From: a virus
IMG/VR virus record: IMGVR_UViG_3300032294_002710
Coordinates: 32,001 to 96,000 of that record
DNA: 64,000 nucleotides
Strand: one strand, 5' to 3'
Position numbers and translations under genes: made by a program
In this document: piece after piece, positions 1 to 64,000 of the stretch
Layout: the number at the start of each line of letters is the position of its first letter
Position numbering within the stretch: position 1 is the first letter of the stretch
Notes under the pieces: model-generated
The model's input: the letters and a program-made list of their open reading frames with translations, nothing else
Databases searched by the model: none
What the model was told of the DNA's origin: nothing

Positions 1-3000
1 GAAAATGAGGCTGTTTATGTTATGGAATCTGGTGGTAATTTAAAGAAAATTGATAACAACTCGGTAGTTGACATACCATCTATTACAACTGGAACTTTTG
101 ATAGTTTATTATTTAATAACTTAACAAGTACGATGAATGTATCAAGTGATTTAGGATTTAGTTCTATATTAGTTGATAATGATGTTATAAATTTCACATC
201 ATCTCCAATTGGATATGGTAATCAATCTTTAAATCAATTTGATGGTGATATCTATTTAGGTATTGACTCTCAGATTTTAGTTATAGATTCAAATACAGGA
301 CAGACTAAGAATCTTCAGCCTTTTTCTGGTGGTTATATAACTAGATTGATATATAATCCTGATAGAAGAAGCATTTGGGCTATTCAACCATCTACAAAAA
401 ATGTAGTTGAAGTTCAAGTACAGTTAGGTAGTTATTTTACATTAGAAACTACAGTTGGCACACAATCTAATGATAATTTCTATGGCACTCTAAGTCCTGA
501 ATATATTGATAGAGATTATCTTTGGTTAAATGTTAGAGAATATATTAGAAGACCAAGAGCTAATTTTAATGGTGGTGCTACAGTTAGCTTCTACTGGAAA
601 TGGTTTTCAGATAATGTTCCTCAGTTTTTTATGTATGACTTTTCGGGTAGTCAACTAACCACAACAGGTTTACTTGCATATACTGGTCCTAAACCATTAC
701 CAACAGTTCATTTAAATTCAAAACCAAATAGAGATATAACAAAGACGAGTCATCCAGAATATCAGCAAACAATTTTTAATACTATTGAATACGATCTTGA
801 GTTTATAGACGATAATGATGACATTAGTATAGTTCCTGAGCCAATAGAATTATTTTTAGGATTTAATTCACCGGATGAAGGTGCTCTTAGAAGCGTCCTT
901 CAGCTTTATAAAAAAGAAGATGTCGATTTCACTATATCAACCACTTCTATTAATAATGATGTTATAACATTTGAGACCATTGTTGATGAACTTACATCAG
1001 AAAGATATGGTAAAATAAGTTTAAGTGATGACTCTACGAGTCTTTTCACAACTAACTCATTTGGTGATTCGAGAGGTCTTAGAGTTGGTCAGCATATCGC
1101 TATTTTTATTAAAGATATAACAAATTCAAAAAAACAATATATTTCCAATAATAATGGATACTTATTAAAGATTAAGAGTGTTTTCTCAAGAGAGATTCTA
1201 GTTGATTTCTTTAAAGAGGTGGATAGTTTAGATTTTGAAAAAACAATAATTTCTAATTTTCCAAAAACTGGAGAAACCACTTATTTATCTACAAGGATAT
1301 TAGTTTGGAATCAAGAAATTGGTCGATTTAATGTATTTGGGCAAACAGAAATTGAGGATGTTAGATTTCATACTGAGTTAAATAATGTTGGTAAACTAGT
1401 TTCATCAGATGATGTCTATATTTTTAAAGAGTATGATATTAAAGAAGAAGGAATAGATTGGGACTATCTTAACATGAAGAGAAAGGAAATGTTAATGGTT
1501 AAGAATTTAATTTTTCCATATATTGGTAGTTATAAGTCTATTATTAATGCTATTAACTACTTCGGATATAACGATTTGGAGTTATATGAATATTATAGGA
1601 ATGTTGATATTGAGTCTGAGAACTACTATAAATTATTTAAAGTTGAGGTTCCTGATATATTTGATAATACTGTTGAAGGATGGAAAGACAATGATTTTAT
1701 AAAACATCTTTTTCCTAATGATAAGTATCAAGATACTAATCTTTTTAATTTAACTTATAGAATAACTGATAAAGAGGGTAATAATATATTATACTATACT
1801 CTAGAAGAGGTTCAGAAAAAATTACAAGGACTTAAATATTGGTTACAAAAGAATATTATACCAATAACACATAAGATACTCGATATAACGGGTAGAGCTG
1901 ATTTTGTAGGAGATACTGTAATAACACACCAAACAAGAGATGCCAGTATTTTCAATATAAAACAGAGTTACACACCAGTGACCTTTGATATGAATGAGGC
2001 TTATTTACTACCTGTTAATAGTGGATCTACTGTATACAATTGTGTTTTGGATTTTTATATACTAGGTACATCATCTGCTTTATTACCAGACTACTACACT
2101 GTGGATATAAGAAGTTATGAGATCTACAGAGAATGGTATGCTTTTAGAAACTATCAAATAGGTGAGAGAGTTGTTTACTATGATAAATTATATGAGTCTG
2201 TAATATCTAATAATAAGACAAACAATCCAAGAAAGTTTGAAAACGCTGAAACTTGGTCATTTGGAACATCTTATAAAATTGGTGATATTGTTAAGTATAA
2301 TAGACTAATTTATGTTTGGAGTGGACAATCTGGGGCTACATCATCAACAGTTTCTCCTGTTTTAGATGAAGGAGTTGGTAGTAATTGGTTAAATATAACA
2401 GAGTGGAAGGAAATTGATTTAGTGCCTGTGGATAGAATTTCTGAATATAGACATATTTCTAATCTTTATCCTTTTAACTTTACAATTGACTCAAACATCA
2501 CACCATATTTAGTTATTGAGGTCACCTCTGATAATGGATATGGACTTACTTATAGAGATAGAAAGAATTTTGAGATAAAGGGTATTTTAGATATTCAAGA
2601 AATTGAAGCCTTTTCAAACCTTACCACAAAGCAATATAGGGATGCTACTTTACCAGTTGTTTCAGTCGATCTTGATAAGGTTCCTAATTTAGAGCTTTTA
2701 AGATACTCATATACATCCGGATTCTTGGATCAATATGGTAATTATACTGATAGACCATATGTTACAAAATCGGGAGATGTTGTGTTTCCTCGTATTAAAC
2801 ATGGTTTCCCTTATAAAGTTGAGAATAATTCAAGTTTTGTGGTTAATAATTTTACTGTAGAACTTGATGGTGACTTCATTTATATGCAAAATCCATATGT
2901 AATAACTGATATTGGAAGTGCAAATATCATGGGTAAGAATCTTAATTGGTATGGTAATCTAATGCCAGGTGCGACTGTTTCATTTGAAGTTAGAGCTGAT

Positions 3001-3612
3001 GTTACAAGAGGTGGTAAGGCTAATTGGAGACAACCAACTAATACATCAAATAATGAGGCATTGGTACCTGTTAATTATAGAGTTGGTGCTAAATTAACTA
3101 CTGGTATTAATTATGGTGCTAGTTATTCAACAATTGGTAGCCTTAATCCTAGATATAGATATGTATATAATAGATTAGCTTCACTAAGTAGTAAGCCATT
3201 ATTTGCCACACAATCGTTTACTGCTATGTCAATTTATGGTGGTCCTGGATATGTTCATAAGTTTATTATGTCCACATTCTCACAAAATGGAGTTGATATT
3301 ATTAGAAGTAGTGATAATGTATTTGATGGATCTAATTTTGGTAGCTTGGCTGATACTTTAAATCGAGCAGTCGGTTCTTATGGATACTTCTACTATCAAT
3401 TAAGAACAAGTTCTACATTGCATGATCCTAGAATATTGTTTAGTACTTATTATCAAGCAATTAGTTCTACACAATCTTATCTATTAAGATATAGAGATGT
3501 TACATTACAGGAAACTGATGGTCCTAATTTGTTTGCTGATACTACTGGATTTGCATTGGGAACAAATTCAACAGTCGGTGCTTGGACAATAGATCAATAC
3601 TATTACCCATAA
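1..3612 (+). CDS. Large virion structural protein (baseplate wedge/tail-associated), 5'-truncated by window edge
   Basis: Frame is open from position 1. GSYKSIINAINYFG resembles baseplate wedge motifs; two short CBM-like modules (W...Y.IG..V.Y). Followed by a gp25-like gene. Confidence 0.55.
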   Translation, partial: ENEAVYVMESGGNLKKIDNNSVVDIPSITTGTFDSLLFNNLTSTMNVSSDLGFSSILVDNDVINFTSSPIGYGNQSLNQFDGDIYLGIDSQILVIDSNTGQTKNLQPFSGGYITRLIYNPDRRSIWAIQPSTKNVVEVQVQLGSYFTLETTVGTQSNDNFYGTLSPEYIDRDYLWLNVREYIRRPRANFNGGATVSFYWKWFSDNVPQFFMYDFSGSQLTTTGLLAYTGPKPLPTVHLNSKPNRDITKTSHPEYQQTIFNTIEYDLEFIDDNDDISIVPEPIELFLGFNSPDEGALRSVLQLYKKEDVDFTISTTSINNDVITFETIVDELTSERYGKISLSDDSTSLFTTNSFGDSRGLRVGQHIAIFIKDITNSKKQYISNNNGYLLKIKSVFSREILVDFFKEVDSLDFEKTIISNFPKTGETTYLSTRILVWNQEIGRFNVFGQTEIEDVRFHTELNNVGKLVSSDDVYIFKEYDIKEEGIDWDYLNMKRKEMLMVKNLIFPYIGSYKSIINAINYFGYNDLELYEYYRNVDIESENYYKLFKVEVPDIFDNTVEGWKDNDFIKHLFPNDKYQDTNLFNLTYRITDKEGNNILYYTLEEVQKKLQGLKYWLQKNIIPITHKILDITGRADFVGDTVITHQTRDASIFNIKQSYTPVTFDMNEAYLLPVNSGSTVYNCVLDFYILGTSSALLPDYYTVDIRSYEIYREWYAFRNYQIGERVVYYDKLYESVISNNKTNNPRKFENAETWSFGTSYKIGDIVKYNRLIYVWSGQSGATSSTVSPVLDEGVGSNWLNITEWKEIDLVPVDRISEYRHISNLYPFNFTIDSNITPYLVIEVTSDNGYGLTYRDRKNFEIKGILDIQEIEAFSNLTTKQYRDATLPVVSVDLDKVPNLELLRYSYTSGFLDQYGNYTDRPYVTKSGDVVFPRIKHGFPYKVENNSSFVVNNFTVELDGDFIYMQNPYVITDIGSANIMGKNLNWYGNLMPGATVSFEVRADVTRGGKANWRQPTNTSNNEALVPVNYRVGAKLTTGINYGASYSTIGSLNPRYRYVYNRLASLSSKPLFATQSFTAMSIYGGPGYVHKFIMSTFSQNGVDIIRSSDNVFDGSNFGSLADTLNRAVGSYGYFYYQLRTSSTLHDPRILFSTYYQAISSTQSYLLRYRDVTLQETDGPNLFADTTGFALGTNSTVGAWTIDQYYYP

Positions 3613-3628
3613 AAATAATATATAAATT

Positions 3629-4006
3629 ATGGCAGAATTAGATTTTAGAGATCATTATTTAGGATATCTTGGTCATCCAAGATTTGTTATAAATAAAATT
3701 GTTGAGGATGATGCAATAAGAGTTGTTATTCAAAAATACGAAATGCTCTTATTTACAAATAAAGGAGACCTGTTGGGTGATCCTGATTTTGGATGCGATC
3801 TACAGAGAATACTATTTCAAACAAAAGTTTCCTCACAAGGTGTTAAAAAAGTTATTTTACAACAAATAGAAAAGTATATACCAGAGCTATCAACCGCTAA
3901 TTTTACATTAGAGACAACTTTTTTCCAGGATCCTGAAAATTATCAAGATGTTTTACAAATTGATTTTACACTGGCTGACTATGAAGTATATGCTGTAATA
4001 TCTTAA
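3629..4006 (+). CDS. gp25: Baseplate wedge subunit, gp25/GPW-like
   Basis: LFTNKGDLLGDPDFGCDLQRILF matches the gp25 T..GE....P.FG..L..LF signature; size fits. Confidence 0.8.
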   Translation: MAELDFRDHYLGYLGHPRFVINKIVEDDAIRVVIQKYEMLLFTNKGDLLGDPDFGCDLQRILFQTKVSSQGVKKVILQQIEKYIPELSTANFTLETTFFQDPENYQDVLQIDFTLADYEVYAVIS

Positions 4007-4977
4007 TTACCAATTAAAATATCTCGGAATTTACCGATTAGTGTCATTCCTAATATAATAGGATCTGTATTTGTTTCTAATTTAAAGTGTAGTTCCGATA
4101 TTATTGAGTTAAGTTCAAACAATTTTTCTATGTTTTCTTTTCTACTTGATATCGACCAGTTTATAAAATCTCTTCCAAGAAGTTTGAAAACAAGATCTAT
4201 TTTTTCAGGTCCGAAATTAGACATCAAAAAGTGATATATTTGTTCGTAGTCTAAAGATTTATCATATAAAATATTGTACAAATCTAATTTTAATTTATTC
4301 GAACTATTTGAATCAGAGATATAAATATCACCAGTCTCTTTATAGTTTTGAATTTCGACTAATATTGATCTGAAATCTGGAAATTTTTTTGTTATTAAAT
4401 TAACTAATTTATCTTTTGAAATTTCAAATCCTTCGTTTGGAGCTATTTTATTTATTACTCTTTTATATAACTCTTGTTTTATAAACTTCTCCTCATTGAT
4501 ATCCATACAATCAAAATTTATACAAGTAAATCTTGATTTTATACCATCTGAAATTTTGTTCAGATGATTTGTTGTTAATATGAATCTTACATTTTTGTGG
4601 TAATGTTCAATAAAGGCTTTTAATGCGTCTTGATAACTGGCAGATACTTTCTCAAACTCATCTAAGAAAACATATTTTTGAGAATCGGATGTTTCTAACA
4701 TGGGTTGAGTTTTGCAGAAGTTATCAACATCATTTCTAAGAGTTTCAATAGATGTATATAATGAACTATTAATCTCTAAGAATGCCTTGTCTTTTGAGTA
4801 TTTTCCAATAAGTATTCTAGCGAGTGTAGTTTTTCCTGTTCCGTAGTGGCCATGGAAGATGTAATTTTTAGTTACTCCATTTTCAAATTGCTTAAGTATT
4901 CTTTCTGGAAGAATTACATCTTCAATTTTTTTTGGTCTATATTTTTCCCAAAGTAAAAGATTTTTTGACATAATCAA
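4003..4977 (-). CDS. gp44: Sliding-clamp loader AAA+ subunit (gp44/RFC-like)
   Basis: WEKYRP, Walker A GHYGTGKTT, Walker B LDEFE, SRF sensor, FPDFR. Confidence 0.92.
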   Translation of the reverse strand: MIMSKNLLLWEKYRPKKIEDVILPERILKQFENGVTKNYIFHGHYGTGKTTLARILIGKYSKDKAFLEINSSLYTSIETLRNDVDNFCKTQPMLETSDSQKYVFLDEFEKVSASYQDALKAFIEHYHKNVRFILTTNHLNKISDGIKSRFTCINFDCMDINEEKFIKQELYKRVINKIAPNEGFEISKDKLVNLITKKFPDFRSILVEIQNYKETGDIYISDSNSSNKLKLDLYNILYDKSLDYEQIYHFLMSNFGPEKIDLVFKLLGRDFINWSISSRKENIEKLFELNSIISELHFKLETNTDPIILGMTLIGKFRDILIGN

Positions 4978-5017
4978 TATATTCTAATCAAGATAAAATG
5001 TTTTTATATATACTAAC

Positions 5018-6058
5018 ATGATAGGACAAAAATTTAATTTTGATGAGGTATTCTTTAGAGATTTGACAGTTTGTGTTTTAGATACTTTAGAAGGTAGATT
5101 AAATTGGATAAATAGGTTCACTTCTGGTGATATTGAGGTTCAAGTTCCTATTTACTATTCTTTAACTGGTGATGAGAGATTTTTACTAGACTCATTTCAA
5201 GACGATATTGTTTCTGAAAATAGGTATGTTGAGTTAAATACTGATCAAATTCCTAGAGGACATTTGACCTTTAATAATTTTAACATTAGAAGTGATGAGT
5301 TTAGAAATCCGAATGTTTGGCTTAGATCAGTTGTTGAAGACAATTTAGAAGTCAAAAAGTTGCTAAAACAAGTTAGGGCCATTCCAATTACAGTAACCTA
5401 TGATTTAGGAATTATTCTAAAAACAGAAATTGATGTATTTAAGTGTGCTCAAGAGATAATGAATACACTATGGTTGTATAGATTTATCTACTTTGAGCAC
5501 AATTATATGAATATTGATGCGGTTTTGACTATGCCAGATACTAATGCTATTGAAATAGTTAGAGAAAAAAATTTAAAAAGTGATAATACGGTAAAATTAA
5601 CACTCTCGTTGGAGGTACAAACATACTATCCTGCATTTACTTCTACAAAGGATTGTAAAATTTCAACTATCTTCACACCAGTTTGTGGTGTTGGTGATAA
5701 ATCTACCACTGTTGTAAAAGTTGGACCTGTTTTTTTAAAAAATTGCTCGAGTGTGAAATCTGTCAATTCTAATCTTTCTGAAGTTAGCATTGGTAATTTA
5801 GCAATTGGTGATGGAGTTCCAACTGGAACAGTTGTTAGATCAATTGATATTAATAACTCTGAAGTAACTCTTAGTAGAAGTATTTCTTGTGATATTGAAG
5901 GTTCGCAAATAACTTTTATACAAGACTTATCAGATTTTGTACAACCTTATAGAACAAGATGGTTTGGAAATTTACAACCAATGTTAGTAAATAGTATTAA
6001 GAGTAATAATCCTAATGCCAATTTCAATAATCCAAATTTTAACTCTAATCAAAAATGA
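5018..6058 (+). CDS. Tail completion/sheath stabiliser, gp15-like, with an extra beta-rich C-terminal domain
   Basis: QVPIYY, IPRG and IPITVTYDLGI resemble T4 gp15-family motifs; late promoter-like site upstream. Confidence 0.55.
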   Translation: MIGQKFNFDEVFFRDLTVCVLDTLEGRLNWINRFTSGDIEVQVPIYYSLTGDERFLLDSFQDDIVSENRYVELNTDQIPRGHLTFNNFNIRSDEFRNPNVWLRSVVEDNLEVKKLLKQVRAIPITVTYDLGIILKTEIDVFKCAQEIMNTLWLYRFIYFEHNYMNIDAVLTMPDTNAIEIVREKNLKSDNTVKLTLSLEVQTYYPAFTSTKDCKISTIFTPVCGVGDKSTTVVKVGPVFLKNCSSVKSVNSNLSEVSIGNLAIGDGVPTGTVVRSIDINNSEVTLSRSISCDIEGSQITFIQDLSDFVQPYRTRWFGNLQPMLVNSIKSNNPNANFNNPNFNSNQK

Positions 6059-6118
6059 GAAAAAAAGACTTTTTAATTGTAATATATAGTTTATATAAAA
6101 AAAATAAAATACAAAAGT

Positions 6119-7399
6119 ATGAAGAATCTTAAACTTGAGTTGTTTAACTTCAAAAAGTCATTGTCTATTGACCAAAGCGACATTGAATATGTAATAGAAG
6201 GACATTTGAATTCACAGGAACTATCTGAGAAACAAGTAATTATTTCATTAAATGAGAAATTGAAGCCATTCACCTATGATAAGGAAGTAAAATCTTTCTT
6301 AGAAAATTTGAATGATGATATGAAAAATTATGAGCTTTTATATGAATTGAAAAATTTATATAATGTTCTTAATTCAAAAAATCAGGGAGAACTATATCGT
6401 CATCCAATAAATGTTTTATTACAAACTATTAATTTAGAATCTGATCAAGATAGAATGTCTAAGATTTTAAATGAATTAGCTGTATATGATTGGGTTCCAG
6501 AAATTAAATTATTTGTACATAATTTATCAAAATCACCTCAGCAAAAAACCAACCTATTGAGTGGTGGTAAAGCAGATTCAGTTTATACTATAGTTGAACA
6601 AGTAGAGGAAGGTCATTTGGCATTTTTAAGAGATTCTTGGTTTTTATTAACAGAAAATTCTATTGAAAAAACGCTTTTAGAAAATCATATTAAAGATGAG
6701 GAGAAATTAAGAACACTTAGAACATTACAAACTGCTATGCAGTTTTCTAGTATTTCAGAAAGTAGAATTGACTTTAGAATCTCTGAATATTTAACAGTTG
6801 GATTGTCTGTTGGATCAAAGGGTGGAATATTTATCAATGATGATGAATTGAATGAAGAAACAACTTTAGAAAGTCTGTTTTCATCTCCTGTTGTTCCAAT
6901 TGTTAATAAGAATTTTTATCCACTTTTAGTCGAAGTTTCCAAGAATATAGATTCTTTTGTTGAATTGGATGTTGTAAAAAGAGTTACTAACTTAATCACA
7001 CCTACTTTAGAGGTTTATGCTTTTAACTATAAGAATAATACATTTGTATACCGTTGTGATGAGAGATATGGTAATTCTTTCTTTAAGTATGAGTCGGCTC
7101 TTGAATTAGTTAACGAAGTAAGAAATGAGTTAAATTTTGATTTGACATATTTTTATGAAAATAAGTTATCTAAAGAATTAGTAACTAAGAGAAAATTAGA
7201 AGATAAAGAGAGAGAAATTACATTAAAATTAGAAGATGTTCATTTTAATATTTCTAAAGTTCAAGGATCAATAAAAATGATAGGAGAGTCTGAAGTTTTA
7301 GCTCAAGCTCTTTCAAACTTGAAGAAAAGAGAAGAATCTCTTTCGTTGGAATTACAAGCTGTTAAAGAGCTTCAGTATAAGGAAAGAGTTAGAATTTAA
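6119..7399 (+). CDS. Hypothetical protein with C-terminal coiled coil, probably virion-associated
   Basis: 426-aa ORF, TAATATATA upstream, terminator downstream. Confidence 0.6.
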   Translation: MKNLKLELFNFKKSLSIDQSDIEYVIEGHLNSQELSEKQVIISLNEKLKPFTYDKEVKSFLENLNDDMKNYELLYELKNLYNVLNSKNQGELYRHPINVLLQTINLESDQDRMSKILNELAVYDWVPEIKLFVHNLSKSPQQKTNLLSGGKADSVYTIVEQVEEGHLAFLRDSWFLLTENSIEKTLLENHIKDEEKLRTLRTLQTAMQFSSISESRIDFRISEYLTVGLSVGSKGGIFINDDELNEETTLESLFSSPVVPIVNKNFYPLLVEVSKNIDSFVELDVVKRVTNLITPTLEVYAFNYKNNTFVYRCDERYGNSFFKYESALELVNEVRNELNFDLTYFYENKLSKELVTKRKLEDKEREITLKLEDVHFNISKVQGSIKMIGESEVLAQALSNLKKREESLSLELQAVKELQYKERVRI

Positions 7400-7420
7400 T
7401 TTAAAATTAAATTAAAAATA

Positions 7421-7451
7421 AAAAAGACGAACTTTGGAGTTCGTCTTTTTT
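7421..7451 (+). terminator. Intrinsic terminator
   Basis: aaaaagacgaact-ttgg-agttcgtcttttt hairpin with A and T tracts. Confidence 0.85.
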
Positions 7452-7520
7452 ATTTTTAATAGTATAATAAATACTGAAGCATTAGAAGAGTTTCGTACTC
7501 AAAAAATAAATGCTTAATGA

Positions 7521-7886
7521 ATGTATCTTAATAATAAAGATTTGTATGTTGAAATGATTGTATCTAAAGCCCAAGGTAGATTAACAAGAAAGGCTGAAAA
7601 AATGTTAGAGCTATTGGCTAAAGAAACAATAAAAAAAATGAGATATTGGTCCAATGATGATAAAATGGATTGTTACCAATCTGGTCTTTTAGATATGTTC
7701 CAAAATTGGTATAATTTTAATGAGGAAAAGTCAGTAAATGCTTTCGCTTATTTTACTGAGGTTTTTAAACGAGGTATAGCCAAAGGTTTCAATGAGTTAT
7801 ATAAAAAGAAAGGAGATAACGATAATCTAATTAAAGTTATATCTATTGAAGGTTCTAATGATGGTCAAGGACTACATAGTCTTTAA
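7521..7886 (+). CDS. gp55: Late-transcription sigma factor, gp55-like
   Basis: YLNNKDLY at the N-terminus and NFNEEKSVNAFAYFT match gp55 Y.NNK and NF..EKS.NPFAYFT motifs. Confidence 0.8.
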   Translation: MYLNNKDLYVEMIVSKAQGRLTRKAEKMLELLAKETIKKMRYWSNDDKMDCYQSGLLDMFQNWYNFNEEKSVNAFAYFTEVFKRGIAKGFNELYKKKGDNDNLIKVISIEGSNDGQGLHSL

Positions 7887-7918
7887 TTTTAAAATAAATC
7901 AGTATAAATATAGAAAAT

Positions 7919-8965
7919 ATGAATAAAAAAGTAGCTTTAATCACTGGAGTAACTGGTCAAGATGGATCATATCTATCCGAATTTCTATTAGATAAGAATT
8001 ATATAGTTCATGGTATAAAAAGGAGAAGTTCATCCTTCAATACAGAGAGAATTGATAGTTTATATGAAATAACAAGGAATAGTAAAAACTTTCACCTACA
8101 TTATGGTGATTTAACTGATTCTACTAATTTAATTAGAATTATACAAGAAGTTCAACCTGATGAGATTTATAATTTGGCTGCTCAGTCACATGTTAAAGTT
8201 TCGTTTGAAACACCAGAATATACTGCAAATGCTGATGGTATAGGCACACTTCGAATATTAGAAGCTATAAGAATTTTAGGTCTTGATAAAAAGACAAAAT
8301 TCTACCAAGCATCAACATCAGAGATGTTTGGACTAGTTCAAGAAGTTCCTCAAAAAGAAACAACTCCTTTTTACCCTCGAAGTCCTTATGGCGTTGCTAA
8401 ATTATATTCTCATTGGATAACTGTAAATTACAGAGAGGCTTATAATATCTTCGCTTGTTCTGGAATTTTATTTAATCATGAGAGTCCTGTTCGTGGAGAG
8501 ACATTTGTTACTAGAAAAATAACACAAGCAGCTTGTAAAATTAAATTAGGACTACAAGAAAAGCTACTAATCGGTAATTTAGATGCTGAAAGAGATTGGG
8601 GCCACGCTAAAGATTATGTCGAGGGTATGTGGTTGATGTTACAGCAGGATAAACCAGATGATTATGTTCTGTCTACCGGTGAAAAAATATCTGTAAGAGA
8701 TTTTTGTACTATGTCATTTAAAGAACTTGGAATTGATATAGATTGGATTGGATCCGGAATAAACGAGAAAGGAGTGGATAAAAATACTGGTAGAGTTATA
8801 GTTGAAATTGATGAGGAATATTTTAGACCAACAGAGGTAGATCAATTATTAGGAGACTCAACTAAAGCTCGAACTATTTTGGGATGGAGACCAAAATACA
8901 CTGTTTATGACTTATGTAAAGAGATGGTGTTCTCGGATTTTGAAAAAATCTCAAAAGGATTATAA
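7919..8965 (+). CDS. gmd: GDP-mannose 4,6-dehydratase
   Basis: [48 protein letters not shown]. Confidence 0.97.
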
Positions 8966-9037
8966 TGATATTTTATCAAACTTTTTAATGTTTAAAAAAT
9001 ACATTATTTTACTTGTTTAACTTTAAAAATATTAATT

Positions 9038-9331
9038 ATGAATAGATGTGTTTTTCAATTATGGGAAGAATCCGAAAAGGGGTGGGGAATTCGACCAGAT
9101 GGATGTTCAATTCACTTAGACGAACAAGAACTAAAAAGATATATTAGTAAAATCTATCAAAGTAGAACGGATGTCGTTCCTGATGAGTATGAAAGAGTTG
9201 TTGGTAGTAATGTAGATTGTTTTATTTCAGATACTTTATATGATAGGCTTTTAGAAAAGGGAACACTTAGACTTTTGGAAAATGAAAAAAATAACTTAGT
9301 TTCAATGGAGGAAATTATTTTTAAACCATGA
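9038..9331 (+). CDS. Hypothetical phage protein
   Basis: 97-aa ORF with WEESEKGWGIRPDG motif. Confidence 0.6.
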   Translation: MNRCVFQLWEESEKGWGIRPDGCSIHLDEQELKRYISKIYQSRTDVVPDEYERVVGSNVDCFISDTLYDRLLEKGTLRLLENEKNNLVSMEEIIFKP

Positions 9332-9654
9332 GTTTGTTTTTTATCATAATGAGTTTCTATTACCTAATTAATAGGACACAGCTACTCTACGATCCAGTGA
9401 ATTTGAGTTTTAAATTCAAAGATAGAAAATATAAATATAAAATATTTGTATTTACGGACATTTTATATTTTATATCTGAGCTAATTTACTACCCTTGGAT
9501 CTTAATACTACTCTTTTTTAATTTACATTTGTCGATATTTTTAATACTGTTGGTTTTACTTAGATGGGCCTTTTTAGATCCACAGAATGTAAAAACAGAT
9601 ACTACACATAGTATTATGAGGATAATGATATTGTCCTTATCTTTTATAAGTTAA
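9328..9654 (+). CDS. Small membrane protein
   Basis: Hydrophobic segments; ATGA overlap with the upstream gene. Confidence 0.55.
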   Translation: MSLFFIIMSFYYLINRTQLLYDPVNLSFKFKDRKYKYKIFVFTDILYFISELIYYPWILILLFFNLHLSIFLILLVLLRWAFLDPQNVKTDTTHSIMRIMILSLSFIS

Positions 9655-10177
9655 ATTTCTTTAAGTGATCCTCAGTTATTACGATAAATTCCCATCCTTT
9701 CTTTTCACAGAATCTTATCATAGTATTCCATTTATCTCTATTTTTTTGAGCCATTTTTAAATCATACTCAAAATTTTTAAGTTTTTTCATTTTTGATGAA
9801 GAATCTGGTACTTGAAGTCTTTTTTCCTGTAAGGCAACAACCATTTCAAATTCTTTTTTTGGTTTAACTTCAGCTATTACTTTTTTTGTTAGACCATTTT
9901 CAAGTTTCATTTCGTAATAAAAGTCAGGATAATAATTGTGTGTTTTTACTCTGACATCACCATTATCAAAATGTGTCATTTGATATGGTATTGTTATGCA
10001 CTCTGCTCCCCACATAGATACTTTCTCACTTAAATCGAGCCAATTCATTATTTTAAATTCCCAAGAACTTCTATAATAGATCCCACCCTGTGAGTTCAAT
10101 TTTAATACCTTATCTTTATTTTTAGGTATAAAGTTACCTTGATGATAGTTACTATTTTTCGGAGCATTATTTAACAT
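9644..10177 (-). CDS. gp4: Head completion nuclease, gp4-like (TnsA-like PD-(D/E)xK)
   Basis: YHQGNFIPKN, YRSSWE, YYPDF, EVKP and FIVITE motifs. Confidence 0.85.
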   Translation of the reverse strand: MLNNAPKNSNYHQGNFIPKNKDKVLKLNSQGGIYYRSSWEFKIMNWLDLSEKVSMWGAECITIPYQMTHFDNGDVRVKTHNYYPDFYYEMKLENGLTKKVIAEVKPKKEFEMVVALQEKRLQVPDSSSKMKKLKNFEYDLKMAQKNRDKWNTMIRFCEKKGWEFIVITEDHLKKFNL

Positions 10178-10193
10178 AATAATATATATTGTT

Positions 10194-10889
10194 ATGGGTG
10201 CTTTACAAGAAAGAGTTAATTTAAATCAAAAGGTTTATGGAACAGATATAGTTGATTTCTATAAAAAAAATTCAATCTATATGGTTGATAAATATTCAAA
10301 AAGTGATGATATGTGTGAGGCTATACCCTTGAGTGACATATCTATGGGTAGGTTTTATTTCTTTCACTATGAGGATCCATCAAATTGGATGAGATATTCT
10401 CCAGTTTTTACTATAGAGTATAAACAGCTGAAGGATTTTAAAATTTTAATTTGTTTGAATTTTAATTTTATTCCTTTAGAGATTAGATCAGGCATTTTTG
10501 ATAAGTTTATATCTGAAAAAATGTTTGAAAGTAATTCACCACTAGAAGTTAATTTCCAAGGTATTTATACAGAGCTATTAAAATATGGATTTGAGTATAG
10601 TATTGTGGAATATAATGCTATTCAGTTGAAAATGGCACATAGAATAAATTTAGATCTCCTTCCTAGATTTCTCTACTCTTCGCATCCAAAAAATATTTAT
10701 GATCCAAATAAACTAATGCAAATTTGGACTGCTAAATTAGAAACGAGAAAAGAAAGACATGATGAACTCAATACATCAACATTGTCAGATTTTTATGATG
10801 CAAATTCACTTATTAATAATAAATATGATGTTTTATTAGGACATGTTAAAAGACTACAAGAAAGCTACGATAAGTTTAAAAACAAATAA
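10194..10889 (+). CDS. DNA end protector, gp2-like
   Basis: GRFYFFHY and LNFNFIP resemble gp2 motifs; divergent from gp4. Confidence 0.55.
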   Translation: MGALQERVNLNQKVYGTDIVDFYKKNSIYMVDKYSKSDDMCEAIPLSDISMGRFYFFHYEDPSNWMRYSPVFTIEYKQLKDFKILICLNFNFIPLEIRSGIFDKFISEKMFESNSPLEVNFQGIYTELLKYGFEYSIVEYNAIQLKMAHRINLDLLPRFLYSSHPKNIYDPNKLMQIWTAKLETRKERHDELNTSTLSDFYDANSLINNKYDVLLGHVKRLQESYDKFKNK

Positions 10890-10924
10890 TTATAATTTCA
10901 TATAATTTGTAAAAAAAACTTTAT

Positions 10925-11962
10925 ATGAAAACTTTCTTTCTTGAGTACATTTGGTTGGATGGTAATACTCCTCAAAAACTTAGATCTAAAACAAAAATCG
11001 TAAAGGCTAAAAACGAAGATAAAATTAAATTGTCTAATTGGGGTTTTGATGGATCTTCTACAAATCAGGCCGAGACTTCAAAGTCTGAAATGGTTTTAGT
11101 TCCTGTTAATAAATTTAAAGATCCTTTTCGTGAAAACGGATTTTTAGTTATGTGTGAAGTGTATAATACTGACATGACTCCACATTCTTCTAATAAGAGA
11201 TACCAACTTTCAGAAACTTTAAAAGTTTCTGATGAAAAAACTATGTATGGATTTGAGCAAGAGTATATAATTTATGATAGAGAAACAGATAAACCATTAG
11301 GGTGGCCAAAAGATGGTTATCCTCGTCCTCAGGGGGACTATTATTGTGGTGTTGGTGGTAGTAATGTTTCTGGTAGAAAGTTTGTAGACAGACACGCTGA
11401 TCTTTGTTTAGAGGCTGGTCTCTCTTTTACTGGTATAAATGCTGAGGTTATGTTGGGTCAATGGGAGTATCAAATTGGACCGGTTTATGCCTTAGATGGA
11501 TCAGATCAACTTTGGATATCAAGATGGATTTTAGAAAGAGTTTCTGAAGAGTTTAACTATTTTATAGAGTTTCATCCTAAACCATTTAGAGGAAATGATT
11601 GGAATGGTAGTGGAATGCATGTTAACTTCTCTACTGAGTCTATGAGAGAAGATATGAATAATAAAAAACAATTAGTATTTGATGCTTGTGAAAAACTTGG
11701 AAAGTCAATAGACGATCACATAGATGTTTATGGTATTGATAACGAATTTAGATTAACTGGTGCTAATGAAACATGTTCTATAAGTCAGTTTAAATTTGGA
11801 ATCGGTGATAGAACAGCTTCTATACGAATTCCTTTTTCTATAAATGATGATGAAACACCAGGCTATTTAGAAGATCGAAGACCAGCTTCAAACGCTAATC
11901 CATATGAAATATGTGATGTGATGATTAAGACAATATGTGTTGGTGTTGAGGTTGAAAGTTAA
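10925..11962 (+). CDS. glnII: Glutamine synthetase type II
   Basis: EYIWLDG, LRSKT, FDGSST, NAEVMLGQWEYQIGP, WNGSGMH, GYLEDRRPASN; 345 aa. Confidence 0.95.
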   Translation: MKTFFLEYIWLDGNTPQKLRSKTKIVKAKNEDKIKLSNWGFDGSSTNQAETSKSEMVLVPVNKFKDPFRENGFLVMCEVYNTDMTPHSSNKRYQLSETLKVSDEKTMYGFEQEYIIYDRETDKPLGWPKDGYPRPQGDYYCGVGGSNVSGRKFVDRHADLCLEAGLSFTGINAEVMLGQWEYQIGPVYALDGSDQLWISRWILERVSEEFNYFIEFHPKPFRGNDWNGSGMHVNFSTESMREDMNNKKQLVFDACEKLGKSIDDHIDVYGIDNEFRLTGANETCSISQFKFGIGDRTASIRIPFSINDDETPGYLEDRRPASNANPYEICDVMIKTICVGVEVES

Positions 11963-11966
11963 TATT

Positions 11967-11993
11967 AAGTCCGATATAAATATCGGACTTTTT
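11967..11993 (+). terminator. Intrinsic terminator
   Basis: aagtccgata-taaa-tatcggactt followed by a T tract. Confidence 0.8.
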
Positions 11994-12026
11994 ATTTTAA
12001 TATATAACTAAAACTTATCTGTAAAT

Positions 12027-12374
12027 ATGAGACATTTAAAAAAGTTTGAAGATCTTGACTATAAAGATATACTAGCTCAACAGGCTAAATTTAGAGAAGA
12101 GATTGAAAAATCTCGACTTGAAGAAATAGAAAGAAGAAGACAGGAATTATCTGGAAAGCATTTGTCAAAGCTATCATCAGAGTCTGAGAGAAAGAGTAAG
12201 ATGGAAACAATGATACAAGAACGACAAGAACTTACCCATTTAGTCATTCAAGCTTTAATTTATTCAGAACAGAATAAAGATGGATTTGATAATTTTAAAA
12301 ATGATTTAAAAGAACTATTGGATAAATATCCATTAGATAAGCTTCCTAGAAGTGGGTCATCAATTTATAGATAA
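12027..12374 (+). CDS. Hypothetical protein with MRHLKKFE N-terminus (putative internal head protein)
   Basis: Shared N-terminal motif; TAATATATA at 11998. Confidence 0.55.
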   Translation: MRHLKKFEDLDYKDILAQQAKFREEIEKSRLEEIERRRQELSGKHLSKLSSESERKSKMETMIQERQELTHLVIQALIYSEQNKDGFDNFKNDLKELLDKYPLDKLPRSGSSIYR

Positions 12375-12427
12375 ATTTAGGGAAAAGGTATAGTTAAATA
12401 TATACCTTTAAAATTTTTAAAAATTTA

Positions 12428-14137
12428 ATGGCATCAACTTATAATCCTCTTGGGCAAAATACAACTCAGTTTAACAGCGCTATTGAAAATCGAGGACTTT
12501 TTAGTAGAATTTTAAGAAACTTATCATCATGGGGTATGAACTATGATGATATGATTATGAGAAACCAAGTCGGTGTTGGTATAAACGAAGATCCTTATAC
12601 TATACAAGGTAACTCAATGTATGACTTCTTTAGTAGAAGAGCTGTTGCCTCTGTTTTAAATAGAAAGTCAATTCCTTATTTAGATAGATCTTATGCTGAT
12701 AAAAGAAGAATTTTAAGAGAATATTCTATAAAGGATGAAATAAGAGATTTCGTATCAACAGTTTGTGATGAATGTGTTATTTACTCTGATAAAGATTTTT
12801 GCAGACCTAAAAACTTATCTAATGACTATACACAAGATGTTACGGATAAATATCAGGAATTCTTTGAGAAAATTTATAATAGATACGGTTTTTCAGATTC
12901 TGTTACCGCTTGGAACTTCATGAAAGATTTCTTGATTGATGGATATTTGGCAATGGAGATAGTTTGGGATGATAAAAAAAAGAATATTATACACTTTAAT
13001 AGATTAAGACCTGAGACTTTGGTTCCAGCTTTTGAACCATCTATAGGTAATATTTGGATTCAGTACCCGGAAGATCCACAATTAAGAAGAATATTTCTTG
13101 ATTCACAAATTATTTTTATTTCTTACTCTACTCAAAATGACTATTCTGAAACTTCATATGTGGAGGGCTTGATAAAACCATATAATCAGTTGAAGATAAT
13201 TGAGCAGACTAAAATTATGTTTAACATAATAAATGCCACTGTTTATCAAAAATTTACTATACCTGTTAAAGGTTTATCTAGACAAAAGGCTGAGGAGCAA
13301 ATAGGTCAATTAATAAATGATTACTCAGAGGAAGTTGAGTGGGATGACTCGTTAGGTACACTTCAAATAAATGGTACTAAACACCTACCATATAATAAAC
13401 AAATTTGGTTTCCAGAGGGTGATGCGGGTACTCCAAATATGGAGTTAGTCTCACCACAAGGACATAACCTAAATGAAGACGATATATTAAAGTGGTTTTA
13501 TAATATTTTAAAAAGAGCTTCAAAAATTCCAGTTCAAAGATTTGAAGGTGATAATGGTGGTGGTAATGTATTTACCGATGCTGCTGAGATGACAAGAGAT
13601 GAGGCTAAGTTTAGTAATTTTATTGGTAGATTAAGAGCGAATTTCAAAGAATTACTTGTTAAACCATTGAAATTGCAAATGTTGGTGGAATTTCCAGAAT
13701 TTAAAGATGATGAGGTTATTTTAAATCAAATTGATGTTGATTTTATTTCAAATCAATTGTTTGAGGAGTGGAAAAAATTAGGAAATATGTCTAAGAAAAT
13801 TGAAATACTTGGTAGTTATACTGGAATTCAGAAGGCTGATGGTACACCTTATTTCCACATAGAATATTTAATAGATCACGTGTTGAAATTATCATCTGAA
13901 GAAAAAGAGGAAAATAAAAGATACTGGGTTAAAGATGCTGCAGGAGCTGGATCTTCAGAGGCAACTCCTGGTGAGGCTGGTGCTGGTGAGGCTGGTGCTG
14001 AATTCGGTGGAGAAGAGGCCGGTGGCGCTCAAGCTACTCCTGAGACCCCTGAAGCTCCCGCTCCTGAGACAGGTGGTGGAGAAGCTGGTGGTGAGGCAGG
14101 TGGTGGAGAAGCTGGTGGTGGAGAATTTGAATTCTAA
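12428..14137 (+). CDS. gp20: Portal protein, gp20-like, with Gly/Glu-rich C-terminal tail
   Basis: FLIDG, KPYNQLKIIE, IWFP and EMTRDEAKFSNFIGRLR; lies upstream of protease and capsid genes. Confidence 0.92.
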   Translation: MASTYNPLGQNTTQFNSAIENRGLFSRILRNLSSWGMNYDDMIMRNQVGVGINEDPYTIQGNSMYDFFSRRAVASVLNRKSIPYLDRSYADKRRILREYSIKDEIRDFVSTVCDECVIYSDKDFCRPKNLSNDYTQDVTDKYQEFFEKIYNRYGFSDSVTAWNFMKDFLIDGYLAMEIVWDDKKKNIIHFNRLRPETLVPAFEPSIGNIWIQYPEDPQLRRIFLDSQIIFISYSTQNDYSETSYVEGLIKPYNQLKIIEQTKIMFNIINATVYQKFTIPVKGLSRQKAEEQIGQLINDYSEEVEWDDSLGTLQINGTKHLPYNKQIWFPEGDAGTPNMELVSPQGHNLNEDDILKWFYNILKRASKIPVQRFEGDNGGGNVFTDAAEMTRDEAKFSNFIGRLRANFKELLVKPLKLQMLVEFPEFKDDEVILNQIDVDFISNQLFEEWKKLGNMSKKIEILGSYTGIQKADGTPYFHIEYLIDHVLKLSSEEKEENKRYWVKDAAGAGSSEATPGEAGAGEAGAEFGGEEAGGAQATPETPEAPAPETGGGEAGGEAGGGEAGGGEFEF

Positions 14138-14577
14138 GCAGCTTCATTATATTCATAATACGCGTAGAATCCAATTATGAATTTTTGTTTTACCTTTACT
14201 CCCATTATTATTGGATTTATTTGTAAATCTATTCCAGAATTAATTAAACTTTTTAATAGTTTACCATTTGGTGTTTCTAATATCTCAATATTGAGTATTA
14301 TCTCATTTACTTCTAAATGACTATCAATAATAAATGATATTTCATTTATTCTAAAGGCCACATTTTTAAGATTAGTTGTTGATGAAAATATTTCAGAAAT
14401 TCCTAATTCGCACAAGAGTGGTGGATTAATTTCAGTTATATCAAACTGACATTTTTTACCTAAAATAGAGTTTATTTTTATTTCTCTGTATATTGATTTA
14501 TAGTCTCTATACTTTTCAAGTAAATATTTAAAACATTCAAGATTATATCTTTCCTTTAGATTAACATTAGTTATCAT
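14134..14577 (-). CDS. Degenerate prohead-protease-like protein, probably inactive
   Basis: LCELGI...NLKNVAF...IEILETPNGKLLKSLINSG aligns by eye with gp21 YGEFDH...SLARASH...IRLLNTHWGKEAQALVNDG. Confidence 0.6.
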   Translation of the reverse strand: MITNVNLKERYNLECFKYLLEKYRDYKSIYREIKINSILGKKCQFDITEINPPLLCELGISEIFSSTTNLKNVAFRINEISFIIDSHLEVNEIILNIEILETPNGKLLKSLINSGIDLQINPIIMGVKVKQKFIIGFYAYYEYNEAA

Positions 14578-14935
14578 TTTGTGACTTTTTCTTTTCAGAA
14601 ATTGTTAGTTTCATTTTCTTGAAAAGTTTTTTATTCTGAATTGGATATTCTACTCCATAGTTTTTCTGAAGTGTCTCTTTTCTTTTCGATTCTGAGCACT
14701 TTCTACAGTAGTAGATGCCCCAGATATTTCCATACTTAATATAATTCTTGTAGATTACATCTTTTTTAATTCCACATCCGTCACATTCACAGAGTATTTT
14801 ATAGTGAGATCCTTTTGATAGCAATTCTGTTGGTATTATTAAATCATCTCCAATAGAAATATCATATCCTAAATTTTCAAAATATGAAAAATTAGACTCA
14901 TTGATTTTGATTTTAATTTCTCTAGTTATGATCAT
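14567..14935 (-). CDS. Zn-ribbon protein resembling the DNA-binding part of phage homing endonucleases
   Basis: CECDGCG and CRKC, plus KETLQKNYGVEYP motif; no nuclease domain seen. Confidence 0.55.
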   Translation of the reverse strand: MIITREIKIKINESNFSYFENLGYDISIGDDLIIPTELLSKGSHYKILCECDGCGIKKDVIYKNYIKYGNIWGIYYCRKCSESKRKETLQKNYGVEYPIQNKKLFKKMKLTISEKKKSQNDN

Positions 14936-15088
14936 AAAAAACCGTTAATTTTTAATGTATATATCTATTTTATCATGTCTCTGTGAGATTTTATAGATTA
15001 AAGTTTTTCTAAATCCTATAAAAAATCCACCTTTAATTTTTTTTGGTTTTTTAATACCCATATATAACTAAAATTAACGTTAAATTTC

Positions 15089-17275
15089 ATGAAATCTATT
15101 CTTATTGTTGAAAATTCAACAAACTCTCTCTCAAAGATTAACGAGAGCAATAATAAGTCCCAAAATATTTTAGGTGGTATTTTCACAGAATTCGATATTA
15201 AAAATCGTAATGAGAGAATTTATACTGCTGATAAATTTCTTCCTTGTTTAGAGGAAATGAATGAAAGGATTACAAACATGGGTTCTGTTTATGGTGAGTT
15301 TGATCATCCAGATGTATTTGATACATCTTTGGCTAGAGCATCACACTTAGTTACAAAAGCGGAATTCGTTAAAGAAAATAATAGAGTCGAAGGTGAAATT
15401 AGATTACTCAACACTCATTGGGGTAAAGAAGCTCAAGCATTGGTTAACGATGGTTGTCCAGTTTTTGTTTCTTCACGCGCTGCTGGTATTACAGAGTCAG
15501 ACGGTACTGTTACATTGAAAAAGTTATTTACTTATGATATTGTGGCTGACCCTGGTTTTGCATCAGCAAAAATGAATGTTAAGACACTTAATGAATCGTT
15601 CGGCTTCTCTAATAAAGCTAACTTTAGGATATATGAAATGTCCGATGAGTCAAAAATAAATGATTTATTTAATATGAACACTAATGATTTAGTTACTAAA
15701 GAACAGTTAACTGATTATTCTAAATATCTTATTAATGAGTTGGCTTCTACTAAGAAAGAAGTTCGTGACGCAATTAAGAAAGGTAATCTTAACCCAAAGA
15801 AATTAGAACAGTTACTTGAGTACTATGAAAACTTAAACGAGACAAATTCTCAAATTGTTAAGTACTTAGACTATTTGGCTGAAAAAGTTCAAGTTGTTGT
15901 TAATGAGAACACAAGTCTTAAAACAACTGCTGAAAAACTTATCAAGCACAATGATTATTTGGCAGAAAACCTTGAAAAGGCAATAAATTACACTGAGTAT
16001 GTTGCTGAAAATCTTGATAAGAATATTGAGTATTCAGAATACTTAGCAGAAAATCTTGACAAGAACATCTCTTACTCAGAATACATCGCTGAAAATCTTG
16101 ATAAGAACATTTCTTATTCTGAATATTTGGCTGAAAATCTTGATAAGAATATAGCTTATTCTGAATATTTGGCTGAAAATCTTGATAAGAACATTGCATA
16201 CGCAGAATACATCGCTGAAAATCTTGATAAGAACATTTCTTATTCAGAATATTTAGCAGAACATCTTGATAATTCTATCGCTTACTCAGAATATTTGGCT
16301 GAGCATGTTGAGGGAAATATCGCATACTCAGAGTACATCGCAGAAAATCTTGATGATAACATTGCATACTCTGAATATATTGCAGAAAACCTTGATAAGT
16401 CAATCTCTTATCAAAGTTTGATTGTTGAAAAATTAAATGGTGGTAAGTTATTTGAAAGTAACGAAGAAGAAGATAGATTACCATCTTTAAATGTCGTTGG
16501 TATTGATTCATACGAAGAAGAGGCCGATGATAAATATGAAGAGGAAGAAGAAAATGCATGGAATGATAACTCAGAAGCTCCTTCTGCTGAAGAAACTCCA
16601 GGCGTATCTGAATCTAATGAGGCTGAAGAAACATCTTCTGAAGCTGATGAGGCTGAAGAAACATCTTCTGAAGCTGATGAAATGTCATCTGAATCTGAGG
16701 AAACACCTTCTGAATCTGATGAATATAATGAGTCACCTGCTTATGAAGGTAACTCTGATACTGAATTATCTAAATCTATTGATAAATTGATCGAAGAAGC
16801 TAAAAAACGTAAAGCTATTGAAACATCCGATCTACACTTTTTAAAATTCTTAAACAAATCTCAGGTTGATAGTTACTACTCTTTAACTAATGAAGAGCAG
16901 GAAGCTGTTACACTTTACATAAGCGAAAAAAGTTTCTTTACACAACAAGATGTGTTGAGATTAATCTCTGAGGCTTTGACATCTAAGAATGAAACTCTTG
17001 AAGAAAGAGTAATCAGATTGATGCCTGAAAACATCAAGCCAATCTGGAATCAATTAAATGAGAGTGCTAGAAAATCCATTTTATCTCAAGCTAGATTATA
17101 TCCAGCTGAGGTTATGTCAACTGATTCACAAGTTGAACATTTCTGGATGACTAGAAATCTCAAGAAAAATGAATCTGTTACTAAGAAATTAGTTTCACAT
17201 GAGAGTATGATTCAAGAAGATAAAATATCTGAAAAGGAATTGAATGCAATCATGGAAAGATTTAAAAACCTTTAA
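15089..17275 (+). CDS. gp21: Prohead protease (gp21-like) fused to a scaffold/core region
   Basis: KNRNERIY, GEFDHP, VSSRAAG and YDIVADPG, followed by coiled-coil repeats and an acidic region. Confidence 0.88.
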   Translation: MKSILIVENSTNSLSKINESNNKSQNILGGIFTEFDIKNRNERIYTADKFLPCLEEMNERITNMGSVYGEFDHPDVFDTSLARASHLVTKAEFVKENNRVEGEIRLLNTHWGKEAQALVNDGCPVFVSSRAAGITESDGTVTLKKLFTYDIVADPGFASAKMNVKTLNESFGFSNKANFRIYEMSDESKINDLFNMNTNDLVTKEQLTDYSKYLINELASTKKEVRDAIKKGNLNPKKLEQLLEYYENLNETNSQIVKYLDYLAEKVQVVVNENTSLKTTAEKLIKHNDYLAENLEKAINYTEYVAENLDKNIEYSEYLAENLDKNISYSEYIAENLDKNISYSEYLAENLDKNIAYSEYLAENLDKNIAYAEYIAENLDKNISYSEYLAEHLDNSIAYSEYLAEHVEGNIAYSEYIAENLDDNIAYSEYIAENLDKSISYQSLIVEKLNGGKLFESNEEEDRLPSLNVVGIDSYEEEADDKYEEEEENAWNDNSEAPSAEETPGVSESNEAEETSSEADEAEETSSEADEMSSESEETPSESDEYNESPAYEGNSDTELSKSIDKLIEEAKKRKAIETSDLHFLKFLNKSQVDSYYSLTNEEQEAVTLYISEKSFFTQQDVLRLISEALTSKNETLEERVIRLMPENIKPIWNQLNESARKSILSQARLYPAEVMSTDSQVEHFWMTRNLKKNESVTKKLVSHESMIQEDKISEKELNAIMERFKNL
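15962..16423 (+). repeat. 11 tandem 42-nt (14-aa) coding repeats, consensus AENLDKNISYSEY(L/I)
   Basis: Counted in the translation; DNA unit approximately gctgaaaatcttgataagaacatttcttattcagaatatttg. Confidence 0.95.
16619..16678 (+). repeat. 30-nt tandem duplication (EAEETSSEAD x2)
   Basis: gaggctgaagaaacatcttctgaagctgat occurs twice. Confidence 0.9.
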
Positions 17276-17314
17276 TCTCAGGTAGAAAGAGATAAAAATT
17301 AAAAAGAAAAAATT

Positions 17315-19045
17315 ATGTCACACATTAGAATAGACAAACAAAAAGCAGTCAAGAAGTGGTCTCCAGTTCTTGAAAACATGGGTGTTACTGGTGATAGAGT
17401 AGAATGGATGTCAGAATATGCTGAGTTCCACTCAATTAACGAGAACGCTTATGCTAACACAGCTATCGCTGGTATGGGAGCTGTTTTAAATCCAGTTATT
17501 GGTGCTAACACACCAGCTGGTGCTTTGACTACAGGTCAAGGTTTCGCTGGAGTTGCTGGTTCTGGAGATTTAGGTCAAAACCTTCTTCCAGTAGCTATGA
17601 AAATTGCAGCTCAAACAATAGGTCTTGACCTTGTTGCTGTTAAACCTTCTCCAGGTCCAAAAATCGATTTACTTTATATTGACTTTCAGTACGATGATAC
17701 TGATTTGACTTTTAACGGTAGACCACAAGTTTTCAAAGTTACTGCACTTAACGGTACTGCATGGTCAGCAGCTAACACTGCAACTGTAACAGCAGCTTTA
17801 TCAGCAGCTACTACATTGACTTCAGGTGGTCTTAGAGGTGGTAGATTATTCTGTACTGGCTCAACAACTGCTGGTGCTACTGGTGCTTTCACTACAACTG
17901 TACCAAGTGATAACGCTTCTAAAGCAGGTGTTCTTGAATTCTTAGGTTTCTCTCGTGTAGATGGTTACCCAATGTTCAGAGCATGGAGACAATCAAACTC
18001 TCAATCAACAGGTGGTGTTTTCAACTCATTACATGCTGGTTACCCATACACTTTTGACCAAACTCAAAACACATTTGGACCAACTGGTTCAATCGTTTCT
18101 CAATTGAACTTCATTGGTACAATCGTTGCATCAGCTTCTTCAGTTGATTTAGTATCAGCTCTTGAAGATCACCTTCCAGGTTTCTCAACTAACTGGACTT
18201 CTTCATCTGCTTCAGGTGATTATCCAATGAGTCGTCAAACTGATGATAATACTTATGCTGGTATTATCGGACCAAAAGTTTCTTCTAAAACTGTAGCTGT
18301 AGGTACTATTGAAGTATCAACTGCTCTTAGAAGAACAGAAATTGAAGATATCAAGGCTAACACAGGTATGGATATCGTTCAAAAGATGGAATCTATCCTT
18401 GTTAACGAATTGTCTCAGACAATCTCTAGACAAATTGTTGATAGAATCTTCTCATTAGGTACTGCTAACAGAAACACTTCTCCATTATCTTATGGTTGTG
18501 CTACTATCCAAGCTACTGCTTCTACAATCTTCGACCTTAACACAGTTTACGCTGGTTCAAGTATCGTTGGTGGTGAAACTACTCACGCTGTTCAACGTAA
18601 GTTGATCACTAAGATGGTTCACGCTTCTAACTACATTGCAACTGAAGGTCGTGTTGGTCCAGCTCAATTCGCTGTAACTAACGGAGGTCTTGCAGCAGCT
18701 CTTATGGATATCGCTGGTTATACAATTAACCCAGTTAAATCTAAGATTACTGGTCAAGGTCAATTATACCCAGTTGGTCAAATCGGTGATATTTCTATCT
18801 ATGTTGATCCTTATATGAAGTATAACGACAACAGAATCGTTCTTGGTAGAAAGAATAACCCAGATCAACCAGGTCTTATCTTCATTCCTTACTTGATGGC
18901 TCAGTCTATCAGTGTAATTTCTGAAGCGACTTTCGCACCAAGAATGTTGTTACGTTCAAGATACGCAATTGCAGATGTTGGATTCTTCCCAGAAAAACAA
19001 TATATGACAATTGTTGTTACAGACATTAACCAATTATTGAACTAA
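17315..19045 (+). CDS. gp23: Major capsid protein, gp23-like
   Basis: KKWSPVLE, AQTIGLDLVAVKP, IYVDPY, PGLIFIPY, FAPRMLLRSRYA; strong codon bias. Confidence 0.95.
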   Translation: MSHIRIDKQKAVKKWSPVLENMGVTGDRVEWMSEYAEFHSINENAYANTAIAGMGAVLNPVIGANTPAGALTTGQGFAGVAGSGDLGQNLLPVAMKIAAQTIGLDLVAVKPSPGPKIDLLYIDFQYDDTDLTFNGRPQVFKVTALNGTAWSAANTATVTAALSAATTLTSGGLRGGRLFCTGSTTAGATGAFTTTVPSDNASKAGVLEFLGFSRVDGYPMFRAWRQSNSQSTGGVFNSLHAGYPYTFDQTQNTFGPTGSIVSQLNFIGTIVASASSVDLVSALEDHLPGFSTNWTSSSASGDYPMSRQTDDNTYAGIIGPKVSSKTVAVGTIEVSTALRRTEIEDIKANTGMDIVQKMESILVNELSQTISRQIVDRIFSLGTANRNTSPLSYGCATIQATASTIFDLNTVYAGSSIVGGETTHAVQRKLITKMVHASNYIATEGRVGPAQFAVTNGGLAAALMDIAGYTINPVKSKITGQGQLYPVGQIGDISIYVDPYMKYNDNRIVLGRKNNPDQPGLIFIPYLMAQSISVISEATFAPRMLLRSRYAIADVGFFPEKQYMTIVVTDINQLLN

Positions 19046-19064
19046 TAATTAGTTTCATATTAAC

Positions 19065-19091
19065 AAAAACCCTCCAATTGGAGGGTTTTTT
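19065..19091 (+). terminator. Intrinsic terminator after the major capsid gene
   Basis: aaaaaccctcc-aatt-ggagggtttttt. Confidence 0.9.
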
Positions 19092-19116
19092 GTTTTATAT
19101 AAGTAATATATAACAT

Positions 19117-19512
19117 ATGATAAATAAATACGAGAAGTTTTTAGAATCTAAAAAAGATAAATTTCCTAATATCCAGACAAAAAAATTAGATGATTTTAGT
19201 ATTTTAATAGGTAAAGATGCTGTATCAAATGATTTTTTGACAACTAATATGGCGAATGATGATGACTTGTGGTTTCATGCAGCTGGTGTTCCGGGAAGTC
19301 ATATTGTTATAAAGGTAAGTGATAAGTTACCTATGGAAAAACATATTGAAGAAGTCGCAAAGTTGGCGGCTAAAAACTCGAAAGCACCAAAAGGTGTTAA
19401 AGTTAAGGTAGTCTATTGTAAAGCTAAGTTTGTTAAGAAAAATTCAGATATGAAACCTGGTCAAGTTAGTGTAGATTATAAAAACGCTCAAGAAATAGTT
19501 GTAGAAAATTAA
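19117..19512 (+). CDS. Stand-alone NFACT RNA-binding domain protein (DUF814, RqcH/FbpA C-terminal-like)
   Basis: IGKDAVSNDFLT, DLWFHAAGVPGSHIVIK, LAAKNSK, KPGQV. Confidence 0.88.
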   Translation: MINKYEKFLESKKDKFPNIQTKKLDDFSILIGKDAVSNDFLTTNMANDDDLWFHAAGVPGSHIVIKVSDKLPMEKHIEEVAKLAAKNSKAPKGVKVKVVYCKAKFVKKNSDMKPGQVSVDYKNAQEIVVEN

Positions 19513-19537
19513 TATATAACAAAACGAATTAAATTAT

Positions 19538-20896
19538 ATGGCAGATCCAATTATCTGGTTTAGTGATAAATTACATGATATAATAGATGATATAAATGGT
19601 CCAGTTGCTGAAGCAATGCTTAAGATGTTAGATGGAAACTATTTAACAAAAAATGAATTAAAAATTAAAAAAGTAGATGTTTCTGTTACCGATTGGAATT
19701 TTGATGTTACTGTTGGTAGTGATGGCCAAGTTCCTGTAAAGCAGCGAATGAAAGTTGGTAAGTTTATAAGACATTTCTTTGGTAGTACATTTACCGATAA
19801 ACAGATTTATGACTTTACAATGGCTTATAATAATTTGAAGAAGGGAATTCCTGCTTCTACTCAAACGGCTAAAGTTAGCTATAAAAAGGTAGAAGTTCCA
19901 GAATTTTCATATAATCCAAAAGATGTTAGATCTACATTTTTATCTCTAACAACTAAGACATATCCACACGGACATGAAGAAGAAGTTTTAAAGTTCTTAC
20001 CAAGCCTTGAAAAGGATCAGTTTGGAAATTATTATAAAATAATTGGCAAATCAGAAACAATGTTTACATCACACTTAGATACAGCTGATAGACAACAAAA
20101 AAATGTTAATGTCTATAGTACAATATTAGCAGATGGTGATGAAATGTTCGTTACTGATAATAAATCTATATTGGGTGCAGATGATAAATCAGGTGTATCT
20201 GTTATGTTGTATATGATGGCTCATAATATTCCAGGTGTTTACTACTTCTTTATTGGAGAAGAGAGAGGAGGAATAGGTTCGCATCAGGTTGCTGGTGTTT
20301 TTGAAACAGTTGAACATTTAAAAGGCATGAAGAGATGTGTATCTTTTGATAGAAGAAATTATTTTTCAATAATAACACATCAATTAGGTAGACAATGTTG
20401 TTCAGATCAGTTTGCTCAAGCTTTAGCAAACGAATTGAATAAAGGTGGATTATCCATCGCTTTAGATCCAACAGGTGTTTATACTGACTCCGCTTCTTTT
20501 ATAGATGAGATACCAGAGTGTACGAATATCTCAGTTGGATATTTTTCAGAACATACTGATAGAGAAAGTCAAAACATTTCATATTTAGAAAGATTAGCAA
20601 AATCTTGTCTAAATGTTAAATGGGAAGAACTTCCAACTGTTAAAAAAGTTGGATTTGATGAGGAAATAATGAGAAAGTATAAGCCATTTATTTCAGATTT
20701 TAAATCAACTATATTTAATCTTGAAACAAAGATGGTTAGTGAGTATGGAAGAGCATTTATTAAAATTGATGTTGATGATCCAGATCCTGCTATTGTTTTT
20801 CAAGATTTAAAATCAGTAGAATCATTATTATCTAAGCATAAAATGGATCCAGATATTCAATTTGATGATAATTATATAAAAATAGAACTAAAATAA
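19538..20896 (+). CDS. M20/M28-type zinc peptidase with an N-terminal domain shared with the SC(M/Q)/GRALLW paralog family
   Basis: SHLDT, LGADDKSG, GEERG, SFDRR, TDSA, NISVGY..EHT. Confidence 0.8.
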   Translation: MADPIIWFSDKLHDIIDDINGPVAEAMLKMLDGNYLTKNELKIKKVDVSVTDWNFDVTVGSDGQVPVKQRMKVGKFIRHFFGSTFTDKQIYDFTMAYNNLKKGIPASTQTAKVSYKKVEVPEFSYNPKDVRSTFLSLTTKTYPHGHEEEVLKFLPSLEKDQFGNYYKIIGKSETMFTSHLDTADRQQKNVNVYSTILADGDEMFVTDNKSILGADDKSGVSVMLYMMAHNIPGVYYFFIGEERGGIGSHQVAGVFETVEHLKGMKRCVSFDRRNYFSIITHQLGRQCCSDQFAQALANELNKGGLSIALDPTGVYTDSASFIDEIPECTNISVGYFSEHTDRESQNISYLERLAKSCLNVKWEELPTVKKVGFDEEIMRKYKPFISDFKSTIFNLETKMVSEYGRAFIKIDVDDPDPAIVFQDLKSVESLLSKHKMDPDIQFDDNYIKIELK

Positions 20897-21363
20897 TGAT
20901 AAAGAATGTTAAATTACAAAATATAATTCTTGAAACAAACAGAACTTTTCAAGACGGATATGAAGACGACTATGAGGATGACTATTTTGATCAGTATGGT
21001 AAAGAAGACTTTATTGATGATGATGAGATATCTGAAGAGGAAGAAGAGGATAATCTTGGTTATCTTATAAGAACATTTTTAAGTGCTAGAGGAATTCGTT
21101 CCTATGTTGAAACTGATGGTAAGGATGTTATTATATATGTTTATTTAAATAAAAAAGAGAAAATAAAAAATCTAACTAAAATTTTTGACGTTGTAGTTAA
21201 TAATATGAAGGTACAAATGTTTGAAGATTATGATTTAGAAACTGAGTTGTATGAAACAAAAGAAGGTGAGCATATATTCTCTTTTACTTTCTATGCTGAT
21301 GGAAGTATAGATAAAGATGATTATTCGGATCAAGAAGATTTTACTTCAAGGATACCTTTTTAA
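20896..21363 (+). CDS. Acidic hypothetical protein
   Basis: 155-aa ORF overlapping the upstream stop codon. Confidence 0.6.
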   Translation: MIKNVKLQNIILETNRTFQDGYEDDYEDDYFDQYGKEDFIDDDEISEEEEEDNLGYLIRTFLSARGIRSYVETDGKDVIIYVYLNKKEKIKNLTKIFDVVVNNMKVQMFEDYDLETELYETKEGEHIFSFTFYADGSIDKDDYSDQEDFTSRIPF

Positions 21364-21380
21364 AAATAGAAAATAAACTA

Positions 21381-21412
21381 TTTGGTGGTTTAATATATAA
21401 TGTGTATATTTG
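21381..21412 (+). promoter_or_regulatory. Overlapping Bacteroidota-type promoter (TTTG...TATATTTG) and phage late motif TAATATATA upstream of the tmRNA
   Basis: TTTG at 21381, TAATATATA at 21391-21399, TATATTTG at 21405-21412. Confidence 0.65.
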
Positions 21413-21425
21413 TTAAATCTTATTC

Positions 21426-21796
21426 GGGGATGATATGAATTGATTCGCAGAGTAGAGATGATTAAGCAGGCATCGGTTTGGTAAAGTCCGATTAAAATAA
21501 ATTATCAAAATCGTAAACGGAAACGTTACAAATGAAGTAGGAACCAGTGAAGATTTAGTAGCTGCTCTACAAAACAACTTGCTCACTGTGAATGAGCTTG
21601 AAGTAGCCTAATCTTAGGATACATTCTAAAAATTCACACTGAATCACAACAGTATAAATAGTGATAGTTTTTTGTTAGAGTGTTTTTGAGTCGAAACAAC
21701 TATCTATTTTGTAAGTTACAGAAAAACTTTCTAAGCTTGTGAACGATTAACCGTTTTTAACTGAGGAAGACTCCGGTTCGTTACCGGACATCTCCA
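21426..21796 (+). ncRNA. ssrA: tmRNA
   Basis: 5' GGGGATG pairs with 3' CATCTCC-A with a G3.U wobble (Ala identity). T-arm tccgg-TTCGTTA-ccgga. Internal tag ORF 21519-21611 after TAAAC. About 370 nt; CCA not encoded. Confidence 0.92.
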
Positions 21797-21828
21797 CTAA
21801 CCACTCCAAAGATAGTATTTTTGGACTG

Positions 21829-21859
21829 ACACCAACTCAAAAGGTTGGTGTTTCTTTTT
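21829..21859 (+). terminator. Intrinsic terminator after tmRNA
   Basis: acaccaac-tcaaaag-gttggtgt followed by ttctttt. Confidence 0.75.
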
Positions 21860-22211
21860 ATACAATATTGATTTGAATTTTATTTTCTTGGCCACAATCC
21901 CAAATGTTTATAACTTTACATTTTTTATTTAGAGCCTTTTCTATTCTTTCTAAGACTTCTAAAATAGATTTTATTAATTCTAATTTTAGCTTTGAGTATT
22001 CAATTGAATATATGTCTCCCGATATTAATTTGTAGGTATTTATCATTAATGATATCCCTTTTACACTCTTATCAAGAGAGTTGAATGGATATAATTCACC
22101 AGTAATTTCGGGGTAATCATCTTTTAGTTCTTTTAAAATATCTTTAATTTCTGAAATGTCATTTTGATAATCCTCATATTCTGAGTTTTCAAATTTTTTA
22201 AGGTGTCTCAT
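21858..22211 (-). CDS. Hypothetical protein with MRHLKKFEN N-terminus
   Basis: Shared N-terminal motif; late motif on the minus strand at 22217-22225. Confidence 0.6.
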   Translation of the reverse strand: MRHLKKFENSEYEDYQNDISEIKDILKELKDDYPEITGELYPFNSLDKSVKGISLMINTYKLISGDIYSIEYSKLKLELIKSILEVLERIEKALNKKCKVINIWDCGQENKIQINIV

Positions 22212-22242
22212 AAACTTATATATTAATAAACATATATTAATT

Positions 22243-22743
22243 ATGATAAACTCTTTTACAGGAAGATATAGATTTCTTTCAAATTTCTATCCAGTTGAAA
22301 TAGAACACCAAGGTATTAAATACCCATCAGTTGAACATTATTATGTTGCTATGAAGATTAAAAATGATCAACAAATTGATGGTAAATTTATAACCATGAT
22401 AGATTGTAGAGAAATGATTGCTAAAATACCCGATGCTGGTAAAGCGAAACAATTTGGTAAATTTCTTAAATTGAGAAAAGATTGGGAAGATGTCAAATTA
22501 GATGTTATGCTTTGGGGAATTAGAGAAAAGTTTAAAAATGAAGAACTTAAACAATTGTTAAATGAAACAGGAGATGAGGAATTAGTTGAAGGTAATTTTT
22601 GGGGTGATAAATTTTGGGGCGTTAGTTCTGGTGAAGGTGAGAATCATCTTGGTAAAATTTTAATGAGAGTTAGAGAAGAGGTTAGACAAGTAAATAAGAA
22701 GCCCTCACTTGAAGAGTTTCTAAAAAATAGAAATAAAGAATGA
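22243..22743 (+). CDS. NADAR (YbiA-like) family protein
   Basis: FLSNFY, SVEHYY, LRKDWEDVK, LVEGN.WGDKFWG, GENHLGKILMRVRE. Confidence 0.92.
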   Translation: MINSFTGRYRFLSNFYPVEIEHQGIKYPSVEHYYVAMKIKNDQQIDGKFITMIDCREMIAKIPDAGKAKQFGKFLKLRKDWEDVKLDVMLWGIREKFKNEELKQLLNETGDEELVEGNFWGDKFWGVSSGEGENHLGKILMRVREEVRQVNKKPSLEEFLKNRNKE

Positions 22744-23693
22744 GTATTATAAGTTATTTTGGAGGTAAATCCTCTAACACATTTATTGATTTTATCAATA
22801 AACAAATTCCAAAAGATGGTTCTGTAAAAACCTATTTAGAACCGTTCTCTGGTTCTATGGGGACTTATATGGATGATGATAATATGACATTTGATACTGT
22901 CATCTATAATGATAAAAATCGTCACCAGGTGAATCTTTTTAAGTGTTGTTCAGAACCTGAAAAATTTGTTACATATTTAGAAAATTTATCAAAACCATTT
23001 AATCTACTTTATACAGATTTAAAAGATCCATTAAAGAAATGGGATTTCTATAAAGGTATCTATAAAGAGTATATTAAAAACTCATTTTTAGATGATATGA
23101 ATTTTGAAATTGGTGATTTTGAAAAGGCTGCTATTTATGCTTTTCTTATCACATCGGCTCATAATTCTGTTTATCCAAGAGGAGCTGGGTTTAATGGATA
23201 TAAGAAAGATAAAGATAGATTGAAGTTAGAAGTTTTAATTAAGAAGTTGAAACAAAACACATATACTAAAAAACTGCAATCAATTACAGAGTTCAATAAT
23301 ATCGACTTTGAAGAACTTATTTTAAAATATGATTCTGAAGACACTTATCTTTATTTAGATCCACCATATGCTCGTTTTGATGAGACTAAGGGAGAAGATG
23401 ATGCTAAAAGATTGTTTTGGTATGGCGCTGATAAAGATGGTGTTTTTGGACCGGCTTCTCATAGAAGATTATTGGAATTATTAAAGACAACTAAATGTAG
23501 ATGGTCACTTTCATACTATTATTTTCCACTTTTAGAGGAATTATTACCAAGAGACAAATATCGTTGGACACAAAAAGAAGTTTTTAGAAGCTCTGCACAA
23601 GGTGGTAATAATTCAGATCTTAAAAAAGAACAGGCTAAAGGTGTTGAATTACTTATCATGAACTATGATGAGAATTTTAAAAAATTAAGTTAA
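22740..23693 (+). CDS. DNA adenine methyltransferase (Dam/D12 class)
   Basis: YFGGKS, YLEPFSGS, YNDKN, YLDPPY, ELLIMNY. Confidence 0.88.
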   Translation: MSIISYFGGKSSNTFIDFINKQIPKDGSVKTYLEPFSGSMGTYMDDDNMTFDTVIYNDKNRHQVNLFKCCSEPEKFVTYLENLSKPFNLLYTDLKDPLKKWDFYKGIYKEYIKNSFLDDMNFEIGDFEKAAIYAFLITSAHNSVYPRGAGFNGYKKDKDRLKLEVLIKKLKQNTYTKKLQSITEFNNIDFEELILKYDSEDTYLYLDPPYARFDETKGEDDAKRLFWYGADKDGVFGPASHRRLLELLKTTKCRWSLSYYYFPLLEELLPRDKYRWTQKEVFRSSAQGGNNSDLKKEQAKGVELLIMNYDENFKKLS

Positions 23694-23697
23694 TTAA

Positions 23698-24447
23698 ATG
23701 GACTTTCAAGGATATTTTAATACCGTTTTTAAAAATGTAAAATTTGAAGGATTAGAAAATTTTAATCTATCATCATTTGATCTTTATGAAAAAAGTTCAA
23801 TACAAATTTCTTTACCACCATCTGTGTCTGAGAATGAGGAGTTTTATTTAAACTCTCTATTTGAGACTATTAGAAATCAGATCTCATTAGATGCTCAAAA
23901 AAGGATTTTAGAATCTATTCATAAAAATCCATCAATGTATTTTATTGATATTATGAATTCGCAAGAGAAGTCTAAAAGTAATTTACTTACAGACTATGAT
24001 ACACATGTGTCTTTAGTTAGAGGAATAACATCTCAAATATTGAGACTTAATATTAAAAATATAGTTTCTAATGGTAAGATTCTATCTGAGTATATTGTAG
24101 ATTCTCCGGCTTTTTCACAAGAACCATTAAGTAATAAATTATCAACATCTAATACATTTACTAAGTATGGTAAATTAATTAATATTAATGTCTATATGGA
24201 TTCATTTATGAAATGGAATGATGATTTTATACTTTCTTATGATGATATCTATTATCATATAAAAGATCTGAGTCTTGATATTATTAGTGATTCAAGATTT
24301 GCTCCTCTTTTAAAGGTTAGTTTTAATTTTGCATTTAGAGTAGATAATCCGGGTAAAATATGGGTAATTGATAGTATTAGTTCTGGCGGTTATGTTCATT
24401 ATAAGTCAACTTTAAGAGATAAAAAGATTGATAGTCTATTGGATTAG
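23698..24447 (+). CDS. Truncated, divergent paralog of the major capsid protein
   Basis: Colinear matches to the C-terminal half of the capsid protein, e.g. INVYMDSFMKWNDD vs ISIYVDPYMKYNDN and ISDSRFAP vs ISEATFAP. Confidence 0.7.
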   Translation: MDFQGYFNTVFKNVKFEGLENFNLSSFDLYEKSSIQISLPPSVSENEEFYLNSLFETIRNQISLDAQKRILESIHKNPSMYFIDIMNSQEKSKSNLLTDYDTHVSLVRGITSQILRLNIKNIVSNGKILSEYIVDSPAFSQEPLSNKLSTSNTFTKYGKLININVYMDSFMKWNDDFILSYDDIYYHIKDLSLDIISDSRFAPLLKVSFNFAFRVDNPGKIWVIDSISSGGYVHYKSTLRDKKIDSLLD

Positions 24448-24496
24448 CAATATTCTTATTTTTAGAATTAATATATAAAAAAATAAAATTACTAAA

Positions 24497-24784
24497 ATGA
24501 TAATTAAGAAGTTTAACGAGTCACAAGATAGTGGAAATGAACTCGAAATGTATTTAGCAGATCTAAAAAAATTAGGATTTGAGGTTAAATATCGTGTTTT
24601 ACAAGGACTTAATGGCACATCAATAAGAGCTACTAAAAGAGATTGTGATTTTAATGCATCTGTTGATGCTTATAAATCTTTATATAACAAATTAGAAAGT
24701 AGTGATAAATATAGTTTTATAAATAATTCTATTAATTTTAATTATGGAACATGCCGTATCTCAATGGATATGAAAAATAAATAA
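24497..24784 (+). CDS. Hypothetical protein with IKKFNES N-terminus
   Basis: Shared N-terminal motif; TAATATATA at 24469. Confidence 0.55.
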   Translation: MIIKKFNESQDSGNELEMYLADLKKLGFEVKYRVLQGLNGTSIRATKRDCDFNASVDAYKSLYNKLESSDKYSFINNSINFNYGTCRISMDMKNK

Positions 24785-24811
24785 CCACCTTAGAGTTTTA
24801 TTACTAAATAT

Positions 24812-24842
24812 AAAAAAAGGGAGATGAAAATCTCCCTTTTTT
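24812..24842. terminator. Bidirectional intrinsic terminator
   Basis: aaaaaaagggaga-tgaaaa-tctccctttttt between convergent genes. Confidence 0.85.
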
Positions 24843-24865
24843 GTATAATAACTTTGTATTTAATA

Positions 24866-25312
24866 TTAGAATCCATTTTCATTTAAAGCCTCTTGTATTG
24901 CAGCTCTAAGAGATGCATGGTGATCATTATCACCTTCATCAAATCCAATTGATTTATCATTGTTTATATCATCGATAAATTCTTGTATAGCCACTTTTAG
25001 AGTTTCTGAGAACTTCTCATAGGCTACAGACTCTTTGATACCACTAAGTACACTTTCCTCAATATGTGATTCCTCGATTGCGTCAATTTTATCTTCGATA
25101 TATCCAGGATTTAAATAATCTATTTTATGAGTTACTTTATTATACTTAGCTCTTGGATTACCAATTAGTTGTTGTCTTTCAGAATTTGGCTTATTCTGTC
25201 TTTTAATTTTCTTTAATTCTGCTTCTTCAGCGTCTTTATTGAAGTCTTTAAAATTAACTACTTTTCTGTTAACATTAAATGTTGGTGTATTATCTTTGTA
25301 AGTCATAATCAA
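24866..25312 (-). CDS. Hypothetical protein
   Basis: 148-aa ORF; late motif at 25326. Confidence 0.6.
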   Translation of the reverse strand: MIMTYKDNTPTFNVNRKVVNFKDFNKDAEEAELKKIKRQNKPNSERQQLIGNPRAKYNKVTHKIDYLNPGYIEDKIDAIEESHIEESVLSGIKESVAYEKFSETLKVAIQEFIDDINNDKSIGFDEGDNDHHASLRAAIQEALNENGF

Positions 25313-25351
25313 TATTAGATTTTTTTATATATTAAATTTTAATACTATTTT

Positions 25352-26557
25352 TTAATAGTCATCATCTTCCCAATGTTCATCATCATCTCCATCACCGTCA
25401 TCATCCCATATTATAGTTTCACATCCTGTGAAGCTACTATTGCTTATTTTTCCAGTATTTCTATCCCAGTATCTCATAGTGTCAACTGATGGGTATGAAT
25501 CATATCCACTTGGTTTTACTTTTGTATAGGCTACCCAGGTATCTCTATGTGATTCTTCTCTTACAATGAATCCTTTAGCTTTTGCATACTCTTTAAATAC
25601 ATTTTTATCAGAGTCTTTACTCACATATATGTAGTCCATTAGTTTTTTACCATCTTCTAAGTTCCAAAGTAGTGCACGACCAATAATTTTATTAGGTTGA
25701 TCAAATGATTTAAGTATTAATAGACTAACAGTATCTGGATTGTCGATATAGATTTCCAACCAATCTCTTCTACCAACTGCCTGACAAGATGATCCTAAAT
25801 TACCCATTCTTGGGAACTCATAATTTTCTCTTTTATACCAGAAGTATAGTTCCTCACCGTTTACTATTTCAAATCTTGAGAAAACATCGTTCATAACTGA
25901 TAATATTCCTCTAAATTCGTTTACAAAAACCTCGATTTCAGCATCTGTAAACTTTAAACTCTTCGCATTTAATAGTGATCTAATGGCTCTACCAACTCTA
26001 ATTTCTTGTCTACTAGTTGTGAATATTTTTTTCTTAATTTCTTCACGAGCATCTTTTAACCTTTCTGCATTATACACACCTTCACCATTTTCAAACTTAA
26101 CATAACACCAGGTTTTATTAGTTTTAACTGATAGCCATTTTGAAATAACTTCACCGACTTCTGTTCTATTTGGTTGGTATACCGGTGTTCCGATTGGTGG
26201 CGCCTCATATCCAAGTCTTTTGAAAATATTTTGATTACCTTCTGTGTTTGTTAACCAAGCTCCTCTATTTCCTGTCCAATTTACTAATTCTTTATCATTT
26301 CTTAAAAGTGCTTGAGCTGCTCTATCATTCGTAAATGTTACTATATTATCATTATCTATTTTAACATCAAAGAAGTTAGCTGTTACATCCAAATCTTGAT
26401 TTTCGATTTCTATTAGAGATTTAGCGATGTTGTTATCTTTCATTTTAGAAAGTACATTCTTAAACTTAGGCGAGTAAACAACATTCGACTCAAGAAGTAA
26501 ATTTTCTAATAGTATTCTTTCGGATATAAATTCTCTGTATTCTAAAACTAATTTCAT
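25352..26557 (-). CDS. SC(M/Q)/GRALLW family protein, paralog 1
   Basis: RVGRAIR, EIEVFVN, SSCQ, GRALLW, MDYIY, YPSVDT; paralogous to 47108 and 49139. Confidence 0.65.
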   Translation of the reverse strand: MKLVLEYREFISERILLENLLLESNVVYSPKFKNVLSKMKDNNIAKSLIEIENQDLDVTANFFDVKIDNDNIVTFTNDRAAQALLRNDKELVNWTGNRGAWLTNTEGNQNIFKRLGYEAPPIGTPVYQPNRTEVGEVISKWLSVKTNKTWCYVKFENGEGVYNAERLKDAREEIKKKIFTTSRQEIRVGRAIRSLLNAKSLKFTDAEIEVFVNEFRGILSVMNDVFSRFEIVNGEELYFWYKRENYEFPRMGNLGSSCQAVGRRDWLEIYIDNPDTVSLLILKSFDQPNKIIGRALLWNLEDGKKLMDYIYVSKDSDKNVFKEYAKAKGFIVREESHRDTWVAYTKVKPSGYDSYPSVDTMRYWDRNTGKISNSSFTGCETIIWDDDGDGDDDEHWEDDDY

Positions 26558-26588
26558 ATAGATATATATTATTTTTATATTTGCATTT

Positions 26589-27047
26589 ATGAACGCTCAT
26601 AAAAAATTACGAGAACTTGGTTTTAAAAAGACCAATTTTTATAAGCCAGGTTATGACCCTGAGACTTATGAATCTTGTATGCTTTTAGATGAGTATGATA
26701 CTAAATGGGAAACAGTTAATGGTAAAAGAGTTTCAGTAAAAGTTAATAAGATACATCCTAAATCAGATTCATTTTGGGTTTTAAAGTATAATGAAAATTA
26801 TATACTTTGGTGTTATGTGAAGTCACATCAAATAGACAAAATATGGGTAGAGAATAAATTAGGAAAGAGTCGAAGTAAAAGTAGGTTGTTATATTATGGT
26901 GTTGGTTCGGGTGATGATAGGTTAAAAATGGTTTTTGATTATAATAACAGGGAATCAAATCCATTACAAGGTAAAAATCAAATTATGAATTTACTACCTA
27001 AAGAAGTAAAAAGAGATTTCTTACTTGAACAACTTTTTGGATTTTAA
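26589..27047 (+). CDS. Hypothetical protein
   Basis: 152-aa ORF directly after TATATTTG (26576-26583). Confidence 0.6.
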   Translation: MNAHKKLRELGFKKTNFYKPGYDPETYESCMLLDEYDTKWETVNGKRVSVKVNKIHPKSDSFWVLKYNENYILWCYVKSHQIDKIWVENKLGKSRSKSRLLYYGVGSGDDRLKMVFDYNNRESNPLQGKNQIMNLLPKEVKRDFLLEQLFGF

Positions 27048-27139
27048 TATATAATATTGTATATTTGTACTATGTTTAAAATTTGACTACATAATTATTA
27101 GCGTCTGTGAGTAAAAATCTACTCACAAACAATTTTATT
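27045..27139 (+). promoter_or_regulatory. Release-factor leader: promoters, mini-ORF MFKI-UGA and hairpin
   Basis: TAATATATA at 27045, TATATTTG at 27060, ATG TTT AAA ATT TGA CTA at 27072-27089, stem tgtgagta/tactcaca at 27106-27127. Confidence 0.55.
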
Positions 27140-27163
27140 GTCTAAAAAATAAAAATAATAATT

Positions 27164-27841
27164 ATGGAACAAATCATTATAGAAATAAGAGCCGCTGAAG
27201 GTGGACAAGATTCAAAACTACTTGTTGAAGATTTAAGAGATATCTATCTCAAAACTGCTAGAGTTAATAACTTTGATTATAAAGTTACTAATCGTGATGG
27301 ATTTACATCAATTTGACTGACTGGTCAGGGAGTTAAATCACTTTTTAAAAACGAAAGTGGTCCTCATCGTTGGTTAAGAATTCCACCAACTGAGAAGAGA
27401 GGTCGAACACAAACTTCAATTATCACTGTTGCACTAACCGATCCTAATGATAAATTAGATTTCAGGTTTAATCGAAATGAGGTTATAAAACAATATACTC
27501 GTAGTAGCGGAAAAGGTGGACAGAATGTTAATCGTAGATCTACCTGTGTTCAATTAACCCATGTACCAACTGGTATTCAAGTTAAATGTCAGGATCAAAG
27601 AGATCAAAGTAAAAATGAGGAATTAGCTTGGATTCGTATTGAAGAGAAACTTAGAATAATACATGATGATTCTCAAAGTAAGACTATTTATCAAAATCGT
27701 TTTGATCAAGTTGGTACTGGTTCAAGATCGGATAAAAAAAGATCATATAGGATCAAAGAGAATTTGGTAGTTGATCATGAGACTGGTAAAACCTGCACAT
27801 TTACTGACTTCTTAAAGGGAAGAATTGATTTATTGTCCTAA
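27164..27841 (+). CDS. prfA: Class-I peptide chain release factor, RF1-like, lacking domain 1, with in-frame UGA at codon 51 (readthrough or pseudogene)
   Basis: Manual translation: MEQIIIEIRAAEGG...GFTSI*LTGQGVKSLFKNESGPHRWLRIPPTEKRGRTQTS...RSSGKGGQNVN...THVPTGI...QDQRDQSKN...RSDKKRSY. TGA at 27314-27316; absent from the ORF track. Confidence 0.9.
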
Positions 27842-28582
27842 TATTAATTTAAACTCCTCTTCATTTTTAAAACTTTTTTTGGTATTATTTTTCCTTTTGG
27901 TTATACAAAGGTTATCAAGTGATGATATTTCTTCTACTTGATAACCTTTTTTAAATCCTTCAAAGATAGAAATCTTGTGGTCTATTGTTGGATATCTTTC
28001 ATCGTTATAGTTAAGATTGAAGTTTATTTTTATATCTTCTCCGTCATAATAATCAAGTCCGTTCCATTCTTCTATTAGTTTCTTCTTATTTCTTTTGGTT
28101 AGATTGTCAATTAGTTTTCTGTATCTGATGTATTCACTCTTTTCGTCTTCAGATATAAAAATATTATTAATTTGAAAGTAATTATTTACAGACTTTGATA
28201 TTTTATCTTTAATTTCTGGATTATCCTCATAGAGTTTTAAAATAGAGTTTCTTATTTTTTCTCTAACTTCTGGTTTTTTTGCGGGATTTTTACCTCCAAT
28301 TTTTGAATCAGAGTATCTCTTTTTCGACTCATCACTTCTTACTTTACCTTTACAAGATAGACCGATTTTATCTTTATGTTCTTTAGATAATTTTTTTCCT
28401 TTGTGTGACTCAGATAGATTTTTCTTATGATCATCAGAAAAAATTTGTCCTTTTTTTACTTCTGATTGCTTTTTGTAGCCACATTTTCTACAAGAGGAGT
28501 TTTTATCATTTGCTATATTTAAAGAGTCCTTTGACTTATAAGTTATCTCGACAAAACATAATGGACAATTTCTTTTATACAT
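27830..28582 (-). CDS. Homing endonuclease-like protein (NUMOD3 repeats plus HNH-like domain)
   Basis: HKKNLSESHKGKKLSKEHKDKIG repeats; TIDHKIS...NLCITKRKNN. Confidence 0.75.
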   Translation of the reverse strand: MYKRNCPLCFVEITYKSKDSLNIANDKNSSCRKCGYKKQSEVKKGQIFSDDHKKNLSESHKGKKLSKEHKDKIGLSCKGKVRSDESKKRYSDSKIGGKNPAKKPEVREKIRNSILKLYEDNPEIKDKISKSVNNYFQINNIFISEDEKSEYIRYRKLIDNLTKRNKKKLIEEWNGLDYYDGEDIKINFNLNYNDERYPTIDHKISIFEGFKKGYQVEEISSLDNLCITKRKNNTKKSFKNEEEFKLILGQ

Positions 28583-28644
28583 AAAAATTATTGATTTATT
28601 TTTATATATTAAAATAATTAGGTCAAAAAGTGAATAAAGTCAAA

Positions 28645-29334
28645 TTATTTTTTACTTATTGTGTTTATAATATCTCTCTCACTTTCGGTTTTTTGAATAT
28701 TAAAATCAGTTAAATCAATGTCTCTAATTAGATTTCTGAATTTTCTATCGGTATATGACCAACTATTTGATTTTATAACAATATTGTTGTCTACTAGTCT
28801 AACAGTTGTGTCATTACTAAAATCACTTTTTGCTGCTGAATTTCTACTTTTAATTTCTTTAAAAGTCTGCATTAATTTAATATCACTTCTATCTACTTCG
28901 GTTTCTAATAATATGAATAGGTATATTGCTGGGTTATAGGTTATTGTTCCAACATTTATGTGTAAAAAGCAATTATCGTATCTTTCTGATATTTGATAAA
29001 GCTCTCTAAAAATACTGAATATCTTTTTATCTTTTATAAGATTTCTTTTTCCGAATCTATCTCCTAATTTTACAGTATCTTGAAGTTGGTCTAATTTAAT
29101 TTCTATGCAGAAACAATATTTATCATCATCATAAATTGGCTTATTGTGTAAAATATTTAATACCTTCTCACCAATTTGTCCTCTATCTAAAGCTTGTTTA
29201 CTAAAATACCCTTTATGTAGTTCGTAATTAATTAGTTCATCTCTTAGATCTAATAGTACATCACTAAGATCTTGCTCGTCTTCTTCATGTGCCTCTCTTA
29301 GTAACTCTATGAACTTTAATATTTTATTTTTCAT
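28645..29334 (-). CDS. Hypothetical protein
   Basis: 229-aa ORF in a minus-strand operon; KILKFIELLRE N-terminus. Confidence 0.6.
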   Translation of the reverse strand: MKNKILKFIELLREAHEEDEQDLSDVLLDLRDELINYELHKGYFSKQALDRGQIGEKVLNILHNKPIYDDDKYCFCIEIKLDQLQDTVKLGDRFGKRNLIKDKKIFSIFRELYQISERYDNCFLHINVGTITYNPAIYLFILLETEVDRSDIKLMQTFKEIKSRNSAAKSDFSNDTTVRLVDNNIVIKSNSWSYTDRKFRNLIRDIDLTDFNIQKTESERDIINTISKK

Positions 29335-30118
29335 AGATATTTACTAAAAATTTAACTTTTATTTCACCTCTCATTGTCGGTGAATTTTTACTTGTTACTG
29401 TTTCAATGTCAAAAAAATGTTTAACTTGATAGATATCTGGTAAATTAAATAATTCTTCAGTTAATTTTATAAAAATCGATTTAATTTTTGATAACTCATC
29501 AATCATCTCTAATTCAATTTTATATGTTTTTTCTAAAGTCATATAGTACATTGGTAAAGATCCAGTTGTGTGCATTAGATTCATTTTAGAATCTTTTAAA
29601 AAAACTCTACTAACATTACATTCATATTTATTTGCTCTAAAATCTTTTAGAAGATCGTTAAAAGATCTAGCTGATTTTTTGTGATATAATGCTTTTGTTT
29701 CTAGACTATTTTCGTCAAATTTCAATCTTAGTTTTAAATATCCATCACCTCTTTTTAAATCAAATAATGAATAGTCTTCTATGTGATATAAAGATTCAAT
29801 TGCATAAGAGTGCATTCTTCTATCTTTTTCTTTACTCTCATTCGATTTAATATAGACTTCGATACATGGTGTTAGTCCAGCTGCTGCGTATGCTTCAGTC
29901 TTTTCCTCAACTTCCAATTTGTTCTCATATACATATTCAAAATTCTTTCCTTTTAGATAAAACTTTACCTCGATTGAAACATCTATCCCATCATGTAGTT
30001 CAGCAAATGATTCAAATATTTCATCTTCTGTGATAAACCAAATAGATTTTATAAAATTTTCATTTCTATCGTGTCTTCTGACGTATGTACTTTCAAAAAG
30101 ATATTTTAGACTTCTCAT
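29324..30118 (-). CDS. Hypothetical protein
   Basis: 264-aa ORF; MRSLKYLFES N-terminus. Confidence 0.6.
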   Translation of the reverse strand: MRSLKYLFESTYVRRHDRNENFIKSIWFITEDEIFESFAELHDGIDVSIEVKFYLKGKNFEYVYENKLEVEEKTEAYAAAGLTPCIEVYIKSNESKEKDRRMHSYAIESLYHIEDYSLFDLKRGDGYLKLRLKFDENSLETKALYHKKSARSFNDLLKDFRANKYECNVSRVFLKDSKMNLMHTTGSLPMYYMTLEKTYKIELEMIDELSKIKSIFIKLTEELFNLPDIYQVKHFFDIETVTSKNSPTMRGEIKVKFLVNIYEK

Positions 30119-30119
30119 T

Positions 30120-30809
30120 TTATTTAAGTTTTTTATCTAATATTCTAGCGATATTTGAACCTATTGTGAAGTGTATGTTTCTAAGTGTATCTGTTTCAAT
30201 TGTCTCGAATTCTCCCATAAATTCAAATTGATATCTGTAAGTATCTGATTCATCATCATCAGTTTTTTTATCAATTTTATAAATTGATACAGATATTTTA
30301 TAGTTATTATTTACATCAATTTCAAAATCGAAAGTCACTTCATCACAAGGTGTAGTCTTGAATTTTGGTTCATACTTAACATCAAAAATACTATAGTCTG
30401 TTATTTTAGCTCTTCTCATATAGTAGTTCAAAAACATAGCTGGTGCCTCTATAAAATCTGATAAAATTTGAATATCCTCTCCAAAGTCATTTGATTGTAT
30501 GATATCTTCAATTTTATTTTTCATATCAACTATTGTATTTATATCTACTTTTCTATAATTACAATTTATATCGTATAGATATATGAATGAATTATCAATT
30601 AACTGTTTTTTATCTAAATCAACTTTAAATATAAATTTAGTGTGTATAATAAGTGTGTCTTCGATTGAAAGACCATGTATTGATATTACTAATTTATAGA
30701 ATTTTTCATCCTCCGACATTTCATATACTGTGTCTATGGATTGTACTAATCCTTCTTCTTCCTCAAATATATCTTTAAATGTTTGTTCTATTTCTGCAAT
30801 TCTTATCAT
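30120..30809 (-). CDS. Hypothetical protein
   Basis: 229-aa ORF tightly packed in the operon. Confidence 0.6.
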   Translation of the reverse strand: MIRIAEIEQTFKDIFEEEEGLVQSIDTVYEMSEDEKFYKLVISIHGLSIEDTLIIHTKFIFKVDLDKKQLIDNSFIYLYDINCNYRKVDINTIVDMKNKIEDIIQSNDFGEDIQILSDFIEAPAMFLNYYMRRAKITDYSIFDVKYEPKFKTTPCDEVTFDFEIDVNNNYKISVSIYKIDKKTDDDESDTYRYQFEFMGEFETIETDTLRNIHFTIGSNIARILDKKLK

Positions 30810-30810
30810 A

Positions 30811-31905
30811 TTAAAAATTTTCTTTTATTTCTTGTAATAATTCTTCAAACGATGAGAATTTCATATCATATTCATTTTCTCCATCACCATATGGTCCAGA
30901 ATGACTCTCAGATCTTTTGACAAGTATTTCTTCTAAATCATTGAAGTCTATATTCCAATCTTCGTGAAATCCTTCTGAATATCCACTGGCACCAAAACCA
31001 ATATGAATTGTGTTATTTTCTTCATTGTATTCATAATCTAACCATTTTCCCCAACTCTCATCACTTTCCTCGTTGAGCTTTTTGGATATTTCATCCAGTT
31101 CATAGAAGAAATTTAAAAGAGTATCATCGTACCATTCATAAACTCTTTCAAATTGTTTATCATATGCGTATTTTTTTAACTCCATTACTTTACCAACATA
31201 TCCGTTTCTTCTCAATAATTTGAATACTAAGTTGCCGGTCGAATACTCACCACCTTCTTCTAATCCTGATTGTCTAGATTTTTTTATTTTCTTCCAGATT
31301 TTATCAATTTTTTCCTTAAATGCAGAATATTTATCTTCATCTACCTGAGATTCAATCTCGTCTACAACGTCCATTATTGCAGTTGCCTTTTTGGCTAGAA
31401 CTTCTTCATCTGGTACAAATTCTACTTTTTCTGGTTTCTTAATCCATTTATTTTTCATTAATGAAAATACACCACCCATTCTACCAGTTGATATACCTTC
31501 TTTAAGACTCTTAACATCTTGAAGAGCTACTTCAACTTCATATCCCTTTAGTGTGATATCGTGTTGCATATTCCATTGTTTTTTGGCATAATCGCAAAGT
31601 TTTTCTACAAGCTCTTCATTTTCATCTATTTCTTTATAATCAATAATTATATGTAGGTCATAGTCAGAATATTTTTCGGACCAGTTGTAATTACAAAGAG
31701 ATCCGCAGAATGCGATGTCTTTAACTTCACAGTTTAGTTCAACAGACTCAAAAAAATCTCTACCAATTTGAAGAAGATCTTCTCTTACTTTTGAGTCAAT
31801 TTCAAAATTGTCCCAAATTTTTGGATTTAGATCATCTTTTAAATAAAATGATTTAATTGGCTCAAGATCTTTTTGTTGAAATTCTTCAAATTTTTTGAAT
31901 CTCAT
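30811..31905 (-). CDS. Pol-beta-superfamily nucleotidyltransferase
   Basis: GSLCNYNWSEKYSDYDLHI (GS...DxD), with a third acidic residue in EVEV. Confidence 0.8.
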   Translation of the reverse strand: MRFKKFEEFQQKDLEPIKSFYLKDDLNPKIWDNFEIDSKVREDLLQIGRDFFESVELNCEVKDIAFCGSLCNYNWSEKYSDYDLHIIIDYKEIDENEELVEKLCDYAKKQWNMQHDITLKGYEVEVALQDVKSLKEGISTGRMGGVFSLMKNKWIKKPEKVEFVPDEEVLAKKATAIMDVVDEIESQVDEDKYSAFKEKIDKIWKKIKKSRQSGLEEGGEYSTGNLVFKLLRRNGYVGKVMELKKYAYDKQFERVYEWYDDTLLNFFYELDEISKKLNEESDESWGKWLDYEYNEENNTIHIGFGASGYSEGFHEDWNIDFNDLEEILVKRSESHSGPYGDGENEYDMKFSSFEELLQEIKENF

Positions 31906-31984
31906 TATCGCAGTTCATTTTTTTATATATATTAAAAATCACTTCTGAAATTATAAGTGAATAGTTAAAAACAAAAAACTAAAA

Positions 31985-33301
31985 GTGGATTATAATAATA
32001 TTGAAATGAGTAAATTAGTTACATTAAACGGACAAGATAATAATGTTTTAGAGGAGATTCTAAATAATGATATAATCATTTATGAAGATGTTCAAGGTTC
32101 TAAAATTTGGGTTAACTGGAATGGCCAGGCTTTTATAATAAAGCCTAAGTCAATCTCAAATGAAGCGATCAACTTGGTTGATTTAGCTATGCAGAATTAT
32201 TATAATTCTTCAATTAAATACTTCAATACATTTGATAATAGAATTCGTGGATTGATGCCTAAGAACTGGTGGTTTTGTTTTGAGTATTTTCCGGATAATC
32301 AACCAGCTAATATTGAATATAATAGAGTTCCAAAAAACGGATTAGTTTTAGCTTCTATCTGTAAAAATGGAAAGTATGAATATGAAATAGATGAATTAAG
32401 AGAGTATTCTAATTTGTTTGGTGTGGATTGTTTACCTGTAATATTTGAAGGTAAACTTTCGGATCAGATGAAAGAGGCAATAAAATATTTTTTAAATACA
32501 TCTGAGAAAGATTTAGAATATGTTTTCGGTGAAAAGTCGTTTTCATTTTTCTTCTATAAAATATTAAATCCGGTTGTTGAGAATTCTTTTTTGATGGATA
32601 ATGATTTTCAAAAGAATTTACAAAAAATAGTAATAAAGACTAAAAATTCAACTTCTACATTTGAAATATTAAATCCTTTGTATCAAAGAATTAGTTCTGA
32701 AAATTCTACAGAATTTATTGAGATCTATACTCTTATTTTAATAAACTTTTTAAACTTTTGTCAATCTTTAAATATTGATCAATTGAAAATTAAAGGAAAT
32801 AGAAAAGATGAGGCCTATCTGTATCTAATTTGTAAACTATTTAATACTTACATTTCAGAAGTTAAAAATGATATTGTAAATTTTGATTTTGTAGTTCCTG
32901 AGTTTTTTGACAAAGAAAAGTTCAAGATTAACAAAGAATTGATACCAAATAAACTTACAAATGATATTATATCTGAAAACGATAAACTCGAATATACATT
33001 CAAAGTTATTTTGGGATCTTTTAATAAAAAGAGAAAAAAGGCTATTGGTATTTTTACTGACAACACAATCATATTATTTAATGGTTTTGTAGATAAAATA
33101 GATCATATAATAGATTCACATTTAAATAAATTAAGAGAAATTGACTTAACGAGAGGTGGATTGCTAGATTTTGGTGACTTTTTTGAAATAAAGTATGATC
33201 AAGATGCTGATGGTCAGGTTTATCCAGATGTCTATGATACCTTTGAGAAGGAACCAGTTTCAACTAAGAAGAAAGGTGGTAAATTTTCTTTAAAAAAGTA
33301 A
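31985..33301 (+). CDS. RNA-ligase-fold protein with degenerate adenylation motif
   Basis: IYEDVQGS in place of EKxDGS; FEYF, LPVIFEG and KIVIK resemble later ligase motifs. Confidence 0.5.
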   Translation: MDYNNIEMSKLVTLNGQDNNVLEEILNNDIIIYEDVQGSKIWVNWNGQAFIIKPKSISNEAINLVDLAMQNYYNSSIKYFNTFDNRIRGLMPKNWWFCFEYFPDNQPANIEYNRVPKNGLVLASICKNGKYEYEIDELREYSNLFGVDCLPVIFEGKLSDQMKEAIKYFLNTSEKDLEYVFGEKSFSFFFYKILNPVVENSFLMDNDFQKNLQKIVIKTKNSTSTFEILNPLYQRISSENSTEFIEIYTLILINFLNFCQSLNIDQLKIKGNRKDEAYLYLICKLFNTYISEVKNDIVNFDFVVPEFFDKEKFKINKELIPNKLTNDIISENDKLEYTFKVILGSFNKKRKKAIGIFTDNTIILFNGFVDKIDHIIDSHLNKLREIDLTRGGLLDFGDFFEIKYDQDADGQVYPDVYDTFEKEPVSTKKKGGKFSLKK

Positions 33302-33331
33302 TCTAAATACTATTTACAGAATATAATCTGT

Positions 33332-34558
33332 ATGATTTTAGAAAAGAAAATTTCACCAAATGTAATGCTTAATGTTTCACCTCGTGGTAGAAAAAAATCT
33401 CTACAGTTTTTACCAGAATGCTTAATAGAATTGTCTACACAAAAGAATTTCTTTTACAAGGAAGAAAAATTAAAATCCGCCTACATAATTGATATTATAC
33501 ATAACTTACTTTTAAAGTACTACTTTAAAAAAGAGAACTCATTTACACTTTCCTCCGTTATTTTGAAGGATAAATATGGATATCTTTACAATTATTATAT
33601 TGATTTCTTAAAGGAAAAAGATATAATCAAAATGCAAAAGAACTATCTAAAGGGTTCTAACTCAAGAATATACTCAATTAACGAGTCGATAATTAATGGT
33701 AAAATATTGAGATATTCTAACGATGACAAGGTTCTAATTAAGAAATATATTACAAAACATTTACAATTTGAACTAGATAGAAACTCTATAATTGATAGAA
33801 CAATTAAGAAAAAATTGATTTCGGATCTTTATTCCGTTCAAATTCAATTTGAGAGATCGATATTCTACTTAGATTCTCTAAAAAATGAAGATATTGATAT
33901 CTATAATAGAAATAAGTATTCTGTTGAATCAATAAATGATAAACATATTTTTTATCACTTTGACTCTTATGGTAGAATGCATACAAATTTTACAATTTTA
34001 AAATCGTTTATAAGAAAAAATTGCCTACTTATTGACGGTGAGGAGACATTTGAAATTGATATTCAGAATAGTCAACCTTTATTTTTATCAAAATTAATTG
34101 AGGAATCTGATTCAAGATGGATAAATGAGGATGAGTTTAGATTATTTTCTATACTTGTTCAATCCGGAAATTACTATCAATATTTAATTGATAATTTATT
34201 TTTAAAAGATAAATCACAGGCTAAGGACTTAACATATAAGGTTTTATTTGGTCAAAATAGAGTAAATTCGAAATCAGATAAATTGTTTTCTAAGCTATTT
34301 CCAACTATACATAACTTTATCAAGTTATATAAAGGTGAAAAAAAAGATTATAAAATATTAGCTCACGACTTGCAAAAAGCTGAATCTAATTTAGTGTTTA
34401 ATAAAATAATTAGGAAGATAATGAAACACGATTCTAATATAAAGCTTATAACTGTTCATGATTCCATAATTGCGCCTAGAAAATATAAAGATACTATTTC
34501 AGAAATATTCTTTAATGAGATATTTGAACACTTTAATAATAAAGTAAGTGTTAAATAA
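33332..34558 (+). CDS. Compact family-A/T7-RNAP-superfamily polymerase-like protein
   Basis: YGRMHT, DIQNSQP (motif A), K.LTYKVLFG (motif B), LQKAES, TVHDSI (motif C). Confidence 0.65.
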   Translation: MILEKKISPNVMLNVSPRGRKKSLQFLPECLIELSTQKNFFYKEEKLKSAYIIDIIHNLLLKYYFKKENSFTLSSVILKDKYGYLYNYYIDFLKEKDIIKMQKNYLKGSNSRIYSINESIINGKILRYSNDDKVLIKKYITKHLQFELDRNSIIDRTIKKKLISDLYSVQIQFERSIFYLDSLKNEDIDIYNRNKYSVESINDKHIFYHFDSYGRMHTNFTILKSFIRKNCLLIDGEETFEIDIQNSQPLFLSKLIEESDSRWINEDEFRLFSILVQSGNYYQYLIDNLFLKDKSQAKDLTYKVLFGQNRVNSKSDKLFSKLFPTIHNFIKLYKGEKKDYKILAHDLQKAESNLVFNKIIRKIMKHDSNIKLITVHDSIIAPRKYKDTISEIFFNEIFEHFNNKVSVK

Positions 34559-34595
34559 ATTAACACAGTGATATTTTATAGTTAATATATACCAT

Positions 34596-35132
34596 ATGTT
34601 AGACCTCAAAAATCCAAAATTATCTTACATATTAGTTTCATCTGGTGATATTAGAACACTTACCTCATATTTGTATTCAAGAGAATACTATCTAGTAGAT
34701 ATTAAGGGTTATTATGAAGGTAAGTTTGAAGATTCTCTATTGGCTTTTACCGAGCTTCCACCAAATGAATTAAAGAGAGATTGTTTGCATATAATGGAAT
34801 TCTTTAATCAGGATTGTGTTATAGTTAAATACAAGGATGATAACTCTGCAAAGAAGTTATTTAATGATGGTCAGGAAAAACCATTAGGTATTCTACTTTA
34901 TAATACAGATTCTAATAATAAATCTTATATACATGATGGTTTATCATTCTCATTTGTAGAACAACAACTATATTATTTTCCAAATAAAAAAGAAGATTTT
35001 AAATCTGGAATGATCGTTGAATGTTTTTCCAACAATAAGTGGATAGAGAAAAAAGTTCAAGATCCTGATGCTGAATTTTTAAAGATGTATAATTTATTGA
35101 TTAAGTATAATAAAATAAGAATACCTGTTTAA
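34596..35132 (+). CDS. Hypothetical protein
   Basis: 178-aa ORF; TAATATATA at 34583. Confidence 0.6.
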   Translation: MLDLKNPKLSYILVSSGDIRTLTSYLYSREYYLVDIKGYYEGKFEDSLLAFTELPPNELKRDCLHIMEFFNQDCVIVKYKDDNSAKKLFNDGQEKPLGILLYNTDSNNKSYIHDGLSFSFVEQQLYYFPNKKEDFKSGMIVECFSNNKWIEKKVQDPDAEFLKMYNLLIKYNKIRIPV

Positions 35133-36010
35133 AAACAGGTTAGGTATCTATCTCCTCTATCACAGAGTATTGTTACTACTACACCTTCGGGATTGAATTC
35201 CTCTACAAATTTTTCAGCTGCTATTAAATTAGCGCCACTTGATATCCCAACAAATAATCCATTTTCAGATGCCAATCTTTTAGCTCTACATATTGAGTCA
35301 CTTGTTGATACTGTATAGATTTTATCTACCAATTTAAGATCAACTAAAAACTTAGATCCATCTCCTATGCCTTGTATACCATGTAATCCAGGACATCCAC
35401 CGGACATAACTGGTGATTCTGATGGTTCTACTGCTATTATTTTCACACCTTTTAAACTTTCTGAAAATCTTTTTTGACAACCCATTATTGTACCACCGGT
35501 GCCCGTTCCACTAATGAAAGCTTCTAATTTTTGTTCTGATGTTTGATTTATTATCTCAATTGATGTATTTAAATAGTGAGCTTCGATATTTAATTGATTA
35601 TCAAACTGGTTAGTATTAAACCAATTATTTTCTAATGAGAGTTTGTTTCTTAATTTTATAGCGCCATCAAAATCACCCGCATCTACTTCTATCAATTCAG
35701 CCCCATAAAATTTTAGTATTTGTTTTCTTTCTTGTGACATATTACTCGGCATTATAATTTTAATTTTATAACCTCTTTCGGATGCTAACCAAGCAAGTGA
35801 TATTCCGGCATTTCCTGATGTTGCCTCTACTATAGTGTCTCCTTTTTTAAGGAGATTATTTTTTTCAGCATGATTTATAATGTTAACCGCCATTCTGTCT
35901 TTTATTGAGCCACTTGGATTCATAAACTCAGCTTTGGCCCAAATTTTATCTGTTATTTTTAACATTGGTGTATTACCAACAAGGCAGGATAGTAAAGAGT
36001 TATTTGTCAT
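35129..36010 (-). CDS. cysK: Cysteine synthase (PLP-dependent)
   Basis: VGNTP, NPSGSIKDR, EATSGNAG, GTGTGGT, HGIQGIG, GISSGAN, DRGDRY. Confidence 0.93.
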   Translation of the reverse strand: MTNNSLLSCLVGNTPMLKITDKIWAKAEFMNPSGSIKDRMAVNIINHAEKNNLLKKGDTIVEATSGNAGISLAWLASERGYKIKIIMPSNMSQERKQILKFYGAELIEVDAGDFDGAIKLRNKLSLENNWFNTNQFDNQLNIEAHYLNTSIEIINQTSEQKLEAFISGTGTGGTIMGCQKRFSESLKGVKIIAVEPSESPVMSGGCPGLHGIQGIGDGSKFLVDLKLVDKIYTVSTSDSICRAKRLASENGLFVGISSGANLIAAEKFVEEFNPEGVVVTILCDRGDRYLTCF

Positions 36011-36761
36011 ATTTGTTCTTCATTCCCATTTTTTGAGCACCGTTCTGACTATGTTTCATTATATCATCGTATGGTAGAGCAACTAACTTATTTAATAGTT
36101 CTAAATTCCTTTGGTAAGGTACAGGATCTGGTGCTCCTCTTTCATGCCATAGATGATAACAAGTTGTTGACATTTGCTCATACCAATTCAAAAATATCTT
36201 TGACTTGTGTGATTGATAGTCATCTTCACCTCCCCATCCTATGAAATCTTCACACCATCCACCAATTTTGTAGATTGCGTCTTTTCTATACATTATTATA
36301 CCACCGGCTAAACATATTTTTTGAATATCTGTCTCACCTCTTCCAGCTCTTTCTATTTTATATAATTCTTCTAATGGATAATTAACCTCATTTGGATTTA
36401 AATCTATTACTCTACTATATGGTGATACACATTCGTATTGTTCTAACAATTTTAGACCTGAAATAAACTTTTGAGGATTCATTATTAAATCACAGTCACC
36501 AAATACTATCACATCCGTAGTTGCGTGCTTAAGACCTACATTAAATGCCCAGGATTTATTGAAGGGCATTGTTGATTTAGTAAAATAATATTTTATCCCT
36601 TTTAGTGAAAAAGATGGTAGTTTAGGTGATTTATCTTGTTCTACAATTATGATCTCTATTCCTCCGAATCCTGATGCCCAATCAAGAACCCTTCTTAAAT
36701 TATGTATTCTATCATTTCTGTGTTTATATGCAATGATAAATGTGAAAAGATGTGACTTCAT
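36000..36761 (-). CDS. Glycosyltransferase (GT-A fold, galactosyltransferase-like C-terminus)
   Basis: IIVEQD, FNKSWAFNVG, DCD, GWGGEDD, HLWH. Confidence 0.85.
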   Translation of the reverse strand: MKSHLFTFIIAYKHRNDRIHNLRRVLDWASGFGGIEIIIVEQDKSPKLPSFSLKGIKYYFTKSTMPFNKSWAFNVGLKHATTDVIVFGDCDLIMNPQKFISGLKLLEQYECVSPYSRVIDLNPNEVNYPLEELYKIERAGRGETDIQKICLAGGIIMYRKDAIYKIGGWCEDFIGWGGEDDYQSHKSKIFLNWYEQMSTTCYHLWHERGAPDPVPYQRNLELLNKLVALPYDDIMKHSQNGAQKMGMKNKYDK

Positions 36762-36830
36762 TAAATAACTTTTTTTTAATTATACTTAATAATTAATTTT
36801 TTGTTTGTAAATTTTACCTATATTTGTACT

Positions 36831-37880
36831 ATGAATGTTAAAAAGACCTTTATAAATCTAACTAAATTTACCTATACACACGGTACTGAAAGACTACTTG
36901 AACACCACTTACCCACTGGGTTTGAAAAAGACAAGTTTGATAACTATTTTATCAAAATTGGAGAGAGTGAAACAATGTTCACCTGTCACCTCGACACCGC
37001 AACATCTAAGTTTGAAAAAGTAAAACATGTATTTGAAAATAACTTCATAAAAACCGATGGTTCTACAATATTAGGTGCAGACGATAAAGCAGGAATGACT
37101 ATTATGTTATCTATGATTGATAAAGAGGTTCCTGGACTATATTATTTTTTCTTGGGAGAAGAAGTTGGATGTATTGGATCTGGTAATGCTTCTAAGTTAG
37201 ATTTTTCAAAATATAAAAGATGTATATCATTTGATAGAAGAGGATATGGATCAGTTATTACACACCAATTAAGAGGTCGTTGTTGTTCACAAGAATTTGC
37301 AAATAAATTAAGTGATAAACTTACAGATCTTGGTCTCACTTACCAACCAGATTCTACCGGTATTGTTACTGACTCCGCAATGTTTGTCGAACAAATACCA
37401 GAATGTACAAATTTATCAGTTGGATATTTTAATGAACACACACGAAAAGAATCACAAGATATCTCATATTTGAAAAAACTATGTCAGATATGTATTGAAC
37501 TTGATTGGGAGAACTTACCAACTGTTAGAGATCCAAAACTTTATGATATAAGACAATATGGCCCGGCTGATGAAGAAGAATATGAGTATGATTCGGGTAT
37601 TGAGTCTGCTAAATTGAAAGTTTGGATAGATGATGCACTTTATTTGGTAAAGTTAAATCAGTCTCGAGTTATTGAAGAGAGAAGTTTAATACATGATTGG
37701 ATATATAGAACCGGATCTTATACAGGATTTAGATCTGTAAATTGGAATGGTAAAGATTTTTATTTAGAGTACGATACCCACCAAGAATATGTTTGTGATA
37801 GAGATGAATTAATACTTGTTATTGATAAGTTAAATTATATACCGGTAGAAGATATGAATATCCTAAAGAAGATAAAATAA
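36831..37880 (+). CDS. M20/M28-type zinc peptidase, paralog of 19538
   Basis: CHLDT, LGADDKAG, GEEVG, SFDRR, TDSA. Start moved to ATG 36831, just after TATATTTG at 36819. Confidence 0.82.
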   Translation: MNVKKTFINLTKFTYTHGTERLLEHHLPTGFEKDKFDNYFIKIGESETMFTCHLDTATSKFEKVKHVFENNFIKTDGSTILGADDKAGMTIMLSMIDKEVPGLYYFFLGEEVGCIGSGNASKLDFSKYKRCISFDRRGYGSVITHQLRGRCCSQEFANKLSDKLTDLGLTYQPDSTGIVTDSAMFVEQIPECTNLSVGYFNEHTRKESQDISYLKKLCQICIELDWENLPTVRDPKLYDIRQYGPADEEEYEYDSGIESAKLKVWIDDALYLVKLNQSRVIEERSLIHDWIYRTGSYTGFRSVNWNGKDFYLEYDTHQEYVCDRDELILVIDKLNYIPVEDMNILKKIK

Positions 37881-37903
37881 AAAAAGACCCTTTCGGGTCT
37901 TTT
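37879..37903. terminator. Bidirectional intrinsic terminator
   Basis: aaaaagaccc-tttc-gggtctttt. Confidence 0.85.
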
Positions 37904-37907
37904 TAAT

Positions 37908-38090
37908 TTATCCGAGAATTATTCCAGGATTTTTATACTCTTTTTGAGTGGCTATTTCCAACATTTGAGTAGAACTTAACTCTTTAGGATTCCATCCCTT
38001 TTTCTTAGAGTACTCAGCGATGAACTTCTCTCTTAATAGTAAAACTTCATCTTCTGATAAAACACTTTTCTTTACATCGTTTTCTAACAT
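37908..38090 (-). CDS. Small hypothetical protein
   Basis: 60-aa ORF filling the gap between terminator and divergent promoter. Confidence 0.6.
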   Translation of the reverse strand: MLENDVKKSVLSEDEVLLLREKFIAEYSKKKGWNPKELSSTQMLEIATQKEYKNPGIILG

Positions 38091-38137
38091 AGTATTGAAT
38101 TTTTGTTTTTATATATAAAAATTCTTATATTTGTATT

Positions 38138-38656
38138 ATGTTAATCAAGGTAAAAGGCATATTAGAGTTTAGCCCTGAGGATGTTACTAAAAAGCACAAG
38201 AACCAATCCTCTTGGAAGCGTGTCGCTATGATTCGTACAGATTGTGACATGGATCGATACTATGCTTGGTTTCTAAGGAAAAGATTCAACCTTGAATTGA
38301 ACAAGAATTTGAGAGGATCTCACGTTACTTTCATCTCTGACAAATTAGAAAAGTCTATTTTTGACGAGGCTTCAAGAATATTTAACGGTAAGGAGATTGA
38401 TTTCTATATTGAAACTGAACCAAGAAGTAATGGAGAGCACTGGTGGTTGAGAGTTCACTGTCCAGATGCTGAGAGTATCCGAGAAGCTCTTGGATTATCA
38501 AGAGATCCATACTTTGGATTGCACTTAACTATTGGTCACGCTAATGAAAGAAATATCGAGCACTCTGAATACATTGTTAGACAATGTAAGATGTTTGAGT
38601 TGATTTCAAATGAACCAAGAAAATCATTTAACGAACATGATATTAAAGAGTTCTAA
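38138..38656 (+). CDS. 2H phosphoesterase-superfamily protein
   Basis: Two HxT motifs, SHVTF and LHLTI. Confidence 0.65.
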   Translation: MLIKVKGILEFSPEDVTKKHKNQSSWKRVAMIRTDCDMDRYYAWFLRKRFNLELNKNLRGSHVTFISDKLEKSIFDEASRIFNGKEIDFYIETEPRSNGEHWWLRVHCPDAESIREALGLSRDPYFGLHLTIGHANERNIEHSEYIVRQCKMFELISNEPRKSFNEHDIKEF

Positions 38657-39002
38657 ACCTAACATCTTTGGTACTAAGATTAGTACTATAAATGCGAGGC
38701 TCGTTGCTAATCAAAATATTAGTACCGATGATGTTACTAAAATTAATAATCTCCATAAGTTGAGAAATTGTTATCTCTCTCTTATGGAGATTAATGATGA
38801 TAAAGATGATTTGAAATACCTGTCTGGTATAATTACTCAAATTGATTTTCAATTGCAAAAACTTTGGAAATTTAAAGAAGATTCTCTTTATCACAGATTT
38901 TGGGAACTTCCTAAGTGTGAATGTCCTAAGTCGGACAATCGTGATGTCTATGGTACAGGTCATAGATATATCAATCCGAATTGTAAATTACACGGTGACT
39001 AA
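38610..39002 (+). CDS. Conserved phage hypothetical protein, Cys/His-rich C-terminus
   Basis: HRFWELPKCECPKSDN...CKLHG; true start may be 38637. Confidence 0.6.
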   Translation: MNQENHLTNMILKSSKPNIFGTKISTINARLVANQNISTDDVTKINNLHKLRNCYLSLMEINDDKDDLKYLSGIITQIDFQLQKLWKFKEDSLYHRFWELPKCECPKSDNRDVYGTGHRYINPNCKLHGD

Positions 39003-39064
39003 ATTATCCTAAACATTAAAACAATTTCTGGGGTTTTCTGTATAACCTTTAGTAAAATAAAGTT

Positions 39065-39874
39065 ATGCCAGAAGCTCCAGAAATTCGTATTATGTCTGAT
39101 TTTATAAATCAGAATTCTAAAAATTTTAGATTTAAAAAACTTTTTCACGTAGAAAAGGGAAATAATCCTATTGACTCCAATTATGATCAGTATAATGTTT
39201 CTGCTGATTTTTATGGAAAACAACTTCAATTAAATTTTTATAATCGACTTGGTGAATCTATGAATATTTCGGTATTCATGGGTATGTCGGGAAATTGGAA
39301 ATTAGTATCAACCGAGTCTTGGTCTGATACTAAATTTACTCGTATGCGTCTTGATAGAGAAGATGGTATGAGTCTTCTTTTGTATGGTGGGTATATGGGT
39401 CCAAAGTATAAAATAGGTGGTTTCAATACAAAAAGGGGATTTGATATCGTAAAAGATTTTGATAAGTTTAAGAGTAATGTTTTAGATAACCTATCTACCA
39501 AAGTATTTGATAAACCTATTTGTGAAATGCTTTTAGACCAACGATACTTTGACGGTGTTGGTAATTATATAAGAAGTACAATACTTTATTATTTAGATGT
39601 TAATCCATTTGAATCAGCCAGATCTGTTATTAAAAACAATCCACGCATTTTTGATATGTGTAAGGAGGTTATTGAAAAATCTTACAGTTTAAATGGTGGT
39701 CAGTTAAGAGATTGGCAGAATCCAAATCCAAATTTAAGCTCTACTGAATTTCTTGATTGGGTTTTTTATCAAAAAGGAATTTCTTGTGAAGATAAGACTG
39801 GAAGAACATTCTGGTTTAGTGAAAAATGGGCAGATGAGTGTCCATATAAAATCAAACAACTATTATGGAATTAA
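39065..39874 (+). CDS. nei: Fpg/Nei DNA glycosylase, NEIL1-like
   Basis: N-terminal MPEAPE, GMSG, H2TH motif LLDQRYFDGVGNY, and zincless-finger-like DKTGRTFWF. Confidence 0.88.
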   Translation: MPEAPEIRIMSDFINQNSKNFRFKKLFHVEKGNNPIDSNYDQYNVSADFYGKQLQLNFYNRLGESMNISVFMGMSGNWKLVSTESWSDTKFTRMRLDREDGMSLLLYGGYMGPKYKIGGFNTKRGFDIVKDFDKFKSNVLDNLSTKVFDKPICEMLLDQRYFDGVGNYIRSTILYYLDVNPFESARSVIKNNPRIFDMCKEVIEKSYSLNGGQLRDWQNPNPNLSSTEFLDWVFYQKGISCEDKTGRTFWFSEKWADECPYKIKQLLWN

Positions 39875-40320
39875 TAACAACTTACATTTGTAAAAAAGGT
39901 GATATTGGTGTGCATGACAATATGTTTGGTGGTACATTAATGTCACTAATTGATGATGCTGCGGCTTCTTATGCGGCTCAAATATGTGATACACCAAGAA
40001 TTGTTACTATTAAAATTGATGAATTAGTTTTTAAAAGACCAGTTAAGGTCGGTAGTTTAATTAAAATCTATGGAAAGGTTGTAGAGTTTGGTAGAACTTC
40101 TGTTTCTTTATATATCGAGGTTAGGAAACATAATGTTTATACTGGAGAACAAGAAGTTGTGACACATACAAATATAAAATTTGTTCGCATAGACGAAGAA
40201 GGAAATTCTATTCCTATTTCTGAAAGAGTTAAGGTTAGATATTCTGATAGAGTTAAACAATTTGGTAAAGGACTTATTTCAAATGAAGAAAAAAATTGTT
40301 TAAATGAAATCACAAATTAA
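39865..40320 (+). CDS. Acyl-CoA thioesterase (hotdog fold)
   Basis: NMFGGTLMSLIDDAA, FKRPVKVG, GRTSV, FVRID. Confidence 0.88.
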   Translation: MELITTYICKKGDIGVHDNMFGGTLMSLIDDAAASYAAQICDTPRIVTIKIDELVFKRPVKVGSLIKIYGKVVEFGRTSVSLYIEVRKHNVYTGEQEVVTHTNIKFVRIDEEGNSIPISERVKVRYSDRVKQFGKGLISNEEKNCLNEITN

Positions 40321-40510
40321 TAAAAAAAATGTTCAAAATATTGGTGAACATTATGGATTAGATATTGAGGCAGAATTAACATCAATGCTATCTGATGAAT
40401 TGGCTAAATCAATAGATGCTGAAATTATGAAGAATCTATTTGGTAGTGATAAGAAGAAGGATAAAATTAATAGAATATTAGAAAAAATTAAAAAATTTGA
40501 AAATGATTAA
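40304..40510 (+). CDS. Mini-protein resembling the capsid spine helix
   Basis: HYGLDIEAELTSMLSDELAKSIDAEI resembles capsid NTGMDIVQKMESILVNELSQTISRQI and the T4 gp23 HGMDADAEL..IL..EI motif. Confidence 0.6.
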   Translation: MKSQINKKNVQNIGEHYGLDIEAELTSMLSDELAKSIDAEIMKNLFGSDKKKDKINRILEKIKKFEND

Positions 40511-41333
40511 AGCTGATAAGTATTATATAAATAATCTTGTAAATATTATGAGTGGGGGATCTTTTGATGAGAATCCAAGACCAAAATGGTCGGATGGTAT
40601 CTCAGCACACTCAAAATTTATCACACAAGTATTTGAAGAGTATGATATATCTAAAGGTGAATTTCCAATTACTACACTGAGAAATACAGCTATTAAAACC
40701 GGAATTAAAGAAGTTCTTTGGATTTATCAGAAACAAACCAGTTCATTAAAAGTGGCTCGTGAGATGGGTATTAATTGGTGGGATGAGTGGAATATAGGTG
40801 ATGATACTATCGGTCAACGATATGGCGCTACAATTCAAAGATATGACTTAATGAATAAGTTATTAAAAAGTCTTAAAGAAGATCCGTTTTCTAGAAGACA
40901 TATTATTAATATGTATCAAGAGTCTGATATGAACGAGACAAAAGGATTACATCCTTGTGCATTTGAGACCCTATGGTCTGTTAGAAAAATTGATGGTAAT
41001 TTTTATCTTGATTTAACTCTTAATCAAAGAAGTAATGATTATATAATGGCTGGATATATAAATAAGATACAATATGTTGCCTTACAAATGATGGTCGCTT
41101 CTCATTTAGGATATAAACCAGGTAAATTCTGTCACTTTGTTCAGAATTTACACATTTATGATAGACATTTTGAGGCGGCTAATGAGATATTAGATAGGAG
41201 ATCAACAAATAAACAACCAAGTATATCATTAAAATCAGATAAGAACTTCTATGATTTTACAATAGAAGACTTTGAAATACATAATACAGATGGTATTAAA
41301 AAGCTAAGTTTTGATTTAGAAATAGCTGTTTAA
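40497..41333 (+). CDS. thyA: Thymidylate synthase
   Basis: PFSRRHI, LHPCA, NQRSND, NKIQY, NLHIYDRH. Confidence 0.95.
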   Translation: MKMIKADKYYINNLVNIMSGGSFDENPRPKWSDGISAHSKFITQVFEEYDISKGEFPITTLRNTAIKTGIKEVLWIYQKQTSSLKVAREMGINWWDEWNIGDDTIGQRYGATIQRYDLMNKLLKSLKEDPFSRRHIINMYQESDMNETKGLHPCAFETLWSVRKIDGNFYLDLTLNQRSNDYIMAGYINKIQYVALQMMVASHLGYKPGKFCHFVQNLHIYDRHFEAANEILDRRSTNKQPSISLKSDKNFYDFTIEDFEIHNTDGIKKLSFDLEIAV

Positions 41334-41351
41334 AAAAATTAATAAAACAAT

Positions 41352-41843
41352 ATGCAAGAAGAATTAGACCCAATTTATGAACTTATAGTTTCACAGGTTA
41401 AAAATATAGACCGTGATGATTTAACAGATGATGTTGATCAAGGTCCAAAATCTAATCAAGTTGAAAAACAAATGGTTTATATCTGGATTAGGCTTTATAT
41501 AAAAGAAGAATTGTCTGATATAAAAGAAGGTGATGACTTTAGTATTAAGTATTTACCATCTGGTGAGAAATTGATGACAAAGTTTATTTGTTTCGGAAAA
41601 AAGAACTCATTTAAAGATGCTGAAGACTTCAATCAAATTCAAATTACAACTGAGGATGATACTAAATGTTTGTGTTTAATGGTTAATGAAGATGAAATTC
41701 AAACTGGTGAACATATTCCATTTATTAGATCGCTATTTAAAGTTTCAAAACACTTTGAATATCAAGTTTATTTGAGAGAAGAATTGGAATTTAAAAACGA
41801 GAGAACTGGTCAATCTGTTGAATATATTGATTGTGATTTCTAA
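41352..41843 (+). CDS. Hypothetical protein
   Basis: 163-aa ORF. Confidence 0.6.
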   Translation: MQEELDPIYELIVSQVKNIDRDDLTDDVDQGPKSNQVEKQMVYIWIRLYIKEELSDIKEGDDFSIKYLPSGEKLMTKFICFGKKNSFKDAEDFNQIQITTEDDTKCLCLMVNEDEIQTGEHIPFIRSLFKVSKHFEYQVYLREELEFKNERTGQSVEYIDCDF

Positions 41844-41882
41844 TTACAGAGTATAGATTGAAGAAAAAATAAATCAATTTTT

Positions 41883-42077
41883 ATGATACAATGTAAAATA
41901 AAAGAACTTAAAGAAATTAACAAATTGATTGACCTGAGAAGCTCAAGTGATATATCAATTGAAAGTCATAAGGAAAAAAGAGACCAATTGATTTCTGAAC
42001 TTGAAGAGGAGTTGATGAAATTAAATGACTTTGATAACTGGAAAGAATGGAAAAACTTTCAAATTTTTGATTTTTAG
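41883..42077 (+). CDS. Small hypothetical protein
   Basis: 64-aa ORF. Confidence 0.5.
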   Translation: MIQCKIKELKEINKLIDLRSSSDISIESHKEKRDQLISELEEELMKLNDFDNWKEWKNFQIFDF

Positions 42078-42484
42078 TCTCTAAAAACAAAAACAAATCT
42101 TGATGTTCCTATTCCGAATGATTGTAAATATTGATTTCCGTAGGCTGTTAATAATTCACAATTAAATTCGGATTGAAATCTTTTTAATAAATCTTCACAA
42201 TCTTGATTAAATTCATACAATGTTGTATAGAAGTCATTTGGTCCAGATAGGTCGCAGTGTATTATTAAATTGACATCTTTAATGTTTTTAATATGCTTTC
42301 CTATATTTATCCTACTATGATAGTCTCTAACGTTATAAGATTTAATAAACGAGTATCTAATATCGTTTGAATCTATTGAGTTTTCAACCATATCCCATTT
42401 ATCAACAAGATCTTGAAATATATCTTTTATTTCTTCGATGTTTGGATTATTTGAGAAACTTTCAAATTTTGAAATAATATACAT
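42074..42484 (-). CDS. Hypothetical protein with ISKFESF N-terminus
   Basis: Shared N-terminal motif and EIKDIFQDL, similar to 21858. Confidence 0.55.
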   Translation of the reverse strand: MYIISKFESFSNNPNIEEIKDIFQDLVDKWDMVENSIDSNDIRYSFIKSYNVRDYHSRINIGKHIKNIKDVNLIIHCDLSGPNDFYTTLYEFNQDCEDLLKRFQSEFNCELLTAYGNQYLQSFGIGTSRFVFVFRD

Positions 42485-42512
42485 GACATATATATAAAAT
42501 TAAAAAGCAAAC

Positions 42513-44054
42513 GTGTTAGTAGATACTCAATATTTAATAAATCATAGAAAACTAGTTGTTAGTTATGTTGATAAGTCAGGTGATATTAAGTTAAAATATT
42601 TTGATTGGCAAACTCCTCTTAAATATGTAACTTGTGAGGATAACGATCCCCAGAGACATCCAGATTATAAATCTTGGGATGGAAAGCATGTTAAGCAGAT
42701 AGAGGTAAATCATCCAGATCGATATGCAGTTTATGAATTTCTTGATGCTCTTCCAGAAAAAGAGAAAGAGGAAATTTTTGAATTTAATCTTCCTAAGATA
42801 TTTTTTATAGATATCGAGACTGAGATAATTGATGGATTTCCAGAGGCTGCTGATATAAAAGATGCCGCTGGAAATGTTATTAAAGAAGGTGCCTCTACAC
42901 AAGTTTTATCTATATCTATTGTTTATGACGATAAAATAATTCTTTTGGGGTTGAAAGATATGCCTCAAGATATGCAGGATCGTATAATAAACAATAGTAA
43001 TAAATATTTTGAAAAGTCAAAAGTTGAATACAAATTCAAATATGTTAGATATGAAAGTGAATTTGATATGATGTATGACTTTTTTCATAAGATGGTTCCA
43101 AAAATGCCACTTATAACCGGTTGGAACTTCTTAAACTATGACTGGTTATACTTAGTAAATAGATCTAGAAAGATATCAAAATGGGTAAATGGAAAAGAGA
43201 TAAAAATAGACCCAGCCGTTTCATCTCCAACTAAAAGATTAAATAAAGTTTGGTCAACTGATTATGAAGTTCCAGCTCATAGAATGATATTCGACTACAT
43301 GCAACTGTATGAAATTTGTGACACATCTATTAAGGTTAAAGAAAGCTCATCATTGGATTTTGTTTCAAATAAGTTAGTTGGTGTGGATAAAATTAAATAT
43401 TCCGGCTCTCTCCAAAAACTTTATGAAGACGACTTTGAAACTTTTATGTATTATAACGCTGTTGACTCCGTTTTGGTGCAAAAGATACATGAAGCCAGAA
43501 ATTATATTTCTATTATTTTCGCTATTTCTGCCCTTGCTAGAATTCGTGTTGTAGATATTGTGTCTCAGATGAATAATGCTCTTGGTTCACTTGCTATCAC
43601 TGAAGGTGTGCTCAGAAATAGATTCCGAGATATGGAAAACATTATCTTATTTAAAGACGAAAATGCTGTTCGTGGTGGTGAATCAGGAATTGCTGGTGGT
43701 TGGGTAAAAGATCCAGTTGTTGGTATGAATAAGTGGTGTGTTATTTATGACTTTGCCTCACTTTATCCTACAACTCAACTTCAGTTCTTTATCGCACCAG
43801 AAACATTTGTTGGTGTTAAAACTGAACAAGAAGCTGACTACTGTTTCAATGGTAATCAGAGAATTAAAATTGATTTAGATAAACACGTTGTCTGTGTAAA
43901 TGGTGTTGTCTTCGAGAAGAGATATTCACCAACACTGAAGATGTTGGATGATGTCTACGCTGACCGTAAAAAGAATAAGAAAATCATGATGGCTAAAAAA
44001 GAAGAGTATAAAGCTGTTATGGATGAAATAAAAAAATTAGAAGCCGAATTATAA
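42513..44054 (+). CDS. gp43: Family B DNA polymerase, N-terminal part (exonuclease plus motif A) of a split gene
   Basis: ExoI DIETE, ExoII GWNFLNYD, ExoIII YNAVD and motif A YDFASLYP; ends before KxxxNSxYG and YGDTDS. Confidence 0.88.
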   Translation: MLVDTQYLINHRKLVVSYVDKSGDIKLKYFDWQTPLKYVTCEDNDPQRHPDYKSWDGKHVKQIEVNHPDRYAVYEFLDALPEKEKEEIFEFNLPKIFFIDIETEIIDGFPEAADIKDAAGNVIKEGASTQVLSISIVYDDKIILLGLKDMPQDMQDRIINNSNKYFEKSKVEYKFKYVRYESEFDMMYDFFHKMVPKMPLITGWNFLNYDWLYLVNRSRKISKWVNGKEIKIDPAVSSPTKRLNKVWSTDYEVPAHRMIFDYMQLYEICDTSIKVKESSSLDFVSNKLVGVDKIKYSGSLQKLYEDDFETFMYYNAVDSVLVQKIHEARNYISIIFAISALARIRVVDIVSQMNNALGSLAITEGVLRNRFRDMENIILFKDENAVRGGESGIAGGWVKDPVVGMNKWCVIYDFASLYPTTQLQFFIAPETFVGVKTEQEADYCFNGNQRIKIDLDKHVVCVNGVVFEKRYSPTLKMLDDVYADRKKNKKIMMAKKEEYKAVMDEIKKLEAEL

Positions 44055-44072
44055 TTCGTATATTTGTAAAAT

Positions 44073-45740
44073 ATGTCACTAAAAAAAGATTTACTTAAAT
44101 ATCAGCCTCGCAAAGAGCAACAAGAATGTATCGATTTTATCGATTCTGAATATAAAAAGAATAAGGAAAATAAATTCTTCCTTCTTAATCTACCGGTGGG
44201 TACTGGAAAATCACACTTAGCATTGATGATTGCTGATTGGTATTTGAAAAATGTCAATGGTAATGCTAAATTTGACGTTATTACAAATAGTAAGATTCTT
44301 CAAGATCAATATGTAGAGACATATGATTCTATTAACGATTTAAAAGGTAAAGAAAATTATGAGTGTGCTCAGTATTCTTGTTCTTGTGCACAAGGTAATG
44401 AATTTAATAGACTAAATAAGTCAAGTTGTGAATTTTGTCCACATTCATCTGCTAGAGATGGATATGTATCAGGTAGAATGTCTTTGACCAATTTTTATCT
44501 TTACATTCTTTTCCAACTCTATATGACAAAAATGATGGACGCTAGAGGTGGTAATGTATTGATAGTAGATGAAGCACATGATTTTGATGATGTGATGTCT
44601 GATTTCATCACGATTAAAATAACAGAAACGGTTGTTAAGAGATTAAAGTTCTCTAATGAAGATAAGATTATAAAAGAACTTAAAAAAATCACTACTATTA
44701 GTGGTTATATTGATTTTCTAAAAGAGCTGCAAGGTGAGATTGCCACCACTATATCAGATGTTGAGAGAACACTGAATGCTGAGAAGAGAAATGTTAAGTC
44801 GGTTAAAAGAGAAAATGCTGTTAATAAGGTCTTGGGTGGTAAGAACTCAGATATTAAGTTAATGCAAGTTATTACAGATCTACAACAATATCAGTCTAAA
44901 ATTGAAATTTTCTTAAATGAGTATAAGGCAAATCCTAATAATTGGGTATTAGAGTCAAATTATAATGAAAAGACTAAACAGAAGGAACTATCATTAGAAC
45001 CAATTTGGGCGTTTGACTACCTTGATAAGTATGTTTTCTCTAAGTATGATATGGTATTTCTAATGTCTGGAACTATTTTAGATAAAAGTCTATTTTGTCA
45101 ACTTAATGGTTTAGATGTTGAAAAGGCTGTTTATTACTCAATTGAATCTCCTTTCCCTGTTAAAAATAGACCAATATACTATATGCCATTAGGAAAGATG
45201 TCATATAAATCGAAAGAAGAGACTTTTAAAAACTATGTTCCCTTTCTTCAGAAGATATTGAATAAATATCCTGATAAGAAAGGTATAATTCATAGTAACT
45301 CTTTTGAACTAGCCAGTTGGATTGCTCGTGATGTTAAAGATCCAAGATTGGTATATCACGACTCTTCTAATAAAGATTTAGTTCTACAAGAACATTACGC
45401 TACTGACAAACCAACTGTTATAGTATCTCCGAGTATGGATACAGGCGTGAGTTTTGATGATGATAAGGCTAGATTTCAAGTGATTGCTAAAATTCCTTAT
45501 CCAAGTTTGGCTTCTCAAAAGAATAAATTAAGACAGAAGAATAACCCAGAGTGGTATACTTGGAAAACAATTTCTGGACTTATTCAAATGACAGGAAGAG
45601 CAGTTAGATCAAGTGAGGATTATGCTGATACTATTATAATTGATGGATCTTTTTCAGACCTATTGAAATACTCTGGTCAATATTTTCCACATTGGTTTCA
45701 AGAGGCGATTAAAAAGGTTAATGTTAAGATTAATGTCTAA
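44073..45740 (+). CDS. DinG/XPD-family SF2 helicase
   Basis: PVGTGKS, KGKENYEC Cys cluster, DEAH, MSGT, KIPYPS, QMTGRAVRS. Confidence 0.88.
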   Translation: MSLKKDLLKYQPRKEQQECIDFIDSEYKKNKENKFFLLNLPVGTGKSHLALMIADWYLKNVNGNAKFDVITNSKILQDQYVETYDSINDLKGKENYECAQYSCSCAQGNEFNRLNKSSCEFCPHSSARDGYVSGRMSLTNFYLYILFQLYMTKMMDARGGNVLIVDEAHDFDDVMSDFITIKITETVVKRLKFSNEDKIIKELKKITTISGYIDFLKELQGEIATTISDVERTLNAEKRNVKSVKRENAVNKVLGGKNSDIKLMQVITDLQQYQSKIEIFLNEYKANPNNWVLESNYNEKTKQKELSLEPIWAFDYLDKYVFSKYDMVFLMSGTILDKSLFCQLNGLDVEKAVYYSIESPFPVKNRPIYYMPLGKMSYKSKEETFKNYVPFLQKILNKYPDKKGIIHSNSFELASWIARDVKDPRLVYHDSSNKDLVLQEHYATDKPTVIVSPSMDTGVSFDDDKARFQVIAKIPYPSLASQKNKLRQKNNPEWYTWKTISGLIQMTGRAVRSSEDYADTIIIDGSFSDLLKYSGQYFPHWFQEAIKKVNVKINV

Positions 45741-46470
45741 GTGATTTAAATATAGTCACACATTTTTCAATAGCTTCTATACCTTTTTGGTCAAATTTAA
45801 ATTGTTTAGATTTAGCACTTTCAACTAAATTTGAGTCTTGATATTTTGATTTTTCACTATCAGGTATTGACCATAAATTCACAACAGCCCATTCATCCTG
45901 AGACATTACTATTGCTGATAGTTCTTTTTTATGTGTGGATATAAAATCATCTAATGATCCTTTTTCAAAGGTTATTGTAAATCCTGCTGGAATACTTCCT
46001 TGTTGTTCTTTATTGATGTCTAATTTTAGAATTGTTCTTAAATTTCGATATTCACTACTATTTTCAATACTGGGTATCATAGATTCAGTGTCCCACTCAT
46101 AAAACTGTAGACCTAAAACTTTTTCTACATACTCTTTAAACTCTTCAAATGACTTTACATCTTTATTAGATGGTGCCTCATTATCTCTGAATTTTAACAT
46201 AAATTGACAATAGTGCTTACCATCCAATATACCCATATAAACATGTAGTTTATCATTTATAGATTCATATCCAATTGATGTCATTCTATTATTCAATTCA
46301 ATAACATCTTTCATGAATTGAATTCTATCTGTTTCAAATATTCTACCTGTTATTGTTATAAATCCTTGAAATACATCAGAATCCATTTCATATCCTGAAT
46401 CTTTAAGGTCTAATAAAAGGTCATCAATTTCTTGTTTAGAAAGTGACTCATTGAATTTTATAATTCTCAT
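45730..46470 (-). CDS. Hypothetical protein with IIKFNES N-terminus
   Basis: Shared N-terminal motif; late motif at 46475. Confidence 0.6.
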   Translation of the reverse strand: MRIIKFNESLSKQEIDDLLLDLKDSGYEMDSDVFQGFITITGRIFETDRIQFMKDVIELNNRMTSIGYESINDKLHVYMGILDGKHYCQFMLKFRDNEAPSNKDVKSFEEFKEYVEKVLGLQFYEWDTESMIPSIENSSEYRNLRTILKLDINKEQQGSIPAGFTITFEKGSLDDFISTHKKELSAIVMSQDEWAVVNLWSIPDSEKSKYQDSNLVESAKSKQFKFDQKGIEAIEKCVTIFKSLRH

Positions 46471-46486
46471 AGAGTATATATTAAAA

Positions 46487-46515
46487 CAAAAAACCCACTC
46501 ATTTGAGTGGGTTTT
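46487..46515 (-). terminator. Intrinsic terminator
   Basis: aaaacccactc-attt-gagtgggtttt. Confidence 0.8.
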
Positions 46516-46518
46516 GAT

Positions 46519-47037
46519 TTATTTCTTTTTAGCTTCAATCGCTTTTCTTAAACCTTCTGGTAGTTTTTTCTGTGCTGCTGTGAGACCTTTTCCTTCTTTC
46601 TTATCTTCTTTAGCATCTTTAGCTGCTTTTTTCATAGATTCTTCTTTATCTCCGTCTTTGTCTAAATCTAAGAAATCTGGTTTAGATTTCTTTTTACCTT
46701 TTTTATATGAATTATTTTTAGCCTCGAAACTCATAATATGTCTTCCTTCTTCTGAAAATGATGGTACATCACCTTCCTCTTCTTCTGAAGAGTCATAAAG
46801 ATCTTCTCTATTAAAATCACCTTCTTCTTCGTCTGAAGCAAATGCGTCTTCACGATCCCAATCTCCTTCTTCCGAAGAAATTTCATCAGGCATAACATCT
46901 GACAATTCTTCATCAGAATCAAAATCAGTTTCCATTTCTCCTGATCTCATTTTTTTAGCGTAGTCAATAAATTCTTGCTCATCAGAATCAACATCTGGAG
47001 AAAGATAAAAGTTTTCGAATTTTTTTAAGTGTTTCAT
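46519..47037 (-). CDS. Acidic/basic low-complexity protein with MKHLKKFEN N-terminus and EF-hand-like DLDKDGD
   Basis: Translation; late motif at 47059. Confidence 0.65.
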   Translation of the reverse strand: MKHLKKFENFYLSPDVDSDEQEFIDYAKKMRSGEMETDFDSDEELSDVMPDEISSEEGDWDREDAFASDEEEGDFNREDLYDSSEEEEGDVPSFSEEGRHIMSFEAKNNSYKKGKKKSKPDFLDLDKDGDKEESMKKAAKDAKEDKKEGKGLTAAQKKLPEGLRKAIEAKKK

Positions 47038-47107
47038 ATAAAGGTTTTTTATTTTAATTATATATTAAACAATTTATTTCAAATTATTGATTTTTATATA
47101 TAATAAG

Positions 47108-48289
47108 ATGAAAATCCTAAACTTTTTTGACTTTATTTTTGAAAACTTCAAGAAGATTGAAGTTCCCTTTCAATTTTGCACAGAATTTGACTATGTTATA
47201 AGAGAGATTGATAGTCCTATATCAAAAGCTTTTTTTGATCTAAGACTAAAAAACTGTGATATATCATTAATTAATATTGGTGATGAGACTGATACTGCTA
47301 CTTTTACAACTTCAACTAAGCTATCTCAACATTTTAATACAGAAAGTGAAAAGCAATTAACTACTTTAATACAGCCTTTAACCAGAAATACTGAAATATA
47401 TTCTAAGAATAGAACAACTATTAAAATAGGAAGGCTTATTCGTAAATTATTTGGTACAAAGTTTAGTGATGTTGAGATTGAGAAATTTGTAAATCAATAC
47501 AAATCAAGTTTAGATTCTAAGATTACAAATTTTGAAATTTGGGAAGGTTCTAGAATAAAAGAAGGATATATGTCTAAGAACTACACATATGATGGTGCTA
47601 GTTCAAATCCATTAATAAATTCTTGCATGAATGATGAAATTGAACTTGTCGATTTCTATAATTATGTTCCCGTAAAATTACTTGTTATGTTGAATAACGA
47701 GAGGCATATCTTTGGAAGATCTTTGATTTGGAAAACTGATAGAGGTCTTTTTATGGATAGAGTTTATTGTGCTTTTGACTCGGACTATTATAAGTTTATT
47801 GACTATGCTAAAAAGAATAATATAATTTATAAGGCTGAAAATAAAAGTGGATGTCAGACAAAATATGTAAAGGGTGATGTTACTTCTTGGTTTCCGATGA
47901 TTGTTAGTTTAAAATTTGAGGTTGAGACTTATAATCAAGAAGATTTCACAGAAGATCCTAAGGACTTTCCATATATGGATACTTTTATTTATGGCCAGAA
48001 AAATAGATTAAGTAATTATGAACCACTTGATGATAGTTATTATGTCTTGACAGATACTGATGGTGGCTTTTTGGAAGTTACTCCTGTTTATGATATAAAT
48101 GGTCAAAGAATTGAGACTGATCAAATTGAAAATTATGAATGGTCAAATACTCAAAATGGTTGGATTTATAATAAAGATGTTGTTTACGTATCTTCGGTCC
48201 AAGATTATTTATCTCTTGATTACTTAAAAGATCCTGAAAATGGTTTCACTTGGTCATCAAAAACAGGATGGATTAAAAATGGAAAATAA
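47108..48289 (+). CDS. SC(M/Q)/GRALLW family protein, paralog 2
   Basis: KIGRLIR, EIEKFVN, NSCM, GRSLIW, MDRVY, FPYMDT; ATG start at 47108 preferred. Confidence 0.65.
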   Translation: MKILNFFDFIFENFKKIEVPFQFCTEFDYVIREIDSPISKAFFDLRLKNCDISLINIGDETDTATFTTSTKLSQHFNTESEKQLTTLIQPLTRNTEIYSKNRTTIKIGRLIRKLFGTKFSDVEIEKFVNQYKSSLDSKITNFEIWEGSRIKEGYMSKNYTYDGASSNPLINSCMNDEIELVDFYNYVPVKLLVMLNNERHIFGRSLIWKTDRGLFMDRVYCAFDSDYYKFIDYAKKNNIIYKAENKSGCQTKYVKGDVTSWFPMIVSLKFEVETYNQEDFTEDPKDFPYMDTFIYGQKNRLSNYEPLDDSYYVLTDTDGGFLEVTPVYDINGQRIETDQIENYEWSNTQNGWIYNKDVVYVSSVQDYLSLDYLKDPENGFTWSSKTGWIKNGK

Positions 48290-48299
48290 TATATAACTA

Positions 48300-49142
48300 A
48301 TGAAAGTTTTAAATTTTGAAAAGTATCAATTGGCTGAAGATTTATCTAATTTTATAGCAAATCCAACTATTAATGAATCTGATAATAAAGATTCACAAAT
48401 TAATGGTATTTTAAAGAAGTTATCTCAAGATTTAAAATTTAACTACGGATTAGTTTTCACTTTCGGTGTTGGTGTTAGAGTAATGTATCCAATTGTTGAG
48501 GGATTAATAACAAATGGTAGTTTAAAGGTGGAACCCACTATGGAGAATATTGTATTAGTTAGTATCGCTGCATTAACAATTACATACTTGGAAGAGTCAA
48601 AGAATAAAGCAGGTGATGCTGAAGTACCTTGTAATTGTAAAAATAAATCTAAGGATTGTGAAAAATGTAGTGGTACCGGTATGATTAAAAGTATTGTCAC
48701 TAAACAAGATGCTAGAACAATTCTTGAAGAACTTAAATTAAGAGGAATTGGTAATGGAATTGTTAGGAAAATGGTTGAATGTTTTAAATTTTTAGGTTCA
48801 GTATTGAAGGCATTGTTCAAAAATACACCATATGTTGTAAATGGACTTATAGATATGTTAGCATATACATCAGTTTTAATACCTGCGATGAATGGAATCA
48901 GTGCAATAGTTGGTAAGTATGATCTTAACATTGATACTTTAATTGGTAACTCGGCGGCAATTGCCTTGGGTATTTCTACATTTTTAACAAAATATGGATT
49001 TGATTGGTTAGTTAAGAAATTCAAAAATAAATTTGGATTTGATACTAAAAATCTTGATGTTCCTACAGTTATTAAACCTTATGATATTGGTGACGCTGAG
49101 AGTGATAACTTAGGTGATAACAAATTAATTAAAGAACAGTGA
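48300..49142 (+). CDS. Membrane protein with a Zn-finger insert (CxC...CxxCxGxG)
   Basis: Several hydrophobic helices; CNCKNKSKDCEKCSGTG. Confidence 0.6.
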   Translation: MKVLNFEKYQLAEDLSNFIANPTINESDNKDSQINGILKKLSQDLKFNYGLVFTFGVGVRVMYPIVEGLITNGSLKVEPTMENIVLVSIAALTITYLEESKNKAGDAEVPCNCKNKSKDCEKCSGTGMIKSIVTKQDARTILEELKLRGIGNGIVRKMVECFKFLGSVLKALFKNTPYVVNGLIDMLAYTSVLIPAMNGISAIVGKYDLNIDTLIGNSAAIALGISTFLTKYGFDWLVKKFKNKFGFDTKNLDVPTVIKPYDIGDAESDNLGDNKLIKEQ

Positions 49143-51448
49143 TAAGAAAATATTCAAATTTTAGATACTTTTTTTTATTGGAATCACTTTTAAAAGTGGA
49201 TCCTGAATTTCTTAATTTATTGAAAGATACTTCCTCAAAAGATCCAATCGCTAAAATGTTATTAGGATTAATTGATCAGGATATCACTACAAATGTTAAT
49301 TACTTAAAACCATCTGATAAGAATGATGATGTTAAATTTGTTAATGATACACAAGTAAAAAGATTTTTAGATGCTGGTCAAGATCCTTTTGATAGAGCTA
49401 CAAATAGTGCTAAAATTGGTAGAACAGTTAGACAAATATTAACCGCTAATAAAATAAGTTTCACAGACCAGCAAATTGAAAAGTTTGTAAACACTTATAA
49501 AAATTCTTGGGATAGAAAATATAAAAAAACAGGTGAAGGTCTTCACTTAATATCAGGTGAGGAAATTAGACATTGGTATCTTGAAAGTACATATGTTCCA
49601 GGTGGTGGGACTCTCAATAACTCTTGTATGAGATATCAAGAAACTCAGGAATTTTTAAATATTTATACTGAGAATCCAGATACTTGTCAATTACTAATTC
49701 TCGTTGATGATAAGAATAGATTATTAGGTAGAGCACTACTTTGGAAGTTAATAGATGGTACTGGTAAGTCACCTTACTTTTTGGACAGAATCTATACAAG
49801 ATTTGATAGTGACGCTGAAAAATTTGCTGATTGGTTTAGAGATTTTATAAAGGCAAAAGATGACAATTTTAGCGCACATTTTCTTGGTAGAACACACGGC
49901 TGTAGAGTTCAATTGAAAAAATGGAAATTTAAACTTTATCCATATATGGATACCTTTGCTATATTAGACTACAATGACGGTATTTTACTTACATATGATG
50001 GTGAGGATAGAAAAAGGATTCAATATCATATTCAAAATACTGGTGGTTATCCAAATGTACCAGGTCATAATTGGTCAGAAAAACATCAAATGTGGATTCT
50101 TTCTAGTGAGGCTATTTGGATTGGTGATTTAGATGATTATGTCCTAAAATCAGATTGTGTTAAGAATTATAAAGATGAATTTATTTATAAAGAATTTGCG
50201 GTTTATTCTGAATTCTACAAATCCTATATTAATAAGATTACTGCTGTTGAAGAAGAAGGATTTGGATTAGTTGATAGTGATGATGTTTGCTATGTTTATG
50301 ATAGTATTGAGAATGGAAAACCCGCTAAAAAGAAAAAGTATTTGTACTCACTTTTAGGAGATTCTGAGTATGGGAAAGTAGAAAGTGGATGGATTGATTA
50401 TTGGATAAATAAAAAATATTTAACTTATGACTGCTATTCAAATGAGTTTTTAATTTTAAAAGATGATATGTTTGAAGAGTATGAGAAATTATATCCTATT
50501 AAAAAGCAAGATTTTGATAAAATTGATGAAGAAAGTAAATGGTTTAAGGGTGTTGATCTATACTATGACTCATTTGGTATAAGTGATCTTTATACTAGAA
50601 CACCATTAGTTCTGCATTTCTATGACTCTACTAAAGAAGAAAGAAGATATCTTTTACCAGAATCATTTATGAATGCCTTTGAATTTAAAAAAGTGGATAA
50701 TTTTTTGGTGATAAGAAAATCTACCTTTTTAACAGGATTTAAGCAAATGTGTTATGACTACACTTTAGATTTTTTAAAGAAGATAGGAGTGAGTAGTCCG
50801 GAAATGTTAGATAAGTTAAAAGATATCAATGATGAGTTAACTAGTAGGTCTAGTGATTATCGAACTTTAAATAAAAATTATATGGAAATGAAAAAGTGTG
50901 GCAGTTACAAGGAGCTTTTTAACTCTAAGATTGCTGAACTATTTAATAGAAATAAAATTTTAGAAAATTTAGGAAGTGAAGAATCTATAAATAAATTTAT
51001 TACATTTTTAAAAGAAAATCGACACAGTTTTTCATTTTACACTAACTATGAGGGGTCTGATTCGCGAGTACGAGATGAACTAATTGAGGTCAATTATATA
51101 GATGAGGATATTAGTCAAAAAATTTCTAAGTTCATTGAAACATTTAAAAAACAAATAATTTTCTCTGCATATTGGTATGTACTTATAAATGATATGGATT
51201 ATGTTCAAGAATTATTGAGTAGATATTGTGAACAGAATAAATTGCAACAATCTCCTACGTTAGTTAAGTATTATGTTAGGTATGATGATGTTGGTGCAAA
51301 TTTCGCGGAAAGTGTCGCTTCTGCTAGAAGTGATTTTGGTGATATGTATGATTACAGAAAGATTTGTACTGAACAAAATATAAGCAGGAATACTTGGACT
51401 AAAAATAGCGAAGATGTTTATAATGATTTTCTATCGAGGTTAAAATAA
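49139..51448 (+). CDS. SC(M/Q)/GRALLW family protein, paralog 3, with long C-terminal extension
   Basis: KIGRTVR, QIEKFVN, NSCMRY, GRALLW, LDRIY, YPYMDT. Confidence 0.65.
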   Translation: MIRKYSNFRYFFLLESLLKVDPEFLNLLKDTSSKDPIAKMLLGLIDQDITTNVNYLKPSDKNDDVKFVNDTQVKRFLDAGQDPFDRATNSAKIGRTVRQILTANKISFTDQQIEKFVNTYKNSWDRKYKKTGEGLHLISGEEIRHWYLESTYVPGGGTLNNSCMRYQETQEFLNIYTENPDTCQLLILVDDKNRLLGRALLWKLIDGTGKSPYFLDRIYTRFDSDAEKFADWFRDFIKAKDDNFSAHFLGRTHGCRVQLKKWKFKLYPYMDTFAILDYNDGILLTYDGEDRKRIQYHIQNTGGYPNVPGHNWSEKHQMWILSSEAIWIGDLDDYVLKSDCVKNYKDEFIYKEFAVYSEFYKSYINKITAVEEEGFGLVDSDDVCYVYDSIENGKPAKKKKYLYSLLGDSEYGKVESGWIDYWINKKYLTYDCYSNEFLILKDDMFEEYEKLYPIKKQDFDKIDEESKWFKGVDLYYDSFGISDLYTRTPLVLHFYDSTKEERRYLLPESFMNAFEFKKVDNFLVIRKSTFLTGFKQMCYDYTLDFLKKIGVSSPEMLDKLKDINDELTSRSSDYRTLNKNYMEMKKCGSYKELFNSKIAELFNRNKILENLGSEESINKFITFLKENRHSFSFYTNYEGSDSRVRDELIEVNYIDEDISQKISKFIETFKKQIIFSAYWYVLINDMDYVQELLSRYCEQNKLQQSPTLVKYYVRYDDVGANFAESVASARSDFGDMYDYRKICTEQNISRNTWTKNSEDVYNDFLSRLK

Positions 51449-51508
51449 GAAAAAAGTAGCAAACAATAAAATATATTTTCACTATAAAATCAAAATATAT
51501 TAAACTGT

Positions 51509-52837
51509 ATGACCTCGTCATTAGAAAAAGTTTTTTTTAACTACATATTAAAGAATAAGAAGTATTTTGAAATTATAAGACCGTATTTTTTTAGGAATTC
51601 TGAAATTCAATTTGTATTCGGTATAATCCGTGAATACATGACTAAAAATTCAGATGCTCAAATACCAACACCGAGACAAATTCTCGATATGGTTACTCTC
51701 GAAGATAAAGAAGGAATAATAACAAAAGAAATTTTAAAGTCTCTATTAACAGATAATCTAAAAGATTATGATGAAAAGAATTTCATTGAACCTAAGTTTA
51801 ACGCCTGGATTCTATCAAATAGAATTAAAGCAGGTACTGTAGATATTATCGATGAAACAAGAAATTTTGATAATATATCTGATTTTGAATCTGCTATAGA
51901 AAGAGCAAATAAAATAAGAGCAATCGTTGATGAGATGTCATCAACAAATTTTGTTGATGATGATGATTTAGGATCTGATTTTGATGAACCTGAACTTCAC
52001 GTACAAGATAGTTCAAGGTTTAAAGTTAAGTCCGGGTTCGAAACTATTGATCATATTTTAGGTGGTGGATGGGATATTGGTACACTAAATTGTGTAATGG
52101 CTGAGACTAATAATGGTAAATCACTATGGATGCAAAACTTTGCAGTAAAAACTGCTGATGCTGGTGCTAATGTCTTATACATCACTCTTGAAATGAGTGA
52201 GAGAAAAGTTCTTAAAAGATTGGGTTCAATGCGTTTAAGAATTCCAATTAATGATTATGATACAGTCAGTAAAGATACTGAATTAATAAGAAAAAAGATT
52301 AAGTCTCTCGGTTCGATGAAAGAAGGTGGTGATTTATTTTCTAATAAAGTTGGTAAAATTTATACAAAGTTCTGGGCCGCTGGAACTGCTACTATAAATG
52401 AATTTGATAATTATGTTCAAAAAATTAATCAAAAAAAGGGAATTAAATTTGACATGATTATTGTTGATTATATCACACTTGTTGCACCGGTTAAAGGTGC
52501 TGGTGATAATCTCTATACAAAAGGTAAACACTTGGCTGAGGGTCTAAGAGCTTTAGGTGCTAAATATAAATGTCCAATTATTACGGGAGTACAGGTGGCA
52601 AAGGATGCATGGAATGCATCTGATATAACTTTAGAAAGTGTGCCAGAATCTAAAGCAATTGCTGAAACTGCGGACACTTTTTTTGCTATAATAAGAACTG
52701 AGGAAATGAAACGATTAAATCTCTACAGATTTAAGTTATTAAAGCAAAGAGATGGAGACTTTCTAAAGAGTCAAATAAAACTGACTCTCAACCCTACATA
52801 CTTGACATTGGAAAATGATCAATTTGTAGATTCTTAA
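51509..52837 (+). CDS. gp41: Replicative DnaB-like helicase (gp41)
   Basis: AETNNGKS, YITLEMSE, IIVDYI, AEGLRALG, ESKAIAETAD, KQRDG. Confidence 0.9.
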   Translation: MTSSLEKVFFNYILKNKKYFEIIRPYFFRNSEIQFVFGIIREYMTKNSDAQIPTPRQILDMVTLEDKEGIITKEILKSLLTDNLKDYDEKNFIEPKFNAWILSNRIKAGTVDIIDETRNFDNISDFESAIERANKIRAIVDEMSSTNFVDDDDLGSDFDEPELHVQDSSRFKVKSGFETIDHILGGGWDIGTLNCVMAETNNGKSLWMQNFAVKTADAGANVLYITLEMSERKVLKRLGSMRLRIPINDYDTVSKDTELIRKKIKSLGSMKEGGDLFSNKVGKIYTKFWAAGTATINEFDNYVQKINQKKGIKFDMIIVDYITLVAPVKGAGDNLYTKGKHLAEGLRALGAKYKCPIITGVQVAKDAWNASDITLESVPESKAIAETADTFFAIIRTEEMKRLNLYRFKLLKQRDGDFLKSQIKLTLNPTYLTLENDQFVDS

Positions 52838-52852
52838 AAAATAATTATAAAG

Positions 52853-53788
52853 ATGCCAAAGAAGAAAAAATATGAAGAAGAAGAAGATTTTGAAAACTTT
52901 GATGAGTTGGAAAATGAATCTAGCTTTGATGAAGTTGTAGATGATGATAAGTCTGATGATCTTGATAGCTCAGAAGTAGAGGACATTTTAGGTGATGATG
53001 ACGGTGACTTAGATATAGTAATTGAGATATCTGAAGATCCTATTGATGAAGAAGCACCTAAAGATGAAGATGTTGTTTTATCAAAGCACAAGGTACAAGG
53101 CAAGCACTCCTTAAAGTATGACTCTATTTTTAAGGGTAAAAAAGAGGAAAAGCCAGATGAAGATGGTGGAGATCAAACAGCTATGTATTTCAATGAAAAA
53201 TTTGAAGTAGATAAGTCATCATTTTTCTATGTTGAGTCTTATGATAACGAGTATTATATTAGACAAAAAAATGTTAAAGAGAAGGTTTATAATGTTCTTC
53301 TTCAACATACTAATATAAATTTTCTTAATAATAGAAGAAAACCATCAAAATCGGATTTTAATCACTACTATTATTTACTCAAGGCGAATTTAGACCAAGA
53401 TGGTTTTACTAATATTGAATTATTTAATGAATTATCTGTTTATTTTTCTGATAACCTATTCAACATGTTTAAGCTATTGGATAATAAGTGGAGAAATTTA
53501 ATAATTATTGAATTACAAGATCACATAGGCAAAAATACAAATGCTAAAGATATAACTAATAGAAATATTTATGTTGGTACCGAGTTAGAGTTTTTACAAT
53601 TAGACGCACTTGGAAACCAGAAGACATTTACTGGCGTTGTACTTGAAGCATACTATTCCGAATCTGTTTTTAAAATAGATTCTTATGAGAATGTGTATGA
53701 AGTTCATATATCTTCAATAACAAGAATATTAAATAATTCAAAATTTAAGTATAATTTAAATAAATTAAATAATATTGATTTTTTATAA
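52853..53788 (+). CDS. Hypothetical protein with highly acidic N-terminus
   Basis: 311-aa ORF. Confidence 0.6.
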   Translation: MPKKKKYEEEEDFENFDELENESSFDEVVDDDKSDDLDSSEVEDILGDDDGDLDIVIEISEDPIDEEAPKDEDVVLSKHKVQGKHSLKYDSIFKGKKEEKPDEDGGDQTAMYFNEKFEVDKSSFFYVESYDNEYYIRQKNVKEKVYNVLLQHTNINFLNNRRKPSKSDFNHYYYLLKANLDQDGFTNIELFNELSVYFSDNLFNMFKLLDNKWRNLIIIELQDHIGKNTNAKDITNRNIYVGTELEFLQLDALGNQKTFTGVVLEAYYSESVFKIDSYENVYEVHISSITRILNNSKFKYNLNKLNNIDFL

Positions 53789-53862
53789 TTTTCCAAAAAA
53801 GGTATTTTAATATGAAAAGTCATAACAATATATAAATTTCTAAAAAATAAAAACATACTAAT

Positions 53863-56181
53863 ATGCAAGAAATGATATCGAAAGATGTTAAAAGATCCAC
53901 TCGTAGCAATGAGTTGAGTGTCAAGAAGAGAAATGGTCAAACTGAAGTTTTTGAAGCTGAAAAAATTAATAAAGTATTAATTTGGGCAACATCAGGAATA
54001 AGTGGTGTTTCCGCATCTGATGTGGCGATGAATTCACATCTACAATTCTATCCAGGAATAAAGACATCTGAAATACACAAAGTCTTGATTCAATCAGCAG
54101 TTGATTTGATTTCAGACAAAAATCCAAACTATCAATATGTTGCTTCAAATCTATTGAATTACTTACTTCGTAAAGAAGTTTTTGAAACAAAGAAGGAACT
54201 ACCTTCTCTATTTGAATGTATTAATAGAAATATTAAAGTGGATTTATATGACTCTTTGATACTTGATAAGTACACTCAAGAAGAAATTGCTAAGTGTGAT
54301 TCGTATATCAAACATGAAAGAGATTATGATTTGACATATGCTGGTCTTCAACAATTGATTGATAAATATCTTGTTAAAGATAGAAGCACCGGTAAATCTT
54401 ATGAGACTCCACAGTTTTGTTTTATGATGATTGCTATGACTGTTTTTGCAGATTATGATAAATCTACAAGAATGGATTTTGTAAAAGAATTATATGATAT
54501 GATTTCTGAACATAAGATTTCTTTACCAACACCAATTATGGCTGGTATTAGAACACCAAATCGTCAGTTTTCAAGTTGTACACTAATCGAAGTTGGTGAT
54601 TCATTAGATTCTATATTTCATGGTAATGTTGCAATTGGTCAGTATGTTGCTAAAAGAGCTGGTATTGGAATTAATGCTGGTCAAATTAGAGCACTTGGCT
54701 CAAAGGTTCGTAATGGTGAAGTAGTACACACTGGGGTTATTCCATTTTTTAAGATGTTTCAATCAACTTTACACTCTTGTTCCCAAGGTGGTATTCGCAA
54801 AGGGTCGGCAACTCTTTATTTTCCTTGGTGGCATAAAGAAATCGAGGATGTTCTTGTATTGAAAAACAATAAAGGCACTGACGATAATCGTGTAAGACAC
54901 ATGGACTATGGAATTCAATTTGAGAAAACTTTTTACAGTCGATTTATTTCAAATGGTGATATTGCACTTTTTTCACCTTCTGATGTTCCTGGACTTTATG
55001 ATGTATTTGGTCTCCCAGAATTTGAAGAGCTATATTTAAAATATGAGGCAGATAAAAAAATCCCTAAGACGATTATTAAAGCGAGAGATTTAATGAACTC
55101 TTTTGCACAAGAAAGAATCGGAACTGGTCGTATGTATGTTATGAACATAGATAACGCTAATACTAATTCACCTTTTATTGAAAGATTGAAAATGTCTAAC
55201 TTGTGTGTTGAAATTGTTTTACCAACAGCACCAGTTGAAAATATCTATGATATCGATAATAAGAAAGAAACCGAACAATACTCAGATGCTGAGATTGCAC
55301 TCTGTACATTAGCTGCCTTTAACTTGGGTAATATTAAATCCTGGGCAGAACTTCATAGAGTTGCTGAGTATATTGTTAGAATTCTTGAATATGTAATCGA
55401 GAATCAAGATTATCCAATTAATGCGGCTAAGAAAATGTTAAAGCGTCGATCAGTTGGAGTCGGTGTAACAAACTTTGCATATTGGTTAGCGAAACAAGGA
55501 GTTAAATATTCTGATAAAGAAGCACTTTTCTATGTTGATGAGTTGTTTGAAAACATTCAGTATTCGTTATTGAAAGCTTCAAATAAATTGGCACAAGAAC
55601 TTGGAAAATGTGAGTGGTATGATAAGACTACATATTCTCAAGGTGTTTTACCAATTGATCGTTATAATAAAAATGTTGATGAGTTAGTTAAGAGAGATTA
55701 CTCTTGTGATTGGGACACATTAAGAAAGGACATTGAAGAATTTGGTTTAAGAAATTCTGTATTAACAGCTATTATGCCAGCAGAATCTTCAGCAGTTGTT
55801 CAAAATGCTACTAATGGAATTGAACCAATTCGTTCACTTGTTATCACTAAGAAGTCTAAATCTGGACTTGTTAAACAAGTAGCACCTGAATGTATTAAGT
55901 TGAAGAATAAGTATGAGATGGCATTTGAAATGCCGGATAATCGTGGATATACTAATATCTGTGCTATTATTCAAAAGTGGATCGATCAATCTATATCAGC
56001 TAATCATTACTATCAATATTCATCAGATGGTATTTCAATCGGTGGTGTTATTAAAGATGTGTTATACGCTTATAAGTACGGATTGAAAACATTGTATTAC
56101 GCTAATACAGATGATAAAAAGACAGACGATCTTTCTCAAATGGGTATGGATGGTTGTGAATCAGGAGCTTGTTCGATATGA
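53863..56181 (+). CDS. nrdA: Ribonucleotide reductase class Ia, alpha subunit (with ATP cone)
   Basis: VKKRNG, PTPIMAG, QFSSC, SQGGIRKG, SNLCVEI, C-terminal CESGACSI. Confidence 0.97.
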   Translation: MQEMISKDVKRSTRSNELSVKKRNGQTEVFEAEKINKVLIWATSGISGVSASDVAMNSHLQFYPGIKTSEIHKVLIQSAVDLISDKNPNYQYVASNLLNYLLRKEVFETKKELPSLFECINRNIKVDLYDSLILDKYTQEEIAKCDSYIKHERDYDLTYAGLQQLIDKYLVKDRSTGKSYETPQFCFMMIAMTVFADYDKSTRMDFVKELYDMISEHKISLPTPIMAGIRTPNRQFSSCTLIEVGDSLDSIFHGNVAIGQYVAKRAGIGINAGQIRALGSKVRNGEVVHTGVIPFFKMFQSTLHSCSQGGIRKGSATLYFPWWHKEIEDVLVLKNNKGTDDNRVRHMDYGIQFEKTFYSRFISNGDIALFSPSDVPGLYDVFGLPEFEELYLKYEADKKIPKTIIKARDLMNSFAQERIGTGRMYVMNIDNANTNSPFIERLKMSNLCVEIVLPTAPVENIYDIDNKKETEQYSDAEIALCTLAAFNLGNIKSWAELHRVAEYIVRILEYVIENQDYPINAAKKMLKRRSVGVGVTNFAYWLAKQGVKYSDKEALFYVDELFENIQYSLLKASNKLAQELGKCEWYDKTTYSQGVLPIDRYNKNVDELVKRDYSCDWDTLRKDIEEFGLRNSVLTAIMPAESSAVVQNATNGIEPIRSLVITKKSKSGLVKQVAPECIKLKNKYEMAFEMPDNRGYTNICAIIQKWIDQSISANHYYQYSSDGISIGGVIKDVLYAYKYGLKTLYYANTDDKKTDDLSQMGMDGCESGACSI

Positions 56182-56462
56182 TAAACTGGATTAAAAACTT
56201 ATTTAAAAGGAAAGAGGAACCAATTGATCCTCTTTCTCCAAACAATTGGTCAGTTAGTAGAACTAATGGTAGAGTTATTTATAAAATACCAGTTGGTGAC
56301 CTGAATCCGAAATATGCTCAAAAAACATTAAAAGAATTAATGAATAAATATAACGCCCAGATGCCGATTTCAACCAATTACTGGTTTCCAAGTCCTGATA
56401 TGACTAAAGCTGAAAAGATTGAAAGAATTTTGAATAAAATTCAACCTAAAGAGGAAAATTAA
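56178..56462 (+). CDS. Mini-protein resembling an internal segment of the portal protein
   Basis: RVIYKIPVGDLNPKYAQKTLKELMNKY...YWFP resembles portal QKFTIPVKGLSRQKAEEQIGQLINDY...IWFP; ATG at 56178 overlaps the nrdA stop. Confidence 0.6.
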   Translation: MINWIKNLFKRKEEPIDPLSPNNWSVSRTNGRVIYKIPVGDLNPKYAQKTLKELMNKYNAQMPISTNYWFPSPDMTKAEKIERILNKIQPKEEN

Positions 56463-56489
56463 TATAATAAAGACAATAAAATTAAAAAT

Positions 56490-57566
56490 ATGAAATCAAT
56501 AATTAACTTAAATACAGATTTAGATTTTACAAAAGCACCATTATTCTTTGGTGGCGATCTATCTTTACAAAGATATGATAAATTCAGATATGAGAAGATT
56601 TTCAATATGTTCAAGCAACATATCTCTTATTTCTGGAGGCCTGAAGAAATTAACTTATCAAAAGATAAAGCAGATTTTCAGTCATTAACTGAACATGAGA
56701 AGTTTATCTTTACTAAAAATTTAGGATATCAAATTCTATTGGACTCTGTTCAAAGTCGTGGTATTTCTAATCTTTTAGAAGATTGCTCTAACCAAGAAGT
56801 AGAATTGTTTGCAAAGACTTGGGAATTCTTTGAGACTATTCACTCTTACTCTTATACTTATATTATTAAGAATATCTACTCAAATCCAAGTGAAGTATTT
56901 GATAATATTTTAAAAGATGAAGAGATTGTAAAAAGAACGACTTCTGTTACACATTACTATGATGAGTTGATTAATTCTATTCCAGATGAATCAGAACACG
57001 ATAAGAAGAAGAAATTATATTTAACCCTTGTGTCTATTAATATTCTTGAAGGTATTAGATTTTATGTTTCTTTTGCTTGTTCATACTGTTTTGCACAGAA
57101 CAAGAAGATGGAAGGTAACGCTAAGATTATCTCATTAATTAATCGTGATGAAAACTTACACATGGGATTCACTTCTTTCTTATTGAAGACTTTAAAAGAA
57201 GAGTGGTCAGAAGGGTTCCAACAAATCGCAACTGAGTGTGAACCTCTTGTTATTAAAATGTATGAGGATGCTGCTAAAGAAGAATTAGAGTGGGCTGAGT
57301 ATTTATTTAAAGATGGTTCAATGATTGGATTGAATGCTGAGATTTTAACTCAATATATGAAGTGGTTAACAAATAATCGTATGAAGATTATTGGTTTAGA
57401 GCCTCTTTTTGATAAAGTTCAAAATCCAATTTCTTGGATTAATAACTGGACATCAGGTTCTACATCTGTTCAAAATGCTCCACAGGAAACAGAAATTGAA
57501 ACTTATGTAGTTGGTGCTTATAAGCAAGACATTGATGATGAAAGTTATGATGAATTTAGTTTTTAA
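56490..57566 (+). CDS. nrdB: Ribonucleotide reductase class Ia, beta subunit
   Basis: FWRPEE, LDSVQ, ETIHSYSY, LEGIRFYVSF, RDENLH, APQETE. Confidence 0.97.
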   Translation: MKSIINLNTDLDFTKAPLFFGGDLSLQRYDKFRYEKIFNMFKQHISYFWRPEEINLSKDKADFQSLTEHEKFIFTKNLGYQILLDSVQSRGISNLLEDCSNQEVELFAKTWEFFETIHSYSYTYIIKNIYSNPSEVFDNILKDEEIVKRTTSVTHYYDELINSIPDESEHDKKKKLYLTLVSINILEGIRFYVSFACSYCFAQNKKMEGNAKIISLINRDENLHMGFTSFLLKTLKEEWSEGFQQIATECEPLVIKMYEDAAKEELEWAEYLFKDGSMIGLNAEILTQYMKWLTNNRMKIIGLEPLFDKVQNPISWINNWTSGSTSVQNAPQETEIETYVVGAYKQDIDDESYDEFSF

Positions 57567-57916
57567 TGAATAAGCAAGAATTAATTAAATATTACAACTA
57601 TCTCAATACTAATAAAACAGAACTTTTCAATTCTTTTCATAAATTAAAAAATGATAGAGAATTGAAATTTTCTGTTTTATTAGAGTCCTTTTACTGTGGT
57701 AAAATTGGTGATCTTTCAGATGAATACCTTAATTTGGTCTCAAATATTGAGGATGTTGAGTGTCAGATCAATAGTAAGATAGAAAAAATTGATTTAAACT
57801 CAGATGATTTTAATCTTCTTAAAGAACAGCTGGAAGATTATGGTGAGTTACTTGATGAATCTATCGCTTACTGTGAGTATTTAAAATCTGAAGTCGAAAA
57901 AATAATAAATACATAA
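57566..57916 (+). CDS. Hypothetical protein
   Basis: 116-aa ORF coupled to nrdB. Confidence 0.55.
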   Translation: MNKQELIKYYNYLNTNKTELFNSFHKLKNDRELKFSVLLESFYCGKIGDLSDEYLNLVSNIEDVECQINSKIEKIDLNSDDFNLLKEQLEDYGELLDESIAYCEYLKSEVEKIINT

Positions 57917-59427
57917 TGGAAAAAAAGTTATTACCTTATTTAGTAGTCATTTCCGCTCTTTCAGTATCTTTATCAGCGGCATTCTACTCTGTTACTGGTC
58001 TTGGTAAAATGTTTTCAGGTGCCAGTATGCAGGTTATGATTATGATGGCATCTTTAGAGATAGCCAAGTTAGTATTGGCCTCTTTACTTTATCAATATTG
58101 GAGTAAATTAAATAGAGCATTAAAGACATATTACTTTGTAGCACTTTTCGTGTTGATGTCTATTACATCTGCCGGTATATACGGATATCTTTCATCAGCC
58201 TATTCTGATACTTTAAATAAAGTTGAAAATATTGATAAACAAGTTAAAGTTCTTGAAACTAAGAGAGAAATGTTTCAAACTCAGTTAAATGATGCTAGAT
58301 CTGAAAAAGAACGATTAAATGAAAATATTGCAGAGTTAACAAAAGGCGTATCTAATAACTTTGTGCAGTCTAAGGATAGAAATGGTAATATTATTACTAC
58401 TACTTCGGCCGCTAATAGAAAAGTGTATGAAGAACAATTAAAATCATCTCAGAAAAGACGAGATGATATTCTTCTGGTAGAAACAGCATTAAATGATTCC
58501 ATAACTAAAATCGATTTGAAAAAATTAGATTTGGAAACAAATACTGATATAGCCGGTGAGATAGGTCCTTTGAAGTATATTGCTAAGTTAACTGGTAAAT
58601 CAATGGATGAAGTTATAAACTGGTTTATAATTGCCTTGATGTTAGTATTCGATCCTTTAGCTGTTTCACTTGTTGTTGGTGCCAATGTTATTTTTAGAGA
58701 TAAGAATAAAGAAAAAGAGAAATTAAAACTAAGTGAAGAGATTGATCAAAAGGTTATAGAGTTTGAGAAGAGAAAGGAAGAAATAAAAGAACTAGAAAGT
58801 GATTTTGAGTCAAAGTTATCAGATTTATCTAAGAGGGAAGAGGATATTAATGAGTTGGAAAAAGTTAGATTGGTAGAATATCAGAGTAAGTTTGATTCTT
58901 TAAAGTCTGAATTTGATAATAAAAATCAACAATTAGACGATAGAAGTATTGAATTAGATGAATTGGAAAAACAAATGAGCTCTAATTATGAGAACATTTT
59001 TAAAGATTTAAAATTAAAACAAGATTCATTTGATTCTTATGTTAAAGAAGAAAAGGATAAAATTAAATCTTTAAATAAATCCATATCTGAAAAAGAATCG
59101 GAATTAAAAGAGTTAGAAAAATCTATAGACGATAGAGTAAACAAAGAGATTGAAAATGCAAAATTAAAAATGCAAGAAAAGATTAAGGAGATTAATCTTG
59201 AAAAGCAAAAAGTTACCGAGATGAAAAAACAGATCTCAAAAGATAAAAAAGAATTTGAGGTTGAAAAGGCTAAATTAGAAAAAATGAAAAGTGATGTCAA
59301 TGAGTCTATTCAGGAACTAATATCATTAGATCAAGAGATAAAATCTTGGGAAGATGCACATTGGCAAATGAAGAGAACCAAGGGGTATAATGGACCACCA
59401 CCTCCGCCACCTTCTGCTATTGTGTAA
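57916..59427 (+). CDS. Membrane-anchored coiled-coil protein
   Basis: Three N-terminal TM helices, GPLKYIA...VFDPLA TM segment, long coiled coil. Confidence 0.7.
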   Translation: MEKKLLPYLVVISALSVSLSAAFYSVTGLGKMFSGASMQVMIMMASLEIAKLVLASLLYQYWSKLNRALKTYYFVALFVLMSITSAGIYGYLSSAYSDTLNKVENIDKQVKVLETKREMFQTQLNDARSEKERLNENIAELTKGVSNNFVQSKDRNGNIITTTSAANRKVYEEQLKSSQKRRDDILLVETALNDSITKIDLKKLDLETNTDIAGEIGPLKYIAKLTGKSMDEVINWFIIALMLVFDPLAVSLVVGANVIFRDKNKEKEKLKLSEEIDQKVIEFEKRKEEIKELESDFESKLSDLSKREEDINELEKVRLVEYQSKFDSLKSEFDNKNQQLDDRSIELDELEKQMSSNYENIFKDLKLKQDSFDSYVKEEKDKIKSLNKSISEKESELKELEKSIDDRVNKEIENAKLKMQEKIKEINLEKQKVTEMKKQISKDKKEFEVEKAKLEKMKSDVNESIQELISLDQEIKSWEDAHWQMKRTKGYNGPPPPPPSAIV

Positions 59428-59565
59428 AAAATCCACACTTAAAAAAATTCAAATTTTTGACATCATATATAATAACATCTGAATAATTAAAAATTTTAAA
59501 AAATTTTAAACATCAATTTAAACTTTTTAATTTTTAGTTATAAAAGATAAACAATCAAAAATAAT

Positions 59566-59633
59566 CCAGTAGTGATTTTGAGGGTTACTTCGTATGGTTA
59601 ATGAAAAAAACACTCTTGAAAAGTTATCTCTGG
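59566..59633 (+). ncRNA. Y-RNA-like element 1 (short)
   Basis: Closing stems ccag/ctgg and ttttgagggt/actcttgaaa; GTTACTTCG at 59584 shared with element 2; upstream of the Ro60 gene. Confidence 0.5.
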
Positions 59634-59657
59634 TCAATTATATATTGAATGTTAATA

Positions 59658-59918
59658 GCAAACATAGCGATAGGTTGAGTTACTTCGAAATACAATTCAA
59701 TTTAACACAGATCGACTGAGAGCTAATCCAAGCAATCAGGTTTATAGTGAAACAATAAGATATAGACAAAAAAGGATAGAATAGTTCACTTAATGGACTC
59801 AAGAATTTACTACTTCTTGTAACTAAAGGGTAGGATAAGATGTAAATCCTAAAGAACATCGGTCCCAGACCTCGAGATGAGGTCCGGACGACACCTCAGT
59901 CTAGATTTCCTTGTTTGC
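59658..59918 (+). ncRNA. Y-RNA-like element 2 (long)
   Basis: Closing stems gcaaaca/tgtttgc and taggttgag/ctcagtcta; GTTACTTCG at 59679; internal hairpin gacctc-gagat-gaggtc. Confidence 0.6.
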
Positions 59919-59935
59919 GACATTTATATATCAAT

Positions 59936-59972
59936 GACCAGATTTACCAAAAGTAAATCTGGTCTTTTTTTT
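59936..59972 (+). terminator. Intrinsic terminator immediately upstream of the Ro60 gene
   Basis: gaccagatttac-caaaa-gtaaatctggtc followed by T8. Confidence 0.88.
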
Positions 59973-59993
59973 GAACAAAATTAAAATTAATAT

Positions 59994-61442
59994 ATGGCAA
60001 AGTTTAACACAACAGTACCAAAACAAAAAACACTAACTACTAATTTAGCTGGTGGACAGGCTTATCAACAATCAAGTGAGTTGGAATTGGTTTCAATCCT
60101 TTTAACTTCATTTGTTAGTGACCAATTTTATCGTCAATCTGGTGATACTTTAGAAAGAGTTAAAACTCTTTTAGATAAAGTTAATCCTAAATTTGCGGCT
60201 AAGACTGCAATTTTTGCTCGTGATAAGTTTGGAATGAGAAGTATTACACACGCTTTAGCTGGTGAGCTAACCTCAAAACTTGGTGGTCATGAGTGGTCAA
60301 AGGACTTCTATGATAAAGTTGTTGTTCGTGTTGATGATATGACTGAAATTATGTCTTACTATCTTGAGAATAAAACAGATAAGTCTAAACCAAAGTTTCC
60401 AAATGCTTTGAAGAAAGGATTTGCATCAGCTTTTGATAAATTTGATAACTATCAAATTGCTAAGTATAAGAATGAAAATAAAGAAGTAAAACTTGTTGAT
60501 ATTGTGAATTTGGTTCACCCAGTTCCTACTACTTCAAATAAGGATGCTCTTTCAAAACTTGTTGCTGGTAATCTGAAGTCTACAGATACTTGGGAATCTA
60601 AACTTTCTAAGGCTGGTCAAGAAGCATCTAATGATGAAGAATTGACACAATTGAAGTCTGATGCTTGGGGAGAACTTCTTACTACAAGAAAAATTGGATA
60701 CTTTGCACTTCTTAGAAACCTAAGAAATATTATTAATCAAGCTCCACAATTTGTTGGACTTGCTTGTGACCTATTGGTTGATGAAAAAATGATTAAGTCA
60801 AGTCGTGTTCTTCCATTCAGATTTGCAACTGCTTATGAAGAGATTTCTAAATTAGGATCTTCTTCTGATGTTAGAAAGGTTATGACTGCATTACACCAGG
60901 CTTTGGACATTTCATCTGTAAATATTCCTAAGTTCGATGGTGAGACATTAGTAGTACTTGATGTATCAGGATCTATGAGTGGTAAACCATCTGAGATAGC
61001 TTCTCTTTTTGGAGCTATGTTGGCTAAGGCTAATAACTGTGATGTTATGACATTTGCTACAAGTGCTAGTTATAAGTCTTATAACCCAATGGACTCAATA
61101 CTTACTATTAGAAATGGATTCCGCTTCTCTGGTGGTGGTACGAACTTTAAGGATATATTCTTAAAGGCTAATAAGAAATATGACCGTGTTATTATCTTAT
61201 CAGATATGCAAGGTTGGATGGGTTATACAACACCAGCTTCTGAATTTAATCTTTATAAGAAGAAATTCAACTGTAATCCTTATGTTTACTCTTGGGATTT
61301 GGCTGGACTTGGTACAATGCAACTTCCAGAAAGTAATGTATTTGCATTAGCTGGATTTAGTGATAAGGTATTTGATATTATGAAGTGGCTTGAAACAGAT
61401 AGAAATACACTTTATAAAATGATAAATGATATAGAAATCTAA
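59994..61442 (+). CDS. rsr: Ro60/TROVE-domain RNA-binding protein with vWA domain
   Basis: TNLAGGQAY, FARDKFGMRS, TWE, ALLRNLRN, SRVLPFRF, MIDAS DVSGSM, GGGT, LSDMQ. Confidence 0.93.
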   Translation: MAKFNTTVPKQKTLTTNLAGGQAYQQSSELELVSILLTSFVSDQFYRQSGDTLERVKTLLDKVNPKFAAKTAIFARDKFGMRSITHALAGELTSKLGGHEWSKDFYDKVVVRVDDMTEIMSYYLENKTDKSKPKFPNALKKGFASAFDKFDNYQIAKYKNENKEVKLVDIVNLVHPVPTTSNKDALSKLVAGNLKSTDTWESKLSKAGQEASNDEELTQLKSDAWGELLTTRKIGYFALLRNLRNIINQAPQFVGLACDLLVDEKMIKSSRVLPFRFATAYEEISKLGSSSDVRKVMTALHQALDISSVNIPKFDGETLVVLDVSGSMSGKPSEIASLFGAMLAKANNCDVMTFATSASYKSYNPMDSILTIRNGFRFSGGGTNFKDIFLKANKKYDRVIILSDMQGWMGYTTPASEFNLYKKKFNCNPYVYSWDLAGLGTMQLPESNVFALAGFSDKVFDIMKWLETDRNTLYKMINDIEI

Positions 61443-61443
61443 T

Positions 61444-61471
61444 AAAAAAACCCTCATTTGAGGGTTTTTTT
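61444..61471. terminator. Bidirectional intrinsic terminator
   Basis: aaaaaaaccctc-attt-gagggttttttt. Confidence 0.85.
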
Positions 61472-62219
61472 ATTTTCCTAATATTTCATTACAATAGCCA
61501 TCTTCATAAGCAGATATTGCATCTGATAGTTCTTGTTTATTATAACTTAGTCTACCATCACTATAAGTAGCTACTACTATTATTTCATCATCAGTTACGA
61601 ATCCGATAACTGTAGTATCATCGATATTTTGAGTATCTATTAAGATTTTTGCTTCTACAACTCCATAACCTTCAAGTTTTTTAATAACATCTTCTACTGC
61701 CTTTCTAGTCGGATTATCTTTTTTATTAAATTCTTCTTTTGCTAATCTATAATCATCAGTTGATATCTCTTGCGTTACCTGTATCGTTTGTGATATTTCT
61801 CTAAAATCTTTAGAATTATTTCCAGCTCCCCAGAATGGTACTTGAGTAATACTATTGAAGTTTATCTGAATATCTTCCGCATTTTTAAATCTGTCAAGAC
61901 AAATATTAAATTGTGTTATAAAATTTGTTTGATCTTCTAGAAATTTTAAGTAAGATGATGTTGATATTTTGTGTTTTTCAAAGTTATAAGGATTTTTAAT
62001 ATTTTTTAATATTTGAATGTTGTAATATAATTTAATTCCACCTTTTATCTCATTAATAAAATGACATTCGCTTTTAAATTCTGATCCTTCATCTAATAAC
62101 TCCAAGAAATAGTCTTTAATTACCTCATCCGGTATTTTATGTTTATTCTTAACCTCCTCACATTCCTCACTATCTGAGAAATTTAGAGCTTCAAAAAATT
62201 TATGAAATTTCTTAATCAT
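61470..62219 (-). CDS. Hypothetical protein with IKKFHKFFEA N-terminus
   Basis: 249-aa ORF. Confidence 0.6.
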   Translation of the reverse strand: MIKKFHKFFEALNFSDSEECEEVKNKHKIPDEVIKDYFLELLDEGSEFKSECHFINEIKGGIKLYYNIQILKNIKNPYNFEKHKISTSSYLKFLEDQTNFITQFNICLDRFKNAEDIQINFNSITQVPFWGAGNNSKDFREISQTIQVTQEISTDDYRLAKEEFNKKDNPTRKAVEDVIKKLEGYGVVEAKILIDTQNIDDTTVIGFVTDDEIIVVATYSDGRLSYNKQELSDAISAYEDGYCNEILGK

Positions 62220-63049
62220 TTAAATTTTCTGTTTTTAATAATCATTTTAGTGTGTGTTGAATGATTTAGTTCAACATTGAAGTCTTTCTTAACTTGTTGC
62301 TTTAGGAATGGTAATAGGAAATCTTCTTCATAAACAATCTTATATTCAGATGGTATTTTAGATTTTACCGTTTCTAAAGATACTGGAAGATAGTTCTCAT
62401 TAACCTCTCTATCCCAGTTATCTGTAAACCTATATTTCATCAAGTAGTGTACAAATGTTCTATAATTATCACTAATAGTTCCCCATTTTTTTTCAAATGA
62501 GTCTAAATAAAATTTATCAGATTTGGATCTGACTTTTCTAACATCATCTTTGAATTGACTAATCTCTTGTCTGTCTATTTCTAAAGATGGGATCATATCT
62601 CTAATTGTGATATATTTAAAATCACCACCAAAGACCTGTTCGTTCCAAAATTTAGAAATAACATTTGGTCTTGAATATGAGTATACCTCATGAATTACAG
62701 AGCTTAAATTTAACAAAGGATTTTTAAATCCAGTTGTTAGTCTAACCGCTTCGTTCCAATTATTAGTGAATAGTCCTTTTTTGCCTAATCTTGACTTGGC
62801 TTTGGATAACATTGTGTCATCTAAATCATATCCTACTAATTTAACACCAGGATTTATTTTTGATAACTCTTCTAAAAATGTTCCATCTGCACATCCAAAG
62901 TCGACAATTACATCAAAGTTCAACATCTCAGTGAAGAATAATTTATCCCTCATCGAGTAATTCATTCCATCGATGTATGATTGTAAATTTGATATTGGTT
63001 TTTCACCAACTAACTCTTCTAAAAATAACTTCCAATTGAGTATATTCAT
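62216..63049 (-). CDS. Class I SAM-dependent methyltransferase
   Basis: IVDFGCADG, VGYD, LSSVIHEVYSY. Confidence 0.8.
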   Translation of the reverse strand: MNILNWKLFLEELVGEKPISNLQSYIDGMNYSMRDKLFFTEMLNFDVIVDFGCADGTFLEELSKINPGVKLVGYDLDDTMLSKAKSRLGKKGLFTNNWNEAVRLTTGFKNPLLNLSSVIHEVYSYSRPNVISKFWNEQVFGGDFKYITIRDMIPSLEIDRQEISQFKDDVRKVRSKSDKFYLDSFEKKWGTISDNYRTFVHYLMKYRFTDNWDREVNENYLPVSLETVKSKIPSEYKIVYEEDFLLPFLKQQVKKDFNVELNHSTHTKMIIKNRKFK

Positions 63050-63068
63050 AATATTATATATTATGAAA

Positions 63069-63839
63069 TTATTTCCAAATAGTGCCTAGATCTATTTTAG
63101 CAGTTACATCTATTATTTGTGAATCCTTTCTAAGTGAATATTTACCGATGATTGAGAGCCTTTTGATAATTTTTCTAATTTTATTTTTATCGGAATCTTC
63201 CATATCGTGATTGAAAATTTGAATTAGATTTTCAATTTCATCAAATGTTAAATATGATTTATGTCCTAAAAAATATAAAAAATCATAAGAGTAGTTATTA
63301 TAAACTTCAGATCCTGATTTATTAGACATACTAATCAAAAATTGAGTAAGTGAGTTTTCTACACCGATAGATGGTACTGAATATTTATATCCATCAAAAT
63401 TAAATTCACGACTTTTTTCATCATATTTTTCAATGATATCTTCATCTAATTTACAATAATTAAATGTCGATGATTCAAATTTAATTTGTTCTTCTTTACC
63501 AATTGTGTCATTGAAAAAGTTTAATGTGACTGGTTTATTGTTAGTAAACTTAACAATTTCTAAAAACAGATATACAACATCTATGCTTTTAATGTCGTTG
63601 TAAGAATATCCATTAGATAATATAACATTTTTTTCAACAATTTTTTTAAGTCTTGTTACTACAATTCCTAAATCTTCTTTATCGTATTTGTGTTCATATT
63701 CTATTATATCTTCTAAATCAGCTTTTTTAATATAAACTTCGAAATCACTCTTGTAGAAAAACCCCTGAGATGGTAATTGAAAAGTTTCTATTTTTTTCTG
63801 AATATTTAATATTCCTTTTATTATGTTAAATAGGCTCAT
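63069..63839 (-). CDS. Baseplate hub subunit, gp26-like
   Basis: LPSQGFFY near the N-terminus and D..YLFLEI motif. Confidence 0.6.
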   Translation of the reverse strand: MSLFNIIKGILNIQKKIETFQLPSQGFFYKSDFEVYIKKADLEDIIEYEHKYDKEDLGIVVTRLKKIVEKNVILSNGYSYNDIKSIDVVYLFLEIVKFTNNKPVTLNFFNDTIGKEEQIKFESSTFNYCKLDEDIIEKYDEKSREFNFDGYKYSVPSIGVENSLTQFLISMSNKSGSEVYNNYSYDFLYFLGHKSYLTFDEIENLIQIFNHDMEDSDKNKIRKIIKRLSIIGKYSLRKDSQIIDVTAKIDLGTIWK

Positions 63840-63849
63840 GTTTTTAATT

Positions 63850-64000
63850 TTAATTTTCTTCTAGAAATAAATAAATAGTGTCACAAAAATCTTCAATTTT
63901 TACCTCATCTGATAAGTTATTTGGGTGAAGCATGTGAATTTTTATTAAATCTTTTTTAATATCGTATTTAATATTTATTATATAATGTTCTCCTCTGTAA
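63850..64000 (-). CDS. 3' end of a gene running off the window
   Basis: Open frame ...YRGEHYIINIKYD...FLEEN* ending at TAA 63850-63852. Confidence 0.55.
   Translation of the reverse strand, partial: YRGEHYIINIKYDIKKDLIKIHMLHPNNLSDEVKIEDFCDTIYLFLEEN

Follow-up and report, generated by a model that had tools for sequence, protein, structure and literature searches.

Several small genes of a Mahaphage-clade megaphage, as judged from their sequences, are real, conserved and protein-coding, and were copied and trimmed from the phage's own head genes. An earlier note on this DNA had described dispersed, degenerate copies of head genes. That description largely holds; the copies are conserved, selected and head-derived. 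ORF 23698, however, encodes a whole fold, and ORF 14134 has a weak likeness to its supposed parent. The window analysed here is a 64,000-nucleotide stretch (positions 32,001 to 96,000 of IMG/VR record IMGVR_UViG_3300032294_002710). A nearby 642-kb record, LR756502.1, encodes a portal with 77% identity and a capsid protein with 67% identity to those of the window phage, and the cross-genome comparison covered three genomes.

Head genes and their small relatives

The parent proteins are encoded in one part of the window:

12428..14137, + strand: portal protein, 569 aa (Pfam Portal_T4, 192 bits), parent of the portal-derived mini-protein
15089..17275, + strand: prohead protease fused to a repeat-rich scaffold, 728 aa (Peptidase_S77 match)
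17315..19045, + strand: major capsid protein, 576 aa (Pfam Gp23, 87 bits), parent of the capsid-derived proteins

The portal aligned with T4 gp20 (E 1.3e-21), and its residues 273-335 are the counterpart of the clip domain. The protease-scaffold protein was 72% identical to its LR756502.1 homologue, scored 22.9 bits against Pfam Peptidase_S77 (under the cut-off of 27) and matched the P0224 family at residues 138-167 (E 5.6e-7, probability 92%). It is possibly the parent of P0001 (ORF 14134) and of part of a mini-protein encoded outside the window. For the major capsid protein, a search of viral contigs yielded 256 stretches with relatives; a sequence search of the PDB with it gave no match. 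The capsid alignment has long runs of invariant columns at residues 338-374 and 511-551, and the kept pieces fall there. The placing of fragments in conserved blocks is partly a matter of detection bias.

Two mini-proteins, each made of a head-protein segment and a tail helix, are the clearest cases:

40304..40510, + strand: mini-protein P0003, 68 aa, capsid spine-helix segment plus tail (capsid match; 113 homologue clusters)
40304..40444, + strand: P0003 capsid-like segment, residues 1-47, aligning to capsid residues 332-380
40454..40507, + strand: P0003 tail helix (strict motif from residue 51; conserved across the P0003-family alignment A1)
56178..56462, + strand: mini-protein P0004, 94 aa, portal clip segment plus tail (portal match; 104 clusters)
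56247..56393, + strand: P0004 portal clip-like segment (Portal_T4 profile positions 198-239), aligning to residues 273-300 of the phage's own portal
56406..56459, + strand: P0004 tail helix (strict motif; conserved across the P0004-family alignment A2)

ORF 56178, whose ATG start overlaps the nrdA stop codon, scored 24.1 bits against Pfam Portal_T4, over the cut-off of 22.9. It also matched the phage's own portal by hhalign (E 1.2e-6, probability 91%), its YWFP element pairing with the portal WFP, and a 107-aa homologue in record L011 matched residues 273-335 of its own portal at 60% identity (E 8e-25). These results confirm the reading of this ORF as a portal segment. Coverage was limited to Portal_T4 positions 198-239 of 433, without the full wing, stem, clip and crown architecture; by its sequence, the product is a fragment of the clip domain and no portal. 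The family showed 43-57% similarity to LR-series metagenomic huge-phage records and 25.5% similarity to cyanophage portals. It comprises 104 same-sized clusters (dN/dS 0.18-0.70), and the gene lies between NrdA and NrdB in four of five close loci, the fifth locus stopping short of NrdB. A PDB profile search with the family gave no match to gp20, and an AF2 model of the mini-protein alone was poor (pLDDT 63).

The proposed identity of ORF 40304 as a capsid spine helix was likewise borne out. The ORF matched 38 of 376 positions of Pfam Gp23 (E 3.2e-5; 24.0 bits, the cut-off of 24.4 not being reached), and its family profile matched the capsid-family profile at capsid residues 332-380 (E 3.9e-5, probability 70%). 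At E<=0.01, the P0003-family HMM found, besides the family's own member, the major capsid protein only in each of three proteomes (191, 1056 and 326 ORFs). The general Gp23 profile scored the segment as well as the phage's own capsid protein did. At 68 aa, the product is too short for a complete HK97 fold; its family comprises 113 same-sized homologue clusters (dN/dS 0.12-0.29). In a PDB profile search with this family, T4 gp23 and gp24 were matched at E about 0.85 only, which is not significant. Cross-controls were negative for both families (capsid mini-protein against portal, E 0.46; portal mini-protein against capsid, E 0.15). Complex prediction with the capsid family and the ORF 40304 family gave a score of 0.00, which carries no weight for or against binding.

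ORF 23698 encodes a larger relative:

23698..24447, + strand: P0002, 249 aa, a compact paralogue of the capsid protein with an HK97 fold and a tail helix at the C-terminus (hhalign, AF2 model)
24385..24441, + strand: P0002 tail helix, residues 230-248 (helix in the AF2 model)

It had been taken for a degenerate C-terminal half of the capsid protein. The relationship to the capsid stands (hhalign to the capsid family, probability 99.6%, E 1.7e-23), with similarity to the phage's own capsid protein restricted to capsid residues 347-552, while a Pfam search gave no match. The fragment does not stand: the AF2 model (pLDDT 87.4) predicts a complete, compact HK97 fold, with VIA-align Z scores of 12.1 to T4 gp23 (194 residues) and 11.3 to T4 gp24, and vertex proteins of about 300 aa are among its BFVD matches. 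The aligned range stopped at residue 221-233 for the listed phage capsid and encapsulin chains and reached residue 249 for several herpesvirus capsid chains. Clustering of the homologues at 50% identity gave 114 clusters; among the members listed, most have about 220-280 aa and a few are shorter. In the tail, R240 was invariant and I244 almost so among 40 aligned members. A distance of 4.7 kb separates it from the capsid gene upstream, and LR756502.1 has the same order.

Three further ORFs had been proposed as members:

14134..14577, - strand: P0001, 147 aa, with a tail-like helix close to the N-terminus, followed by a segment of weak likeness to the protease (homologues, hhalign)
14458..14517, - strand: P0001 residues 21-40, internal copy of the tail helix (hhalign to the P0002 tail)
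14218..14379, - strand: P0001 residues 67-120, weakly protease-like, aligning to protease residues 78-127
26589..27047, + strand: P0005, 152 aa, at most a variant tail (C-terminal likeness judged by eye)
57566..57916, + strand: P0006, 116 aa, unsupported as a member (weak coiled-coil-type likeness to scaffold repeats)

Homologues of P0001 were present in 19 of 24 related virus records, and LR756502.1 has one in the same position after the portal gene. Its claimed likeness to the protease is weak: residues 67-120 matched PHROG 207 at E 0.035, BLASTP against the protease gave E 1.5, and the family matched the protease domain by hhalign at E 7.5e-4, yet with a probability of only 25% (controls: reversed protease alignment, E 0.6; best of 40 column shuffles, E 0.042). 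Its residues 21-40 matched the P0002-family tail (residues 230-249) by hhalign (E 1.2e-4, probability 55%) and scored 12.3 bits against the tail HMM, compared with 11.4 for the best shuffle. P0005 had no family match in Pfam or PHROGs. ORF 57566, said to carry a weaker motif, is not supported as a member, and its reading as a scaffold fragment was rejected, the similarity to the scaffold being coiled-coil-like only (E 0.054 when 447 ORFs were searched; z 3.2).

When 118 small ORFs were scanned against the portal, protease-scaffold and capsid proteins, the top three were all capsid-derived (z 12.4, 8.5 and 7.9). One further member in this genome lies just outside the window and keeps a capsid C-terminal segment and a protease-like strand segment. 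Same-sized homologue clusters numbered 113 and 104 for the two mini-families, and 35 for a third; dN/dS for the two (0.12-0.70) indicates purifying selection, and synteny is maintained among close relatives. The same design recurs in LR756502.1, where eight head-derived small ORFs were found (seven capsid-matching and one portal-clip-matching), two of them 1.5 kb apart. The mini-genes lie away from the head module, in nucleotide-metabolism and DNA-modification operons; as had been reported, the places are the thioesterase-ThyA gap, the NrdA-NrdB gap and the position after NADAR and a Dam methylase.

The tail helix and terminal motifs

The shared helix motif is C-terminal in ORFs 23698, 40304 and 56178 and internal in ORF 14134. 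Its strict form, K..KI.[RK]I[LI].[KR][IL], occurred 3 times in the 191 ORFs, far above chance (0.005 in shuffles), while the loose form as first quoted occurred 7 times against 2.5 +/- 1.5 in shuffles and is not significant alone. Arg was encoded by AGA and CGT, and Leu by six codons; because synonymous codons vary at the motif positions, a DNA-level signal was rejected in favor of constraint on the protein. An origin of the tail in the capsid protein's own C-terminus was also rejected, as the likeness seen in this genome is not retained in LR756502.1.

All 4 fragments in this genome carry the tail, compared with 9 of 127 other small ORFs (p 6e-5, for a pattern chosen post hoc). The link was weak in LR756502.1, where the strict pattern occurred in 1 of 8 fragments and 48 of 833 other ORFs (p 0.38) and a looser one in 3 of 8 and 89 of 833 (p 0.047). 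There, an RDxKIxxIL-type motif lies near the C-terminus of 42 small proteins (1056 ORFs; 0.08 expected), and 8 of 10 carriers scanned against Pfam had no family. By sequence, then, the tail belongs to a pervasive class of C-terminal motifs on many small proteins of the clade and is not specific to head fragments, and the proposal that it tags a set of head decoys fails. With 42 C-terminal copies, it has the short shared terminal motif of targeting and cargo-loading peptides. A separate T4-like N-terminal targeting-type motif (MKHLKxF type) was found in 14 of 191 ORFs here (shuffle expectation, 0.07) and in 73 of 1056 ORFs in LR756502.1 (0.5).

Possible roles of the mini-proteins

Profile searches of a 249-kb relative (a single genome with a capsid protein 69% identical, CheckV 90% complete and so possibly lacking 10%) found the parent proteins only, with no mini-genes and no compact paralogue. 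Because this smaller relative has the same head genes and lacks the mini-genes, these are accessory. Expression timing is unreadable from sequence because a promoter-like AATATATA element precedes head genes and nrdA alike and is found upstream of numerous other genes of every sort. No enrichment was seen for the T4 late-promoter word TATAAATA (16 versus 17.2).

We tentatively favor, at somewhat less than an even chance, mimicry of interfaces as the role of the mini-proteins, with head assembly and packaging as the targets. On its own, each would display a single conserved contact element of a head protein and may therefore mimic that interface in trans, acting on the assembly and packaging machinery. 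The clip mini-protein would be directed at the large terminase, encoded at 8997-11207, or at neck proteins, and the capsid mini-proteins at capsid or scaffold partners; the tail helix, which is short and amphipathic, might be a common docking or oligomerization handle. In T4, as PMC4493910 describes, terminase gp17 and neck protein gp13 dock on the clip (gp20 residues 279-358); a peptide of 24 clip residues binds gp17, the large terminase, and inhibits packaging of DNA. The dominant-negative regulators suggested by the earlier note would fit this one published fact, the kept portal piece being the clip domain. As the mini-genes are accessory, it is plausible that they adapt assembly to a very large head. 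Several observations count against the favored role: the tail is not confined to head fragments, its link with them is weak in LR756502.1, the genes lie in metabolic and DNA-modification operons away from the head module, and the portal mini-protein alone was modeled poorly; the comparison with a smaller relative draws on a single genome.

The fragments could instead be anti-defense decoys, mimicking the most conserved capsid and portal parts to occupy or disarm host sensors, with the tail blocking or disposing of the bound sensor. The kept pieces do lie in the invariant capsid runs (residues 338-374 and 511-551), although this location is partly detection bias, and the genes lie outside the head module. 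Published work describes several Avs families as enclosing the HK97-fold capsid protein, and Lit and CapRel as sensing short motifs in it; a full-fold paralogue and short fragments would suit both sensing modes. LR756502.1 also has a candidate ClpA/B/C-like AAA+ protein, judged by eye from its N-terminal sequence. A fragment with a recognized motif, however, ought to set off a motif-sensing system and not to silence it, and the available text of the literature searched, including a 2026 review, held no published capsid- or portal-fragment decoy. We consider decoys unlikely. Less likely still is a modular "mimic plus handle" system, in which dozens of small proteins would share a C-terminal handle and the head-fragment members would pre-occupy host capsid and portal sensors or pass bound targets to a phage Clp-type unfoldase; such a system would amount to a counter-defense toolkit at the protein level, assembled from structural genes of the phage itself.

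We also judge it unlikely that these proteins are ordinary minor virion parts, with the paralogue forming the vertices (pentons) in the manner of T4 gp24, the mini-proteins serving as cement or decoration, and the tail helix as the recruiting element. The structural matches of the P0002 model (Z 11.3 to T4 gp24 and 12.1 to T4 gp23, with vertex proteins of about 300 aa in BFVD), the position of its gene, which follows the capsid gene at a distance of 4.7 kb and keeps that order in LR756502.1, and a tail helix that is an add-on outside the HK97 core when aligned to phage capsid chains all agree with such a role. The 249-kb relative, though, yielded neither paralogue nor mini-genes in profile searches, so both would be dispensable for this head type; the mini-genes are placed in metabolic operons, and many proteins of the clade already bear the T4-like N-terminal targeting-type motif. 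Weapons against co-infecting related phages, whose interface pieces would poison a competitor's assembly or packaging while the phage's own proteins are tolerant, would agree with the equal scores of the ORF 40304 segment on the general Gp23 profile and its own capsid protein, and with the inhibition of T4 packaging by the clip peptide (PMC4493910). We hold this to be very improbable, the portal mini-family being nearest to its own lineage's portal (60% for the L011 form; 25.5% for cyanophage portals). Functionless remnants of decaying duplications, or chance similarity of K/I/L-rich proteins, would explain the shortness of the individual matches and the PDB profile searches that lacked significance (gp23/gp24 at E about 0.85, gp20 unmatched). 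This least probable reading is already contradicted by more than 100 length-conserved homologue clusters in each of two families, dN/dS well below 1, negative cross-controls between the portal and capsid mini-families, and a motif far above shuffles.

Comparison with known systems

Head-fragment genes were not described in the literature searched, as far as its text was available and with supplementary huge-phage gene lists outside its scope; within the same limits, no description of the C-terminal RDxKIxxIL and N-terminal MKHLKxF motif types was met either. Should assembly or packaging be their target, the mini-proteins would represent natural mimics of interfaces, made from capsid, portal and protease pieces, and a handle on how megaphage heads are built and filled; if they are decoys, they would form a new class of counter-defense. 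Both terminal motifs point to hub interactions organizing a large part of the uncharacterized small proteins of huge phages.

Like T4 gp24, a paralogue of gp23, ORF 23698 encodes a second HK97-fold capsid relative downstream of the capsid gene. It differs in being much smaller (249 aa), in its extra C-terminal helix and in following NADAR and a DNA methylase; the smaller relative, whose capsid is of the same type, lacks it, which speaks against its being essential. Satellite capsid remodelers (P4 Sid, SaPI CpmB and PLE TcaP) are small, trans-acting proteins that alter HK97-fold capsid assembly, but they are satellite-derived, are no capsid-protein fragments and shrink heads. Terminal targeting peptides include the capsid targeting sequence of T4 internal proteins, encapsulin cargo-loading peptides and the C-terminal signal of the HK97 protease. 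The phage tail is likewise a short, conserved terminal motif on many otherwise unrelated small proteins, in a clade that, in contrast, already carries a separate T4-like N-terminal motif.

MicroProteins of plants and animals are small, single-interface relatives of larger proteins, which they regulate by competition. The phage mini-proteins are likewise small, conserved and derived from a larger protein of which one contact element is kept, whereas the phage set has several parents and a shared tail; the literature searched held no phage head-protein case. The closest laboratory counterpart of ORF 56178 is the T4 gp20 clip peptide (residues 288-311). ORF 56178 likewise encodes the corresponding strand-helix part as a separate small protein, but this is the product of a natural, conserved gene, in which an internal loop has been deleted and an N-terminal helix and the tail helix have been added.

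Head genes and source record

The source record is 134,852 bases long (G+C content, ~29%; CheckV completeness, 24%; window, bases 32001-96000). Its head genes are of the T4-like type, with 77% (portal), 72% (protease-scaffold) and 67% (capsid) identity to LR756502.1, a phage genome of 642,428 bases from metagenomic data. Al-Shayeb et al. (PMC7162821) assign complete genomes of 634, 636, 642 and 735 kb to the Mahaphage clade, with Bacteroidetes hosts predicted.

Head genes and related ORFs (window coordinates unless stated)
12428-14137, portal, T4-like head gene
14134-14577, minus strand, weakly protease-like ORF, 147 aa
15089-17275, prohead protease fused to repeat-rich scaffold, T4-like head gene
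17315-19045, major capsid protein, T4-like head gene
23698-24447, capsid paralogue, 249 aa, downstream of NADAR and Dam methylase
40304-40510, capsid mini-gene, 68 aa, between 4HBT thioesterase and thymidylate synthase
56178-56462, portal mini-gene, 94 aa, ATG overlapping the nrdA stop codon, then nrdB
102625-102822 of the whole record (window-equivalent 70625-70822, outside the window), 65-aa mini-gene, same tail as the other minis

Many genes, head and metabolic alike, have the sequence AATATATA 10-35 bases ahead of their start and correctly oriented (intergenic sites include 11999, 12397, 19105 and 53827); it is a possible promoter or leader element. A family B DNA polymerase ORF (42513-44054) consists of the exonuclease domain and no more than the first part of the polymerase domain, and the gene may be split. 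The phage also encodes a Ro60/TROVE-vWA protein (59994-61442) and, at 19117-19512, a protein with an NFACT-R domain.

Small genes derived from head proteins

In a Smith-Waterman scan (z-scores) of 118 small ORFs from the entire record against portal, protease-scaffold and capsid, 23698 (z 12.4), the 65-aa ORF (8.5) and 40304 (7.9) scored highest, and 56178 reached just 4.1 against portal. Family HMMs were run on three proteomes (191, 1056 and 326 ORFs; E<=0.01).

ORF 40304 had been proposed as a copy of the capsid spine helix, which the profiles bear out: its family profile (29 of 113 homologue clusters used) aligned with capsid residues 332-380 (31-protein profile; E 3.9e-5, probability 70%), and its HMM matched nothing beyond its own members and capsid, which it found in all three proteomes. 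Pfam Gp23 just missed its cut-off (residues 11-48, E 3.2e-5, 24.0 bits against 24.4). The assignment of 56178 to the portal likewise held, with Pfam Portal_T4 above cut-off (24.1 bits against 22.9) and an hhalign match to the phage's own portal (E 1.2e-6, probability 91%). A more distant 107-aa homologue on L011, a 190-kb viral contig, has the N-terminus common to the 56178 family and is 60% identical to own-portal residues 273-335, the clip-domain stretch (E 8e-25); it is the decisive link between 56178 and portal, the window's version having lost an internal loop. The family HMM matched portal in two of three proteomes, returning two small ORFs instead in LR756502.1. Cross-controls were negative (portal mini against capsid, E 0.15; capsid mini against portal, E 0.46). 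The 65-aa family aligned with both capsid 510-553 (C-terminal strands; E 3.1e-6) and protease 138-167 (protease domain end; E 5.6e-7), its HMM matching capsid and protease-scaffold in 3/3 proteomes, and looks like a mosaic or the bearer of a motif common to both parents.

The metabolic or DNA-modification setting described in the earlier note was confirmed for 40304, 56178 and 23698. The capsid mini adjoins thioesterase or thyA in 5/5 close loci; the portal mini lies directly 3' of nrdA in 5/5, with nrdB next in four (the fifth sequence ends ahead of nrdB). The mini-genes are conserved: homologues at 90% identity form 113 (40304), 104 (56178) and 35 (65-aa) clusters of similar length throughout, and pairwise dN/dS is 0.12-0.70 (40304 family, 0.12-0.29, five genes; 56178 family, 0.18-0.70, six genes, two identical). 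Some members lie on contigs >600 kb, and more distant relatives carry mini-genes at other sites. Three relatives of window 53863-56181 (L008, L009 and L010) have a ~1.1- to 1.2-kb insert interrupting nrdA and extra DNA between nrdA and the portal mini.

LR756502.1 has seven small ORFs with matches to its capsid protein (N-terminal region, three; spine helix, residues 421-451, C-terminal strands and compact paralogue, one each) and one further ORF matches the portal clip; six of the seven came from small-versus-large BLAST (841 versus 156 ORFs) and the spine-helix mini from a separate query. Family HMMs found no mini-genes and no paralogue among the 326 ORFs of a 249-kb relative whose capsid is 69% identical (CheckV completeness, 90%).

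For 23698, capsid kinship stood (family against family, probability 99.6%, E 1.7e-23; HMM match to capsid in 3/3 proteomes, with weak extra matches to 40304 here and, in LR756502.1, to three small ORFs), and its description as a C-terminal half did not. The AF2 model (40 of 114 family representatives; pLDDT 87.4, pTM 0.82) predicts a whole small HK97-fold protein, which Foldseek matched to HK97-fold capsid proteins and encapsulins (159 matches at E<=0.001), with E ~1e-7 to 1e-5 for T4 gp23 and gp24. Among the chains listed, alignments to phage capsids and encapsulins end at model residues 221-233, which makes helix 230-248 an add-on; those to several herpesvirus capsid chains reach residue 249.

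ORF 14134 has homologues in 19 of 24 related records, in the identical post-portal position in LR756502.1, and in the 249-kb relative. Its protease likeness is weak (PHROG 207, E 0.035; BLASTP, E 1.5; family-to-family hhalign, E 7.5e-4, probability 25%; controls: reversed alignment, E 0.6, best of 40 column shuffles, E 0.042). An adjoining 122-aa ORF (14567-14935, minus strand), between portal and protease, resembles a homing endonuclease N-terminus (PHROG 12131, E 3.2e-7); LR756502.1 has the same ORF pair.

Terminal motifs

The common tail is non-random: K..KI.[RK]I[LI].[KR][IL] occurs three times in this genome (40304, 56178 and the 65-aa ORF) against 0.005 in shuffles, RD.KI..[IL]L ends 23698 and a 78-aa ORF, and an internal motif of 14134 aligns with the 23698 tail. 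Codons at conserved motif positions vary synonymously, and the constraint is therefore on the protein level. In LR756502.1, [RK][DN].K[IL][DENKST].[IL][ILM] has 50 copies (0.8 expected), 42 of them <=25 residues from the C-terminus (0.08 expected), in proteins mostly of ~55-240 aa (one of 622 aa), many in arrays near the genome ends; eight of 10 scanned with Pfam had no family. The 249-kb relative has three C-terminal tails in 326 ORFs. The earlier note's use of the motif as a label of head fragments was rejected on the 42 C-terminal copies across LR756502.1 small proteins; from this spread, the tail reads as a general small-protein feature of the clade. Fragments here carry it in 4/4 cases against 9/127 others, a strong association by a pattern chosen post hoc, and the link in LR756502.1 is weak (1/8 strict, 3/8 loose).

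An N-terminal motif, M[KR].[LIVF]K.[FYW] (often MKHLKKFE), which we take to resemble the T4 capsid targeting sequence, occurs in 14/191 ORFs here and 73/1056 in LR756502.1 (shuffles, 0.07 and 0.5), including window 12027, 21858 (minus) and 46519 (minus) and one capsid N-terminal fragment of LR756502.1. UVR-like motifs were seen on small ORFs and at the end of a 481-aa ORF (105921-107366 of the whole record; region 105921-109378) adjoining a 666-aa ORF; a 546-aa ORF of LR756502.1 (441027-442667) reads as a ClpA/B/C-like AAA+ protein.

Possible roles

Origin from head genes, conservation and purifying selection were observed for the mini-genes, and remnants or chance similarity are very improbable. 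The anti-defence decoys proposed earlier are unlikely, and we give the same low weight to a role as minor virion parts, in which the paralogue would be a vertex protein; weapons against related phages are improbable. We tentatively favor interface mimics, by which the mini-proteins would act on head assembly or DNA packaging. By VIA-align, the 23698 model resembles T4 gp23 (Z 12.1, 194 residues, rmsd 3.9) and gp24 (Z 11.3). The T4 portal clip is described as exposed outside the capsid, as the attachment site for terminase gp17 and neck protein gp13, and a 24-residue clip peptide (288-311) as binding gp17 and inhibiting packaging (PMC4493910).

What the first reader, a model, noticed from the sequence alone, without database searches (positions are those of the whole stretch)
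27045..27163. Mini-ORF with the same ATT-TGA-CT stop plus a hairpin upstream of the release factor: candidate termination-sensing attenuator
Seen: 4 nt after a TATATTTG promoter lies ATG TTT AAA ATT TGA CTA CAT AAT TAT TAG (27072-27101), then an 8-bp hairpin (27106-27127) and an AT-rich run. The octamer ATTTGACT is identical to the internal stop context in the release factor gene (27311-27318). Inference: a ribosome stopping at UGA leaves the hairpin free, while one reading through to UAG would cover its 5' arm, linking termination efficiency to downstream expression. Caveat: the U tract after the hairpin is poor for a canonical terminator.
Basis: partly seen in the sequence, partly recalled or inferred. 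Interest (0 to 1): 0.8.

Follow-up and report, generated by a model that had tools for sequence, protein, structure and literature searches.

The report
Stop-codon-sensing leader of phage release factor
A huge phage puts a tiny upstream reading frame with two different stop codons in front of its own release-factor gene, and the RNA between those stops pairs with the gene's start codon, so it probably makes the factor only when translation termination is slow.

Summary
The window is part of a 134.9-kb fragment of a huge T4-like phage. A promoter-like TATATTTG (27060-27067) is followed 4 nt later by ATG-3 codons-TGA-4 codons-TAG (27072-27101). An 8-bp hairpin (27106-27127) and a domain-1-less RF1-type release factor gene (27164-27841, in-frame TGA at 27314-16) follow.

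The same design, a short ORF, TGA, 3-4 sense codons, then TAG, lies 61-92 nt upstream of the RF start. It occurs in 13 of 19 distinct loci with RF at least 55% identical, against 6 of 126 more distant loci.

The TGA-to-TAG extension (27090-27100) is the exact complement of the RF start region (27156-27166, including the ATG). This helix is in the MFE (z -5.4). It shows compensatory changes. Other lineages rebuild it from unrelated sequence.

The hairpin sits inside this helix and is not a terminator. My best reading is a translational attenuator: ribosomes lingering at or reading through the UGA, then stopping at the UAG, melt the anti-start helix. No wet-lab or RNA data exist.

The scan's earlier notes on this genome list the same stretch (e1-6165500) and the recoded RF (e1-6165501).

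The parts
27036..27067 (+). Promoter-like element: TTTG (27036-27039), a 20-nt spacer, then TATATTTG (27060-27067). This is the Bacteroidota -33/-7 type; the consensus is recalled, not tested.
   Evidence: Sequence. The pattern TTTG-N17-21-TAnnTTTG occurs 20 times in the 134.9-kb record, against 7.4 +/- 2.5 in shuffles. Three long ORFs start 4-6 nt after the motif, so the phage appears to use very short or absent leaders. TATATTTG also precedes the uORF ATG by 4-7 nt in L025, L029, L008, L030, L109 and L119.
27072..27086 (+). uORF proper: ATG TTT AAA ATT TGA. Four sense codons end at a UGA, the RF2-specific stop, which is followed by C.
   Evidence: An in-frame ATG, the TGA and the reading frame are kept in homologs although the length varies: 3, 4, 11, 13 or 14 codons, or the 3' end of a longer upstream ORF. 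W and L024 differ by a synonymous TTT/TTC. In L107 the TGA position is AGA, with the frame kept.
27087..27101 (+). Read-through extension CTA CAT AAT TAT ending at TAG, the RF1-specific stop.
   Evidence: TGA, 3-4 sense codons and TAG occur in 13 of 19 close loci and in 6 of 126 distant ones. The second stop is TAG in every clade leader that has such a uORF, although TAG ends only 5 of 142 long ORFs in this genome.
27090..27100 (+). 5' arm of the anti-start helix P1 (CATAATTATTA).
   Evidence: It is the perfect complement of 27156-27166. It is paired in the MFE and centroid structures. On 8 aligned leaders, 88.6% of cells are paired and 2 pairs change on both sides.
27156..27166 (+). 3' arm of P1 (TAATAATTATG). 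It contains the RF start codon at 27164-27166.
   Evidence: The probability that the AUG is paired is 0.998; 5 of 142 ORF starts in the genome score as high, and the mean is 0.60.
27081..27085 (+). Outer helix P0 5' arm (ATTTG, including the TG of the TGA). It pairs with CAAAT at 27170-27174 in RF codons 3-4.
   Evidence: It is in the MFE. Conservation is weak: 67.5% of cells are paired and there is no covariation.
27106..27127 (+).
   Evidence: In 6 sub-clade leaders 87.9% of cells are paired, with G-C to U-A in L107 and G-C to G-U in L008. There is no U tract and no terminator call. Unrelated hairpins sit at the same place in L002, L030 and L109.
27164..27841 (+). Release-factor gene of 225 codons. 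It is RF1-type (PPT and GGQ motifs), lacks domain 1, and has an in-frame TGA at 27314-27316 (codon 51).
   Evidence: Pfam PCRF plus RF-1. NCBIfam scores RF1 at 179.9 bits and RF2 at 116.4, both below their cut-offs. In the PDB, RF1 scores 140 bits and RF2 80. The in-frame TGA at the same site is kept in all 12 leader-bearing loci listed.

Best explanation
The leader is a translational attenuator that reports how fast stop codons are being read.

An mRNA starting at or just before the uORF ATG folds so that the stretch between the uORF's UGA and the in-frame UAG pairs with the start codon region of the release-factor gene. This is helix P1. The hairpin at 27106-27127 acts as an internal clamp that brings the two arms together. 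In this closed state the RF start is hidden.

Every ribosome that translates the uORF reaches the UGA, which is in a weak context with no U after it.
- If RF2 acts quickly, the ribosome leaves and P1 re-forms.
- If termination at UGA is slow, the waiting ribosome covers the 5' arm of P1.
- If the ribosome reads through, it translates the arm and then waits at the UAG, which only RF1-type factors can read. The phage's own product is such a factor.

While P1 is open, another ribosome can start on the RF gene. The RF ORF then imposes a second UGA check at codon 51.

The net logic is more phage RF1 when termination capacity is short, and less when RF1 is plentiful, through the leader's UAG.

Shown: the anatomy, its conservation, and the complementarity and its co-variation.

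Inferred: that the uORF is translated, that P1 blocks initiation, and the direction and signal of the regulation.
For: 1. Conservation of the design. A uORF, TGA, 3-4 codons and TAG lie at -61 to -92 in 13 of 19 distinct loci with RF at least 55% identical to the window's, against 6 of 126 more distant loci. One of the 13, L110, is a doubtful one-codon ATG-TGA case.

2. The frame is kept across non-alignable leaders. W has TGA CTA CAT AAT TAT TAG, L027 has TGA CTA ACT AAG CTT TAG, L010 has TGA ACT GAT TAC TAG, and L109 has TGA GCT TTC TTG TAG.

3. P1 is in the MFE: -24.2 kcal/mol, z -5.36, 0 of 200 shuffles as good.

4. In homolog leaders the RF AUG pairs with the UGA/extension region or just past the TAG in 9 of 10 MFEs. 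The same holds in L107, L109 and L113.

5. Covariation. At one P1 pair, U-A is replaced by U-G in L025 and by C-G in L008. At another, an A-C mismatch in L002 is G-C in L030. The covariation score is 0.063 against 0.041 +/- 0.009 in shuffles, reached by 5 of 500. Paired cells are 81.9%, against 38-52% when the partners are slid.

6. Swap test. The sensor segment binds its own RF start region more strongly than any start region of another lineage in 10 of 13 loci.

7. Genome background for the same geometry: mean -5.7 +/- 2.8 kcal/mol; RF -11.1; 8 of 141 as strong or stronger.

8. Blocking the footprint of a ribosome at the UGA or UAG raises the unpaired probability of the RF AUG from about 0 to between 0.16 and 0.73 in the 8 of 11 loci of the W, L002 and L113 types; L010, L109 and L027 are the exceptions listed in the Against line.

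9. The second stop is always TAG, although TAG ends 5 of 142 long ORFs here.

10. Three long ORFs begin 4-6 nt after the same promoter motif.

11. No Rfam family matches the leader at E up to 1, and no terminator is called.
Against: - There are no RNA, ribosome or protein data. No RNA run holds the stretch.
- All helices are A/U-rich. The minus strand folds as well (-26.8, z -5.0), so strand assignment rests on a few G-U pairs.
- The covariation rests on only 8 sequences, and the structure was derived from one of them.
- The leader's MFE ranks only 10th of 142 ORF starts in the genome. 8 of 141 control genes have an equally strong upstream/start duplex.
- L027 has the uORF-UGA-UAG but no convincing anti-start pairing.
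- L109's RF AUG is already partly unpaired in the free fold (0.36) and gains little with a ribosome at either stop.
- L025 and L008 pair the RF start with the UGA codon itself rather than with the extension.
- 6 of 19 close loci lack the UGA-UAG form. L107 has AGA for TGA. L106 and L114 have UAG-ended uORFs without a UGA. L111, L117 and L136 have nothing comparable.
- The factor's PPT motif predicts that it reads UAA and UAG only (recalled tripeptide rule). The UGA steps therefore cannot be self-regulation.
Confidence: 0.55

Rival explanations
1. Code-state gate with RF1 feedback. When the RF gene is expressed, UGA is read efficiently as sense. This could be because the host reads UGA as an amino acid, because the phage shuts off RF2, or because an unseen suppressor exists. 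The real leader peptide is then the full 9-codon ORF ending at UAG. The leader is a plain RF1 autoregulator, with dwell time at the UAG opening P1. The UGAs in the leader and the ORF only ensure that nothing is made in a cell that still stops at UGA.
For: - Sense codons are tolerated at both UGA positions. L107 has AGA in its uORF. Database homologs have C, L, S or Q at RF site 51.
- UAG-ended uORFs without a UGA exist in L106 and L114.
- Some relatives carry an in-frame TAG at site 51 (L033, L034, L124, L127).
- The phage otherwise has no in-frame TGA in long ORFs of the window.
- ORFs that end in TGA have a TAA or TAG a median of 4.5 codons later, against 9 for the other ORFs (one-sided Mann-Whitney p = 0.045).
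Against: - ARAGORN finds no tRNA with anticodon UCA: 28 tRNAs in this record, 46 in LR756502 and 53 in LR745206.
- TGA ends 16 of 142 long ORFs.
- The promoter type, and the published host prediction for the largest relatives, point to Bacteroidetes, which use the standard code (passage of PMC7162821). The host of this phage is not known.
- Only 24% of the genome is in hand.
Confidence: 0.2
2. Constitutive damping or coupling with no sensing. The uORF and the anti-start helix only set a low, fixed translation rate for a factor that would be harmful in excess. The identities of the stop codons are incidental to base pairing.
For: - Start-codon sequestration by upstream sequence is not rare in this genome. 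5 of 142 ORF starts are as fully paired, and 8 of 141 have as strong an upstream duplex.
- In L002 and L030 the G of the TAG pairs in the helix.
- The internal UGA already limits output.
Against: - TGA and then TAG recur in frame in leaders whose sequences, and whose pairing partners, are unrelated.
- By base composition alone TAG would make up about 23% of stops.
- The TGA is never followed by T.
Confidence: 0.12
3. Transcription attenuator. The hairpin at 27106-27127 terminates transcription unless a read-through ribosome covers its 5' arm.
For: The hairpin is real and conserved in the sub-clade. A ribosome at the UAG would reach 27111 (geometry used).
Against: - No U tract follows the stem, and 0 terminator-like sites are called in 26800-27950.
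- In L002, L030 and L109 the hairpins are also followed by A-rich sequence.
- L010 and L028 have no hairpin but keep the anti-start pairing.
Confidence: 0.04
4. No RNA function. The conserved 14-20 nt are a DNA site such as an operator (both arms contain the palindrome ATAATTAT), or a remnant of an older gene's 3' end as in L002.
For: - The core of both arms is self-complementary in the window.
- In L002, L010 and L113 the TGA ends a longer upstream ORF of 65-131 codons.
Against: - In L010, L109, L113 and L008 the two arms are complementary but are not direct repeats of each other.
- The compensatory and G-U changes fit RNA.
- Preservation at 56-60% protein identity implies constraint.
Confidence: 0.05

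Closest known systems
Leader-ORF translational attenuators (ermC/ermB, cat, cmlA; also secM-secA and mifM-yidC2). Recalled from general knowledge.
   Same: A short ORF lies upstream. The downstream gene's initiation region is locked in a helix with leader sequence, and a ribosome held in the leader opens it.
   Different: Here the holding point would be stop-codon decoding at a UGA and then a UAG, not a drug- or force-dependent arrest peptide. The peptide is not conserved between lineages (LHNY, LTKL, TDY, AFL). There is no Shine-Dalgarno sequence; the start codon itself is paired.
prfB (RF2) autoregulatory +1 frameshift at an early in-frame UGA
   Same: The expression of a release factor depends on how slowly a stop codon is read.
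   Different: The window's RF continues in the same frame after the TGA. The factor is RF1-type, so the UGA is not its own codon. The sensor is partly moved into a separate leader ORF. The NAR 2016 review PMC5009743 (passage read) states that same-frame read-through of an early UGA in RF2 genes, and the UAG/RF1 counterpart, were unknown in bacteria. Many distant members of this phage RF family do use a +1 shift after a Leu codon followed by TGA or TAG.
Mimivirus/Megavirus class-I release factor gene (Jeudy et al. 2012, PMC3521657; abstract read)
   Same: A virus-encoded release factor whose synthesis needs stop-codon read-through.
   Different: That factor is of the eukaryotic/archaeal eRF1 type, needs a frameshift as well, and its abstract mentions no leader ORF or start-codon pairing.
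MS2/Qbeta-type long-range RNA pairing that couples translation of one cistron to the opening of the next start site. Recalled.
   Same: Ribosomes translating an upstream frame melt a long-range helix that hides a downstream start.
   Different: Here the upstream frame is a 4-9-codon ORF. The melted arm lies beyond a leaky stop codon, so opening depends on termination kinetics.
RF1 genes of TGA-recoded phages (Borges et al. preprint 10.1101/2021.08.26.457843; passages read)
   Same: A phage-encoded RF1 is linked to the status of UGA.
   Different: Those 'code change' genes are described as written in standard code, next to suppressor tRNA and TrpRS genes. Here the RF1 gene itself carries the UGA, the rest of the window does not, and no suppressor tRNA was found.

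Membership tests
Leader-ORF translational attenuator | A short ORF lies upstream of the regulated gene on the same transcript. | tested here: met
   The uORF is at 27072-27086/27101, 4 nt after a promoter-like motif. It is conserved in 13 of 19 close loci. That both lie on one transcript is inferred.
Leader-ORF translational attenuator | The initiation region of the downstream gene is sequestered by pairing with leader sequence that a leader-bound ribosome would cover. | tested here: met
   P1 pairs 27090-27100 with 27156-27166 in the MFE. There is covariation, a positive swap test and a footprint simulation. All of this is computational.
Leader-ORF translational attenuator | A signal-dependent ribosome pause in the leader changes downstream expression. 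| not testable with these tools
   This needs toeprinting or reporters. No RNA run holds the stretch.
prfB-type autoregulatory recoding | An in-frame stop codon lies early in the release-factor ORF. | tested here: met
   The TGA is at codon 51 (27314-16). The same site is kept in all 12 leader-bearing loci.
prfB-type autoregulatory recoding | A +1 frameshift is needed to continue. | tested here: not met
   The RF domains continue in the zero frame. By contrast, 56 more distant family members do need +1: 40 at TGA, 15 at TAG and 1 at TAA.
prfB-type autoregulatory recoding | The recoded stop is one that the encoded factor itself reads. | tested here: inconclusive
   The PPT motif and the higher RF1 than RF2 scores predict reading of UAA and UAG only, by the recalled tripeptide rule. 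The ORF's stop is a UGA, while the leader's second stop is a UAG. Specificity has not been measured.
Intrinsic-terminator attenuator | A G+C-rich hairpin is followed directly by a U tract. | tested here: not met
   There are 0 terminator-like sites in 26800-27950. The hairpin is followed by AAACAA.
Bacterial class-I release factor RF1 | PCRF and RF-1 domains with the GGQ and PxT motifs. | tested here: met
   Pfam PF03462 (5e-17) and PF00472 (1e-25). PPT and GGQ are in the translation. The best PDB hits are RF1.
Bacterial class-I release factor RF1 | Full length with N-terminal domain 1, scoring above the equivalog cut-off. | tested here: not met
   The 225 aa align to positions 105-333 of 347. 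The score is 179.9 bits against a cut-off of 400.
Any Rfam cis-regulatory family | A match to a curated covariance model. | tested here: not met
   No hit lies in 27045-27163 at E up to 1.

The most novel reading that the evidence does not exclude
The leader is a two-channel termination meter. Its first stop, UGA, can only be read by RF2. Its second, UAG, can only be read by RF1. The RNA between them is the lid on the start codon of a phage RF1. Together with the UGA inside the gene, this lets a huge phage detect that UGA is no longer an efficient stop in the infected cell, either because RF2 is depleted or shut off or because the host reads UGA as sense. Only then does the phage supply its own domain-1-less RF1, which switches itself off through the UAG. 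This would be a natural 'genetic-code state' sensor, and the first same-frame stop-codon control of a bacterial-type release factor.
Probability: 0.25. Interest if true: 0.9.

Novelty: new variant of a known kind. Interest (0 to 1): 0.78.

Why it matters
Release-factor supply is a classic example of feedback by recoding, but only the RF2 frameshift is established in bacteria. The 2016 review passage I read (PMC5009743) says that same-frame read-through control of RF2, and any RF1 counterpart, were unknown.

This leader would add three things:
- a separate leader ORF that meters stop-codon decoding;
- the use of both factor-specific stops in tandem;
- a viral RF1 under that control.

The leader is small (about 100 nt) and modular, so it is directly testable in cell-free translation with defined RF1 and RF2. 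It could serve as a natural reporter of termination capacity. It also bears on why huge phages carry translation-termination genes (RF, tmRNA), and on how phages cope with, or cause, changes in the meaning of UGA.

My four literature searches found no description of such a leader. Supplementary tables of the phage papers were not available to me and might list these RF genes.

Tried and rejected
- Suppressor tRNA. ARAGORN found no anticodon UCA among 28 tRNAs of this record, 46 of the 50 Rfam tRNA hits of LR756502, or 53 of the 61 of LR745206. A few oddly shaped tRNAs were left unread, and 76% of this genome is missing.
- General TGA recoding. This is rejected for the window. The RF gene is the only long ORF with an internal TGA that gains real coding sequence.
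- Searching IMG/VR for the 18-mer of the leader. It gave 10 stretches. Only the two already known (L008 and L009) lie upstream of an RF; the other 8 are unrelated coding sequence.
- RNA evidence. No RNA holder is listed. Contigs of three freshwater DNA runs (X2, X3, X6, from three studies) span the leader with no difference at 27050-27201, and the first difference is at 27202. This is too weak to count, because the upstream gene's end is equally unchanged.
- Octamer identity as a shared signal. Rejected.
- Clean link between a paired RF start and the presence of a uORF. This was not clean. L003, L004, L005 and L110 have an unpaired AUG. L033, L136, L111, L117 and L122 show weak pairings without the element.
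- A conserved arrest peptide. Rejected, because the extension peptides differ between lineages.
- Host identification was not attempted beyond the promoter type and published predictions.
- Not used: structure prediction, complex prediction, atlas search and covariance-model building, because none of them bears on the question.
Full report
**Context.** The window is bases 32001-96000 of a 134,852-bp viral record that CheckV rates 24% complete. It is 29.5% G+C and encodes T4-like portal and gp23-type capsid proteins, a ribonucleotide reductase and a B-family polymerase. The record holds 28 tRNA genes outside the window. The closest public relatives of the gene next to the finding are uncultured 'huge phages' of 634-735 kb. 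A published passage predicts Bacteroidetes hosts for the genomes above 634 kb (PMC7162821, passages read). DNA runs that hold the stretch are freshwater metagenomes.

**The gene behind the leader.** Positions 27164-27841 encode 225 codons with Pfam PCRF (C-terminal half) and RF-1 domains. NCBIfam scores RF1 higher than RF2, at 179.9 against 116.4 bits. Both are below their cut-offs because domain 1 is missing. The best solved relatives are RF1, at 140 bits against 80 for RF2. The tripeptide is PPT and GGQ is intact.

Codon 51 is TGA (27314-16), and the frame simply continues. In the window this is the only long ORF with such an internal TGA. Genome-wide, TGA ends 16 of 142 long ORFs and TAG ends only 5.

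The in-frame TGA is conserved at the same site in every close homolog examined. Relatives add a second TGA, or a TAG at that site. More distant members of this short-RF family use a +1 shift after a Leu codon followed by TGA or TAG, and a few have no stop at all. A 2016 review passage states that same-frame UGA or UAG control of bacterial RF genes was unknown (PMC5009743). A giant-virus eRF1 gene is the nearest precedent (PMC3521657, abstract).

**Conservation of the mini-ORF.** I collected homologous loci from GenBank phages, IMG/VR and metagenome contigs. After removing duplicates there were 145 distinct loci.

Among the 19 loci whose RF is at least 55% identical to the window's, 13 have an ATG-opened frame that runs into a TGA, continues for 3-4 sense codons and ends at a TAG. 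The TGA lies 61-92 nt before the RF start. Among the other 126 loci, 6 have something loosely similar.

The part of the uORF before the TGA varies in length and sequence. It has 3 codons in L025, L008 and L029, 4 in W and L024, 11 in L027, 13 in L109 and 14 in L030. In L002, L010/L028 and L113 it is the 3' end of a longer ORF. The frame is nevertheless always kept.

- W and L024 differ by a synonymous TTT/TTC, and L008 has AAC for AAT.
- L107 has AGA where the others have TGA, and still runs in frame to the same ...CAT AAT TAT TAG.
- L106 and L114 have short uORFs that end at TAG without a TGA.
- Whenever such a uORF is present, the final stop is TAG, the rarest stop in this genome.
- The TGA is followed by C, A or G and never T, both in the uORFs and at 84 in-frame TGAs of RF genes.

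**The missing piece: an anti-start helix.** The extension between the two stops, CATAATTATTA (27090-27100), is the exact reverse complement of TAATAATTATG (27156-27166), whose last three bases are the RF start codon. RNAfold puts this 11-bp helix (P1) in the MFE and centroid of 27069-27185. The fold scores -24.2 kcal/mol, z -5.36, and 0 of 200 shuffles fold as well. The opposite strand folds equally well, as expected for helices.

In folds of ten homologous leaders, the RF AUG pairs with the UGA/extension region or the sequence just past the TAG in nine; L027 is the exception. L107, L109 and L113 behave the same way, and in L114 the AUG pairs inside its UAG-ended uORF (z -1.9, -4.7, -3.7 and -3.9).

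The solutions differ between lineages:
- L025 and L008 pair AGUCAUGG with CUAUGACU, the stop codon itself.
- L010 and L028 place a 13-nt complement of the RF start 4-5 nt after the TAG.
- L109 and L113 pair UUCUUGU(AG) with the start region or RF codons 3-4.

**Tests of the helix.**
- *Pair counts.* On an alignment of eight leaders, P1 has 88.6% of cells paired and two pairs with changes on both sides. One goes U-A, U-G, C-G. The other goes from an A-C mismatch to G-C. The hairpin has 87.9% paired, with G-C to U-A and G-C to G-U. The covariation score is 0.063 against 0.041 +/- 0.009, reached by 5 of 500 shuffles. The whole structure has 81.9% of cells paired, against 38-52% when partners are slid. 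The sample is small and the structure comes from one member.
- *Swap test.* This is more independent. The segment from the codon before the TGA to 15 nt past the TAG binds its own RF start region (-15 to +13) better than any start region of another lineage in 10 of 13 loci.
- *Genome background.* The same geometry over 141 ORFs gives -5.7 +/- 2.8 kcal/mol. The RF leader is -11.1, and 8 of 141 are as strong or stronger. One locus alone is unremarkable (p about 0.06). Recurrence in five lineages with different sequences is not.
- *Genome rank.* The leader ranks 10th of 142 for MFE, at the lowest G+C among the top ten. Its AUG is paired with probability 0.998, against a genome mean of 0.60.

**What the hairpin is not.** No U tract follows it. 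The simple scan finds no terminator-like site in 26800-27950. No Rfam family matches the leader. Lineages without a hairpin (L010, L028) keep the anti-start pairing. I read the hairpin as a clamp that shortens the loop closed by an all-A/U helix. This is an inference.

**Is the uORF likely to be translated?** The motif TTTG-N20-TATATTTG ends 4 nt before the ATG. The composite motif is enriched in the record, at 20 against 7.4 +/- 2.5. Three long ORFs start 4-6 nt after it, one of them at window 38138. The tmRNA gene has the motif too, which agrees with the scan's note e1-6165497. The phage therefore seems to start genes at or next to the 5' end of such transcripts. That the consensus is of Bacteroidota type is recalled, not tested.

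**Mechanism.** I blocked the footprint of a ribosome with the UGA or the UAG in the A site. The unpaired probability of the RF AUG rose from about 0 to between 0.16 and 0.73 in eight of eleven loci. In L010 only the ribosome at the UAG loosens the start region. L109 starts partly open (0.36) and gains little, and L027 is open anyway.

This supports a dwell-time and read-through meter. Slow RF2 action at the UGA, and slow RF1 action at the UAG after read-through, keep P1 open. The internal UGA of the gene then applies a second RF2-dependent filter. Because the product is RF1-like, the UAG gives negative feedback, while the UGA reports on the other factor. Both factors read UAA, which ends 121 of 142 long ORFs here. 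The pair of sensors would thus report total capacity for the phage's main stop. This last step is my inference.

**Rivals.** The strongest rival is that UGA is read efficiently as sense when this gene is on, so the leader is a plain UAG/RF1 autoregulator behind a 'code gate'. For it:
- sense codons occur at both UGA positions in some relatives;
- the phage avoids in-frame TGA elsewhere;
- backup stops lie after TGA (median 4.5 against 9 codons, p = 0.045), a habit described for phages compatible with UGA-sense hosts (PMC10746230 passages).

Against it, no UCA-anticodon tRNA was found in this record or in two complete relatives, and the likely hosts use the standard code.

Constitutive damping, a transcription attenuator, and a DNA operator or gene remnant are less likely, for the reasons given under Rival explanations.

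**Limits.**
- Everything is computational.
- The helices are A/U-rich.
- The comparative set for any one leader type is small.
- Six of nineteen close loci lack the UGA-UAG form.
- L027 lacks a convincing helix.
- Supplementary tables of the cited phage papers were not available.

**Verdict.** I file it as a new variant of leader-ORF translational attenuation, applied to a recoded viral release factor. My confidence is about 0.85 in the anatomy and about 0.55 in the proposed logic.

Noticed in passing
window 27164-27841, and loci L014-L183: The short phage RFs (domain 1 absent, mostly with the PPT motif) form a large family in which almost every member is recoded. Among the distinct loci scanned, about 72 have a same-frame TGA, about 40 a +1 shift after Leu-TGA, about 15 a +1 shift after Leu-TAG, and about 12 no stop. 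A few have a same-frame TAG at the window's site 51 (L033, L034, L124, L127). The shift site lies in domain 2, not where cellular prfB has it.
   Followed up: partly
window 21426-21799 (+): There is a tmRNA-like gene. The Rfam RF00023 score is 38.2 bits, E 1.2e-12, below the gathering score of 47. ARAGORN did not call it. It has the same TTTG-N-TATATTTG promoter motif as the RF leader.
   Followed up: partly
whole record G000: ORFs that end in TGA (16 of 142) have a TAA or TAG a median of 4.5 codons downstream, against 9 for the other ORFs (one-sided Mann-Whitney p = 0.045). Two of them have TGA followed directly by TAA.
   Followed up: partly
window 38138 (ORF 38138-38656); G000 111537 and 113455: Long ORFs begin 4-6 nt after a TATATTTG motif, which suggests leaderless or near-leaderless mRNAs in this phage.
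   Followed up: no
window 27830-28582 (-): A 250-aa ORF with a weak NUMOD3 match (E 4e-4) converges on the RF gene and overlaps its 3' end by 12 nt. It may be a homing-endonuclease-like gene.
   Followed up: no
L008 2830-2895 (upstream of its uORF): About 31 nt comprising the end of the upstream gene plus its stop is tandemly duplicated just before the promoter motif.
   Followed up: no
window 59994-61442 (+): A 482-aa protein has TROVE (E 7e-16) and weak vWA/Ro60 matches. It is a Ro60-like protein in a phage. No Y-RNA search was done.
   Followed up: no
database homologs P0024, P0041, P0044, P0052, P0059, P0062, P0063 and P0083: At RF site 51 these homologs have C, L, S or Q. All but Q are one base change from TGA, and Q is one change from TAA or TAG. 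The site seems to toggle between stop and sense. Their DNA could not be fetched.
   Followed up: no

Follow-up and report, generated by a model that had tools for sequence, protein, structure and literature searches.

Mutually exclusive RNA helices connect two Y-like RNA modules with the terminator upstream of a phage ro60 gene

Upstream of a phage ro60 gene, four short RNA segments, designated P, A, B and C, can form three mutually exclusive helices (P:A, A:B and B:C), which are conserved and covary in approximately 65 loci. An earlier note on this DNA had proposed a terminator/antiterminator switch that connects Y-like RNAs to the expression of ro60, and our data strongly support the structural half of this idea. 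We consider it very probable that the alternative pairing is a feature under selection.

The window, i.e., the whole 64-kb stretch of DNA that was analysed, is AT-rich (about 29% GC) and belongs to a virus fragment of 134,852 bp, for which CheckV estimates a completeness of 24%. In the phage collection a single record is similar, an uncultured phage of 634,780 bp, with 73% DNA identity over ro60 and its upstream region; homologues of ro60 itself are present in 95 phage records. A long cluster of co-directional genes, ribonucleotide reductase genes among them, ends with ro60. The previous ORF ends at position 59427, leaving a spacer of 566 nt before ro60 that contains no noteworthy ORF. With ARAGORN, neither a tRNA nor a tmRNA was detected in the window. 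The best explanation for the spacer is that it is the gene for an RNA of about 420 nt, which comprises two Y-like modules and ends at a terminator. The features of this region are listed in Table 1.

Table 1. Features of the ro60 locus. Positions refer to the 64-kb window.
Feature	Position	Strand	Basis
Candidate promoter of the Y-like transcript, motif AAACTTTT-N-ATAAAA, about 20 nt upstream of module 1; putative function	59520-59545	+	conserved in relatives
Segment P, CCAG; 5′ strand of the module 1 closing helix, proposed anti-antiterminator partner of A	59566-59569	+	pair types among relatives
Y-like module 1 (E1): closing helix P:A, GUAG / UU-N-CUC internal loop, covarying stem, invariant GUUACUUCG at 59584-59592	59566-59633	+	fold and covariation
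Segment A: core TCTGGTCA at 59629-59636 plus AU-rich linker; pairs with P or with B and the B linker	59629-59654	+	letters, duplex, covariation with B
Y-like module 2 (E2), about 261 nt: closing helix GCAAACA 59658-59664 with UGUUUGC 59912-59918; UAGCGA...GUUACUUCG (59679-59687), same plan as E1	59658-59918	+	covariation, motif
Linker and segment B: core TGACCAGA at 59935-59942; 3′ strand of the long A:B helix	59919-59942	+	duplex (−20.9 kcal/mol), fold
Intrinsic terminator: 12-bp stem (5 GC), loop of 5 nt, then U8	stem 59936-59964 (B:C = 59936-59947 with 59953-59964); U8 59965-59972	+	fold; kept in relatives
ro60, TROVE and vWA domains, 482 aa	59994-61442	+	Pfam PF05731, E = 6.9e-16; vWA_Ro60 match weak
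Hairpin with U/A runs on both sides, just 3′ of ro60; likely end of the unit	61441-61474		sequence

Both modules follow a common plan. A closing helix is followed by an internal loop with (G/A)UAG(Y)GA on the 5′ side and UU-N-CU(C/U) on the 3′ side, by a stem that covaries freely between lineages, and by an invariant (G/A)(U/A)UACUUCG on the 5′ side together with ACAC on the 3′ side. Its UACUUCG part shows no variation among the aligned relatives in either module. By thermodynamics alone module 1 is weak (z = −1.35). The closing helix of module 2 was paired to 99.1% over 61 sequences, with changes on both sides in 6 of its 7 pairs, and the interior of this module is large and variable (about 230 nt).

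According to PMC4201824, Y RNAs are encoded near the Ro60 gene on the same strand, and the region 59566-59918 indeed lies directly upstream of position 59994 on the + strand. Long stems with an internal loop are formed by strands that lie far apart, and a conserved ...UCG(AA) motif is present, as in the known Y RNAs of bacteria and phages; both the closing helices and the inner stems covary. Ro60 is described to recognise, via a CGAA-type motif, Y-like RNAs from genes immediately upstream of its own (PMC4201824; PMC12135203), which makes binding of Ro60 to the present modules plausible. In the Thermus phage phiLo, where the protein is bound by two Yrl RNAs from the region before the phage ro60, each base of CGAA matters (PMC12135203). 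When the modules were compared with this motif (GNCGAA(N0-1)G / CGAA), CGAA was found within CUUCGAA of module 2, module 1 of the window showed CUUCGUA, and the leading G was a U. YrlA is characterised by a tRNA-like arrangement of T and D arms (Chen et al.; PMC4201824). Such arms are present inside the modules of the distant relatives L022, L023 and L104 only, and neither ARAGORN nor Rfam detected a YrlA-type tRNA-like domain in the modules of the window. From their sequence we read the modules at 59566-59918 as Y-like RNAs, since the invariant UCG(AA) resembles the GNCGAA/CGAA motif and since there are relatives with YrlA-type arms.

Two Y-like modules directly upstream of ro60 and on the same strand are also the arrangement of the known Y RNAs adjacent to Ro60/Rsr genes, namely YrlA/YrlB, Yrn1/Yrn2 of D. 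radiodurans and Yrl1/Yrl2 of the Thermus phage phiLo (as given in PMC4201824 and PMC12135203). Unlike known Y RNAs, the modules of the window have no match in Rfam and lack a tRNA-like domain, and module 2 is much longer, with about 261 nt versus the 80-130 nt stated in PMC4201824 for characterised Y RNAs. No Rfam family reached the gathering score in the window and 14 relatives, and at E values up to 10 the region 59380-60050 gave chance-level matches to miRNAs and sRNAs only. As these searches returned no aptamer, a riboswitch of a known class was rejected. The same phage has a tRNA gene array that contains further Y-like modules and lies about 36 kb past the end of the window. These modules have other closing helices and no terminator relay, which shows that the relay belongs to the locus upstream of ro60 and not to the module.

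The earlier note had placed a strong terminator about 20 nt before the ATG of ro60. This is correct: a GC-containing hairpin with a U tract directly 3′ of it is present at 59936-59972, and a gap of 21 nt separates the end of the U8 (59972) from the ATG (59994). Folded alone, the hairpin had an energy of −17.4 kcal/mol (z = −6.0). The core of segment C, TCTGGTC, occupies 59958-59964 in the 3′ arm of this terminator, and the core of segment B doubles as its 5′ arm. The further claims on the pairing partners held as well. The perfect complementarity of TCTGGTCA (59629-59636) to TGACCAGA (59935-59942) was confirmed in letters and coordinates, and 59935-59942 overlaps the 5′ arm of the terminator, the stem of which starts at 59936. 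The imperfect extension of this pairing into the stem of module 2 and the alternative closure of module 1 by CCAG (59566) and CUGG both appeared in the predicted folds. The CUGG that pairs with P lies inside A (59630-59633). The inner stem of the terminator, UUUAC:GUAAA, is not covered by A.

When the 5′ arm of the terminator was compared with the 354 nt upstream of it, the best duplex was located exactly at 59628-59637, with an energy of −13.1 kcal/mol. The match of the 8-nt core is modestly unusual in the window alone, with 19 of 1000 dinucleotide shuffles being equally good. With the linkers included (59919-59942 against 59628-59654), a helix of 21 bp with one 3x3 loop and one bulge is formed, and its energy of −20.9 kcal/mol was equalled by none of 1000 shuffles. 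As a control, two other terminators of the window were compared with their own upstream 355 nt, which resulted in only −4.0 and −4.1 kcal/mol. TCTGGTC is not enriched in the window (6 matches versus 3.8 expected).

Related loci were collected by a Ro60 protein scan of IMG/VR, which gave 23 loci, and by a metagenome scan, from which the best 80 of 119 relatives were kept. Judged by the run labels, the metagenome relatives stem mostly from freshwater samples. We excluded loci with a truncated match and those with less than 450 nt of upstream sequence, and the resulting 90 usable upstream regions comprised 74 unique ones. Nearly all of these 74 loci have two modules and a hairpin/U-tract terminator 24-56 nt before the ATG. 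We applied an unbiased scan for partners of B to 69 of the 74 loci, omitting one without a terminator (L023), three without the module motif (L045, L070 and L091) and one with fewer than two modules within 720 nt (L077). For 63 of the 69 loci, the search over at most 390 nt upstream placed the best partner of B at the 3′ end of the preceding module; L017 and L090 have the same CTCTGGTC partner, which was missed by the offset rule and recognised on inspection. For 56 of the 69 loci at most 10 of 200 shuffles were equally good, and in the remaining 13 A:B was no better than that. Cognate A:B duplexes of 16 lineage representatives had a mean energy of −13.6 kcal/mol versus −10.1 kcal/mol for non-cognate combinations, and none of 10,000 permutations equalled this (p about 1e-4).

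Covariation was followed in an alignment of 61 sequences (A1), from which L022, L102 and L103 were omitted as too divergent. A:B was paired to 86.7% and B:C to 93.4%, with changes on both sides in 3 of 8 and in 6 of 8 pairs, respectively; sliding the partners by 1-3 columns gave 23-46% pairing. The eighth A:B pair (59636:59935) was unpaired in 34 of 60 sequences, and the observed value for further pair types in A:B was reached by 22 of 500 shuffles. Since the cores of A, B and C are nearly invariant, most columns of A:B cannot covary. The G-U wobbles found in all helices are consistent with + strand transcription.

Individual changes allow the partners to be followed more closely. Among the relatives, P and A pair as CCAG/CUGG, CCG/CGG, ACUG/CAGU, CAAG/CUUG, CAGG/CCUG or UCAG/CUGA. 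The pair between the C of GGUC in A and the G of GACC in B is changed to U-A in six sequences, with a matching change in segment C. In triple changes, GGUC/GACC/GGUC is replaced by GGUU/AACC/GGUU (L014, L068 and the L031 group) or by GGCC/GGCC/GGCC (L093 and L094). In the CCG:CGG lineages P:A is altered and B:C is still CCAG:CUGG, with A:B being preserved via GGUCAUUAU:AUAAUGACC. By these sequence comparisons A is a chimera, of which the 5′ half covaries with P and the 3′ half with B. This is expected of a strand with two alternative partners and argues against A:B as a by-product. The divergent loci L102 and L103, in which A and C share UAUCCCU, were considered as independent support and dropped, as their best partner of B lies elsewhere; they are counted as ambiguous because all modules of their lineage carry UAUCCCU as 3′ motif.

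The terminator and ro60 are separated by an ORF in L014 and L077 and by extra RNA elements in L017, L051 and L060, so that the relay is not tied to the ro60 start. In none of three other phage Ro60 loci (phiLo, Vibrio phage VB_VaC_SRILMA and a crAss-like Bacteroides phage) was a terminator present within 60 nt upstream of ro60. The terminator relay described here is absent from these loci, and the arrangement is thus clade-specific.

Length-stepped folding reproduced a relay from P:A to A:B and then to B:C together with P:A. As long as C was not yet made, P:A had a probability of 1.0 for 3′ ends up to 59936, where A:B had a probability of 0.06, and for 3′ ends from 59942 to 59957 P:A dropped to 0 with A:B at 0.94-0.97. 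From a 3′ end of 59966 onwards, P:A was back at 1.0, A:B at 0 and B:C at 1.0. In the predicted fold of 59556-59952 the A:B stem is continuous with the linker helices and with the closing helix of module 2. Over 64 distinct loci, the minimum free energy structure of the nascent RNA paired B with A in 56, and that of the full-length RNA contained B:C in 62. Folding, conservation and covariation together thus reveal mutually exclusive terminator and antiterminator helices and, in addition, an anti-antiterminator, as is characteristic for attenuators. The terminator state was favoured by a median of about 11 kcal/mol in these 64 loci. In view of this bias, and with the inner stem as a toehold for C, displacement of A may be fast and termination may be the default. 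A:B may even be displaced too fast to matter, and termination would then be constitutive.

In the mechanism that we propose, P:A would close module 1 and function as anti-antiterminator. A:B, together with the AU-rich linkers, would form a stem of about 21 bp around module 2, hide 7-8 nt in the outer part of the 5′ arm of the terminator and thereby function as antiterminator, and B:C would be the terminator. In the growing RNA, P:A would form first, and A would leave P for B as soon as B emerges. Upon emergence of C, B would switch to C and A would return to P. Such a transcription attenuator would set the share of Y-RNA transcription that continues into ro60. We see an even chance that the alternative pairing does tune readthrough into ro60.

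Anything that locks P:A would leave B free and increase termination, since a locked P:A denies A to B and lets the terminator form unopposed. The best candidate for such an effector would be Ro60, bound to the already completed module 1. The GUAG / UU-N-CUC loop and UACUUCG adjoin P:A and would be a putative site for the effector; the putative Ro60 site is adjacent to the closing helix in module 2 as well. Transcription of module 1 is finished more than 300 nt ahead of the terminator, and that of module 2 only about 20-50 nt ahead of it, so that only module 1 would give a co-transcriptionally binding protein enough time. Free Ro60 would then lower its own synthesis while Y-like RNA is still made, and the output of Ro60 would be coupled to unbound Y-like RNA. 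We put forward this role of Ro60 on module 1, with negative feedback, as a tentative proposal. It is conceivable, though not probable, that Ro60 reads its partner RNA during transcription and that one promoter yields Y RNA and Ro60 in a self-correcting ratio.

Between the terminator and ro60, where the earlier note saw no obvious promoter, no sigma-70-like site was found; TAAAAT is present there at 59982-59987, and in such AT-rich DNA ro60 may still have a promoter of its own. No sigma-70-like site was detected on the + strand of 59300-60200, with a consensus that may not be that of the host. Sigma-70-type matches numbered 2 versus 4.0 expected in 59300-60200 and 106 versus 111.6 expected in 45000-64000. 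As they are not enriched, these scans can neither locate nor exclude promoters. The alignment of relatives revealed no conserved motif in the gap of 21-60 nt between terminator and ro60. TAAAAT resembles a −10 hexamer, is located 7 nt before the ATG and could serve a leaderless start; the bare leader of ro60 is uninformative in this respect, since Shine-Dalgarno sequences are generally absent from the genes of this phage. The motif of the candidate promoter upstream of module 1 (Table 1) has a single match in the 64-kb window and, due to this single occurrence, was rejected as a general promoter word of the phage.

Contigs from RNA libraries of three studies match 59558-59916, 59605-59934 and 59576-59911, each in one piece and with 97-98% identity. 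They span module 1, A and module 2, and strand, ends and level are not readable from such contigs. These single pieces demonstrate that the Y-like region, with both modules together, is present in RNA libraries. The contigs stop at 59911-59934, before the terminator hairpin, and contigs cannot show RNA ends. None of the contigs listed for four metatranscriptome runs covers 59935-60007 or bridges the terminator, and an uncovered stretch of this kind proves nothing. Contig depth was 8-34 for the Y-like region versus 2-6 for ro60, but it is a poor measure and the ratio is not evidence; similarity was 92-97% for the ro60 pieces versus 97-98% for the Y-like pieces.

Leader-trailer stems around rRNAs are cut by RNase III, and the A:B helix with its linkers could likewise serve maturation, as an RNase III-like processing stem or, after trimming of the C arm and the U tail, as the mature basal stem of the second Y-like RNA. 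The overlap with the terminator would then serve 3′-end formation and release of the two modules and not the control of ro60. We rate this alternative as possible, although rather doubtful. The sequences flanking the stable RNA do form a duplex of about 20 bp (59628-59654 with 59919-59942), and this helix of about 21 bp, with its small internal loops, surrounds an entire module. As described in PMC4201824, a single precursor gives rise by processing to YrlA and YrlB, which lie upstream of rsr in M. smegmatis, and the ends of the RNA-library contigs at 59911-59934, before the terminator hairpin, are a weak hint in the same direction. However, B:C is favoured by about 11 kcal/mol in terminated transcripts, so that the stalk needs prior removal of C. 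Furthermore, maturation leaves the overlap of A with the closing helix of module 1, which is kept in every lineage, without explanation.

The relay could also assist folding and have no part in regulation. A:B would briefly hold the ends of module 2 (261 nt) together during folding, the terminator would always win and free A, and expression of ro60 would depend on constant leakage or on a promoter of its own. The strong thermodynamic preference for the terminator state and the toehold for displacing A are compatible with this, as are the −10-like hexamer before the ATG and the maintenance of the relay in loci with an ORF or other elements between terminator and ro60. We nevertheless consider a purely folding role unlikely: the 1:2, 2:3, 3:4 anatomy is the defining plan of known attenuators, the terminator lies directly before ro60 (24-56 nt) in most loci, and the gap has no conserved promoter motif.

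A switch of opposite sign, in which Ro60 recognises the A:B helix, stabilises the antiterminator and promotes its own synthesis, appears quite improbable. According to PMC4201824, Ro60 mainly contacts the 5′ strand motif GGUCCGA. The CUGGUC of A resembles this motif, which is contacted by Xenopus Ro60; A contains GGUC, and some lineages have GGUCGA or GGUCCA. The core of A varies, however, among similar Ro60 proteins (CAGUUAU, CCUGUU, CGGCCG), whereas UACUUCG, unlike the A core, is invariant in both modules. In addition, when the 3′ strand of the helix emerges, the U tract is only about 30 nt away, so that Ro60 would have little time to bind.

Finally, the terminator stem could be a shrunken copy of the module 1 closing helix, or one protein could keep both alike, which would make A:B automatic and unused; the loop and 3′ arm of the terminator (AAAAGUAAAUCUGGUC) resemble the 3′ strand of module 1 (AAAAGUUAUCUCUGGUC) in the window, B resembles P minus UAGUG there, and the UAUCCCU common to L102 and L103 is the 3′ motif of every module, but A:B is still complementary in several lineages in which P:A and B:C have diverged, the UC(A) of A and the linkers pair with the B side only and not with P, cognate A:B duplexes are better than non-cognate ones, and the different closing helix of module 2 demonstrates that cross-pairing is avoidable, so that such an origin is very hard to credit.

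To our knowledge, little is known about how cells and phages match the amount of Ro60 to that of the Y RNAs. If the proposed attenuation and feedback by Ro60 are true, they would represent the first autoregulatory circuit described for the Ro60-Y RNA particle, and an attenuator the leader of which is a functional non-coding RNA and which a clade of huge freshwater phages has conserved. That Y-like RNAs precede ro60 genes in bacteria and phages is already known; the proposed attenuation of the protein-mediated type, built into a functional non-coding RNA gene, we judge to be a novel form of a familiar kind of system. Our literature search, which yielded general reviews and papers on other subjects, found no terminator/antiterminator tied to Y RNAs or to Ro60/Rsr, and the supplementary phage list of PMC4201824 might already include relatives of the locus. 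For phage-borne Ro60 systems an action on host RNA decay or on defence is suggested in PMC12135203 and PMC11482910; if the switch works, it would add a further regulatory layer to these systems. With four short segments, clear predictions for mutation and compensation, and more than 60 natural variants as controls, the locus offers a compact and testable design. Even if there is no regulation, the conserved relay would still be a clean natural case of programmed sequential RNA folding.

PyrR-type attenuation in the pyr leaders of Bacillus and the trp attenuator follow the 1:2 / 2:3 / 3:4 plan. The ro60 locus shares with them the three overlapping helices, i.e., anti-antiterminator, antiterminator and terminator. 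By analogy to PyrR, the proposed protein would stabilise the anti-antiterminator and thereby favour termination before the regulated gene. In contrast to PyrR and trp, the antiterminator strands are about 300 nt apart here and enclose a whole structured RNA module, neither translation nor nucleotide sensing is involved, and a gene for a stable non-coding RNA takes the place of a short mRNA leader, with a putative effector. If the switch works, protein-mediated attenuation would extend to leaders that are stable functional RNAs. In autoregulatory leaders of ribosomal proteins, the protein binds an rRNA mimic in the leader of its own mRNA, in some cases acting via terminators. The likeness is that Ro60 would sense a copy of its RNA partner upstream of its own gene and so balance protein against RNA. 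Unlike in the ribosomal protein leaders, the sensor bound by Ro60, in a putative interaction, would be the real partner RNA, transcribed from the same promoter, and not a mimic.

The tRNA array of the same phage, which comprises 17 genes, holds two further Y-like modules. Their plan, UAG..GA..UACUUCG, is identical to that of the modules upstream of ro60. One of them (L107:1847-1922, in the tRNA-array region) has a T arm and was called tRNA-Leu(taa) by ARAGORN. This call raises the possibility that some annotated 'tRNAs' of Ro60-encoding phages may in reality be Y-like RNAs.

Relatives share a hairpin, AATCCACC...GGTGGAT, 5′ of module 1 (window 59436-59545 region), which is decayed in the window's own copy. 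It is followed on its 3′ side by ATATATA and then by the motif AAACTTTT-N-ATAAAAG, and this region may comprise the end of the upstream operon and a candidate promoter of the Y-like RNAs. Additional elements separate the terminator from ro60 in the related loci L060, L017, L051, L014 and L077 (table).

The length of the Ro60 match varies among relatives. In L015, L016, L021, L070, L072 and L084 the Ro60 match is about 2130 nt long versus 1449 nt, and a simple frame test found no single ORF running through it. The long match and the outcome of the frame test together suggest an insertion of about 680 nt inside ro60 of these six relatives, which would be an intron, an intein or a homing element. 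At the downstream end, a hairpin overlaps the stop codons of both ro60 and the gene facing it, and is probably a two-way terminator. No Shine-Dalgarno sequence was found at any of the nine gene starts examined (window 53863-63839), and all nine leaders are A/T-rich, of the aaaattaaaaat-ATG type; both features suggest a host that would not depend on SD pairing.

Features in the window and in related loci
Feature	Location	Remarks
15-bp hairpin	window 61441-61474	A and T runs on its flanks; ro60 (+)/convergent gene boundary
Convergent gene	window 61470-62219 (-)	faces ro60 (+)
Extended Ro60 match	2501-4630 in L015, L016, L021	
tRNA-like piece	L060, last 170 nt before ATG	GGTTCGAATCC T arm
Structured element	L017, last 125 nt before ATG	GC-richer
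Structured element	L051, terminator-ro60 interval	GC-richer
Small ORF	L014 and L077, terminator-ro60 interval	
Two extra Y-like modules	L107:1495-1925	about 132,500-132,940 of the parent virus record (G000:C1), outside the window; UAG..GA..UACUUCG plan

The interior of module 2 contains conserved blocks, including GUGAAAAAGUCCG and CUUAGGCUAAAUU. Contigs of relatives from RNA libraries connect 59702 to 59767 or 59825, with 64 or 122 nt missing. These gaps agree with the between-locus length variation of the module 2 interior (window 59702-59825), and look like differences between strains rather than splicing. With about 261 nt (59658-59918), module 2 is far longer than characterised Y RNAs, for which PMC4201824 gives 80-130 nt.
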